The translations under genes and the position numbers were made by a program. Of a DNA stretch of 42,191 nt, positions 1 through 42,191 are shown piece by piece. The DNA is from a virus (Duplodnaviria > Caudoviricetes). The first letter of the stretch is position 1. Every line of letters starts with the position of its first letter. The notes below the pieces were generated by a model. That model saw nothing but the letters and a program-made list of their open reading frames with translations. It was not told where the DNA came from and did no database searches. The stretch is taken from positions 1 to 42,191 of IMG/VR virus record IMGVR_UViG_3300026233_000025. The stretch is one strand, 5' to 3'.

Positions 1-44
1 TCATAACCCACAGGTCGGCGGTTCGATCCCGCCCCCAGCTACCA
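1..44 (+). tRNA. 3' half of a CAT-anticodon tRNA (probably elongator tRNA-Met); integration target, truncated by the window edge
   Basis: T-CAT-AA anticodon loop (CAT 2-4), variable loop AGGTC, T-arm GGCGG-TTCGATC-CCGCC, acceptor strand CCCAGCT, then A-CCA. Met vs Ile2 cannot be fully settled without the 5' half. Confidence 0.85.
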
Positions 45-1623
45 CAGCCCACCTACTTCCTGTTTCGGTGGGCTCCCGACGCAGCGCTTGGGATAAGGTT
101 CCATAGACGACCGCTTCAATCGGCGCGGTCTTGGCCTGCCCTTTCGGATGGATTTCGATCCGGTCGACCAGGGCCCGGGCGCATTGGATCAAGCGACGAT
201 CTGCGGGCGTTTCGGCCTTTGAGGCCTGGGCCAAGTTCGCCTGCAGCTCGCCGACGTAGTCCTTGTATGCATCGGCGGCGTTGGGGTGCAATTCTATCGG
301 CGGCTCGGCGGCGGCCTCGATCGCGGCCAGCTCGCGCTCGACCTCTTCACGCTCGGCGGACAGCGACAACAGCTTGGCCTTCATCTCCCTGGTGGCGACG
401 CCTTCGGCGATAGCGTCGACCAGACGATCGGCGCGGCGGGCGATTTCGGCCAGCTTGGATCGTAGTCCGTCCTCGCGGCCCGAGGAATCGGCCCGGCGCT
501 GCGCCCAGGCGCGGTGATAGGCCCGGACGTAGGCGGCGACGGCTTCCGAACTCAGGAGCTGTTCGCGTAGGCCCGTCAGTGCGGTTTCCTCCAGAACCGA
601 CCGCCGGACCAAGCGCCGATTGGCGCAGAACGACGGGCCCTTCTCTCGATAGCCTGAACAAACCAAGCGGCCGTCGTTGTAGACTGTGTATGAGGCTCCG
701 CATTCCCCGCATTTGACGAGGCCGCTGAACACGCCTGGTCGGCGTGCTGCAGCCGTGGCGGCCCGCCCCTGGCCGGTAGCGCTCAAGCGCTCCTGGGCGG
801 CCGTCCATAGCGGCTCGCTAACGATCCGCAAATGTGGCGCATCGGTGCGGCGCCATTGATCCGCGGGCCGCATGACTGGCGTCCGCCGCCCCGTCGTGGG
901 GTCCTTGCGCATGTCGAGCCGGCCGAACACCTTGACCCCGGCGTACAGCTCGGTTCGCAGGATGCCGTTCGCGCGCTGACGCGACCCGTTGATCGAGCTG
1001 GCGTTCCAGTAGCCGCCGCGCGGGCCGGGGACGCCATCTCGGTTCAGGCGTTCAGCGACCTCGCGGACCGTGTACCCGTCGACATAGAGTTCGAAGATCT
1101 TGACGATCACCGCCGCCTCGGCCGGGACGATCTCAATCGCGCCGCCGGGGTGCGATCGATAGCCGTAGAGGCGCGATCCGGTCGCCAGCCCGCGCTCGGC
1201 GTTCGCCCGCATGCCCCGCGAGGTCTTCTGGCCCAGATTGACCAGGTAGAGCTCGTTCATGAGCCCTTTGAACGCGACGTCGATGATCTGAACCCGGTCT
1301 GTGGTCAGTGTCGCGATGTGGACGCCGAGGTGCCGGAGGCGATTATAGACGTGGGCCTCGTGCTCCAGGTTCCGCGCCAGTCGGTCCTGATCCTCGACGA
1401 GCACCAGGTCGAAGGTCCCGGCCTCGGCCGAGGCGAGGAGCGCCAAGAGGCCCGGCCGGTTCGCCATGGTCGCGCCCGAGATCGCGGCGTCGCTGAACGA
1501 GGCCGTGACCGTCCAGCCTCGCGCCGCGGCATGCCGCCGGCAGGCCTCTTCCTGATCGGCGATGGACCGTTCGTTCTGACGATCCGAGCTATAGCGCGCG
1601 TAAATCGCGACCCGCATGGTCAT
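1..1623 (-). CDS. Large serine recombinase (phage integrase)
   Basis: N-terminal YARYSS catalytic motif, DRLAR, recombinase domain (YGY...), zinc ribbon (GLVKCGECG...C...C), coiled coil; the 3' end runs antisense through the tRNA. Confidence 0.95.
   Translation of the reverse strand: MTMRVAIYARYSSDRQNERSIADQEEACRRHAAARGWTVTASFSDAAISGATMANRPGLLALLASAEAGTFDLVLVEDQDRLARNLEHEAHVYNRLRHLGVHIATLTTDRVQIIDVAFKGLMNELYLVNLGQKTSRGMRANAERGLATGSRLYGYRSHPGGAIEIVPAEAAVIVKIFELYVDGYTVREVAERLNRDGVPGPRGGYWNASSINGSRQRANGILRTELYAGVKVFGRLDMRKDPTTGRRTPVMRPADQWRRTDAPHLRIVSEPLWTAAQERLSATGQGRAATAAARRPGVFSGLVKCGECGASYTVYNDGRLVCSGYREKGPSFCANRRLVRRSVLEETALTGLREQLLSSEAVAAYVRAYHRAWAQRRADSSGREDGLRSKLAEIARRADRLVDAIAEGVATREMKAKLLSLSAEREEVERELAAIEAAAEPPIELHPNAADAYKDYVGELQANLAQASKAETPADRRLIQCARALVDRIEIHPKGQAKTAPIEAVVYGTLSQALRREPTETGSRWAVVAGGGIEPPTCGL
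31..45 (+). repeat. attL core direct repeat GCCCCCAGCTACCAC
   Basis: Identical to 41325..41339; corresponds to the tRNA 3' end. Confidence 0.9.
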
Positions 1624-1778
1624 CCCTGAGGCGTGGGCCTGAATCGCGCGTCATAGTCACGGGCGGCGGCGGCCTCGGCAAGGGCCTCGATCAGGCGCAG
1701 CACGTCAGGATGCAGCGCGCCGCCGCTGGGCGGGCGCTGCTCCTCGTGTGCCGGCTGATGTCGGATCGGCCGAGGCAT
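1620..1778 (-). CDS. 52-aa protein coupled to the integrase start; candidate recombination directionality factor
   Basis: Hand translation MPRPIRHQPAHEEQRPPSGGALHPDVLRLIEALAEAAAARDYDARFRPTPQG; ATGA overlap with the integrase; below the ORF-track cutoff. Confidence 0.6.
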   Translation of the reverse strand: MPRPIRHQPAHEEQRPPSGGALHPDVLRLIEALAEAAAARDYDARFRPTPQG

Positions 1779-1782
1779 GGGC

Positions 1783-1998
1783 TCAGGCGGCGCTGGTCGG
1801 CGAGGCCTGGACGCCTAATGCGCCGCGCAGCAGCTCGAGGCCTGCCCGCGTCTCGCTGATCTCGCGGCGCAGTTGGACGAGCATCGTCGCCCGCTCGGCC
1901 GGCGCCTCGATCAACATGTCCCGGTCGGCCAGGACGTAGCGATAGGTGTCCGACAGGACCCGTATCTCTTCGGCCAGACGAGCGACAGCGTGGTTCAC
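1783..1998 (-). CDS. Hypothetical helical protein
   Basis: GTG start in a GTGA overlap with the upstream gene; continues the operon. Confidence 0.6.
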   Translation of the reverse strand: MNHAVARLAEEIRVLSDTYRYVLADRDMLIEAPAERATMLVQLRREISETRAGLELLRGALGVQASPTSAA

Positions 1999-2546
1999 CG
2001 GCTCGCCTCCTTCCGCTCCAGGGCGGCGAGGGTGTCGGCGCATGCGCGCAGGGTCTCAACTACGCCCTCGTCGAACCCCTTGTCCGGGTCGGCTTGCGCT
2101 TCGTAGTTCTCGTCGTAGTGCTGAGCTATTTGATCGGCAGCGGCCCTCCAGCGCGCCACCAGTGCAGCAAGGGGCGGCCTGGGCTGATGTTGCGGGGCGG
2201 TTTCAGGCTGGTTCCAAATCTGCGGGGACGGGATCGGCTCGCCTTCCGGCAACGGCTCGCCGTCGAGGGTGTAGCCGTCCCGCTCAGGGCCGCAGCAAGC
2301 GGCATGAATGTTTTCGCCGCTGGCATCTGGATAGTAGCGATCGCCAGTTACGAATGGCTTTTGGCATGCGATGCAGCGTTCGACGAACTCTTCGTCCTGC
2401 GGGGCGGCTGGCGCGAGAAGGGCAAGGATGGCTTGCTCTGCATGGGCATAGCTCTCCTCGATATTGTCTTGACCAGCGCCATAGTAGTTGTGCTCGTGAA
2501 AATCGATAATCGCCTTGGCAAGCGATTTCACCCGTTGGTCGGTCAT
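1995..2546 (-). CDS. Hypothetical protein with CxxC...HxxCC possible Zn site
   Basis: 183-aa ORF with 4-bp overlaps on both sides. Confidence 0.7.
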   Translation of the reverse strand: MTDQRVKSLAKAIIDFHEHNYYGAGQDNIEESYAHAEQAILALLAPAAPQDEEFVERCIACQKPFVTGDRYYPDASGENIHAACCGPERDGYTLDGEPLPEGEPIPSPQIWNQPETAPQHQPRPPLAALVARWRAAADQIAQHYDENYEAQADPDKGFDEGVVETLRACADTLAALERKEASR

Positions 2547-2989
2547 TGGCGCGTCTCCAACGCCTCGATCACACAGATCGGGCCTTCAGCCTCGAAGCGG
2601 ACCCGAATGTCCTCGCCGTACTTAACGCAGGCGAACCACACAGGATCGTCGCCGGAACAATCGGCTAGGCCGTCTGCCGCGTTCTCCAGATCATCGCCGG
2701 AGAAGCCCGCGTCCCACCCGGTCGAACCTTCGTAGTGGCGCAGGAAGAAGTGATCGGTCTCCGAGGGAGGCTGTTCAGCCCATTTCCATCGGCCATCGAC
2801 GTAGTCGGCTCGGCAGTCGCAGAGGACCGTCATCGTCGAGGCGGCGAAGCGTTGGCCGTCCTGGGCGGCCTCGGCTCGGCCCCAGATAGGGTCCGGCTTG
2901 GCGAGCCATTCCGCCCACGCTTCTAGCGTCGGAAGACACGGCATTGTCTCGTCGGTGAAATCGTCAAGGTAGTAGAGGGTATCGGTCAT
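2543..2989 (-). CDS. Hypothetical acidic phage protein
   Basis: 148-aa ORF with ATGA overlaps. Confidence 0.7.
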   Translation of the reverse strand: MTDTLYYLDDFTDETMPCLPTLEAWAEWLAKPDPIWGRAEAAQDGQRFAASTMTVLCDCRADYVDGRWKWAEQPPSETDHFFLRHYEGSTGWDAGFSGDDLENAADGLADCSGDDPVWFACVKYGEDIRVRFEAEGPICVIEALETRQ

Positions 2990-3477
2990 GGGCGGGGCTC
3001 CGGAAAGTCTTCAGGGCAAAGCGTCTCGCCGGGCTCAAGGGCCGAGACGGCCCCCTCACGCGTCAGCCAGTAGAAGTCAGAGCCGCCGAACGGCAGCGTC
3101 TCGCCTGAGCGCTTCTTCGCCAGGCCGGCGGTGACGAGTCGGTCCCACGCGTGGCCATCGCCGCCAGGACCGGTCACGAACCTATTGCGGTAGCTTCGGG
3201 GCAGGTCGTTCGGCAGGCCGAGGGCGTGGCGAGCGAGCTCGCGCAAGTCGTCGGTCATTGCAGGGTGCCGAGGTGCACGCGGCGGCATCGGCAGGGTGCG
3301 AACCTTCGTGATCTTGAGGAAGTCGCGAAACGCAATGTCCCAAACCTCCGACCAGGCCAAGAAGCGGTCATATCGCGCTTCAGACGCCGTCTTGGCCTGG
3401 ACCAGCCGGGGCTCATAGTCGGCGATGGTCACTTCGAAGAGGCGAAGGGGGCGGCCGGCGGCGGCGATCTCACCCAT
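2986..3477 (-). CDS. Hypothetical protein, C-terminal winged-helix-like part
   Basis: 163-aa ORF; YRNRF...WDRLVTAGLA...FYWLTREG. Confidence 0.7.
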   Translation of the reverse strand: MGEIAAAGRPLRLFEVTIADYEPRLVQAKTASEARYDRFLAWSEVWDIAFRDFLKITKVRTLPMPPRAPRHPAMTDDLRELARHALGLPNDLPRSYRNRFVTGPGGDGHAWDRLVTAGLAKKRSGETLPFGGSDFYWLTREGAVSALEPGETLCPEDFPEPRP

Positions 3478-3898
3478 CGGCCCGGCCCTCCGCTTTCAGG
3501 GCGGCGCGGGGCTCATGCGACAAGCCTTCCAGCCACATCAGTAGGAAGTGCTTCTTGGCGTTCCGCCGCCGCTCCACCCGGTCATAGTCGAGCGGGTCTT
3601 TCGGGACGTCGCAGAAGGCTCGCGATAATGGCCACGTCGAGAACTGTCCCCACGCGACGCCCGACATGGTCAGGCCGGTGAGCGCGGCCACGTCCGCGAT
3701 TTCGTCTTCGAGGTGGGCACGGTTCGGCCGGCCATCATCCGGGTGAATGCCGTCCAAGCCTTGGATGGTGATGCGCGAGCAGATCGCGGCGAGTTCGTTG
3801 CACTCTTCCGCCAGCTTGCCGAGCATCGCTAGCACGCGGGGCCGACTCTCGGGTTGCCAGGGCTGCGGCGCCCGGGCGGGGATATCCTCGTCCCTCAT
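3470..3898 (-). CDS. MazG-like all-alpha NTP pyrophosphatase-fold protein
   Basis: KLAEECNEL...LEDEIADV matches the EExxE...ExxD pattern. Confidence 0.65.
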   Translation of the reverse strand: MRDEDIPARAPQPWQPESRPRVLAMLGKLAEECNELAAICSRITIQGLDGIHPDDGRPNRAHLEDEIADVAALTGLTMSGVAWGQFSTWPLSRAFCDVPKDPLDYDRVERRRNAKKHFLLMWLEGLSHEPRAALKAEGRADG

Positions 3899-4143
3899 CG
3901 ATCGCCTCCCTCGTTCAGGGCGGCGCGGCCGGCGGGGGTCAGTTCGTAGCCCGGCCCCTCCTCGTGGTGGAAAGGGGCCAACAGTTGCCGCCCTGCCAAC
4001 GCCTCGCAGATCCGCACCTCGAACACGTCATGCGGAATGAACACCACGTCGTGGTTGCCGTCGGCGAACCGGCGAAGGATGCGCTGTTGGCCTGGGCGTA
4101 GGTCGCTCATATCCGCCGTCAGCTTGGGCTTGCTCTCAGGCAT
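3895..4143 (-). CDS. Small winged-helix-like hypothetical protein
   Basis: 82 aa; ICEALAGRQLL...YELTPAGRAAL; overlaps its neighbours. Confidence 0.65.
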   Translation of the reverse strand: MPESKPKLTADMSDLRPGQQRILRRFADGNHDVVFIPHDVFEVRICEALAGRQLLAPFHHEEGPGYELTPAGRAALNEGGDR

Positions 4144-4375
4144 GGGTAGGAGCCCTCCGGGGGTCGCCGGAGCGATCTTCTCTGGCGGCCTCCTCCATCT
4201 CGTGGCGAGCGCCGCCGATCACCTGGGCCAGCTCGCGCCAGATCCGCGGGGGATGGTCGCTAAAGCCCAGGGCCGCGCAGACCAGGGCGTCCAAGATGGC
4301 CAGCTCGTCATAGGTGACCGCCAGAACGGTCTCGTCTTCGCCGGCGTCGCCGGCCAACATCAGGGCGCGCCGCAT
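4136..4375 (-). CDS. Hypothetical protein
   Basis: 79-aa ORF filling the operon gap. Confidence 0.55.
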   Translation of the reverse strand: MRRALMLAGDAGEDETVLAVTYDELAILDALVCAALGFSDHPPRIWRELAQVIGGARHEMEEAAREDRSGDPRRAPTHA

Positions 4376-4378
4376 CGT

Positions 4379-4855
4379 TCAGGCCTCGACCAAAGCGGCG
4401 ATGACGTGGCCGATGGCGCGGCGCTGGTCGGGCCGCAGGGCGGCGAGGCGGATCGCCTCGGGAACGGCGTTGATCGCCTCGATGGCGCGGGCGCGCAGCT
4501 CGACCATGGTCGGGTCAAGGTCGGCCTCGTCCGGATAGTCGGCGAACAAGTCGCCGATCCCGACATGGAGACGACGGGCGATCTGATACAGTTTCGACGC
4601 CGAGATCCGATTGACGCCGGCCTCGTATTTCTGGACCTGCTGGAACGTCAGGCCGATCGCGTCGGCCAACATCTCTTGCGACAGGCCCTGAGCGCGACGG
4701 AACGCGCGCACCTTGGCGCCGACGTGCAGGTCGATTCCCTTTTCTGGAGATCCGGCTTTGCCGGCGGTCGGCCCGATGCCGACCAGTTCCCGCCACGTGC
4801 GCCGTTGGTGCTCGTAGCGAAGCTGCTTGCGTTGGTTGACGGTGAGCGAGGCCAT
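4379..4855 (-). CDS. XRE-family HTH transcriptional regulator
   Basis: [47 protein letters not shown]; TGATG overlap with the ParB-like gene. Confidence 0.9.
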
Positions 4856-7107
4856 CAGTCGTCCCTTTCGAGATCGGCATGCGCCGGCGCGTACTCAGGG
4901 CTGTCCCGCTCCAGCCGGCGGCGCATGCTCCGCAGGTCGGCGCCGGCGCGGTGAAGCGCCGACGACAGTTCGCCGCTGACCGCGCGCAGGTCGCCGTTGC
5001 GGGCGGCCATCGCCGCCACCTCGGCCAGGAGGCCGGCGAGGTCGTTGTTCAGCAACTGCAGGATCGCGCGGTCGGCCATGTCCCATGGGCGGTCGGCATG
5101 GGCGGGACGATTGGCGCGGCGCTTGTGCGCCCTCGCCCGCATGACGTCCGACAGAGCGTCCACCGCGCGATCGTCGGCCAGGAACTGCGGATCGGTCGAG
5201 GCTGGCGGAGCCTCTGCGGCCGGCTCGGCTGGTTCAGGCTCACTCGGCCGTTGGGGTGTCGGCTGCGACGGCGAAGGGTCGTTGATCCAGGGCGTGACGT
5301 AAGTCCCGCCGTCAGCCGGGCCGTCGAACTCGACGCAGACCTGGGCGTTGGCGACGACCGCCGCATTGACGCCGCTCGGCAGCTCCTGGGCCAACCAGTC
5401 CCAGGCCGCCTGGGTCAGCACGCCGAGGAAGCCGGTTCCGCTGGGCGCCTGGACCCAACTGACCAGGCGCAGGTTCACCAGCTCTCTCGCCATGGGGTCG
5501 CGGAAATAGTCCGCTACCCGCGCCCCGCGGATGGCGCCGCCGCGAGCTTCGACGCCGCTTGTCTCGGTCTTATGGGCGAGCTCAATGACGGCGAGCCGTT
5601 GCGGGGGCGTGAGCGCCAGCGGCGCGGCGGTCGCGGGGGGCGAACGGCGTTCGTCGTCAGCGGCGGGCGTGGCGGGCCGCAGGGCCTCGATATGATGCTC
5701 GCCGGCCTCGAGGTTCACCTCGCGGACCTGCTGGGCGAAGCTGTCGCGCGGCGGCTGGGGCGGCGGGTCCCAGCGCACCGCCGATGTCGCCGCGGGCTCG
5801 GCGGCGGCCGGCGACCGCGGCGGCGGCGGGTTGAGGAAAGCGGTCGCCCAGCGGGCGCTTTCGCCGGCCAGCCTCGCGCCCATGGCGCCGAGCGCCGTCT
5901 CGCGCACGGCTTGCACCATCGCCTCGCGATCGTCGCCGAACCCCTGATCGTCCAGCCAGGCCTGGGCCACGCTCGTGATCGCGCCGAAGACGCCATGGTC
6001 GACGTCGCGGACGCATCGGGCCAAGCCAAGATCCTCGGCCTGGGCCCAGTAGCCGCCGCCGGGCGGGGCCGATATCCGGGTCCATTCGTCCGGCGGCTCG
6101 ACGGCGTCGGGCCGGTGGGCGCCGACGTCGAGAGGTTCGAGGGCGACCTTGGCGGCGAGCTCGACCACCAGCATGGCGAGGCGTGGGCTGGCGGCCAGGG
6201 CGGTCACATGGCGCGGGGTCTTGACCGTGTCGCGCAGGGCCTCCCAACTGAAGACGCCGGGCTGGCCGGCGGCCTTGGCCCGCTCGCTTTCGCGAAATTG
6301 CTCCTTGTCCGCCTCTGTCGCCTCGGCGGCGACCTTCATGGCGATCTGGACGAAGCGGGGCGTCTTGCCGATGGCGGCGGCGATCTCGGCCGTGGTGCGG
6401 CCGAGGCGGCGGTGCAGCTTTAGGAACTGCTCGCCGGCCTCCAGGTTCGACAGGTCGGAGCGCTGGAGGTTCTCGATCAGCCCGGCCTCCATGATGGCCA
6501 GATCGTCGCCCGCCTCCACCCGGCAGAGCTCGACGTGGTCGGCGGTCCATTCGCCGCGCTGGATCAGCAAGCCCCAGGCGCGCCAGCGGCGTTCGCCGAA
6601 GGCGAGGATATGGAGGCCGTGAGGTCCGGCCGGGCGGACGCCGGGCGGTTGCTTGAGGCCGTGCTCGCGGATGGTCGCGGCGAGGCCTTCGATCTGGACT
6701 TGCTCCAGCCCCGAAAACTCGCGGGCGTTCTCCGGGTCGGGCGTAATCTCATCGTGCCGCAGGAGCGCGAAGCCCGCGGGGATCTCGGCCGAGGCCGTCC
6801 GCTCGCCGGAGAGGATTTCCAGGCGGGCGAGCATGTCCGCGCCCTCGGGGGTCAGTTCAATCGGATCGGAGGTGACCAATCCATCGGCCGCCAGCTTGGC
6901 GAGCGACTTGCGGATGTTCGACGGGTCCTTCCCGGTCTCGTTGGCGAGGGCGACGACCCCGACCGGCCAGACGCCGCGATCCGTCTTCCCGATCTCGGCG
7001 AGATGGGCGATGGCGCGAAGGAGGGTCGAGTTCTGCGTCGCGAGGATCTGGCGATCCTGGCCGTGGATGGCGGGCGACGGCGCATGGGCGTTCATCGGGG
7101 TTTCCAT
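4855..7107 (-). CDS. ParB/RepB/Spo0J-family multidomain protein (750 aa)
   Basis: PDPENAR...IREHGLKQP...GERRWRA (arginine patch), [11 protein letters not shown] ([15 protein letters not shown]); extra N-terminal wHTH-like segment and long C-terminal extension. Confidence 0.9.
5640..5654. repeat. Dispersed palindrome copy 1 (GCGAACGGCGTTCGT)
   Basis: Exact 13-bp core; inside the ParB-like gene. Confidence 0.75.
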
Positions 7108-7113
7108 GTTGGG

Positions 7114-7302
7114 CTAGACGGGGGCGAAGCGATGGGGGCGAAACAGGCCCTGATGGCGGTCGACCATCACGAGCCCCGTGGTCGTACAGCGGGTGACCTG
7201 GAGCAGGTCGCCCACTTCGAACGGCGGCTTCTGCTTCCCCGGCAGGCGCAGGTCGGTGAGGTCGACGACCCTGACGGTCGCTCCAGCGCGAAAGGGCGTC
7301 AT
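7114..7302 (-). CDS. Small hypothetical protein (possibly SH3/KOW-like)
   Basis: MTPFRAGATVRVVD...FRPHRFAPV; ATGA overlap with the upstream gene; start re-called from the track ORF. Confidence 0.6.
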   Translation of the reverse strand: MTPFRAGATVRVVDLTDLRLPGKQKPPFEVGDLLQVTRCTTTGLVMVDRHQGLFRPHRFAPV

Positions 7303-7670
7303 GGGCGCCATCCTTGGCTGGCGAGCTGGGCGAGCGCCTCGCGCGCCTCGGGCGCGGTCAGGCCGCAAGCGACGATGGCGAGGGGCTGGATCGAGCCGGG
7401 CTGAAGCTCCGGCGGCGCCGTGGCGGCCATTCGGCCAAAGAACAGCACCTCGCCCACGTCCGAGCGTTCGACGCGAACGCCGTTCGGGAACCGCTCCAGG
7501 CGACCGAGCAGCGTGGTCGCCGCCTGGGCGGGGGTGACGTTCCACAGGCAAAGCCAGCGGCGGCTGTCGGCGATCGGCGCATCGCCGACGCGGGGCGCGA
7601 ACGGGGTCAGGTTGATCGACACGTCGCGGCGCGCAGCCGCCGGCGGCGAGGCGGTTCGGGCGGCCCTCAC
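7299..7670 (-). CDS. Hypothetical protein
   Basis: C-terminal part of track ORF 7299..7796; GTG start chosen from the GTGA overlap (start uncertain). Confidence 0.55.
   Translation of the reverse strand: MRAARTASPPAAARRDVSINLTPFAPRVGDAPIADSRRWLCLWNVTPAQAATTLLGRLERFPNGVRVERSDVGEVLFFGRMAATAPPELQPGSIQPLAIVACGLTAPEAREALAQLASQGWRP
7473..7487. repeat. Dispersed palindrome copy 2 (GCGAACGCCGTTCGG)
   Basis: Exact 13-bp core; left operon. Confidence 0.75.
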
Positions 7671-7888
7671 CGGCGGCGGCTCCCGCGCTTGGGCTGCCAT
7701 CGCACAAGGGGGATCGCCGGCAGCGCCGCGACCTGCGCACGCTCCGCCCTGGCGGCCGGCAGGCAGACGAGGAGCAGGCCGACGACGACGGCCCACCGCG
7801 CCACCCGGCGACCGAGCGGCTCAACGACGCGCCCGCGCCTAGCGCACCAGGTCAACGGGCCGCTGTTCGGGATGTAGATCTCGGTCAA
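7667..7888 (-). CDS. Small membrane-anchored protein, first gene of the leftward operon
   Basis: TTG start preceded by GGAGG; one hydrophobic stretch. Confidence 0.5.
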   Translation of the reverse strand: MTEIYIPNSGPLTWCARRGRVVEPLGRRVARWAVVVGLLLVCLPAARAERAQVAALPAIPLVRWQPKRGSRRR

Positions 7889-7928
7889 TCCAAGGCCTCC
7901 GGTTCCGTGGAACGCACCTACCGGACCG

Positions 7929-7959
7929 GATGTAGCGGACTATTCGTCCTTCTTGTCAA
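7929..7959 (-). promoter_or_regulatory. Leftward early promoter (pL-like) with palindrome GGACTATTCGTCC in the spacer (candidate CI operator)
   Basis: Minus strand TTGACA-N17-GCTACATC resembles the Caulobacter housekeeping promoter (-10 GCTANAWC); palindrome at 7937..7949; tandem CGACAYATTCGC at 7969..7992. Confidence 0.6.
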
Positions 7960-8078
7960 CAATCATAGCGACACATTCGCCGACATATTCGCGGACTTTA
8001 ACGGACCAATGGGCGCGTTGCATCGGAGGCGGACACACGCGAAGGTTCTCTATTCATTGAAGAAAATGGGGACCCAAG

Positions 8079-8363
8079 GTGCCAGAGCCGACTTCATTGG
8101 CGAAACGCGTCAGACTGGCGGAGATCGTTGGATATGGGGTCGCCGCGATAGCGGTAGGCTTCGTCGCGCTGCTGATCATTGGCAGCGTCGTCCCGCCAGA
8201 AACCGGCGAGCAGAAGCTCGCACGCATCAAGGCCGCCTGCGAGAGGGAGTTCGGCGCAGCAAACGTCGAGGCGGTTAGTAGCTGTCAGGTCGCGATAGCG
8301 GTTAGAACGCTATCTGCCGCCGAAGATAGGAAATTGAAGAATGCTTTTGATGCGTCCCGGTAG
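8079..8363 (+). CDS. Small single-pass membrane protein (possible superinfection-exclusion or accessory gene)
   Basis: 94 aa, N-terminal TM helix, two Cys; convergent with and abutting cI; AT-richer. Confidence 0.6.
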   Translation: MPEPTSLAKRVRLAEIVGYGVAAIAVGFVALLIIGSVVPPETGEQKLARIKAACEREFGAANVEAVSSCQVAIAVRTLSAAEDRKLKNAFDASR

Positions 8364-8963
8364 TCATAACGGGAATATTGCATGCAGCGCCTTGACGCTC
8401 GAAGCATCGTACCGGATTTCCTTTTCAGGATTATACTGAAAGACGAATATATGACCGTCCTTCTGCCGGCGGTATGTTTTAAGAACGCCAGAGCCGTCGT
8501 TGAATTCAATCACAACGTCCTGGTCTTTACCGGGCGGAACGTTACGCTGTGCTAGCTTGCGCTCCCCAGCCCAGATGCGCGGCTCCATGCTGCTTCCAAA
8601 CGCGCGCACCACGAAATACTCGCCCCGCAAACGCATGCCCATTGGCAGCTCGATCGAGTCGAGGATGCGTCCCTCATTGATTGCGAAGCGGTCTCCGTCA
8701 GATCCCGCCGCGTAACCGTACTCGGGGACCCGCATCGCGCCCTCGGCGCTATCCAGGCGCTCCACCGGCTCCGCGGCTTGTCCCGATAAGAAGCGATCAA
8801 TGATCTGCGCTTGGCGCGTGTCGGGAAACGCTCCCGGCTTGCGGAGGGTTCGCGCCAATTGGCTACGATCCATTCCCATAGCCTTAGCCAGGGCGCTTCG
8901 CGCACCCCGCCCCATCTCGTCCACCCGACGAGAAACTGCCCGCCAATCAAGGGGTTCGTCCAT
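8364..8963 (-). CDS. CI-like repressor (HTH plus S24 autopeptidase)
   Basis: HTH (RSALAKAMGMDRSQLARTL), YAAG cleavage region, GSSMEP catalytic Ser, VLKTY Lys; ATG 8963 preferred over the track's TTG 9029. Confidence 0.9.
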   Translation of the reverse strand: MDEPLDWRAVSRRVDEMGRGARSALAKAMGMDRSQLARTLRKPGAFPDTRQAQIIDRFLSGQAAEPVERLDSAEGAMRVPEYGYAAGSDGDRFAINEGRILDSIELPMGMRLRGEYFVVRAFGSSMEPRIWAGERKLAQRNVPPGKDQDVVIEFNDGSGVLKTYRRQKDGHIFVFQYNPEKEIRYDASSVKALHAIFPL

Positions 8964-9075
8964 GCGCGCAAATATGCTCGCAGGATTTGTCGCGTAGCCA
9001 CGGGCAGCGATGTTGACTGAGAGGGCCAAATCAGTTCAGCCAATAGCGACTTTCTGTTAGCAACGGATAGTCTCT

Positions 9076-9336
9076 ATGGGACAAATTATCCCTCCGCGCA
9101 ACACCGAGGACAAGGCGTCGCCATCGCGAATCGCCCGAGCCGTACTGGGTTCCCGACGCCTCGCGGAGCTCTGTGAGCGTACCACTGAGGCGATCCGCAA
9201 GTGGGACCGGCCTCGCTCGAAAGGTGGAACCGGCGGCCTAATCCCTTCCGAGTTTCAGGCTCGCATCTTGCGGGTGGCTGAAGATGAGGGGCTTCCGTTG
9301 GGCCCCCGCGATCTGATCGGGGAGGCGGTGCAATGA
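9076..9336 (+). CDS. Cro-like regulator
   Basis: Divergent from cI; LGSRRLAELC...AIRKW...KGGTGGLIP. Confidence 0.8.
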   Translation: MGQIIPPRNTEDKASPSRIARAVLGSRRLAELCERTTEAIRKWDRPRSKGGTGGLIPSEFQARILRVAEDEGLPLGPRDLIGEAVQ

Positions 9337-9707
9337 GAGCGCCGCATCGCGAACGCCGTTCGCCTGCTCACCCTTCCGCTGCCCGGGCCGCATGGCTGTT
9401 CGTGCTCAACGCGGCCGTCGATGCGGCCGGCGACCCGGCGGTCCAGCCTTACGAGCTGATCGGCGCGTTGCGGGGGCTGTCCGAGGTCAACTTCCCGTTG
9501 GCGGCTGGCGATGCGCGGCGGCGGTTCGTCAAGGCGTTCTGCGATCAGGCCCGCGCCTGGTGCGAGGCGTCCGCGACCACTCGGAAGACGTTCGCCGGCG
9601 TTCTCGCCGAGGGCGCTCGCGCCCTCCAGGATCTGATGGTCGAGCAAGGGACCGAGATCGCGGCGGCGGCGCGTGCACGGATGGGCTTCGGGGGCGACGA
9701 TGCGTGA
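9333..9707 (+). CDS. Hypothetical protein (CII position)
   Basis: 124-aa ORF, ATGA overlap with cro. Confidence 0.65.
   Translation: MRAPHRERRSPAHPSAARAAWLFVLNAAVDAAGDPAVQPYELIGALRGLSEVNFPLAAGDARRRFVKAFCDQARAWCEASATTRKTFAGVLAEGARALQDLMVEQGTEIAAAARARMGFGGDDA
9349..9363. repeat. Dispersed palindrome copy 3 (GCGAACGCCGTTCGC)
   Basis: Perfect 15-mer; 5' end of the gene after cro. Confidence 0.85.
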
Positions 9708-10155
9708 CCGGCCCCGGCGCGAGCCCGTCAGCGCGGTCGAGATCGCCTTCGTAACCGAGAAGCGTCGCCTGCGGGCGAGTTGGGACGCCTGCGCAGCCAT
9801 GCTCGACCGATCGGTCCACGACCTCCGTTTGGCCTGCGATCCATCCTACGCGCGTCTGCATCCCGGTTCACGGCCGCCGACCGTGGTCGCGGAGGCGGTG
9901 AAGGAGCCCCCCAAGCCGGCGTCGCGGGACATCGTCGGCCGCCGGACCATCGAGGCGCGCACTCTGGTCAGCGTGGCCGGCGGCTGCCGCAAACCGGCGC
10001 AGGTCGCACTCGCGCTCGGCATCACCTCGGCGAGCGCGACGATCGCGCTCATATCGCTGCAGAAGAAGGAGCTGATCGACCACGACGCGGCCGGCTGGTC
10101 GGCGACGCGGTCCGGCCACGCCCAAGCGCTCCGCTTGGGGGGCAATCATGGCTGA
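9700..10155 (+). CDS. Hypothetical protein with HTH/wHTH-like regions
   Basis: ATG 9700; KPAQVALALGIT...LQKKELI. Confidence 0.65.
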   Translation: MRDRPRREPVSAVEIAFVTEKRRLRASWDACAAMLDRSVHDLRLACDPSYARLHPGSRPPTVVAEAVKEPPKPASRDIVGRRTIEARTLVSVAGGCRKPAQVALALGITSASATIALISLQKKELIDHDAAGWSATRSGHAQALRLGGNHG

Positions 10156-11926
10156 CGGCTCGGCGGCTCCAATCGCCGCGGACGGCTGCGCGACTGAAGA
10201 CGGTCTCGACGTCGTCTACTTCGCCGGCTGCGGCGGATCGTCAGAGGCCTACAAGATCGCGCTTGGCAAGCATCCCGACGTGGCGCTGAACCACAACGAG
10301 ATCGCCATCGGCGTCCATATGGCGAACTGCCCGGACACAGAACACTTCGTCGCCGACGTGTTCGACGTCGACCCCACCGTGATCCGGCCTGGCGTCAAAT
10401 GGCGGTCGTTCTGGGCGTCGCCCGACTGCCGTCATTTCTCCAAGGCGAAGGGCAGCGCGCCCGTCAGTCCCCGCATTCGCGGCCTGGCCTGGGTGGTGAT
10501 CAAGGTCGCCAAGCTGCTCGGATCGAACCGGCCGGACGTCATCTTTCTGGAGAACGTTGAGGAGTTTCGAGATTGGGGGCCGCTCAAGCCTCCCGACGAA
10601 CAGGGTCGGCGACTGCCCGATCCGGCCCGCAAGGGCGCCACCTTCCGGCTGTGGGTCCGCCGGCTGGAACAGTGCGGCTACACCGTCGAATGGCGGGTGG
10701 AAAGCGCGGCGGATAGTGGGGTTCCCACGATCAGAAGGCGCCTGTTCCTGATCGCGCGTTGCGACGGCATGCCGATCGTGTGGGAGGGGCCAACCCACGC
10801 GCCCCGCAAGATCGCCGCCGCCAAGGGGCTCAAGCCCTACGAGCGCGCCGCCGACTGCATCGATTTCACCCGGCCCTGCCCGTCCATCTTCGCCACCCAG
10901 GAGGAGCTGAAGGCCGCCGGCATCAAGGCCAAGCGGCCGCTCGAGGAGGCGACGCTTCGGCGCATCGCGAAAGGCGTCGAGCGGTACGTCATCGGCGCGG
11001 CCGAGCCGTTTGTCGTTCAGATCGCCAATTGGTCGCGCGATAGCTTGCATTCGGCGGGCGAACCGCTGCGGACCGTGACCGCCTATCCGAAGGGCGGGTC
11101 GTTCGCGGTTGTGGCGCCGCACATCACCAAGTTTCGAGCGGGGGCTGTCGGTCATGACATGCGCGATCCGCTGGCCACGGTGACGGCCAACAGTTTCGAG
11201 AAGCGCCCTGGGGGCGCGGTCCCGTTGGGGGTCGCCGCCGCCATGCTGACGAAGTTCAGCGAGAACAGCATCGGTCACCTTCCGGACGAGCCGTTGCACA
11301 CGGTCATGGCGGGCGCGCCACGACACGGCCTCGTGTCGGCGTTCCTGGAGCAGGCGAACACCGGGCTGATTGGAAGGGCCGCGGTCGAACCCGTCAGCAC
11401 CATCGTCAGCAAGAGCTGCACTCAACGCGTGATCGCCGCGGCGCTCAGCCATGCCTACACCTCGAATACCGCCGGGGGGATGGGCGATCCTCGCGAGCCC
11501 GCCAAGACCATTACGGCCGGCGGCAATCACCACTACCTGCTGGAACTGCCGATGCGGCGGCCCTTCTCGCCGCATGGGGACGAGCTGCGCGCCTTCCTCG
11601 TCAAATACTACGGCGCGGCCGAGGCCGCCGACATCGCTGATCCGCTGCACAGTGTGACCAGTCGCGCCCGCTTCGGCCTGGTCATGGTCGCCGGCGAGGT
11701 GTTCCAGATCAGCGACATTGGCATGCGGATGCTGTGGCCGGACGAGCTGAAGGCCGCTCAGGGCTTTCCCAAGCACTACGTCACCGGCTGGAGCGCCATC
11801 CACGGCCCTATCACCAAGACCGCCGAGACCATGCTGATCGGCAACTCGGTGTCGCCCAAGCATGGGGCCAAGCATATCCGCGCCAATCTCGCCGGCGGGG
11901 CCTGGAAATGGAGGGTCGCCGCGTGA
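10148..11926 (+). CDS. DNA (cytosine-5) methyltransferase
   Basis: FAGCGG (motif I), ASPDC (IV), ENV (VI), RRRLF (VIII), AQGFP and IGNSV (IX/X). Confidence 0.92.
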   Translation: MADGSAAPIAADGCATEDGLDVVYFAGCGGSSEAYKIALGKHPDVALNHNEIAIGVHMANCPDTEHFVADVFDVDPTVIRPGVKWRSFWASPDCRHFSKAKGSAPVSPRIRGLAWVVIKVAKLLGSNRPDVIFLENVEEFRDWGPLKPPDEQGRRLPDPARKGATFRLWVRRLEQCGYTVEWRVESAADSGVPTIRRRLFLIARCDGMPIVWEGPTHAPRKIAAAKGLKPYERAADCIDFTRPCPSIFATQEELKAAGIKAKRPLEEATLRRIAKGVERYVIGAAEPFVVQIANWSRDSLHSAGEPLRTVTAYPKGGSFAVVAPHITKFRAGAVGHDMRDPLATVTANSFEKRPGGAVPLGVAAAMLTKFSENSIGHLPDEPLHTVMAGAPRHGLVSAFLEQANTGLIGRAAVEPVSTIVSKSCTQRVIAAALSHAYTSNTAGGMGDPREPAKTITAGGNHHYLLELPMRRPFSPHGDELRAFLVKYYGAAEAADIADPLHSVTSRARFGLVMVAGEVFQISDIGMRMLWPDELKAAQGFPKHYVTGWSAIHGPITKTAETMLIGNSVSPKHGAKHIRANLAGGAWKWRVAA

Positions 11927-14460
11927 CGAACGCCGTTCGCGACGCCTATCACGACTTCCTGGCGGCCAAGGTGCCGCCGGCTCCCCGCTGCGGCTTCGAG
12001 ATCGAGCCCGACCGGGTCAATCCGATCCTCAAGGACCATCAGCGGGCCATGGTCTGCTGGGCGGTCCGTCTCGGCCGGGCCGCCCTGTTCGCCGCCTTCG
12101 GCCTGGGGAAAAGCGTCGTCCAGTTGGAGATTGCGCGGATCATGCGCGAGATCTCCGGCGGGATGGGCCTGATCGTCATCCCGCTCGGCGTGCGGCAAGA
12201 GTTCATGCGGGACGCCGCCATGCTGGGCGTTCGCGTCCGGTTCATTCGGCGGATCGAGGAGGCGGACGATCCCGGGGGCCTCTACCTGACCAACTACGAG
12301 ACGGTTCGGGACGGCAAGCTCGACCCATCCTGTTTCGCGGTCGCCTGCCTGGACGAGGCCAGCGTTCTGCGAGGCTTCGGCGGCTCCAAGACCTTTCGCG
12401 AGTTCATGCGCCTGTTCGACCAGGTCGCCTATCGCTTCGTCGCCACGGCCACGCCGTCGCCCAACGATTTCATAGAGCTGCTCGCCTATTCGGCGTTCCT
12501 GGGCGTGATGGATGTCGGGCAGGCCAAGACCCGGTTTTTCCGGCGAGACAGCGAGCACGCCGACGCCCTCACCCTGCACCCGCACAAAGAGCGCGAGTTC
12601 TGGCTGTGGTGCGCAAGCTGGGGTCTGTTCGTCCAGCGGCCGAGCGATCTCGGCTTCTCCGACGACGGCTACGACCTGCCGCCCCTGCAGGTGATCTATC
12701 ACGAAGTGCCGGTGGACCATCGGGCCGCCGGAACCGACAAGAGCGGCCAGGGCCGCCTATTCCAGGACGATGCGGTCGGCGTGGTCGCGGCGTCCAAGGT
12801 CAAGCGCGACACCCTGGAGGCCCGCATCCGGAAGATGCGCGAGATCCTCGCGGCCGACCCCGAGGGGCGCTACATCCTGTGGCACGATCTGGAGGCCGAG
12901 CGGGCGGCGATCGAGCTCGCCCTGCCGAACGTCGTCAGCGTGTTCGGCTCCCAGGATCTTGAGGCGCGCGAACAGGCGATCGTCCTGTTCAGCGACGGCT
13001 GGTTTCCCTATCTCGCGGCCAAGCCGGTGATCGCCGGCTCAGGCTGCAACTTCCAGCGCCATTGCCACAAGGCGGTCTTCCTGGGGATCGGCTTCAAATT
13101 CAACGACTTCATCCAGGCGATCCACCGCATCCAGCGATTCCTGCAGGGGCATCCCGTCGAGATCCACGTGATCTACGCCGAGAGCGAGCGCGCCGTGCTG
13201 CGGACCCTGCTGGAGAAGTGGGCGCAGCACGAGGAAATGGCGAAGACCATGAGCGCGATCATCCGCGAATACGGCCTGTCCAACGCCGACATGGCGAAGG
13301 TGCTCACCCGCGCCATGGGCGTGAAGGATCGGATCGAGGTGACCGGCGACAACTATCGCTTGGTGAACGAAGACACCGTCGTCGAAACGCGACGGATGCC
13401 GGCGGACAGCGTGGGCCTGATCGTCACCTCGATCCCGTTCTCGACGCAGTACGAGTATTCGCCGAACTACGCCGATTTCGGACACACCGACGACAACGCC
13501 CATTTCTGGCGACAGATGGACTTTCTCGCCCCGGAGCTGCTGCGCGTGCTCGCGCCGGGCCGGGTGGCCGCCATCCACGTGAAGGACCGGATCGTGCCAG
13601 GGGGTATGACCGGCCTCGGCTTTCAGACCGTCTACCCGTTCGCGGACGACTGCCGGGCGTGCTTCCGCAAGGCCGGCTTCGCCTACCTCGGCGAAAAGAC
13701 CAACCTGACCGACGTCGTCCGCGAGAACAACCAGACCTATCGGCTGGGCTGGAGCGAGCAGTGCAAGGACGGATCGCGCATGGGCGCGGGCCTGCCGGAA
13801 AAGGTGCTGCTGTTCCGCAAGCCGCCCTCCGACCTGTCCAACGGTTACGCCGACCGGCCGGTGTCGAAGGACAAGGATCGCTACAGCCGGGCGCGCTGGC
13901 AGCTCGACGCGCACCACTTGATGCGCTCCTCCGGCGACCGCCTGGTCGCGCCGGAGGAGTGGGCCAAGGTCGAGAAGGCCGAAGACGTCTGGCGGCTGTG
14001 GAAAGCCTTCAATCTCGACCGGCTTTACGACTTCGAGCACCACGTCAAGGTGGGCGAAGCGCTGGACGCAAAAGGCAAATTGCCGCCGACCTTCATGTTG
14101 CTGCCGCCGCACAGTTGGCACGACGACGTCTGGACCGATGTCGCCCAGATGCTGTCGCTCAACACCGTCCAGGCCCAGCAGGGCGCGGAAAAGCACCTGT
14201 GCCCCCTGCCCTTCGATATCGTCGACCGGCTGATCATCCAGTGTTCCGAGCCGGGCGACGTGGTGTTCGATCCGTTCGGCGGCCTGATGACCGTGCCCTA
14301 TCGCGCCATCAAGCACGGGCGCGTCGGCTGGGCGAACGAGCTGAACCCGGCCTACTTTCTCGACGGTGTGAAGCACGTCGAGGCCATGGCGCGCGAGATG
14401 GCGACGCCGACCCTCTTCGACCTGATCGGCGAGCGTAGCGCGCCGGAGGCGGCTGCGTGA
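11923..14460 (+). CDS. SNF2-like helicase / N4-N6 DNA methyltransferase fusion
   Basis: GLGKS, LDEAS, ATATP, QAIHRIQR helicase motifs, then TSIPF (motif IV-like), HLCP and DPFGG (motif I) in beta-class order; GTG start in a GTGA overlap. Confidence 0.88.
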   Translation: MTNAVRDAYHDFLAAKVPPAPRCGFEIEPDRVNPILKDHQRAMVCWAVRLGRAALFAAFGLGKSVVQLEIARIMREISGGMGLIVIPLGVRQEFMRDAAMLGVRVRFIRRIEEADDPGGLYLTNYETVRDGKLDPSCFAVACLDEASVLRGFGGSKTFREFMRLFDQVAYRFVATATPSPNDFIELLAYSAFLGVMDVGQAKTRFFRRDSEHADALTLHPHKEREFWLWCASWGLFVQRPSDLGFSDDGYDLPPLQVIYHEVPVDHRAAGTDKSGQGRLFQDDAVGVVAASKVKRDTLEARIRKMREILAADPEGRYILWHDLEAERAAIELALPNVVSVFGSQDLEAREQAIVLFSDGWFPYLAAKPVIAGSGCNFQRHCHKAVFLGIGFKFNDFIQAIHRIQRFLQGHPVEIHVIYAESERAVLRTLLEKWAQHEEMAKTMSAIIREYGLSNADMAKVLTRAMGVKDRIEVTGDNYRLVNEDTVVETRRMPADSVGLIVTSIPFSTQYEYSPNYADFGHTDDNAHFWRQMDFLAPELLRVLAPGRVAAIHVKDRIVPGGMTGLGFQTVYPFADDCRACFRKAGFAYLGEKTNLTDVVRENNQTYRLGWSEQCKDGSRMGAGLPEKVLLFRKPPSDLSNGYADRPVSKDKDRYSRARWQLDAHHLMRSSGDRLVAPEEWAKVEKAEDVWRLWKAFNLDRLYDFEHHVKVGEALDAKGKLPPTFMLLPPHSWHDDVWTDVAQMLSLNTVQAQQGAEKHLCPLPFDIVDRLIIQCSEPGDVVFDPFGGLMTVPYRAIKHGRVGWANELNPAYFLDGVKHVEAMAREMATPTLFDLIGERSAPEAAA
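11926..11940. repeat. Dispersed palindrome copy 4 (ACGAACGCCGTTCGC)
   Basis: Exact core at the C5-MTase/SNF2-MTase junction. Confidence 0.8.
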
Positions 14461-14669
14461 TCGTCGGCCGTCCGTTTCACGCGCCTATCCCCGTCGTCTT
14501 GCCGGATCAGCCGATGAGCGAGCCTGAACGGCTGCTGCGGGCCTGGGCGCACGTCTCGAACCACGAGATCCGAGCCATGCTCGCTGACCGCAAATCATGG
14601 CGAGATCCGCTGACCAGGGAGGTTCGTCAGCGCGTCCTTTTGCTGCGGGCCGAAAGGGGCGCGACATGA
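14457..14669 (+). CDS. Hypothetical protein
   Basis: 70 aa, 4-bp overlaps on both sides. Confidence 0.6.
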   Translation: MIVGRPFHAPIPVVLPDQPMSEPERLLRAWAHVSNHEIRAMLADRKSWRDPLTREVRQRVLLLRAERGAT

Positions 14670-15679
14670 GCGAGCGCGCCTGTTCGTGGGCCCAGGATCA
14701 GGACTGCCCGACCAAGACCGCCAAGTTCTTGTTGATGCGGCTCGGCGCCTACGCCGACGCCGATGGCGTCGCATGGGCCTATGTCGAGCGGCTCGCCAAG
14801 GAGATGCAAACCACGGACCGCACGGTGCAGCGATGCCTGCGGGCGTTGGAGGTCGCGAAGCTGATCGAGCGAACCGGCGGGTTCCATCACCGCAACGTCC
14901 CCTATTATCGCCTCCGGCTCGACCCCGACGAGGCCGTCTGCGGCTCCCGAACGGTGACACGGGTGTCACCGTTGGCGCATGTGGCGGGGGCGACCGACCG
15001 GGCGCAGGGCTGCTCGAACGGTGACACCCATGTCACCGTTGGCGGCTCGAACGGTGACATGGGTGTCACCGTTGACCCTGCGAACGGTGACACGGGTGTC
15101 ACCCCAAAGCAGAGATTATCCTCTGAGAGTAATCCTGACGGATCACTCTCAGAGGACGGGCGCGCGCGCGGCGTCGGCGCGTTCGAGCGGTTCATGGCGG
15201 CCTACCCCGAGAGCGGGGCCAAGCGGACCGACTGGCGCGCCGCCCTGGCAGCGTTCGACGGCGCGGCCGGGTTGGTCGCTGCGGAGAGGCTGATCGGCGC
15301 GGCCGAGCGGTTTGCGGCCGATCCGGACCTCGCCAAGGGCGACTTCGGCGCGCCGGCGGCCGAGCGTTGGCTCGCCGGGGAGCGCTGGCGTCCGTTCTTG
15401 CCGCCGAAGGGTGCGGCGGCTCGAACCGTCGCTGCGACGCCGTCCCCCTGGCCCACGCCGCCGGACGCGCTGCGACGGTCGTTCGCCGCCAAGCATGGCG
15501 ACGCCCTGGCGGCCAGCTATTTCCCGGTCGGTCATCTGCCTGAGCGCCGGTTGCTGGTCGCGAGGACGGGCACGGCCCGCGACTGGCTGCGGGCGAACGC
15601 CGCCGATTGGCTGACGGCCGAAGGGCTTTCCGTGTGCTCAGCGGCCGAGGCCGGCCGCCAAAATCAAGCTGAGGGGTGA
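14666..15679 (+). CDS. Phage replication initiator (lambda O-like, N-terminal wHTH)
   Basis: AKFLLMRLGAYAD...VERLAKEMQTTDRTVQRCLRALE; contains internal iterons. Confidence 0.85.
   Translation: MSERACSWAQDQDCPTKTAKFLLMRLGAYADADGVAWAYVERLAKEMQTTDRTVQRCLRALEVAKLIERTGGFHHRNVPYYRLRLDPDEAVCGSRTVTRVSPLAHVAGATDRAQGCSNGDTHVTVGGSNGDMGVTVDPANGDTGVTPKQRLSSESNPDGSLSEDGRARGVGAFERFMAAYPESGAKRTDWRAALAAFDGAAGLVAAERLIGAAERFAADPDLAKGDFGAPAAERWLAGERWRPFLPPKGAAARTVAATPSPWPTPPDALRRSFAAKHGDALAASYFPVGHLPERRLLVARTGTARDWLRANAADWLTAEGLSVCSAAEAGRQNQAEG
14948..15156. repeat. Replication origin: four palindromic iterons plus an inverted repeat
   Basis: CGAACGGTGACA-NNN-TGTCACC(GTTG) at 14948, 15015, 15048, 15081, followed by AT-richer sequence and TCCTCTGAGAGT...ACTCTCAGAGGA. 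Confidence 0.85.
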
Positions 15680-15683
15680 GGCG

Positions 15684-16658
15684 ATGGGTGTCGACGCCGT
15701 GAAGATCGAAGCGCAGACCGAGGCCCCTGAGCTGATGATGCTCGGCCCGGTCCCGTTCGTGATCCCGAGCAAGGGGCTCGCGCTGCCCTGGTATCTGGAA
15801 GCCAAGCTCAAGGAGGCTCGCGACGAGGCCGCGCGCCAGTCGATCGCGGTCCGCCCGGACTGGCGACAGGTGCAACGATTGGTCGCCGACCTGGAGCGCC
15901 GCATAGGCACCACGCCCGATCAGATCATCACGGCCACCCGCGGTATGACGTTTGATCGGGGGTGCGGCCCGCGTTCGGTGCAATCGCGGCAAGCGGTCCG
16001 GCGGGCGGAGCGAATTGGTCCGACCGCCGCCCAGCGGGCCAGGCTGCGGCGCGCCGACAAACTCAGCGCTGGCGACGTCAACAGCAAGCGAATGGCGGTC
16101 AGCATCCGCCGTCAGGTCGAGGCCGAGCTGAAGGAGCAAGCGCGCCTGCGAGCGGTCGAGGCCGGGATCGCCGAAACGCTGCAGCTCGCCGCGCTGCGGG
16201 GCGAGCAGTTCTCCTATACCCGCGACAAGTTGGGGGCGGTCAGACTGGATGATCGGCACGGCCTGCAGTCGCTCATGCAGTCCGGCAAGATCACGTCAAG
16301 GCAATGTCGGGCGGGTCTCGCCTATGCCGTGCTCTACGTCATCGAACAACGCGACTTGCGCTCGGGCCTAGCCCAAGCCGCCCCGACCTCGACCCGCGAT
16401 CACGATCCCGCCGGCGTTCGCTTTCTGCGGGCGAAGGACGCTGTTCTGCGCGACAGGGTCGAGCAAGCGATAGCCCGTTCCGCCAGCGGCGAACGTCGGC
16501 TGCTGCTGTTGCGAACCGTCGCCGGCGAGGGGCGGTCGCTTCGTAGCCTTTGCTCTGGCGGCTCGATGTGGGACGCCGGCCTGCGCGGTTTGTGCGCGGC
16601 GCTGGATCAGGTCGAACGCGCGCTCGGCGATCGAGAAATAGACCGCTTGACAAGGTGA
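15684..16658 (+). CDS. Putative late-gene regulator/antiterminator (DUF6456-like C-terminus)
   Basis: Lambda Q position; GLQSLMQSGKITSRQCRAG...LRTVAGEGRSL...LCAALD; followed by a promoter and terminator. Confidence 0.6.
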   Translation: MGVDAVKIEAQTEAPELMMLGPVPFVIPSKGLALPWYLEAKLKEARDEAARQSIAVRPDWRQVQRLVADLERRIGTTPDQIITATRGMTFDRGCGPRSVQSRQAVRRAERIGPTAAQRARLRRADKLSAGDVNSKRMAVSIRRQVEAELKEQARLRAVEAGIAETLQLAALRGEQFSYTRDKLGAVRLDDRHGLQSLMQSGKITSRQCRAGLAYAVLYVIEQRDLRSGLAQAAPTSTRDHDPAGVRFLRAKDAVLRDRVEQAIARSASGERRLLLLRTVAGEGRSLRSLCSGGSMWDAGLRGLCAALDQVERALGDREIDRLTR

Positions 16659-16680
16659 CACACGAAAGCGCATCAAAGGC
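16647..16680 (+). promoter_or_regulatory. Late promoter (pR'-like)
   Basis: TTGACA at 16647..16652 at the end of the regulator gene; -10 element uncertain. Confidence 0.55.
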
Positions 16681-16702
16681 TCATTGCACGAAGTGCATCC
16701 GC

Positions 16703-16734
16703 AACCCGCCCCGGCCCCGCCGCGGCGGGTTTTT
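16703..16734 (+). terminator. Intrinsic terminator (tR'-like)
   Basis: AACCCGCC...GGCGGGTTTTT stem with U tract shortly after the late promoter. Confidence 0.7.
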
Positions 16735-16791
16735 CGTGCCCGCCAACCACTCATCGCCTCGTCCGTCCACCACCCGCCGCCCGCCGGGGCG

Positions 16792-16848
16792 CGGGTCCCC
16801 TCCGGGGCCGGCCGGCCCATGCGGTGGGGCGAGGCGCGGCATTTTCGC
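16792..16848 (+). other. Putative cos site (cosQ/cosN-like)
   Basis: CGGGTCCCCTCCGG...ATGC-GGTGGGGCGAGG-CGCGGCATTTTCGC aligns with lambda CGGGTCCTTTCCGG...TTACG-GGGCGGCGACCT-CGCGGGTTTTCGC; directly upstream of terS. Confidence 0.6.
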
Positions 16849-16893
16849 AGACAAACCGTTTCAGGGATTTTGAAGTCCGTGAACAAGCCGCTC

Positions 16894-17475
16894 ATGACGC
16901 AGGCGGAGTACGCGGCGTATCGCGGCGTTAAGCCGTCCGCCGTCTCCAACTGGAAGAAGGCCGGGCACGTCCTGTTCGCCGAAGGCGAAGACAGCAAGCT
17001 GTACGTCGATGTCGCCCGGACGGACGCTCGGCTTGCGGCCAAGCTGGACCCGACCCGGGGCCGCCCGACGACGACACAGGCCGTCCAGGCCTCGACGACG
17101 CTGTTTCAAGCTGCGCGTCCCGACGCTGAAGCTGGCGGTGGGGTCACCGACGCTCGCTCGGAGCTGATGCGGGAACAGACGATCGGCCACCGGCTGAAGA
17201 ATGCGAAAGAGGCGAAGGAGTTACTGCCGGTCGTCGAATACGAACGGCGCGCGGCCGAGCTAGGCCGGCTGGCTCGCGAGCGGATGCACTCGATCGTGCG
17301 CACCCTGTCGGAGCGGCTCGCGGCCGAGCGAGATCCGCGCCAGGTGACCGCCCTGCTGGCGTCCGAGGTGGATAGGGCGTTCAACGAACTCGCCGACCAG
17401 GTCGAAGCCGGAGCCCTGGACGCCGCGTCCGACGAGCCGCTCGCCCAAGCCGGCCTGGACGACGAGGCCGAGTGA
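16894..17475 (+). CDS. Terminase small subunit (Nu1-like)
   Basis: MTQAEYAAYRGVKPSAVSNWKKAG wHTH; precedes terL; alternative GTG start at 16879. Confidence 0.85.
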   Translation: MTQAEYAAYRGVKPSAVSNWKKAGHVLFAEGEDSKLYVDVARTDARLAAKLDPTRGRPTTTQAVQASTTLFQAARPDAEAGGGVTDARSELMREQTIGHRLKNAKEAKELLPVVEYERRAAELGRLARERMHSIVRTLSERLAAERDPRQVTALLASEVDRAFNELADQVEAGALDAASDEPLAQAGLDDEAE

Positions 17476-19583
17476 TAGGCTTCGACTACGCCCGCTTCGG
17501 CGAATACGGCGCTGTGATGCGCGCGAACGGCGTTCGCGTGGATCGCGCCGCAGCCGCCGGCCTCCGTCCGCCGCCGCGCATCAGCGTGGCGGAATGGGCC
17601 GGGAAGCACCGTCACTTCTCGGAGGACAGTCCCTATCCGGGCAAGTGGCGGCATGAGACCGCGCCCTATCTGGTCGAGATCATGGAGGCGTTGTCGCCCC
17701 ACGATCCGATGGAACAGGGCGATATCATGAAGTGCGCCCAGTCCGGCGGCTCGGCGTCCGGCGAGAATTTCGTCGGATACGTCGCCGACGTCGCGCCCGG
17801 CCCGGCGATGTACATCCAGGCGACGTTCAAGGCGGCGCTGGATTGGGCGGCCGAAAAGCTGTGGCCGATGATCGAGGCCTCTCCCCGGCTGAACCCCGAA
17901 CAGGACGGGGCGATCCGGGCGCAGAACGCCAAGGACGGGGCCGGGTCCAAAAAGGACAAGATCGTCTTCAAGCGAGGGGGCTACCTGATCCTGGCGGGCG
18001 CCAACTCCGCCCCCAGCCTACGCCAGCGCACCGTCCGGTACGCGATCGAGGACGATCTCGATCAGTTCCCGGACAACCTCGACGGCCAGGGATCGCCCGA
18101 GGGCATGATCGACAACCGCCTGAAGGTCTATCGCCGTCAAGGGCTGTCGAAGCGCCTCGGGATCTCGACGCCGACCATCGAGGGCGGCAGCAAGATTTCC
18201 CGGCGCTACAAGGCCGGCGACCGGCGGCGCTACTACCTGAAATGCCCGCATTGCGGATCGCGTTTCGACCTGGTCTGGGGCGACATCAAGTGGCCGGATG
18301 GAAAGCCGGAGGAGGCTTACGTCGTCGCGCCGTGCTGCGGCGGCGTCGTGGAGCACTGGCAAAAGAACGGCATGAGCCTAACCGATGGCTGGTTGTCGGC
18401 TGAGATCGACGGCGTGGCCTCGCCGCGGCACATGGAAGAGGCGGCGTTCCAGGCGCTGCGGGCGAAGATGCCGGCCAGCCGAAAGCGCGGCTGGCATATC
18501 ACCGGCGAGATCACGACCTTCCAGACCTGGGCGGACATGGCGGTCGGCTTCGTCGCCGCCCAAGGCGACCTGAACAAGCTGAAGACCTGGACCAATCTCG
18601 ACCGGGGCTATCCGTTCGAGCTCAAGGGACAGACCCCGGATTACGAGCTGCTCAAGGAGTTGAAGGAGCAGCATTGGGGGCGAGGCGAGTTCCCATACGG
18701 CGGCTTGGTGGCGACCATGGGCGTCGATGTCCAGGGCGACGGCCTCTATTACGAGATCGTGCTGTGGGCCGAGAACGGCGAGAACTGGTCCTACGGTGTC
18801 GGGTTCATCACCGGCGCCACCGACGTCCCCGGCGAAGGGGCTTGGGCCGATCTCGACAAGGTCGCCATGCGACCGATCCGGTATCCGGGGGGCAAGACCT
18901 TCCCAATCGATCAGGCCTGCGTCGACGCCGGCTACCATACCGCCGCGGCGGAAGCGTTCTGCAGGGCTCGTCCGAACCGTCTCGCCGTATTCGGCCGCGC
19001 CGGCTGGACCCTCCCCGTTCTCGGCCGTGGCGAGAATATTCGATACGAACGGCAGGGCGAAAACACCGGCCGGGCCACCAGGAAGTCGGAGGATAAGGCC
19101 TACCTGGTCGGCACTTACGGCGTGAAGCTGACCTTCTACGGCTACCTGCGATCGACGCTGAAGGCGGCGGCCGACGAGCGCGCGACAGGCGTTCCGTCTC
19201 AAGTTCAGGGGCGGTGTCACTTCAGCCGTGACGCTCCCGACCAGTGGTTCGAACAGATCACCGCTGAGACCGTCGTAGTGAAGATGGTCAACGGCTATCC
19301 GTCCCGCCGGTGGGAGCCGATGCCTGGGCGGCAAAATCACTGGCTGGACTGCCGGGTTTACAACCATGCAGCGGCCGAAAAGCTGATGCTCGACACCTTG
19401 GACGAGGTCGATTGGGCGGCGTTGAAGGCCGAACGCTACGCCGCCGCCAGTCCGGTCCAGGGCGATCTGCTCGATCTCGCGCTCAAGGCGCCGCCTCAAC
19501 CCGCGCCTGCGGTGGTGGCCGCCGCTCAACCTGTCCCCGATCGGTCCGGCTGGATCGAAGCGACTGATGACTGGATCGCCTGA
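17472..19583 (+). CDS. Terminase large subunit (GpA family)
   Basis: KCAQSGGS Walker A variant, IEDDLD, ISTPT, CPHCG, GVDVQ, VDAGY, NHWLDC. Confidence 0.95.
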   Translation: MIGFDYARFGEYGAVMRANGVRVDRAAAAGLRPPPRISVAEWAGKHRHFSEDSPYPGKWRHETAPYLVEIMEALSPHDPMEQGDIMKCAQSGGSASGENFVGYVADVAPGPAMYIQATFKAALDWAAEKLWPMIEASPRLNPEQDGAIRAQNAKDGAGSKKDKIVFKRGGYLILAGANSAPSLRQRTVRYAIEDDLDQFPDNLDGQGSPEGMIDNRLKVYRRQGLSKRLGISTPTIEGGSKISRRYKAGDRRRYYLKCPHCGSRFDLVWGDIKWPDGKPEEAYVVAPCCGGVVEHWQKNGMSLTDGWLSAEIDGVASPRHMEEAAFQALRAKMPASRKRGWHITGEITTFQTWADMAVGFVAAQGDLNKLKTWTNLDRGYPFELKGQTPDYELLKELKEQHWGRGEFPYGGLVATMGVDVQGDGLYYEIVLWAENGENWSYGVGFITGATDVPGEGAWADLDKVAMRPIRYPGGKTFPIDQACVDAGYHTAAAEAFCRARPNRLAVFGRAGWTLPVLGRGENIRYERQGENTGRATRKSEDKAYLVGTYGVKLTFYGYLRSTLKAAADERATGVPSQVQGRCHFSRDAPDQWFEQITAETVVVKMVNGYPSRRWEPMPGRQNHWLDCRVYNHAAAEKLMLDTLDEVDWAALKAERYAAASPVQGDLLDLALKAPPQPAPAVVAAAQPVPDRSGWIEATDDWIA
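17523..17537. repeat. Dispersed palindrome copy 5 (GCGAACGGCGTTCGC)
   Basis: Perfect 15-mer; 5' end of terL. Confidence 0.85.
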
Positions 19584-19807
19584 TGCCCGCACCGGATTAC
19601 GCCGTCGAGATCGCCCAGCTTGAGGCCGCCGCCTCAATAGGCGAGCTGACGATCGAAGCGGAGGACCGTTCGCGGGTCACCTATCGGTCTATGGCCGACC
19701 TGCTCGCTGCGTTGACCTACTTCAAGAACCAAGCCGTCGCTGCGCCGTCCGGCTCGCCGCTCCGGCCGCCGGAGGCGGTGACCGTCGCGGCCTTCGACAG
19801 GGACTGA
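19583..19807 (+). CDS. Head-tail joining protein (gpW-like)
   Basis: 74 aa between terL and portal; VTYRSMADL. Confidence 0.8.
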   Translation: MPAPDYAVEIAQLEAAASIGELTIEAEDRSRVTYRSMADLLAALTYFKNQAVAAPSGSPLRPPEAVTVAAFDRD

Positions 19808-19811
19808 GGAC

Positions 19812-21305
19812 ATGGCCGATTTCTCGCGGCTGATAGACGGCCTGATCGAACCGTTCGCGCCGCGCCTGGCGCGCCGGCGATATGCCGAGCGCATGGCGCT
19901 CCGCGAAATCCGCCAGTACGACGCCGCCGCGGCGGGCCGCCGCACGCAGGGCTGGCGCCGGACCGGCGCCAGTGCGAACAGGGAGGTTCGTCAGGGCCTC
20001 GTCCAGCTACGCAACGGCGCACGCGAGCTCGTGCGTAATAACAAGTACGCGGCGTCGGCCGTGCGCCAGATCGTCGCCAACATGGTCGGCGACGGGATCA
20101 CCGCCACGGCCAAGCACGCCGACCCGGTCATCCAGCAGCGGGCTCAGGACGAGTACGACCGCTGGGCGGAAGGCAAGGTCGACGATCAGCTCGACTGGTA
20201 CGGCGTCCAGAAGATGACCGCCCGATCCGTCGTCGAGGGGGGCGAAACCCTGCTCTCCTGGGGACCGGACAGCGACGGCCCGGATGGGATGGTCCGTGGC
20301 CTGGAAGGCGACTATCTGGACCACCTCAAGCAGACCTTCTCGCTCGGCGGCCCTCGCATCGATCAGGGCGTCGGCTTCGACGCGAACGGCGTTCGCGCCG
20401 AATACTGGCTGTTCGACACCCATCCGGGCGAAATCGGCGGCTATGGCGCGGCCTCGAAGGCTTACAGCGCGGCGAACATAGACCACGTCTATGAAATGCT
20501 GCGTTGGGGCCAGCCGCGCGGCATCTCCTGGTTCGCGCCGGTCGCCATGGATTTGCGCGACGGCGCCGATGTCGAAGACGCCGTGCGCATGAAGAAGAAG
20601 GTCGAGGCCTGTCTCGCCCTGGTCCTGACGCCGCAGGAGGGCGGCGCTGGCTCGCCGCTCGCCGCCCAGCAGGGGCAGGACGACCCGACCCGGCCAGCGA
20701 TCGAGACCCTGCGCCCCGGCATGGTGTTTCGGACGCGCCCCGGGGAGACCGTCAGTACGCTGAACCCGACCTCTACGGGCGGCGAGGTCGAATTCCTGCG
20801 GCACCAGTTGATGGGGGTCTCCGCCAACCTGGCGCCGTATCACCTGGTGTCGGGTGACCCGTCGCAATCGAACTATTCGCAGGTCAGGGCGCAGCTCCTC
20901 GGCTTCTGGGCCAATCTCGATGACTGGCAGCACAACATGATGCTGCCGCTCATGTGCCTGCCCGCGTTTCAGCGCCGGATGCGCCGCCTCGCCTATCAAA
21001 CCGGCGACAAGCGCTTTCTCCAGGTCAAGGCGGAATGGGCGATGCCGGTTCGGCGGTTGATCGATCCGATCAAGGATCTGGCCGGCGAAGAGATCGAGAT
21101 CCGCGGGGGTCTGAAATCCATGCTGAAGGCGCTCTCCGAACGCGGGATCAACCCCGAGCGGCATATCAAGGAAATCGCGGCGTTCAACGAGCTCGCCGAC
21201 GCCGCCGGCGTTGTCCTGGACACCGATCCTCGCCGCGTCACCGACACCGGCGTCCTGCAGGCCGCCGTCGGCTACATCGCCGCCAAGGGCGACCAAACCT
21301 CCTAG
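19812..21305 (+). CDS. Portal protein, lambda family
   Basis: ARELVRNN, QPRGISW, SGDPSQSNYS, IDPIKD. Confidence 0.95.
   Translation: MADFSRLIDGLIEPFAPRLARRRYAERMALREIRQYDAAAAGRRTQGWRRTGASANREVRQGLVQLRNGARELVRNNKYAASAVRQIVANMVGDGITATAKHADPVIQQRAQDEYDRWAEGKVDDQLDWYGVQKMTARSVVEGGETLLSWGPDSDGPDGMVRGLEGDYLDHLKQTFSLGGPRIDQGVGFDANGVRAEYWLFDTHPGEIGGYGAASKAYSAANIDHVYEMLRWGQPRGISWFAPVAMDLRDGADVEDAVRMKKKVEACLALVLTPQEGGAGSPLAAQQGQDDPTRPAIETLRPGMVFRTRPGETVSTLNPTSTGGEVEFLRHQLMGVSANLAPYHLVSGDPSQSNYSQVRAQLLGFWANLDDWQHNMMLPLMCLPAFQRRMRRLAYQTGDKRFLQVKAEWAMPVRRLIDPIKDLAGEEIEIRGGLKSMLKALSERGINPERHIKEIAAFNELADAAGVVLDTDPRRVTDTGVLQAAVGYIAAKGDQTS
20382..20396. repeat. Dispersed palindrome copy 6 (GCGAACGGCGTTCGC)
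   Basis: Perfect 15-mer; in the portal gene. Confidence 0.85.
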
Positions 21306-21320
21306 AGCAAGGGGCTCCTC

Positions 21321-23318
21321 ATGACGCGTTCCGCCCTCCCCGCGCCGGAAGACCGGCGCGGGCCTCCCGACATGCGTGGTCAACGGCTGCTCGGCTTCAC
21401 CGGCCAGTCCTACGACGAGGCGTCCCGCACCATTCAAGCGGTTCTGTCGGTCGGCACGCGCGTTAAGCGCTGGTTCGGCTTCGAGCAACTGTCGATGGAC
21501 CCGGCGAGCATCGACTTGTCCCGCGTCCAGCTCGGCCAGGTTCGATTTCTGGACAGTCACAACGCCTACGAGATCGACGCGGTTCTGGGCGTCGTCACGG
21601 CGGCCGCCGTCGACGGCGGCGGATCGCTCAACGGCTCGATCCGCCTCGCCGAGACGCCACGAGGCGAGCAGGCCGCCGGCATGATTTCCCGCGGCGAGGT
21701 GACCGGCCTTTCCATCGGCTACCAGGTCAAGACCTGGCGGCTGGTCGAGGTCGACGCCGCCGACAACGAGGTCTGGGAGGCGGCTCAGTGGGAGCTGCTC
21801 GAAGTCAGCCTCGTTTCCGTTCCCGCTGATCCGGCCGCCGGGGTCCGGACTGCGGTTCCCCTCCCCGGCGCTGCACAAGAGGACGCTGACATGAATCGTA
21901 CCATGCCCGGCGGCGGCGCCCCTGCGCCTCAAGCCGCCCCCAATCCCGTCGCGGTCCAGACCGCCGTGTCGGAAATTCGCGCTGCGCCGGCCACAGCCCC
22001 GGCCGCCGATCCGGCCCCGGCCGCCGCCCCCGCGCTATCCGCGCCAGCGGCCGAGCGCATGACCGCCATCGAGGCCCTGGACTTCGCCGCCGACGCCTCC
22101 AGCCTCGGCGTGGAAGCCGCCGCCGCGCGCGCCATGGTCGAAACCATGACGCCGCCCGACGCCCGCGCCGCCTTGCTTCGCGCCGCCGCCGACAGGCAGC
22201 GCGCCACGGCTCCGCCGCCGACCATCCGCGGCCCGATCCAGATCAGCCGCGACGAGCGCGACACCGCGCGCGCCGCTATGGCCGAGGCGCTGCTGCACCG
22301 GCACAGCGACGCCAATCAACTGACCGACCTGGGCCGGGAGTATCGCGGGCTCACTCTGCTCGAAATGGTGCGGATGAACCTCGAGCGCAACGGACATCGC
22401 ACCGCCGGCATGGGCAAGCGCGAGGTCGCGGATATGGCCCTGCGCGCGCAGTCGACGTCGGACTTCCCGAACGTCATCACCAACGTGGCCAACCGCACCC
22501 TGCGCAATAGCTATGAAGGCACCGCTTCGACGTTCAAGCCTTGGATGCGAAAGGTGTCGGCGCCCGACTTCAAGCCGATTTCCCGCGTCCAACTCGGCGG
22601 CGCGCCTAGCTTTCTGCAGGTTCCGGAAGGCGGCGAGTTCAAGATGGGCGCGATCGGTGACGGCCGGGAGGTCTATTCGCTGGCGACCTACGGGCGGCGG
22701 TTCGTCATCACCCGCCAGACCATCATCAACGACGACCTGGACGCGTTCTCACGCATCCCCGGCCTGTTCGGCCGCGCCGCCGCCGACTTCGAGAGCGATG
22801 CGGCTTACGCCCCGCTGCTCGCTAACCCGAACATGGCCGATGGCAACGCGCTATTCTCCGCGGCACATGGCAACGTCGCAGGCGCGGGCGCTCCGATCTC
22901 CGAGACGACGGTGATCGAGGCGGAAACGGGCATGTCGAACCAAGTCGGCATCGAGGGACGCTTGATCGGCGTTCAGCCGGCTTGGCTGATCACCGGCGTG
23001 AAGAACAAGGTTCCGGCCCAGAAGCTGGTGACTGGCGTCCAGGCGACGGCGACCGGTAACGTGAACGTCTACGCCAACGCGTTCAGCGTGGTCTCCGAGG
23101 CTCGTCTGAACGCCAGGGCTGGCCCCGAGCGCTGGTTCATGGCCGCCGATTACAACCAGGTCGACACGTTCGAGTACGCCTATCTCGACGGCGATGACGG
23201 CGTGTTCCTGGAAGAGCGCCTCGGGTACGAGGTTGACGGCCTCGAATACAAGGCGCGGCTGGATTTCGGCGTCAAGGCGATCGACTGGCGCGGCCTCTGG
23301 ATGAACCCCGGCACCTAA
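21321..23318 (+). CDS. Prohead protease / major capsid fusion protein
   Basis: FLDSHN...LSIGY...LLEVSLVSVPAD (HK97-type protease), Ala/Pro linker, capsid part STSDFP...ATYGRRF...IINDDL...DWRG. Confidence 0.92.
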   Translation: MTRSALPAPEDRRGPPDMRGQRLLGFTGQSYDEASRTIQAVLSVGTRVKRWFGFEQLSMDPASIDLSRVQLGQVRFLDSHNAYEIDAVLGVVTAAAVDGGGSLNGSIRLAETPRGEQAAGMISRGEVTGLSIGYQVKTWRLVEVDAADNEVWEAAQWELLEVSLVSVPADPAAGVRTAVPLPGAAQEDADMNRTMPGGGAPAPQAAPNPVAVQTAVSEIRAAPATAPAADPAPAAAPALSAPAAERMTAIEALDFAADASSLGVEAAAARAMVETMTPPDARAALLRAAADRQRATAPPPTIRGPIQISRDERDTARAAMAEALLHRHSDANQLTDLGREYRGLTLLEMVRMNLERNGHRTAGMGKREVADMALRAQSTSDFPNVITNVANRTLRNSYEGTASTFKPWMRKVSAPDFKPISRVQLGGAPSFLQVPEGGEFKMGAIGDGREVYSLATYGRRFVITRQTIINDDLDAFSRIPGLFGRAAADFESDAAYAPLLANPNMADGNALFSAAHGNVAGAGAPISETTVIEAETGMSNQVGIEGRLIGVQPAWLITGVKNKVPAQKLVTGVQATATGNVNVYANAFSVVSEARLNARAGPERWFMAADYNQVDTFEYAYLDGDDGVFLEERLGYEVDGLEYKARLDFGVKAIDWRGLWMNPGT

Positions 23319-23342
23319 CACCTCTCCCTCCCCGGAGCACTC

Positions 23343-23375
23343 GAAGGGCCGCCTCGTGCGGCCCTTCGCTTTTTC
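23343..23375 (+). terminator. Intrinsic terminator after the capsid gene
   Basis: GAAGGGCCGC-CTCGT-GCGGCCCTTC followed by GCTTTTT. Confidence 0.75.
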
Positions 23376-23462
23376 CAGCGAGACGAAGACCCCCGGAGCC
23401 GCTTGAGGGCGGCCCCCGGCGTCTTCGCCATTCCGGCTCACTCCATCAGAAGGACAATCGAC

Positions 23463-23807
23463 ATGAAGACGAAGATCTCCTCGGGCGATACGCTCACCAT
23501 CACCTCTCCGGCCGGCGGCACCGTCAGCGGCATCGGCGTCCTGATCGGCTCCATGTTCGGCATCCCGGTCACCTCCTCCCAAGCCGGCGACCTCGTCTCT
23601 ATCGATATCGAGGGCGAGTTCGACCACGTGGCCGAAGGCGCCGTCGCCGGCCAGGCCTGGGCGATCGGCGACACTGTCTATTTCGACGCCAACAACAAGC
23701 GTCTGACCAAGACCGCCGCCGGAAACACCAAGATCGGCTACGCCACCCTGCCCAAGGCCTCAACCGACGTGGTCGGGCGCGTCAATCTGATCCCCTTCGC
23801 AGCCTGA
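23463..23807 (+). CDS. Capsid decoration/cement protein (DUF2190-like)
   Basis: SGDTLTITSP...GEF...AWAIGDTVYFD...KIGYA; AAGGA RBS before ATG 23463. Confidence 0.85.
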   Translation: MKTKISSGDTLTITSPAGGTVSGIGVLIGSMFGIPVTSSQAGDLVSIDIEGEFDHVAEGAVAGQAWAIGDTVYFDANNKRLTKTAAGNTKIGYATLPKASTDVVGRVNLIPFAA

Positions 23808-23808
23808 C

Positions 23809-23823
23809 GCGAACGCCGTTCGC
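23809..23823. repeat. Dispersed palindrome copy 7 (GCGAACGCCGTTCGC)
   Basis: Perfect 15-mer; intergenic, 1 nt after a stop codon. Confidence 0.9.
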
Positions 23824-23859
23824 GACCAGGTCCAGTTCGTCAAACCAGGAGAGCCTCAG

Positions 23860-24213
23860 ATGGTTCGCACCTTCGCCAGCATGGCCGCTTGCTCGGCCAT
23901 GGCCTTACTCGCGCCCGCCGACGATGGCGCCGGCGCAATCGATCCGGCCGGGACCTCACCGCCCGAGATCGAGGACAGCGGCGAGGGTGCGCCCGCCGAC
24001 AACGAGCGGGCGTCCGGGGTCAGACGGCGGCCGAAGCGGGCTCACGTCGTCTGGGTGGCGCCCGGCTATGAGGCCCCGCTGCGCGTCGGCGCGGTGCTGC
24101 GCATCCCCGCCGAACAGGTCGATGACCTGCGCGCCAGCGGCAAGGCTCGCGCCGCCCAGCCCGCCGAGATCGACGCGGCCGGAGACGCCGTCGTCGAGCT
24201 GGAGCAGATCTAG
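23860..24213 (+). CDS. Hypothetical head-region protein
   Basis: 117 aa with AGGAG RBS. Confidence 0.7.
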   Translation: MVRTFASMAACSAMALLAPADDGAGAIDPAGTSPPEIEDSGEGAPADNERASGVRRRPKRAHVVWVAPGYEAPLRVGAVLRIPAEQVDDLRASGKARAAQPAEIDAAGDAVVELEQI

Positions 24214-24215
24214 CC

Positions 24216-24536
24216 ATGATCTATGCCGACGCCCGAGGGCGGCAGCTCGCGGCGCTCTATCGGGTGTACGGGGTCGCCGCCACTTGGCGCGATACGAGCG
24301 CGGGCGTCAGCAATGACGTCCGCGTCCGGCGCTTGGCACCGGACGAAGTCGTCGATTTCGGCAAGGGTCGGGCCGTGCTTCCGACCATGACGATCAAGGT
24401 TCGCGCCAGCGAGGTTCCGGCGCCCAGAAAGGACGATACGGTCCTGATCGACGGGATCGCCCACGTCATCGTCGGCAAGCCGACCGCAAACGTCCACCGA
24501 GACGAATGGTCCTGTCCGGCGAGGCCTGTGGGCTGA
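24216..24536 (+). CDS. Head-tail joining/closure protein
   Basis: Position; IKVRASEVPAPRKDD...IDG. Confidence 0.75.
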   Translation: MIYADARGRQLAALYRVYGVAATWRDTSAGVSNDVRVRRLAPDEVVDFGKGRAVLPTMTIKVRASEVPAPRKDDTVLIDGIAHVIVGKPTANVHRDEWSCPARPVG

Positions 24537-25171
24537 TGCTGCGCCCCAGACTGTCGGCTCCCGACGTGGCGGCGGCGTTGTCTGGCGGCGAGGATCAGGT
24601 CGCGGCGAGCTCGACCGCGGCCATGCGTGAGCTTCAACTCGGTCTGAAGGGCGATCTGCGGGCGCAGGTCGAAAGCGCGGGCCTGGGCGGAAAGCTCGCT
24701 AAGACTTGGCAGGGGCGCGTCTATCCAACGGACGGCGACAGCCTGAACCCATCGGCGTTCATATGGTCGAAGGCGGCCAAGTTGGTCGACGCCTACGACC
24801 GGGGCGCCTACATCTCGCCCCGAGACGGGCGCCGCTACCTCGCCCTACCGACCAAGAACGTTCCCCGAAAGGGCCGTGGATGGCTCATGACGCCCTTGGA
24901 CGTCGAAACCTCGTTCAATCAAGACCTGATCGTTCGCCCGGGCCGCCGTCCAGGAACTCTCCTGGCCTTCGTCAACGTCCTGCCGGCCCGCTCCCAGAAG
25001 GGGTACAGGCGCGCCACCAAGCAGCGGCTCGCGCAGGGCCGCCAACTGAAGCTGGTTCTGATGTTCGTCCTGGTGCGGGACGTCCGCGTCAGGCGGCGAC
25101 TGGACATCGAAACCGTCGCCCGGCTCTGGGCATCACGCTACCCGGCCCTGCTGGCGAGCCATTGGAAATAG
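24536..25171 (+). CDS. Neck/tail-completion protein (DUF6441-like)
   Basis: LRAQVESAGLGGKLAKTW...YLALPT...MFVLV; TGATG overlap. Confidence 0.75.
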   Translation: MLRPRLSAPDVAAALSGGEDQVAASSTAAMRELQLGLKGDLRAQVESAGLGGKLAKTWQGRVYPTDGDSLNPSAFIWSKAAKLVDAYDRGAYISPRDGRRYLALPTKNVPRKGRGWLMTPLDVETSFNQDLIVRPGRRPGTLLAFVNVLPARSQKGYRRATKQRLAQGRQLKLVLMFVLVRDVRVRRRLDIETVARLWASRYPALLASHWK

Positions 25172-25173
25172 CC

Positions 25174-25608
25174 ATGTCCTCGAAACGCGAGCGCGTCCTC
25201 GGCGCGATCAAGGCCCTGGTCGTCGCGGCGCTGCCCTATGCCGACGTCGTGCGCAACGCCGATCAGCCCGACGAGATCGCTCCGGGCGGCTCGGTCATCG
25301 TTCGCGACGGCGATCCTGGCGAACCGGAGGTCGACCTGTCACCGGCGACCTTCAACTACCAGCACCGCATCGCCCTGGAGGTTGCGGCCTATCAATCCGG
25401 CTCCAGATCCCGCGAGCAGGTTCTCGACGACATGCTGGGCGCGATCGGCGACGCCGTGCGGGCCGACCGCACGCTGGGCGGCCTGTGCGACTACCTGGAG
25501 GCCGAGGCCCCCTCGACCGACGACCTGCGAGCCCTCGGAGCCGAGCCGGCCCGCTGGGCCGACGCCGTGATCGTGGCGAGCTACGCCACGTCCGATCCCT
25601 TCAACTGA
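25174..25608 (+). CDS. Tail terminator-like protein
   Basis: SKRERVL...VRDGDPGEPEVDLSP...DRTLGGLCD...YATSDP; directly before the tail tube. Confidence 0.8.
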   Translation: MSSKRERVLGAIKALVVAALPYADVVRNADQPDEIAPGGSVIVRDGDPGEPEVDLSPATFNYQHRIALEVAAYQSGSRSREQVLDDMLGAIGDAVRADRTLGGLCDYLEAEAPSTDDLRALGAEPARWADAVIVASYATSDPFN

Positions 25609-25629
25609 TCACTGCACGGAGAAACCACC

Positions 25630-26901
25630 ATGGCTCGCGCAAGCGGCGCCAACGCCATCCTGGCGGGGGCGTTCGAGAACCTCTATGGCCAGCCGCCAGT
25701 GGCCGGCTGGGCGAAACTGCCGTTCGTCTCGCACAACATGGGCGAGGAGCGTGGCTATGTCGCCGACGACCTGCTGGGCTATGGGCGCGAGCCCCTGCCC
25801 CCAAGCCAGGACGTCGCCAACAATGACGGCGACGTCGTCGTGCCCGTGGATCTGCGGAATTTCGGCTACTGGCTGAAGCTCGCCTTTGGCGCGCCGGTCT
25901 CGGTCGACGCCGGATCGGCCTCGGGCACGTTTACGTTCTCGGCCCAGCCGGCGAACAACAGCAAGGTCACCGTCGGCGGGACCGATTTCACCTTTACCGG
26001 CGGCGCCCCGAACGGAAACCAGGTGCAGATCGGGGCCACCCTAACCGCCACGGTCACCGCCCTCGCCGCGGCCCTGACGGCCAGCACGGTTCCCGCCGTC
26101 ATGGCCGCCACCTACGCCGCAGCCGCCGGGGTCCTGACCATCACCGCCAAGGCGGCGGGACCGGGGGGCAACGCCATCGCCATTTCGGCGGGGGCGGGCT
26201 CGAACGCCAAGGCGAGCGGCGCGACCCTGGCGGGCGGCTCCCGAACCCACACCTTCACTTCCGGCGCACAGGCGCTCACCTCGCTCGCCCTGGAGTTCGG
26301 TCACCCGGAAGTTCCCTCCTATGGGATGAACTTCGGCTGCCGGCTCAACACGCTGAAAATCGGGCTGTCGCGCTCCGGCCTGCTCAACGCCACGGTCAAT
26401 ATCGTCGCCAAGGGCGAAACCCTGGCCGCCGCGCCGGCCAGCGGCGATCCCGCCGCCCTGACGGCCCTGCCGATCGAGCGGTTCTCGCAGGCCATGGGCG
26501 AGATCAAGCGGAACGGCGTCCAGCTCGGCCAGGTCGTTTCGGCCGATTTCACCTATTCCAACAACCTCGACAAGGTCGAGACGATCAAGCCGGATGGTCG
26601 GATCGAGGACGCCGATCCCGGCAAAGTCGCCGATACCGGCAGCATCGTCGCCCGCTTCGCCGACACGGCGTTGCTCGACCAAGCCGCCGGCGGCCAGCCC
26701 TGCGAGCTGTCGTTCGGCTGGAGCATCGGCCCCGGCAAGAGCTTGCTGATCACCAAGCACAGCGTGTTCCTGCCGCGCGCCAAGCGCCCGGTCTCCGGCC
26801 CCACCGGCGTCCAGGCGACGTTCCCGTGGCACGCCTCGGCCGACCCGACCCTCAATCGGTCCGTGACCATCGTCCTGACCAACGACGTCGCCGGCTACTG
26901 A
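25630..26901 (+). CDS. Major tail tube protein with an internal Ala/Gly/Thr-rich insertion
   Basis: MARASGANA...DLLGYGREP...VPVDLRNFGYWL...YSNNLD...GPTGVQATF. Confidence 0.88.
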   Translation: MARASGANAILAGAFENLYGQPPVAGWAKLPFVSHNMGEERGYVADDLLGYGREPLPPSQDVANNDGDVVVPVDLRNFGYWLKLAFGAPVSVDAGSASGTFTFSAQPANNSKVTVGGTDFTFTGGAPNGNQVQIGATLTATVTALAAALTASTVPAVMAATYAAAAGVLTITAKAAGPGGNAIAISAGAGSNAKASGATLAGGSRTHTFTSGAQALTSLALEFGHPEVPSYGMNFGCRLNTLKIGLSRSGLLNATVNIVAKGETLAAAPASGDPAALTALPIERFSQAMGEIKRNGVQLGQVVSADFTYSNNLDKVETIKPDGRIEDADPGKVADTGSIVARFADTALLDQAAGGQPCELSFGWSIGPGKSLLITKHSVFLPRAKRPVSGPTGVQATFPWHASADPTLNRSVTIVLTNDVAGY

Positions 26902-26933
26902 GCCACCCTCGACGGCCCAACCGGGCCGAACAT

Positions 26934-26948
26934 GCGAACGCCGTACGC
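26934..26948. repeat. Dispersed palindrome copy 8 (GCGAACGCCGTACGC, one mismatch)
   Basis: Intergenic, between tail tube and chaperone. Confidence 0.7.
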
Positions 26949-26968
26949 ACCAAACCTTTGGAGCCCAT

Positions 26969-27460
26969 ATGCACAACATTCAAACCGAGCCGTTCTGGCT
27001 GGACATCATGCCAGGCGTGCGAGTCCTTTTCGCGCCGATCACTCGCTCGGCCGTGCGCGACGCGCGGCTGGCGGCGGGCGAAGCGCTGGTCGAGGCCGGC
27101 GACGCCCCCAAGGCCGCCGCCCTGGCCGGCGATGCCTTCAGCGAGGCCTTGCTCCGCGCGGGGCTCCGCGGCTGGGAGGGAATTGGCGACGACGAGGGCG
27201 TCCCCCTGGGGTTCAGTTCTGAAGCCGTCAGCCTCGTCCTGTCCGATCCCATCCTCTTCGAGGCGGTCGATCGCGCCTATGTCTGGCCGTTCGTCTCGCG
27301 AGATCAGGAAAAAAACGTCTCCGCGCCCTCGCCGAATGGGAGTTCGGCGGGGGCGACGGAGGGGCGGCCTACTGCGCCAACTGCCCCGGCGTCTGCGCGA
27401 ACTGTCCCAGCAAAATCCACCGCCCCCAAACGCCCGAGGGTGAAGGGGTCTGGGACGTAA
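26969..27460 (+). CDS. Tail assembly chaperone (gpG-like)
   Basis: Between tube and tape measure; WEGIGDDEG; EKN slippery site. Confidence 0.8.
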   Translation: MHNIQTEPFWLDIMPGVRVLFAPITRSAVRDARLAAGEALVEAGDAPKAAALAGDAFSEALLRAGLRGWEGIGDDEGVPLGFSSEAVSLVLSDPILFEAVDRAYVWPFVSRDQEKNVSAPSPNGSSAGATEGRPTAPTAPASARTVPAKSTAPKRPRVKGSGT

Positions 27461-27645
27461 TCTGCGACTGCCGTCGTCAGCTTCGCGTGGGGTTTGGCGG
27501 CGCATATGCCCTGGATTTCGGGGCGGTGATGGCGGTCGCCGCCGCCCGGGGCGTGGACGCGGGCTTGCTCGCGGATCTGCTTCCGGACGTCGAGACCATC
27601 TTGATTGCCGGCCTTAGGGAGGCCTCCGACCATGCCGACGACTAG
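27313..27645 (+). CDS. -1 frameshift extension of the tail chaperone (gpGT-like)
   Basis: GAAAAAAAC at 27308..27316; the -1 frame reads KRLRALAEWEFGGG...YCANC...C..C...QLRVGFGGAYALDF... to TAG 27643-27645. Confidence 0.8.
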   Translation, partial: KRLRALAEWEFGGGDGGAAYCANCPGVCANCPSKIHRPQTPEGEGVWDVICDCRRQLRVGFGGAYALDFGAVMAVAAARGVDAGLLADLLPDVETILIAGLREASDHADD

Positions 27646-30600
27646 CGTGGCCATCCGTGTTGGCACGGAGGGCAAGGCCGATGTTAAGCGGGACTTCCAG
27701 GAGATCGGCCAGGCCGGCAACGCGGCGATGGACGGATTAGCCTCGGCCGCCGAGCGCGCCGCCCAGGTCGCCGAGCGCGCCGCCGCACGCCAGCGCACCG
27801 CGTGGCAGGCTCAGGCCCAGGCCGCGCACAAGGCTATGGTCGCGGACTACGCTCAGCGGGACATCAACGGCGTGCTCGGCGTGCGTCAGATGTTCGACAG
27901 CGGCGCGGCGGCCCGTTCGGCGGCGGTGTTCGAAGAGGTCATGCGGGCCCAGGACCAGCTCGCCGAGAGGACCCGAAACCTCAAGGCCCAGATCGACCCC
28001 TTGTGGGTGGCCCAGGAGCGATTGAACCGCGCCGAGGCCGAGGCGACCGACTTGCTGCGCGCGGGAACGATCACCACGGCCGAGCACACCGCCGCCGTGG
28101 CGCGGGCGAAGGGCGTCTATGCAGAGACCGCGGCGCATCTGAGGCGGCATGGCGAGGCGGCTGGTTTCAATCGCGCCCAGCTAATGGAGCTGACCCACGT
28201 TGCGAGGGCCTCCTTCGACGCCATCGCGGCTGGGGCTAATCCGCTGCAGGTGCTCGCTATGGAGAGCGGGCGCGCCTATCAGGCCCTCTCCAGCGGTCAG
28301 GGCGGACTTGCCGGCGGCATCGCAGCGCTTGGAGCGTTTATCAATCCGGCGACTGTGTCGATTGCAGCGCTTGCAGGCGGCCTCGCGGTCGCGGGTGCTG
28401 CAGCGCTGATGTATCAATCAGCTACGGAAAAGCTAAGCGCTGCGGCGGAAGGCTTCGGGCGCAGAGCGGGCGCTACCGGCGCTCAACTTGAGCGAACAGC
28501 CGAGGCTGGAGCAAGAGCGGCCAGGATTTCGGTCGGCGCTGCTAGAGAGATGGAGGCCGCATTCCTTCATACCGGCACAATTGGATCAGCCGTCTTTGAA
28601 GGATTGATCGGAGTTTCCAAGAATTACGCTACCGCTATGGGCGTGAACTCGAAAAAGGCGGGAGAGGAGCTCGCCAGTATATTCGCCAGTCCATCGGAAG
28701 GCGCGGTGCGCCTGAACGAAAAGTTGGCCCTCCTGGATGACAAGACACTTCACTATATTCAAACTTTGGCGCTTTCGAGCGACAAAACTGCCGCACAGAG
28801 TGCGCTATTGCGGACCCTGCAGCATGATCTCGATGGGGCGTCCGAACACGTCGATGCGTTGAAGCGCGCAATGGATCGCCTCAACGTGGCCGGCTCGACG
28901 GCGCTGACCTGGCTCGGGAGGGTGATGGCGCCGACGACCCAAGATCGGCTGGATGATCTGATCAAGCAGCGTTCGAACTTGCTCCCGTTCCAAAGCACGG
29001 CGAAGTTCGATGTAGAGATCGCTCGCTTGCAAAAGGAACAGGCCGACGAACAGTCGAAAATCGCTTCTTCACGGCTAAACTACAGATCAGCAAATGCCGG
29101 CCAGATCGCGAACAAGCTGCTTGGCTTTGATCGGCGGGAGAAGCTCGAGGAACAGCTCAATGAGCTCAAGGCCGGCGCCGCCGCCGGACGCGATAGGTTT
29201 AGCGCCGAAGGCTGGGAGCGCACGCAGACCGCTATCGACGCCCAGACCCACGCGCTCAAGACGTGGATGCCGGCCTATGAAAAAGCGCAGCGGCTGTCGG
29301 CTCTGGACGCCAAGATCGCCGAAGCCAAGACCCCGGCCGAGAAGGCCGCCTTGGCCGCGCAGCGCGAGCGCATCCAGCTTTCGGGCGAGTTCGTCACGGC
29401 GTCGGCGGCCGAGGCGTCGGCCCAGGACAAGGCGAACAAGGCGCGGTCCGAGGCGGCCAAGTCCGGAGCCGGCCACGCCCAGACGCTGGCCCGGGAAAGC
29501 GCCGCAATGGCGGCGAACGCAGCGGGCGCGCTGGACCTCGCCAGGGCCTACCTGGTCAGCGACGCGGCGGCGATGGTGGCCGAGGCGCGCCGGAAGGCGA
29601 CCACGGACGCGGCGCGCAAGGGCGCGGACGTGGAGCTGCGCATTCGACAACAACTGTCGCTGGCTGTCTCGGAGCAGGCCGCGCAGGGGGCCAAGGCGGT
29701 CGCCGACCTGACGGCCCAGACCGCCGGCCAACGCGCCGTCAACGACGCCATGGCGGCCGGTGTCCTGGGCCGGGAACAAGCCGACGCGCAGCTCCGGGTC
29801 GAAATGGCGCTGCGCCCGCTGGTGACCGCCCAGACAGTCGCGCACGTGAAGGGTCTGCAGGCCGAGGAGGCCGCGCTGGCGCAGCTCATCGACCGCACCA
29901 AGACGGCGATGATCCAGGCCGACGAACAGGCGCACCGCAAAGCGGTCCTGCAGGCGATCGACACTGCGAACGACAATTTGACCATCATGCGCGAGGAGCT
30001 GCGCCTCATCGGGGCGACGAACGCCGTTCGCGCCGTCGCCCTGGCGCAGAAGCGCGCCGAAATCGAGCTCGACGGCAAGGGGATCGCCAAGGACAGTCCG
30101 GACGGTCAGGCCTACATAAAGGCCCGTCGCGACGAGGCCGCGCTCGGCGCGGACATCCAGCGCGCTCAGTACGTTGAGCAGACCAGCCGCGACCAGCAGA
30201 ACAATCTGGAAATGCTGGCCCTGGAGCGGCGGCTCCTCTGGGCGTCCGCGGGAGAGCGCGATCGCGAGATCGAGCAACTGCGCATCATGCAGCAGTTGAA
30301 GCTGCAGGGGATCGACGCCACCAGCGCCGAGGGACAGGCGATCCTTCGCAACGCGGATCTGCTGACGAAGGTCAATCACCAGCTCGCCGTCGAGAGGGCC
30401 ACGCAGGAGGAGCTGCGCCAGACCGGCGAGGCGGTGATCGACGATCTGGGCTCGGCGCTCAGCGGCGCGGATTGGGGAAACTGGGCCGACGCCGGCCGTC
30501 GCGCGCTGCAGGACATCCAGCAGGAGTTCGTGAAGCTCTCCCTGCTGAACCCCCTCAAGAACTACCTGTTCGGCTCATCGCTCCCCACAATGGGAACCGC

Positions 30601-31063
30601 CGGCGGCATCCTCGGCGGCTTGTTCGGTGGCGGCCGCGGGGGCGGCGTGGGCGGCGGCTGGGGATCGAGCGGAAACGGCGGCATGACGCCGCCTATCAAC
30701 CCGGTCGGTCTGCCCGGGCTGTTCTCCGGGCTTGGCGGCCTCTTCGGTCATTTCGCCAATGGGTCCGACTACACCCCGCCGGGGGTCGCTTGGGTCGGCG
30801 AGAACGGCCCCGAACTGGTCGATCTGCCGCGGGGAGCACGCGTCACCAGCACGGGACGATCCATGAGCCTGGTCGGCGCGCAGGCTCCTCCCGTCTCGAT
30901 CAATGCGCCGATCAATATCTCGCTCGATGCGCGTGGCGCCGGCCCGCGCGAGGTCGAGGCCTTGAGCGCGCGGCTCGATCGGCTCCAGGCGTCGCTGCCT
31001 GGCATGATCGTCTCGACCACTCAGCAGGCCATGGCCCGGCGCATCATCAGGACCGCCCCATGA
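27632..31063 (+). CDS. Tape measure protein
   Basis: About 1140 aa, Ala-rich helical; GANPLQVLA; C-terminal FANG...WVGENGPEL; ATG 27632 after GGAGG. Confidence 0.92.
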   Translation: MPTTSVAIRVGTEGKADVKRDFQEIGQAGNAAMDGLASAAERAAQVAERAAARQRTAWQAQAQAAHKAMVADYAQRDINGVLGVRQMFDSGAAARSAAVFEEVMRAQDQLAERTRNLKAQIDPLWVAQERLNRAEAEATDLLRAGTITTAEHTAAVARAKGVYAETAAHLRRHGEAAGFNRAQLMELTHVARASFDAIAAGANPLQVLAMESGRAYQALSSGQGGLAGGIAALGAFINPATVSIAALAGGLAVAGAAALMYQSATEKLSAAAEGFGRRAGATGAQLERTAEAGARAARISVGAAREMEAAFLHTGTIGSAVFEGLIGVSKNYATAMGVNSKKAGEELASIFASPSEGAVRLNEKLALLDDKTLHYIQTLALSSDKTAAQSALLRTLQHDLDGASEHVDALKRAMDRLNVAGSTALTWLGRVMAPTTQDRLDDLIKQRSNLLPFQSTAKFDVEIARLQKEQADEQSKIASSRLNYRSANAGQIANKLLGFDRREKLEEQLNELKAGAAAGRDRFSAEGWERTQTAIDAQTHALKTWMPAYEKAQRLSALDAKIAEAKTPAEKAALAAQRERIQLSGEFVTASAAEASAQDKANKARSEAAKSGAGHAQTLARESAAMAANAAGALDLARAYLVSDAAAMVAEARRKATTDAARKGADVELRIRQQLSLAVSEQAAQGAKAVADLTAQTAGQRAVNDAMAAGVLGREQADAQLRVEMALRPLVTAQTVAHVKGLQAEEAALAQLIDRTKTAMIQADEQAHRKAVLQAIDTANDNLTIMREELRLIGATNAVRAVALAQKRAEIELDGKGIAKDSPDGQAYIKARRDEAALGADIQRAQYVEQTSRDQQNNLEMLALERRLLWASAGERDREIEQLRIMQQLKLQGIDATSAEGQAILRNADLLTKVNHQLAVERATQEELRQTGEAVIDDLGSALSGADWGNWADAGRRALQDIQQEFVKLSLLNPLKNYLFGSSLPTMGTAGGILGGLFGGGRGGGVGGGWGSSGNGGMTPPINPVGLPGLFSGLGGLFGHFANGSDYTPPGVAWVGENGPELVDLPRGARVTSTGRSMSLVGAQAPPVSINAPINISLDARGAGPREVEALSARLDRLQASLPGMIVSTTQQAMARRIIRTAP
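30017..30031. repeat. Dispersed palindrome copy 9 (ACGAACGCCGTTCGC)
   Basis: Exact core; in the tape measure gene. Confidence 0.8.
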
Positions 31064-31731
31064 TCGTCTTTCCGCGCGATCTGCCCGGCACGGGCGCCGC
31101 CAAGGCGCGGTTCGAGCTGCAACGGGTCGACTATCTCTCGCCCAAGTCCAGCGGGCGGCTTAACAGCATCGCCGCCGGTCCGCCGCTATGGACCGGCGTC
31201 TGGCGGCTGGGCACGGTCGGCGAGGCGCGTTCGGAAATCTGGCGGGCCTGGATCACCGCGCAGCGAGGCCCGCAACGGCAGTTCTACGGCCGGGACGTCA
31301 AGCGCCTGATGCCCTACGCCTATCCGTTGGGGTTCGCGGGGCTGAACCGCGCCGCTGGCGGAGGCTTCGACGGGACAGCGACGGCCTGGTCCGTTGACGG
31401 AACCAGGTCGGCCCTGTCGCTGATGGGCCTTCCGGCCGGTCTGGTCCTCTCGGTTGGAGACTATGTCGGCTTTCGCTGGCAGACCGCCGGGGCCGAGCGG
31501 CGCGCTTTGCAACGGCTGGTCGAGGGCGCCGTCGCGTCCGCCTCCGGCGTTCTGACCGTGGCGGTCGAGCCCGCCTTGCCGACTTTAGTGCCCGCAGGCG
31601 CGGCGGCCTACCTCAACAACCCCTGCTGTCTGATGCGGTTGGTCCCGGACCAGACCAGCATCGGCGAGTACGACCGCCGCGGCGCGGTCGCCGACACCGT
31701 CATCACCGGCCTTCAGGATCTCTTGCCGTGA
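31060..31731 (+). CDS. Distal tail protein-like
   Basis: ATGA overlap with the tape measure; position. Confidence 0.7.
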   Translation: MIVFPRDLPGTGAAKARFELQRVDYLSPKSSGRLNSIAAGPPLWTGVWRLGTVGEARSEIWRAWITAQRGPQRQFYGRDVKRLMPYAYPLGFAGLNRAAGGGFDGTATAWSVDGTRSALSLMGLPAGLVLSVGDYVGFRWQTAGAERRALQRLVEGAVASASGVLTVAVEPALPTLVPAGAAAYLNNPCCLMRLVPDQTSIGEYDRRGAVADTVITGLQDLLP

Positions 31732-32375
31732 AATACTATTCACCGGACACCCTCGCCGCCCTGCGGGCTGGCGAGGCGATGTCGCATGGCGCCGTGCGTA
31801 TCGACCTCTCGCCGATCCCGTTTCGTGTCTGGGGCGGATTTGGCGATCTCTCCCTGGCGGGCGAGATTTTCACCGGCGTGGGCGATCATGGTCTCGCCCA
31901 GGTCTCGGCCGGGACGCTCGGCGGCGCCGAGCAGGGCGCGACATTGTCGTTGTCCGGCGTCGATCCAGACGTTCTCGCTCTGCTCGACCTAGCCTCGGTC
32001 CGCGGGGCCCCCGTGACGGTCTGGAGGCTGATCTTCGACCTGTCAGGATCGGTGCTGCTATCGGCCAACATCCACCTGCGCGGCCGAGCCGACCGCCTGC
32101 CGCTGGAATACACGCCAGGCGGCGAGGCCAGGTTGACCCTATCCGTCGAGGGCGCCACCCGAGGCCTGGGTCGCCATCGGGGGCGTTCGCGCACCGACGC
32201 CGATCAGCGGCTCATTCTCGGTACGGACGGGGGAATGAAGCACGTCAGCTACGCCGGGCAGGTCCAACTGAATTGGGGCGGCAAGCCGCCTCAGCGCGCC
32301 GGTTCCGCCCTACCTAACAGCGGCGGCGCGGGCGTGGATCGGAACAATCACCTGCGCGGAGCGGCCTACGTCTGA
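31728..32375 (+). CDS. Tail tip/baseplate hub-like protein
   Basis: VWGGFGDL...LSLSGVD...RTDADQR...LNWG. Confidence 0.75.
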   Translation: MKYYSPDTLAALRAGEAMSHGAVRIDLSPIPFRVWGGFGDLSLAGEIFTGVGDHGLAQVSAGTLGGAEQGATLSLSGVDPDVLALLDLASVRGAPVTVWRLIFDLSGSVLLSANIHLRGRADRLPLEYTPGGEARLTLSVEGATRGLGRHRGRSRTDADQRLILGTDGGMKHVSYAGQVQLNWGGKPPQRAGSALPNSGGAGVDRNNHLRGAAYV

Positions 32376-32770
32376 TGCGCGACCAAGAGGCGTTGATCGA
32401 GTTCATCGAAGCCGCCATGCGAACGCCGTTCGCATGGGGTTCCCACGATTGCGTGACGTTCGCCGCTGGGGCGATCGAAGCTCAGACCGGCCGGCGTGTT
32501 CTGGAGGCCGTCCAAGGCGGCTGGACGGACGAGCGCAGCGCTCGCCGCGCGCTGGCGAGGCGTCGCGGTCTCGCCGCCGCTGTCGGCCGCATCCTGTCGC
32601 CCGTACCGCCCGCGCTGGCGCATCGGGGCGACATCGGCGCCGTGCACGATCCCCGCGGCGACCTGGCGCTGGTCGTGATCGAGGGCGCCACCATCGTCGG
32701 GCCGGGGCCTGACGGGCTCGTCCGTCAGCCGAGATCAGTGCTGGTCCAGGCGTGGAGCGTGCAGCAATGA
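32375..32770 (+). CDS. NlpC/P60-like tail tip assembly protein (DUF6950-like)
   Basis: PFAWGSHDCVTFAA...AHRGDIG. Confidence 0.8.
   Translation: MRDQEALIEFIEAAMRTPFAWGSHDCVTFAAGAIEAQTGRRVLEAVQGGWTDERSARRALARRRGLAAAVGRILSPVPPALAHRGDIGAVHDPRGDLALVVIEGATIVGPGPDGLVRQPRSVLVQAWSVQQ
32419..32433. repeat. Dispersed palindrome copy 10 (symmetry extends to CCATGCGAACGCCGTTCGCATGG)
   Basis: Perfect 15-mer; 5' end of the NlpC/P60-like gene. Confidence 0.85.
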
Positions 32771-35700
32771 AACGTTGGTTCCCGCCGCTCCTGCTCGGCG
32801 CGCTGCTGGCCCTCCCCGCGACGCCGGCCTCGGCCGCGCCGGTCGCGGCCTTCATCGTCGGCGTGGTTGGTCTGACCGGGACCGCCGCCACCATCGCGAC
32901 CTTCGTCCTGACGACGGCGCTATCCATCGGCGCAAGCGCGCTGATGTCCACCCTGACCAAGCCGTCGACACCCTCCCAGGAACGTCAGGCGAGCGTGACC
33001 ACCCTGCAGCTCGGCGAGGTGGCGCGCGAGGCCGCCTTCGGCCGGGTCTGCTCGGCGGGCAGTCTGCTTTGGGCGTTCAACTTTGGCGGCAAGTACGGCA
33101 CCGATTGGGAATGCCTGGTGGTCGCCCTGGCCGACCATGAGATCGACGCGATCGAGGGCTACTACGTCAGCGACCAATACTACGCCTACACGGGCGATGG
33201 CGGTCAGGGGGCGTTCAGCAACTGTCTCGACCTGGAGTTCATCAACGGGTCGGCCGTAACCGATCCCCTGCCCGTCCGTTTCACCGCCTATACCGACTGG
33301 GCGGCCACGGATGTCCTGCGCGGCGTGGCCCATATCTGGATCGCCTACAAGTACGACGACAAGATCTGGCCGCAGGGTCGCCCGTCGTTCAAATGGGTGT
33401 TCCGGGGGAAGAAGTGCTACGACCCGCGCCGGGATTCGACCGTATCAGGCGGGGCCGGTTTGCAACGCTGGGCCGATCCTACGACGTGGACCTGGTCGGA
33501 GAACGCCCAGGTCTGTCGTTACAATTGGGTCCGAGGCGTGTTCGCCTGCGACCAGGTCGGCCGGCCCGATCAGCTCCTGGTCGGTCGAGGCCTGTCCGCG
33601 ACGGAGGCGCCGCCCGAGAACATCATCGCTTACGCCAACCTCTGCGATGAGCCCGTGCCGCTGCGGGCGGGCGGAACAGAGCCGCGGTATCGGGTCGGCG
33701 GCGTCATTCGGGCCGACGAGACGTTCGACACGACCGAGCAAATGTTCGCCGCCGCGATGGGCGGCGTGCAGACCCAGCCCTCGGGCGGGGTCGAGATCGA
33801 GCCAGGCTACGCCAAGGCGGCCGTGGTTGAGATCACTGACGGAGATCTGATCGTCGGCGAGCCGGTGACCTATGACGAGTTCCTGCAGGGGCCCGAGCGC
33901 CGAAACACCGTAATCCCGCGTTACGTCGAGCCCGCGCAGGTCTGGCAAGACCACGCCGCGCCCGTCCGGCGCTCCCTTGCGGACGTCGCCCAGGATGGCG
34001 GACAACTTGACGATCCGCTGACCCTGTCGCTGGTGACGAGCGGCACCCAGGCCCAGCGATGCGGCGAGATCAAGCGGCGTCTCAATCGCCTGGAGCGGCG
34101 CGCGACGATTACGGTCGGGCCGGAACTGTCGGCGTTGGAAGACGGCGACTGGATCGCGTGGACGTCCGACCGATTTTTCGGCGGCGGCAGGGTGGTGTTC
34201 CGGGTCGAGCAATGGGGCCTGAACGAGAAGTGGCAGAACACGCTGGCCCTGCGCGAGATCGCCGCGAGCGTCTACAGTTGGACGGCCGCCAATGACGAGC
34301 TTATCCCCGGAACACCGCCGCCCCCGGAGCAGCCTCGCCTCGCCGCGCTGGCCCTGACGGGGGTCGCCATCGCGCCGGTGCAGCTCATCGGCCCGGGCGG
34401 CGTCACGACGCCGGCGGTCCGGGCGTTCTGGGACGCGCCGGTCGATGCGGCCTGTTTCGGGGTACGCCTTGAGGTGCGCCTTCAGGGGCAGGCCGAGGTG
34501 GCGCCGACCACCTGGTCTCGCCCGAACGACGGCTACATGGTCTCGACCAACGGCGTCGCCGGCTCGGCCAATCTTCAGGTCCGTCTGGTTCCGCTGGCTG
34601 ATCCGTCGCGGGATACGACGGCGTCGGCCTGGATCGACATCACCGCGGGGGCGATGGCGGCGGCGTTGGCGAAGGCCGTCCCATGGGACGGCGTCACGGG
34701 CCCGGGCAAGCCCGAGGATGGAGCCGACGTCACCGGCAATCACACGGCGGGAGGCATCAAGGGACAAGGCCCGTGGGCGACCGAGCCGACGCCGGTCAAC
34801 GTCGTCCTGCAGCCGGGCGTCAACCTGGTCTACGATGGCGCGTTCCGGCTGTCGGGCGCACGCTGGACGCTCGGTCCGAACTGGGAGTTCAGCCCCACGG
34901 ACGGAACCGGGCTGGCGCTGATGGGCGCCAACGGCACCAGCGTCTCGACCAGCGACAATTTCAACGTAAAGCCCAATACGACCTACACCATCCAGGCCGA
35001 GGTGCTGGCCTATGGGATCGTCAGCGGCGCGGTCATGGCGAACGTGCAGTGGCATGACGCCGGCGGCGCGGTGATCTCGCAGTCGAACGGTCTCTATTGG
35101 GGCAACGGCGGTTTCACCGATTGGCGGCGTCAGGCGACGCAGGTCACGTCGCCCGCCAACGCCGCCTATGGCCGGGCGCGCATCTATACCAGCAGCGTCG
35201 TGTGGGCGACGTCGCTGTCGGCCGCGGTGTTCCGCCGGGTGAAGGTGGCGGCGGAAACCTCAGCCTCGCCGTTCTCGGACGATGCGACAAACGGGGCCGT
35301 CTACAACGACGGGCGCGACATCAATTCGCTGCGGCCCGCCCAGGCCGGGGCGGACAAGACGGCGAGCAACACCGCCGCCGCCATTCTTAATCAGGGCCAG
35401 CTCGCCACCTCGACCCTGACCACGACGCAGGTCGACAACCGCAACGTCCCGGTCGGGGCTAACGCCCTGATCAACGACCTATTCTCGAATGGAACCTACG
35501 GCTGGGAGACGGGCGGCGACGGGAGCACTGGCAAGACCTTCGACAAGGGCTTGAATTACCCCGGCTACGGCGGCCAGCGGAACGTCGCCTACTGCCATGT
35601 CGTCGGCGCCGTTGCCGCCAACGCCTGGTTCTGGGGGCTCTATTCCTCGGGAGCTGTCGGGGCGCTGAGCTCCCGTCCCAGGTTCGCGCTCCCCGTCGTC

Positions 35701-37581
35701 GCTGGCGACCTGGTCTACATCCGGTGCCTCATGGCGTACCATCGCTGCAAGGGCGTCCTGCGTGTCCGCTGGATGGACGGCGCCGGGAACAATATCCTGG
35801 AGCAGGACATCGTTCCGAACCTCGCCTCGGGCGATGCCGGTGGCCCCAATGGCGCGAACGGAGATCCAGGCAATTTTGGCGAGGTGTGGGGCTACTTCAC
35901 CGCTCCGGCCAACGCCAGATATGCGGCGCTTCTGACTTACGCCCAGGTTTTGACGGCGACGAACGACCCGTTCCTGTTCGTCGCCGAACCGATGCTTGCC
36001 AAGGCGCCGGCCGGCCAGAACACCAGCGTCAAGCTGCCTTACCTGCCCGGCACGGTCGACCGTTACGCCGACCAGACCGGCATCAACCAGTCCGCCTCGA
36101 TCGCCGGGCAGGGTGCGCTCGCGACCAAGAACCAGGCGGCCTCGGCGGACCTGGCGGTCGGCATCGGCGGCAACCTGCTGTTTGGCGCGGATCATCAGCT
36201 CGACCCAGCCCTGATCTACCAGATCGGGTGGAACCCCTCGAACGCCTCCTACACAATCCAGCGCGCTTCCGACTACTATGGCGGCTCATGGTCGTTGGCA
36301 GACCGCTCCACATTTACACTTTCGCAGCTCGACAATACTACCGACGGCGGGTCGGGATTCAATATTATCGACGTCTATCTATACCGTCCGGACGGTGTCG
36401 GCGGCTTTACTAACAAATGGTCAGTTCAGCCGGGCAAATGGTACGAGTTTAGCGCGTATTTTACGAGCTGGGCCCAGGTGAATTGCTACTGTGGCATCGC
36501 CTGGTTCGACAAAAATTGGGCGCAGCTATACGGCGAGGTGGGAGCGTCGGTCGCCGGCAACACGGGTAACGGCCGCGACATGGGCGCCGACTACCAACGG
36601 GCGTTCGTTCGCAAGCAGGCGCCGCCCGGGGCCGTCATGGCGATGCCATTCATCCGCAAGTCGAACTATCCCGGCGGCTCGTGGATGATGTGGACGCATC
36701 CCAAGTTCTGCGAGACGGTGGCGAACGCCACCGAGATATCGCCCTGGTCGCCGTCCGTCTGGTCTGTTGGGGTCTACCAGTCCTCCAGGGGGCGCATCAT
36801 CAACGCCAACGGGCTGCCGATCAACGGCATGACCAGCTATGGCTGGGTGATCAATCCGACCGCGCCGCTATCGTCGCCCTCGTCGACGTCGATCAACGTC
36901 GCTCCGTTCACCCTATATCTGCCTGGGTACAGCTTGAGCGTCAGCAGCGCGCCGATCAATGGACTCGCTCCGAACACGGCGTACTCCGTCTATTGGGACC
37001 TGCAGGCCTCGACCTTCGTTGCTATCTCGTCGGGAACGCAGCCCTACTCGACCAGCCCAGATCGCTATATCGCCCTCGGCGTGCAGACGACCCAGCAGGC
37101 GAGCGGCGGTTGGTCTCCGCCCTCACCTCCCGTAGGTGGGGGTGGCGGAGGCGGCGGCGGCATCTGCGTGCTGGCCGACTCGCACATGCCGAACAGAATC
37201 CGCGCCGGTGCTGTGCAGGCCGGCACGGCGTTGACGGTGCTGAAGCGTGACGGTTCGGGCCATGAGCCGGAGGTCTGCTACAGCAACCGGCCAGGCGCTC
37301 AGCCCTGCGTGATGCTGACCCTGGCCAACGGGGCGCAGGTCGGTTGCACGGTCAAGACCCCGATCGAGCAGCGGGATGGCTCGGCGATCTTCGCCCAGCA
37401 CGCCCTCGGCGCGGCGGCGGCCTATCTGGTCGACGGCGTGTTCGGCTGGGCCGAGATCGTCGCCGTCGAACCCATTGGCGTCAGGCCCATCGCCCAGATC
37501 ACGGTCGGCAACCGCAGCTATGCCGCCGGCGTCAAGCCCGGCGCTTTCGTGTTCACCCACAACCAGTCGCAAATCCCATAG
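32767..37581 (+). CDS. Tail tip/host-specificity protein (J-like) with CBM-like modules and a C-terminal Hint domain
   Basis: LRGVAH...GKKCYDPR...SENAQVC...ANLCDE core, three beta-rich modules, poly-Gly, then C...FTHN; ATG 32767. Confidence 0.88.
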   Translation: MKRWFPPLLLGALLALPATPASAAPVAAFIVGVVGLTGTAATIATFVLTTALSIGASALMSTLTKPSTPSQERQASVTTLQLGEVAREAAFGRVCSAGSLLWAFNFGGKYGTDWECLVVALADHEIDAIEGYYVSDQYYAYTGDGGQGAFSNCLDLEFINGSAVTDPLPVRFTAYTDWAATDVLRGVAHIWIAYKYDDKIWPQGRPSFKWVFRGKKCYDPRRDSTVSGGAGLQRWADPTTWTWSENAQVCRYNWVRGVFACDQVGRPDQLLVGRGLSATEAPPENIIAYANLCDEPVPLRAGGTEPRYRVGGVIRADETFDTTEQMFAAAMGGVQTQPSGGVEIEPGYAKAAVVEITDGDLIVGEPVTYDEFLQGPERRNTVIPRYVEPAQVWQDHAAPVRRSLADVAQDGGQLDDPLTLSLVTSGTQAQRCGEIKRRLNRLERRATITVGPELSALEDGDWIAWTSDRFFGGGRVVFRVEQWGLNEKWQNTLALREIAASVYSWTAANDELIPGTPPPPEQPRLAALALTGVAIAPVQLIGPGGVTTPAVRAFWDAPVDAACFGVRLEVRLQGQAEVAPTTWSRPNDGYMVSTNGVAGSANLQVRLVPLADPSRDTTASAWIDITAGAMAAALAKAVPWDGVTGPGKPEDGADVTGNHTAGGIKGQGPWATEPTPVNVVLQPGVNLVYDGAFRLSGARWTLGPNWEFSPTDGTGLALMGANGTSVSTSDNFNVKPNTTYTIQAEVLAYGIVSGAVMANVQWHDAGGAVISQSNGLYWGNGGFTDWRRQATQVTSPANAAYGRARIYTSSVVWATSLSAAVFRRVKVAAETSASPFSDDATNGAVYNDGRDINSLRPAQAGADKTASNTAAAILNQGQLATSTLTTTQVDNRNVPVGANALINDLFSNGTYGWETGGDGSTGKTFDKGLNYPGYGGQRNVAYCHVVGAVAANAWFWGLYSSGAVGALSSRPRFALPVVAGDLVYIRCLMAYHRCKGVLRVRWMDGAGNNILEQDIVPNLASGDAGGPNGANGDPGNFGEVWGYFTAPANARYAALLTYAQVLTATNDPFLFVAEPMLAKAPAGQNTSVKLPYLPGTVDRYADQTGINQSASIAGQGALATKNQAASADLAVGIGGNLLFGADHQLDPALIYQIGWNPSNASYTIQRASDYYGGSWSLADRSTFTLSQLDNTTDGGSGFNIIDVYLYRPDGVGGFTNKWSVQPGKWYEFSAYFTSWAQVNCYCGIAWFDKNWAQLYGEVGASVAGNTGNGRDMGADYQRAFVRKQAPPGAVMAMPFIRKSNYPGGSWMMWTHPKFCETVANATEISPWSPSVWSVGVYQSSRGRIINANGLPINGMTSYGWVINPTAPLSSPSSTSINVAPFTLYLPGYSLSVSSAPINGLAPNTAYSVYWDLQASTFVAISSGTQPYSTSPDRYIALGVQTTQQASGGWSPPSPPVGGGGGGGGGICVLADSHMPNRIRAGAVQAGTALTVLKRDGSGHEPEVCYSNRPGAQPCVMLTLANGAQVGCTVKTPIEQRDGSAIFAQHALGAAAAYLVDGVFGWAEIVAVEPIGVRPIAQITVGNRSYAAGVKPGAFVFTHNQSQIP

Positions 37582-37590
37582 GAGGGCCGC

Positions 37591-38106
37591 ATGGCCGTAG
37601 GAAAGTCCGTGCCGGTGGACATCACCGACGCGTTGCGCGCCGCTGGGCATGACATCAACCCGGAGGATCGCGTCTACGAGCTCGACGACCATCGCGTGAA
37701 GGTCCGCACCATCCACGATGACCACGCCAGCCAGGTCGGCCAGGAGGTGTTCCGCTTCACCGGCTCCCTGGTCGGTGAGGACGGCAAGGCGCTGGCCGAC
37801 GACCGTGGAGCCTACCAGGTCCAGGCGGACGGCTATCAGGAAGTGTTCATGAGCCATTCGCCAGTCGACTTCGTCTCGTCGATCGAGCGGGCGCGGTTCG
37901 TGATGGTCGAACGCACGATCCTGGGGGCCAAGAACCGTACGGCGGCCAGGGCGCTGACAGGCGTCGTCTCGCGCAGCGAGATCGTCGCGCGCAAAGGTGT
38001 CGATCCCTTCCTGACCGTCCACACGGCCGCGGCCCTAGTCGGTCAGGGCCCCTTGTCGGCCGCCGAGGAGGCCCCGGCCGGGCCCTTTCCCATCTCCGTT
38101 CAGTAG
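37591..38106 (+). CDS. Hypothetical protein
   Basis: 171 aa, GGAGG RBS. Confidence 0.75.
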   Translation: MAVGKSVPVDITDALRAAGHDINPEDRVYELDDHRVKVRTIHDDHASQVGQEVFRFTGSLVGEDGKALADDRGAYQVQADGYQEVFMSHSPVDFVSSIERARFVMVERTILGAKNRTAARALTGVVSRSEIVARKGVDPFLTVHTAAALVGQGPLSAAEEAPAGPFPISVQ

Positions 38107-38115
38107 GAGCCCCAT

Positions 38116-38556
38116 ATGGAACTGATCACCGGATTCCCAGAAATGCGTGTCGCGGTGCAGACCTTCGCGCTCCAGCACGGGCCGAAGCTGCCGGCGACCA
38201 TCGCCGCCCCACTGACGGAGGCGCTGGCGGCCATGTCGCCGGTCGTCATGATCTGCGACACCGCCGAGATCATCTACGCTCGCCGGGCCGAGATCACCGA
38301 CGGCGACGCTAAGGCTTCGGCTCTGACTGTCATGGGGCAATGCGCGGCGCTTGGCGCTACCAACGGTTGGCACGGCCTGGCCGTTGAGAGCCGCGGCCTG
38401 CGCATCCGTCAGGCCGCCCAGCGCGAGCTGGGCGACACCGCCCCGGAGGGGACGAGCTGGCCAGCCGTCACCGCCGACCCGATCGCTGACAACAGGTTCG
38501 CGCCGCCGGCCGCGCCCGATCCCGATGCGACGCCTGTGGGACCCGGCGGCGCCTGA
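38116..38556 (+). CDS. Hypothetical protein
   Basis: 146 aa, AGGAG RBS. Confidence 0.75.
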   Translation: MELITGFPEMRVAVQTFALQHGPKLPATIAAPLTEALAAMSPVVMICDTAEIIYARRAEITDGDAKASALTVMGQCAALGATNGWHGLAVESRGLRIRQAAQRELGDTAPEGTSWPAVTADPIADNRFAPPAAPDPDATPVGPGGA

Positions 38557-38557
38557 C

Positions 38558-38572
38558 GCGAACGCCGTTCGC
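38558..38572. repeat. Dispersed palindrome copy 11 (GCGAACGCCGTTCGC)
   Basis: Perfect 15-mer; intergenic, 1 nt after a stop codon and before a terminator. Confidence 0.9.
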
Positions 38573-38580
38573 ATCCGACC

Positions 38581-38609
38581 GCCCCGCGCCGCCTCGGCCG
38601 GGGCTTTTT
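38581..38609 (+). terminator. Intrinsic terminator before the holin-like genes
   Basis: GCCCCG...CGGGGC followed by TTTTT. Confidence 0.65.
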
Positions 38610-38626
38610 CATGCCTGGAGGGGCAC

Positions 38627-38986
38627 ATGGATCATAGACGCTGGCTGGTGGGGGCCGCCGCGGCGCTGGCGGTCGGCCTGTGGGGATCGGCGCCGCTGAT
38701 CGCGGTGCTGTTCGGCGAGCCGCCGCCGACGCGCCGGCGGGCGCTGAGGGCGGCGGCCGAGATCGGGGTGTCGATGATCTCCGGGGCGCTGTTCGGCGTG
38801 CTGTCGTCGCAAACGGCGGCGTCGCTGGCGGCGGCGCTGGTGACGCGATTCCTGGGGGTGACGGTGGCGGTCGACGCCGTGCTGGCCGGCGTCATCGTCG
38901 CCGTGGTGATCACCGGCGTTGGGCCGTCATTCCTGCGCTGGCTGGAGGGGCGTCTACGGGCCAAGGTCGCGGAGGGCCTACAATGA
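38627..38986 (+). CDS. Putative holin (about 3 TM helices)
   Basis: Hydrophobic segments; GGAGG RBS, ATG 38627; upstream of the endolysin. Confidence 0.6.
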   Translation: MDHRRWLVGAAAALAVGLWGSAPLIAVLFGEPPPTRRRALRAAAEIGVSMISGALFGVLSSQTAASLAAALVTRFLGVTVAVDAVLAGVIVAVVITGVGPSFLRWLEGRLRAKVAEGLQ

Positions 38987-39312
38987 TCATGACCAACCTG
39001 ATGGCGGCCGCCTGCATTGTTGCGGCGGCCGCGCTTGTGCTGCGCGCGACGCTGCTGGGGCGGCAGGGCCAGGGCTGGCCCAACGCCTCGCGCGGGGTGC
39101 GGTGGGCGACAGAGCTGTTCGGCCTGGCGGCATTCCTGCGCGGCGTCGAACTGGTCGCCCTCGGCAAACCGGCGTCGTTGGGCGAGACGGGGTTCGCCGC
39201 CGCCGTACTGATCTACGCCGCCGTCATGCTGTGCAATCTGTGGCGTCAGCGTCAGCGCCGCGCCCAGCTCGCCGCCGCCGTCAGTCCGCCAGCCACGCCG
39301 CCGGCACGTTGA
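38983..39312 (+). CDS. Second membrane protein (holin/antiholin-like)
   Basis: About 3 hydrophobic helices and a basic tail; ATGA overlap. Confidence 0.55.
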   Translation: MIMTNLMAAACIVAAAALVLRATLLGRQGQGWPNASRGVRWATELFGLAAFLRGVELVALGKPASLGETGFAAAVLIYAAVMLCNLWRQRQRRAQLAAAVSPPATPPAR

Positions 39313-39664
39313 GCGCGGCGGCCAGGGCGGCGGCGGTCTCGGGGCTCGCCGTCTTGGATCGCCGCTCCAGGTCGCTCAAGAACCCCTGAGCGATCCCGGC
39401 GCGGTCGGCTAGTTCGACCTGGGAGAAATGCCGCCATTTGCGCATCGCCTTGAGACGGCTATCCCCGCTCAGCATCAGGGCCGACACCTCGGGCGGCAGG
39501 ATGTCGTCAGGCGTCAATTCGGCTTTGCGGCGGTCGTAGATCGCCACGTCGGCGGCGTCCTCTTCAGCCTCGGCCGCCGCCGCCAGCAGGTCGTCATAGT
39601 CGCGGCGGGAGAGGACGACCATTTCCTCGCCGCCGGGGGTGGTGATAATTTGCGGTGCGCTCAT
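39281..39664 (-). CDS. Antitoxin: Phd-like N-terminus plus XRE HTH
   Basis: EEMVVLSRRDYDDLL...LKAMRKWRHFSQVELADRAGIAQGFLSDLE. Confidence 0.85.
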   Translation of the reverse strand: MSAPQIITTPGGEEMVVLSRRDYDDLLAAAAEAEEDAADVAIYDRRKAELTPDDILPPEVSALMLSGDSRLKAMRKWRHFSQVELADRAGIAQGFLSDLERRSKTASPETAAALAAALNVPAAWLAD

Positions 39665-39673
39665 GTCGGCCTC

Positions 39674-39925
39674 TCAGTTCCTGCGATAGGTCGTCGTCGA
39701 GCGGCGACCGATATAGATGGCGAGGATGGTCTGCGCGTCCTCGTCGAAAATCACCCGATAATCCCCGACCCGCATCCGGTAGCCGTCGCGGCCCGACAAG
39801 TGCTTGATGTCGCCCCGGCCCTCGACCGCGTAGGTGCTGAGGGCCGTGACGATCGCCTCCTGGGCCATCGCCGGGAGGGCGTCCAGGTCCTTGGCGGCGG
39901 CGCGGGTGAAGACAATCGTTTTCAT
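39674..39925 (-). CDS. RelE/ParE-family toxin
   Basis: MKTIVFTRAAAKDLDAL...DIKHLSG...YRMRVGDYRVIF...IGRR; GAGG RBS; toxin-first gene order. Confidence 0.9.
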   Translation of the reverse strand: MKTIVFTRAAAKDLDALPAMAQEAIVTALSTYAVEGRGDIKHLSGRDGYRMRVGDYRVIFDEDAQTILAIYIGRRSTTTYRRN

Positions 39926-39932
39926 GACCTCT

Positions 39933-39974
39933 TTATCTCTGAAATATCGCTGACTGTCTAGAGATAATATCTCT
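39933..39974. promoter_or_regulatory. Probable TA operator/promoter
   Basis: AT-rich; TTATCTCT...AGAGATAA inverted repeat and palindrome AGAGATAATATCTCT (39960..39974). Confidence 0.55.
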
Positions 39975-39980
39975 GATGGC

Positions 39981-39995
39981 GCGAACGCCGTTCGC
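39981..39995. repeat. Dispersed palindrome copy 12 (GCGAACGCCGTTCGC)
   Basis: Perfect 15-mer; intergenic between the TA promoter and the endolysin. Confidence 0.9.
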
Positions 39996-40001
39996 ATCTC
40001 C

Positions 40002-40022
40002 AGCCCGCCGCACGGGCTTTTT
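40002..40022 (+). terminator. Short intrinsic terminator before the endolysin
   Basis: AGCCCG-CCGCA-CGGGCT followed by TTTT. Confidence 0.6.
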
Positions 40023-40041
40023 CATGCCTGGAGCAATCGAC

Positions 40042-40479
40042 ATGACCCCTGAAGGGCTCTCCCAGCTCAAGACCGAGGAAGGCCTCCGCCTGACGGCCTA
40101 TCCCGACCCGCTGACCGGCGGCGCGCCGTGGACTATCGGCTACGGCCACACCGGGGCTGAGGTCCGCAGGGGCCTGGCCTGGACCAAGGCCCAGGCCGAG
40201 GCGGCGCTGGCCGCCGACGTCGCCAAGGCTGAGGCAGCCCTTGCCAAAGCGATTCCGTGGTTTAGCGCGCTCGATCCCGTGCGCCGCGACGTGCTGGCCG
40301 ACATGGCCTTCAACCTGGGCGTCGCCTCGCTGCTGCAATTCCGCTCCACGCTGGCGGCCGTCCAGCGCGGCGACTACGCCGCGGCCTCGGAGGGGATGCT
40401 GGCCAGCCTTTGGGCGCGGCAGGTCGGGGGCCGAGCGCGGGTGCTGGCCGAGCAGATGCGGACGGGGCGGCGGTCGTGA
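40042..40479 (+). CDS. Endolysin, T4-lysozyme-like (GH24)
   Basis: EEGLRLTAYPD...WTIGYGH...DMAFNLG...SLWARQVGGRA. Confidence 0.92.
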   Translation: MTPEGLSQLKTEEGLRLTAYPDPLTGGAPWTIGYGHTGAEVRRGLAWTKAQAEAALAADVAKAEAALAKAIPWFSALDPVRRDVLADMAFNLGVASLLQFRSTLAAVQRGDYAAASEGMLASLWARQVGGRARVLAEQMRTGRRS

Positions 40480-40838
40480 TCGCGCTCGCCTGGCTGGCCG
40501 CCCGCTGGCGCCTGGTCGTCGCCGGCGTGGTCGTCGCCGGCCTGCTGGGGTGGTGGGGCTATACGCAGCACCTGCGGCGCGCCGCGACCCAGGCGCGCCA
40601 ACAGGCGACCGTCGCCACCCAGACGGCCCAGGTCGCCCAGGCGACCACGGGGGCTGTCTCGCGGGCGCAGGACCGCATCGTTGTCGTTCATGAGAAATCG
40701 GAGGTCGCGGCCGATGCCGTGCGAAACGCCCCTGGCGCGGATGCGCCTCTCCCGCCTGCTGTACTTGACGCTTGGCGCAGCGGCATTGACGGCCTGCGCC
40801 ACGACGCCGCCGGCGGCGGCGCCCCTGAGCATCCCTGA
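40476..40838 (+). CDS. Inner-membrane spanin (Rz-like)
   Basis: N-terminal TM then a helical region; GTGA overlap with the endolysin. Confidence 0.75.
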   Translation: MIALAWLAARWRLVVAGVVVAGLLGWWGYTQHLRRAATQARQQATVATQTAQVAQATTGAVSRAQDRIVVVHEKSEVAADAVRNAPGADAPLPPAVLDAWRSGIDGLRHDAAGGGAPEHP

Positions 40839-41034
40839 CACGCTGCGACGCCCGTGCGCCGGCCCAGACCCGGCCGGCGTCGCGACGGTCGGCGACCTGG
40901 CGGCGTTCAGCGTCCGCCAGGAGGCGGCGCTACAGGTTTGCGAGGCGCGCCGGTCGGCCCTGGTCGAGATCGAGGAAGCGTACGCGCGGGTGACTGCGCC
41001 TACGCGTCGTTGGTGGTCATGGCTACAGAGGTAG
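40741..41034 (+). CDS. Outer-membrane spanin lipoprotein (Rz1-like)
   Basis: Lipobox LTAC, Pro-rich; overlaps the Rz 3' end in another frame. Confidence 0.75.
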   Translation: MRLSRLLYLTLGAAALTACATTPPAAAPLSIPDTLRRPCAGPDPAGVATVGDLAAFSVRQEAALQVCEARRSALVEIEEAYARVTAPTRRWWSWLQR

Positions 41035-41190
41035 GCGCAGCTTCACCGCCTCCAGCGTCGCCCCGAGGCTGTTGCGGAAACGCGAGAGCATGTCGACTGA
41101 CTTCCATTCGACCGTGTGACCGCACGGACAGCGAATATGCAGCGACCAGCCGCGAGCAACGGCGTCATAGATGGTGGGGGATTGGGTCAT
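41023..41190 (-). CDS. Small CxCxH protein under a LexA box, possibly truncated
   Basis: MTQSPTIYDAVARGWSLHIRCPCGH...LEAVKLRLPL; has its own promoter. Confidence 0.55.
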   Translation of the reverse strand: MTQSPTIYDAVARGWSLHIRCPCGHTVEWKSVDMLSRFRNSLGATLEAVKLRLPL

Positions 41191-41196
41191 TTGCCT

Positions 41197-41237
41197 GTTC
41201 CGCAAATGTTCTCACCCCGAAGAGGCGCGAGTGTCAA
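41197..41237 (-). promoter_or_regulatory. Alphaproteobacterial LexA box plus -35 element
   Basis: GTTC-CGCAAAT-GTTC at 41197..41211 (GTTC-N7-GTTC); TTGACA on the minus strand at 41232..41237. Confidence 0.7.
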
Positions 41238-41324
41238 GCAAGCCCACAAAAAGGCTGAACAATCACGCTACTTCAGAACGAGCCGCAGCGGAACGTAACC
41301 GAAAGTAGGTTCGGGCGTGTAGCT

Positions 41325-41339
41325 GCCCCCAGCTACCAC
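41325..41339 (+). repeat. attR core direct repeat GCCCCCAGCTACCAC
   Basis: Identical to 31..45; lies just beyond the lysis cassette. Confidence 0.9.
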
Positions 41340-41561
41340 CGCGCCGGACATCACCGTCCAGGCGCGGTCTTCATGAAGACCTGGCGGCGCGGCCTTCTTC
41401 CCCCTTGCGACCAGGCGGCGGCGACCGCCATTGACTCGCCCGGCGAGCGCCATGATTGTCGCCTATCGGAGGTTGCCCGGGCGACGGCCGACCGGCCCTG
41501 AGAGGCCGGCTCTCCCGCGCGCCGCCGCTTTTGTTCATGTCGCTCAGCTTCGGGAACCGCC

Positions 41562-42191
41562 ATGCCGCATCTCGTCAGCAAGCAGACCTGGGGCACTATC
41601 GACTTCGACAGCGACACCGGCCGCATCTTCGTGCGGGAGGACTGGCTCTATAGCTGGAAGCTGTGGCCCGGCGCGGCCAAGGCCTGGACCTATCGCGAGA
41701 AGCGGACGGCGCATTCGCTGATCGACCGCTCGGTCTGGGCGATCTGGAGCAACCGCCTGGCGCTGAACGTGCGATCGAGAACCGGCCCCCCGCCCCGTTT
41801 CGGCGTGCGCGCGCCGGTCAATTTCGACGTGCGCTGGACGCTGCACAAGGGCGACTGGGCGGTGACGGTGTGGAAGATGCCGCCCGGCGCCGGGCCGACG
41901 CTCCATCGCTCGTTCGTCATGCCGTCGCAGCAGAGGATCGAGCTGAACACCGCCGACCTGCGGTTCCGATCGGCGGGCAACCAGGCGGGGGCGTGGAACC
42001 CGCATTTCGTCACGCCGCCGCACGAGTTCGCGCACACCATGGACAATCCGGACGAATACAACACCGGCAGTCCGTTCCTGGCGGACAGCGCCAGCCTGGT
42101 GAACATCGGGCGCGAGGTGCGCGCGCGGCACCTTCACCTGCTGGTCGACGCCCTCAACGCCCTGGTCCCCAAGCTCGAGTTCAGCGCTTGA
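41562..42191 (+). CDS. Flanking (outside attR) hypothetical protein with a zincin HExxH motif
   Basis: PHEFAHTMDNPDEY; 209 aa, GC3-rich codons. Confidence 0.7.
   Translation: MPHLVSKQTWGTIDFDSDTGRIFVREDWLYSWKLWPGAAKAWTYREKRTAHSLIDRSVWAIWSNRLALNVRSRTGPPPRFGVRAPVNFDVRWTLHKGDWAVTVWKMPPGAGPTLHRSFVMPSQQRIELNTADLRFRSAGNQAGAWNPHFVTPPHEFAHTMDNPDEYNTGSPFLADSASLVNIGREVRARHLHLLVDALNALVPKLEFSA

Follow-up and report, generated by a model that had tools for sequence, protein, structure and literature searches.

The window (the whole stretch of DNA that was analyzed, 42,191 nt with a GC content of 67.8%) is a prophage of the Caudoviricetes. It carries an orphan ParB-type gene, P0001, which sits in an early leftward operon in the same direction as the integrase gene (1-1623), and 12 copies of a short palindrome (Table 1). 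The copies consist of 11 exact 13-bp CGAACG-S-CGTTCG cores and one with a single mismatch; seven are perfect 15-mers, and in the copy at 32420 the arms extend to 11 bp. They are separated by gaps of 1423-6139 bp, their density is 261 per Mb, and none was found in positions 1-5640 or beyond 39994. An earlier note on this DNA had listed the same 12 copies and seven 15-mers, and both counts hold, the recomputed starts being the earlier ones plus 1.

Table 1. Features of the ParB-type gene and the palindrome array
Feature	Coordinates	Strand	Details
ParB-type gene P0001	4855..7107	-	orphan, 750 aa; putative binder
Predicted N-terminal winged-helix domain	6808..7062	-	residues 16-100; MarR 3vb2 Z 10.7, rmsd 2.1, 74 aligned
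ParB N-terminal (CTP-binding) domain	6463..6771	-	residues 113-215
Central helix-turn-helix domain	6208..6450	-	residues 220-300; recognition helix R251-F-V-Q254
C-terminal half	4858..6207	-	folded units 308-417 and 501-591 plus terminal helices; weak evidence
Site 1	5641..5653		inside parB, codons 485-489, low-confidence linker, peptide DERRS
Site 2	7474..7486		in small ORF 7299-7700(-), ~370 bp upstream of parB
Site 3	9350..9362		codons 6-10 of ORF 9333-9707, after cro
Site 4	11927..11939		codons 2-6 of helicase-methylase gene
Site 5	17524..17536		5' end of terminase large subunit gene
Site 6	20383..20395		inside portal gene, codon 191
Site 7	23810..23822		intergenic, 2 nt past stop of head-decoration gene
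Site 8	26935..26947		one mismatch; intergenic, tail tube / chaperone genes
Site 9	30018..30030		inside tape measure gene, codon 796
Site 10	32420..32432		in DUF6950 tail gene, codon 16; midpoint of a perfect 23-bp palindrome
Site 11	38559..38571		intergenic, 2 nt past a stop codon
Site 12	39982..39994		intergenic, divergent relE-like / endolysin genes

Composition was ruled out as the source of the array by Markov models, which predict between 0.0034 (order 0) and 0.07 cores (order 5, trained with the palindrome copies included), and by dinucleotide shuffles, which contain 0.01 cores on average with none of 100 reaching 11. The order-0 value reproduces the 0.003 that the note had calculated from a by-eye GC of ~68%. 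When spacers of 0-11 were tested between CGAACG and CGTTCG, a spacer of 1 was the sole one present, and matches with two mismatches occur at chance level (6 observed vs 6.4 expected). The array is not a mobile repeat because the flanks of the copies are unrelated, nor, in agreement with the note's own conclusion, does it reflect a peptide motif, since the coding copies are read in three frames and yield differing peptides (ERRS, NGVR, NAVR, and RTPFA). A host repeat was ruled out as well: in Caulobacter-family genomes, which stood in for the prophage's own host chromosome, we counted 0.2 sites per Mb outside two prophage-sized clusters, and the site is thus ~1,200-fold rarer in host DNA than in the prophage.

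As previously described, four copies are intergenic (23810, 26935, 38559, and 39982) and four are close to gene starts, all within 18 codons (9350, 11927, 17524, and 32420); the others are internal to genes (5641 in parB, 7474, 20383 in the portal gene, and 30018 in the tape measure gene). Synonymous choice at the sites far exceeds codon usage, with eight of nine codon-compatible places holding the palindrome vs 0.1 expected. Spacing is more even than random, both in the prophage (CV 0.46 vs 0.89, p 0.006) and across 19 genomes, some of them related (Stouffer z 8.6), 12 of which are individually significant; only 7 of 164 gaps in these genomes are under 1 kb. Across phages, 94 of 257 sites are intergenic vs 38 expected, and 97 lie deep in genes. 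Divergent-gene gaps are not enriched for intergenic sites (9 vs 11.8 expected). Lower coding cost is also compatible with the intergenic excess. The head-tail region holds 7 of the 12 prophage sites, and positions turn over: the terminase site is kept in four relatives (G001, G007, G035, and G039), the DUF6950 site in two, and the portal and tape-measure sites in none. The spacing, the head-tail sites, the divergent-gap result, and the turnover point to coverage rather than promoters. In addition, 23 of 28 phages have a site inside parB or within 700 bp upstream of it, vs 10.3 expected, and 185 of the 206 palindromes have a G/C centre. A promoter scan of 7000-10200 gave chance-level results, a single-protein scan revealed no close relatives, and public sequencing runs, RNA runs included, contain the window as contigs alone, whose flat depth fits a DNA origin.

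P0001 scores 66.8 bits against TIGR00180 (cut-off 58.45) and matches Pfam ParB_N with an E of 2e-7. Both CTPase motifs are intact, G171-ERR (GxxR) and E212-N-L-Q-R216 (ENxxR), and a helix-turn-helix follows the N domain, an architecture that it shares with the ParB-CTPase clamp family. The model of residues 113-299 aligns with 6t1f (Z 14.5, rmsd 3.9, 160 aligned), and HTH_ParB is called in 85 of 85 relatives, though not on P0001 itself. Further downstream, the two folded units of the C-terminal half show a weak winged-helix resemblance (TM 0.4-0.5) without a firm match, which is no sign of novelty; the terminal helices (646-735, pLDDT 55-75) have no structural match and may dimerize. In relatives, a winged helix, an XRE domain, or no domain at all is found at the N terminus while the site stays the same, which points to the central domain as site reader, and we have little doubt that its helix-turn-helix reads the palindrome. 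All well-supported add-on domains are DNA-binding, including a Ros/MucR domain that ends three relatives and an H-NS domain that ends one; among 85 family members, no nuclease, methylase, or defence-related add-on was found. A pattern search for silencer-domain fusions returned 0 of 150 representatives. No neighbor of parB is conserved in 28 phages, an XRE-type gene directly following it in two. This family of orphan phage ParBs comprises at least 150 clusters at 50% identity.

The array and this type of ParB travel together. A search with the 15-mer found ~102 IMG/VR records; in the motif-first set of 50 chosen from these, 40 hold at least three copies and 33 of these encode ParB (31 detected by Pfam, 2 by a custom profile), including all 14 that are at least 90% complete; the seven without ParB hold 3-5 copies and are 48-77% complete. 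In the reverse, protein-first direction, 29 of 37 in-group records hold at least three copies of one variant, and 8 show no array of the tested variants in the sequence covered, which for two of the variants was only 12-19 kb. None of 13 out-group ParB records holds CGAACG or CGAACC sites. ParB is the only one of 51 prophage genes present in all 29 array-bearing phages, which were chosen partly for having ParB, and among the binders suggested by the note it alone goes with the sites, CI being found in 7, XRE in 6, and Cro in 2 of the 29. In 61 genomes of G101's family, unselected for site or gene, both site clusters contain parB. There were no sites in 51 capsid-related loci, and 28 such records lacking this ParB type gave two single matches. 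A palindrome array is absent from OM681334 and PP438413, two phages in GenBank whose long ParBs are distant, and four other long orphan ParBs that were examined come without these sites; they seem to represent other subfamilies. A sister system with six 16-bp sites is present in VarioGold, a cultured Variovorax phage that mitomycin induces. These findings show that the site array layout recurs across dozens of related phages. P0001, the prophage's own 750-aa ParB-type protein, is very probably the binder. The note's proposal of selected genome-wide sites for a dimeric protein is supported by the comparative evidence, and the outcomes that would have refuted it, where they could be computed, did not occur: the site is rare in host DNA, and synonymous choice goes well beyond codon usage.

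Most array-bearing phages carry the same CGAACG variant; other relatives use one variant each (CGAACC, CGCACG, CGAGCG, or CAAACG), which partly tracks ParB subgroup. Prophage G144, with an altered recognition helix, has four copies of a different site, GCAAACG-N-CGTTTGC. An Arg at the G201-equivalent position occurs in 7 of 11 CGAACC users vs 0 of 39 CGAACG users, mostly within one clade. We looked for a clean residue-to-base code and did not find one: profile position 143 is Ala in P0001 and Arg in 149 of 150 relatives, yet its phage uses the common site, and CGCACG users are scattered on the ParB tree, a quick tree in which most branches are weak.

Taken together, these sequence comparisons suggest that the 12 palindromes are probably loading sites for the prophage's own ParB-type clamp, which would coat the phage chromosome. 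P0001 is presumably made early after infection or induction, because its gene is placed in the leftward operon. CTP-clamp chemistry is established for ParB, KorB, and BisD, as described in PMC13768133 and PMC12409273, and by analogy there is a strong likelihood that P0001 loads and slides as these clamps do. It is predicted to close as a CTP-dependent clamp at each palindrome; by sliding a few kb in both directions, the clamps would together coat the entire phage chromosome, while the extra DNA-binding domains would grip other DNA. At the time of excision, replication, and integration, the free phage circle would thereby be compacted or tied to the host nucleoid, with no ParA motor. That P0001 serves to compact or tether free phage DNA is a purpose that we put forward tentatively.

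The same binder and sites could instead serve long-range transcription control, a close rival that we regard as possible but doubtful. P0001 would then be either a KorB-like silencer or RNA polymerase roadblock, which would hold back late genes or stabilize lysogeny, or a VirB/BisD-like anti-silencer or activator, a fused DNA-binding domain stopping the clamp in KorA's stead. KorB is described as having 13-bp sites of the 6-1-6 type, twelve of them over 60 kb (PMC13768133), and BisD, which belongs to an integrating element, as a ParB clamp to which an activator domain has been added (PMC12409273); the Ros/MucR and H-NS ends and the intergenic excess, with one site in the relE/endolysin divergent gap, fit such a role. 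However, divergent-gene gaps are not enriched, many sites lie deep in genes, positions turn over unlike the conserved OB positions, no neighboring regulator is conserved, and silencer-domain fusions are rare. Improbable, in our estimate, is a protective coat that keeps host nucleases or SMC-type defence off the free phage DNA, with the variants acting as a private label between co-resident phages. The even spacing suits the gap-free cover that shielding needs, as do the early operon and the use of one variant per phage, and a survey proposes, in general terms, anti-defence roles for prophage ParB fusions (PMC12704722). Nevertheless, defence-related add-ons are missing from the 85 members, and CGAACG makes a poor private label since most phages share it.

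More improbable still is a dispersed centromere, at which ParB would partition a plasmid-like phage state with host ParA or SMC. The ParB fold, the intact CTPase motifs, and the precedent of N15, which has dispersed centromere sites, speak for it, but these phages integrate, and 48 of 50 records have no ParA; AAA_31 matches 2 of 50 records, one over the cut-off and none in the prophage, in a search whose positive control was detected in 14 of 14. The ParA-activating motif (L/F/I)G(K/R)G(L/F/I) is absent from all 28 proteins in one search and occurs in 1 of 150 in a second. A ParABS partition system was therefore rejected, there being no ParA gene in the prophage or in nearly all records, next to no ParA-activating motif, and sites that are evenly spread and unclustered.

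The palindrome's GAAC half-site is similar to the LexA box of Gram-positive bacteria, but the LexA/SOS box has the spacing GAAC-N4-GTTC and lies at host SOS promoters, while the phage site is GAAC-N3-GTTC with fixed inner bases and is found at ~0.2 per Mb in host DNA. Repressor stoperators are asymmetric, oriented sites that accompany an immunity repressor; they were rejected since the sites here are palindromic and not oriented and a CI homologue is present in only 7 of 29 phages. Although dispersed host-read motifs exist in lambdoid phages according to PMC12315714, a reading of the sites by CI, Cro, XRE, or a host LexA-like or Chi-like factor, or a repeat or composition effect, is scarcely credible given the uneven presence of these regulators, the rarity of the site in host DNA, its absence from the 51 capsid-related loci, and the unrelated flanks.

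A search of mostly open-access papers found neither the exact motif nor a description of such a phage-wide ParB site layout; the building blocks are already known from KorB/OB. With the palindrome, a large family of orphan phage ParBs gains a concrete candidate DNA target and a function that can be tested. Should the coat be physical, the CTP clamp would have a use independent of ParA, with a bearing on the way in which a small phage circle is kept, organized, or protected from entry to integration. The natural one-base site variants are a resource for ParB specificity studies and orthogonal DNA-labelling pairs. It is conceivable, if unlikely, that temperate phages widely encode such a motor-free organizer: a CTP clamp that loads at intervals of 3-4 kb, exclusively on the phage's own DNA, and whose DNA-gripping arms can be exchanged (winged helix, XRE, captured MucR or H-NS). 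It would compact the free phage chromosome or tether it to the host nucleoid and in this way steer integration, replication, or silencing, the site variants forming a natural specificity code between phages.

Among known systems, mycobacteriophage stoperators and the phiC31 conserved inverted repeats consist of many short sites scattered over the genome of a temperate phage, frequently close to gene junctions, and are bound by the immunity repressor; here, no repressor is common to the site-bearing phages (CI in 7 of 29). Noc functions at dispersed sites with no ParA. Chromosomal ParB-parS and Noc-NBS (6T1F, 1VZ0, and 7NFU) match the core best in both sequence and fold, and a change of site accompanies a change in the same domain there too, as reported in PMC7383237. 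In contrast, the phage site is 13 bp with a centre base rather than 16 bp, the system is phage-borne and lacks the ParA motif, and the recognition helix reads R-x-V-Q instead of R-S-H-V-A-N. BisD of ICEclc (PMC12409273) and VirB of Shigella (PMC10653881) are described as ParB-type CTP clamps on mobile DNA with a non-partition use, BisD also having an added domain and residing on an integrating element. While BisD is reported to have two loading sites, a 50-kb slide, and the partner BisC (PMC12409273), in the phage a site recurs roughly every 3-4 kb and no partner was seen. Orphan ParB genes on prophages number 872 of 80,326 in one survey, whose accessible text names methylase and DUF fusions, assigns HTH-bearing ParBs almost only to plasmids and chromosomes, and gives no DNA sites (PMC12704722), and a 5mYOX-activating phage ParB is described as having no DNA-binding domain (PMC13229309).

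The earlier note had likened the sites to parS, KorB OB sites, or stoperators; the centromere likeness fits poorly for want of ParA and clustering, as does the stoperator likeness because the sites are palindromic and CI is not shared, and the likeness to KorB/OB of the IncP plasmid RK2 stands. KorB, too, is a ParB-CTPase-type protein (PMC13768133 and PMC11790492), reported with twelve 13-bp 6-1-6 palindromes with a central G/C over one mobile element (PMC13768133), and P0001 matches it in profile (8QA8/8QA9, E 1e-20) and fold (Z 14.2, rmsd 5.7, 184 aligned). The phage array differs in its site sequence, in its evenly spaced positions that turn over, in belonging to an integrating phage and not a plasmid, and in lacking IncC/ParA and a conserved KorA-like neighbor; P0001 is also twice the length of KorB, with added DNA-binding domains. 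By this analogy, the phage array would work like KorB/OB, yet it is no partition system.

We found that the palindrome array is real. The window holds eleven exact copies of the 13-bp core CGAACG-S-CGTTCG and one copy with a single mismatch; seven are perfect 15-mers, four are intergenic and four lie near gene starts, all as the earlier note had reported. Its claim that such copies are rare by chance also held (0.003 to 0.07 expected), and selection at synonymous positions was borne out: with proteins fixed and codons redrawn from phage usage, eight of nine motif-compatible places are filled, against 0.1 expected.

A host repeat or an effect of composition was rejected using 61 genomes (about 211 Mb) from the family of comparison genome G101, taken in place of the window's own host: of 62 matches, 45 are scattered, at 0.2 per Mb against 261 per Mb in the window. 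The others cluster, six on one 45-kb contig of G101 and 11 inside 51 kb of G152; both clusters include a gene for the window's type of ParB, that of G152 with an internal site. The unpublished genome G154 has no match (count only) and supports no claim here. In the complete 4.8-Mb chromosome of G102, all five one-arm-variant copies and the single exact core fall within a span of at most 35 kb around such a ParB gene. A capsid-protein search returned 54 loci, three of them the window's phage, and the other 51 carry no motif copies; a whole-record search of 28 of the records behind those 51 loci, all fragments (16-76% complete), found two single matches and, for ParB, weak matches confined to the N domain.

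In 30 genomes with 257 sites in all, 94 fall between genes where 38 would be expected and 97 fall far inside genes where 170 would be expected; gaps between divergent genes hold no surplus of sites. Of 21 genomes, some of them related, 19 carry at least five sites; in these the median gap is 3.9 kb, and sites are spaced more evenly than chance predicts in 12 genomes taken one at a time and in the set as a whole (z 8.6). Positions are retained where the peptide permits, as in terminase, and otherwise turn over. Selection looks to target coverage of the whole element.

The binder is very likely the window's 750-aa ParB-type protein (ParB), judging from comparative sequence evidence. Scanning IMG/VR by motif gave at least 150 loci, and we took 50 of about 102 records, favoring long ones. 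Forty had 3-21 copies; 33 of these encode ParB, including all 14 that are at least 90% complete, and the remaining seven are 48-77% complete. Starting from the protein (80 loci by a pattern whose query was built from motif-bearing phages; 50 records examined), at least three copies of one variant were found in 29 of 37 members of ParB's subfamily, and none in eight. The arm is CGAACG in eight arrays, CGAACC in 15, CGCACG in four and CGAGCG in two; neither CGAACG nor CGAACC sites occur in any of 13 members of the out-group clade. Among window genes sought in 29 array-bearing phages, fetched nearly whole, only ParB is common to all, ahead of terminase (19), portal (12), CI (7), XRE (6) and Cro (2); the set was picked knowing ParB to be present and measures the absence of another common gene, not ParB frequency. 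All-against-all clustering placed ParB in 29 of 30 and the next family, which has no member in the window, in 22.

G144, whose recognition helix is altered, has GCAAACG-N-CGTTTGC four times, and G052, the window's nearest relative by head genes (66-67%), has CGCACG sites and has lost the terminase site. In 23 of 28 phages, against 10.3 expected, parB has a site within it or a short way upstream, and site-compatible peptides number 35, against about five, in 150 family representatives. These links have limits: in a quick-method ParB tree, with many weak forks and related members sharing variant labels, 15 CGAACC rows form a well-supported clade but CGCACG users are scattered, and the window protein lacks an Arg present in 149 of 150 relatives.

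ParB is predicted to comprise a winged helix (16-100), a ParB N domain (113-215), a helix-turn-helix domain (220-300), then a pair of folded units that resemble winged helices weakly, and terminal helices. Its GERR and ENxxR motifs are intact. Among phages sharing one and the same site, the N-terminal add-on may be a winged helix, an XRE domain or absent, and recurrent additional Pfam families are all of helix-turn-helix types (85 of 150 representatives scanned). A terminal Ros/MucR domain is present in three of 27 phage ParBs, probably through one event, and a terminal H-NS domain in one distant homolog, P0062; two ParB lineages carry a host silencer's domain, and by pattern neither ending occurs in the 150 representatives. 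No ParA was found in 48 of 50 records, and its motif is almost absent from the ParB proteins scanned. The closest named relatives of the window ParB belong to alphaproteobacteria, Caulobacteraceae among them. In 28 neighborhoods (crude gene caller), parB mostly sits in a run of small same-strand genes, often heading to an integrase. Likened to the leftward operon of lambda, this position would make parB an early gene.

For the ParB, KorB and BisD clamps it is established that a dimer sits on a palindrome, CTP shuts the ring, and the closed ring leaves by sliding and spreads over kilobases (PMC13768133, PMC12409273). Behaving likewise, the window's ParB, loaded at a site every 3-4 kb, would cover the phage DNA over its whole length. 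Since seven sites fall in the head-tail region, which probably requires few promoters, a physical coat is favored over promoter control. The extra DNA-binding arms and the lack of ParA suggest bridging or tethering of phage DNA, which we tentatively prefer. Silencing, roadblocking or anti-silencing by ParB is almost as likely.

Gene annotation of the whole record, a provirus, describes a temperate phage of lambda-like type (table). The spread of one stretch across 13 studies would be consistent with a host that is widespread or comes in with reagents. Repeats resembling the replication-gene palindromes also occur in L183, L193, L196, L205, L213, L227, L230 and L244.

Features of the window and of other ParB-bearing loci
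Record	Coordinates	Feature
Window	1-46	3' end of tRNA-like attachment site by eye, adjoining integrase; no whole tRNA by ARAGORN
Window	1-1623	Serine integrase
Window	4300-9700	Near-identical sequence in runs of 13 studies, very different habitats
Window	4855-7107(-)	ParB-like gene, 750 aa, within putatively early leftward operon
Window	8364-9336	CI and cro
Window	10148-14460	C5 cytosine methylase, then helicase fused to N6/N4 methylase; common to G012 and G152
Window	14953-15103	Four GGTGACA-N4-TGTCACC palindromes within the gene for the replication initiator, probably iterons of an origin
Window	39281-39925(-)	Toxin-antitoxin pair (RelE/ParE-like, XRE) within lysis region, adjoining site 12
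Window		Methylases, replication gene, terminase, head, tail, lysis genes
L406	1083-2993	ParB ending in Ros/MucR domain
L447	5389-7935	ParB ending in Ros/MucR domain
L402	15222-17765	ParB ending in Ros/MucR domain
L480 (VarioGold)	5756, 15561, 21002, 29452, 31899, 37753	Six dispersed 16-bp sites
L481 (Aval)	5488, 7662, 13369, 20625, 38568	Dispersed 16-bp sites

VarioGold and Aval are cultured phages with out-group long ParBs and palindromes of GTGCA-N6-TGCAC type; six out-group loci each hold one such copy. In the paper on VarioGold the ParB gene is named, and a word search of it turned up neither palindromes nor inverted repeats. Other dispersed palindromes (ATTGCT-N5, GTAACC-N5, TCGGAT-N2, GTTTCC-N2, CGCTCGAGCG) occur in ParB-bearing L198, L210, L194, L204 and L219. 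L478 (ON073792), catalogued as a phage, looks like a parAB plasmid; it has polysaccharide genes and five 16-bp palindromes at scattered positions. L477 and L479, filed as cyanobacterial phages (GC 72% and 64%), have lambda-like layouts and a long ParB, and no palindrome array was found in them.

In the literature searched, no paper turned up that describes arrays of this kind in integrating phages. The present analysis adds the site-variant series with its helix-change example (G144), the blind host-family control, the silencer-domain ParB fusions and a cultured model phage. On the features tested, the system belongs neither to KorB/IncC nor to ParABS. It resembles KorB and its OB operators in having twelve 6-1-6 sites with a G/C center, and the array with its very likely ParB binder is, on the literature searched, a new form of a KorB/OB-like arrangement.
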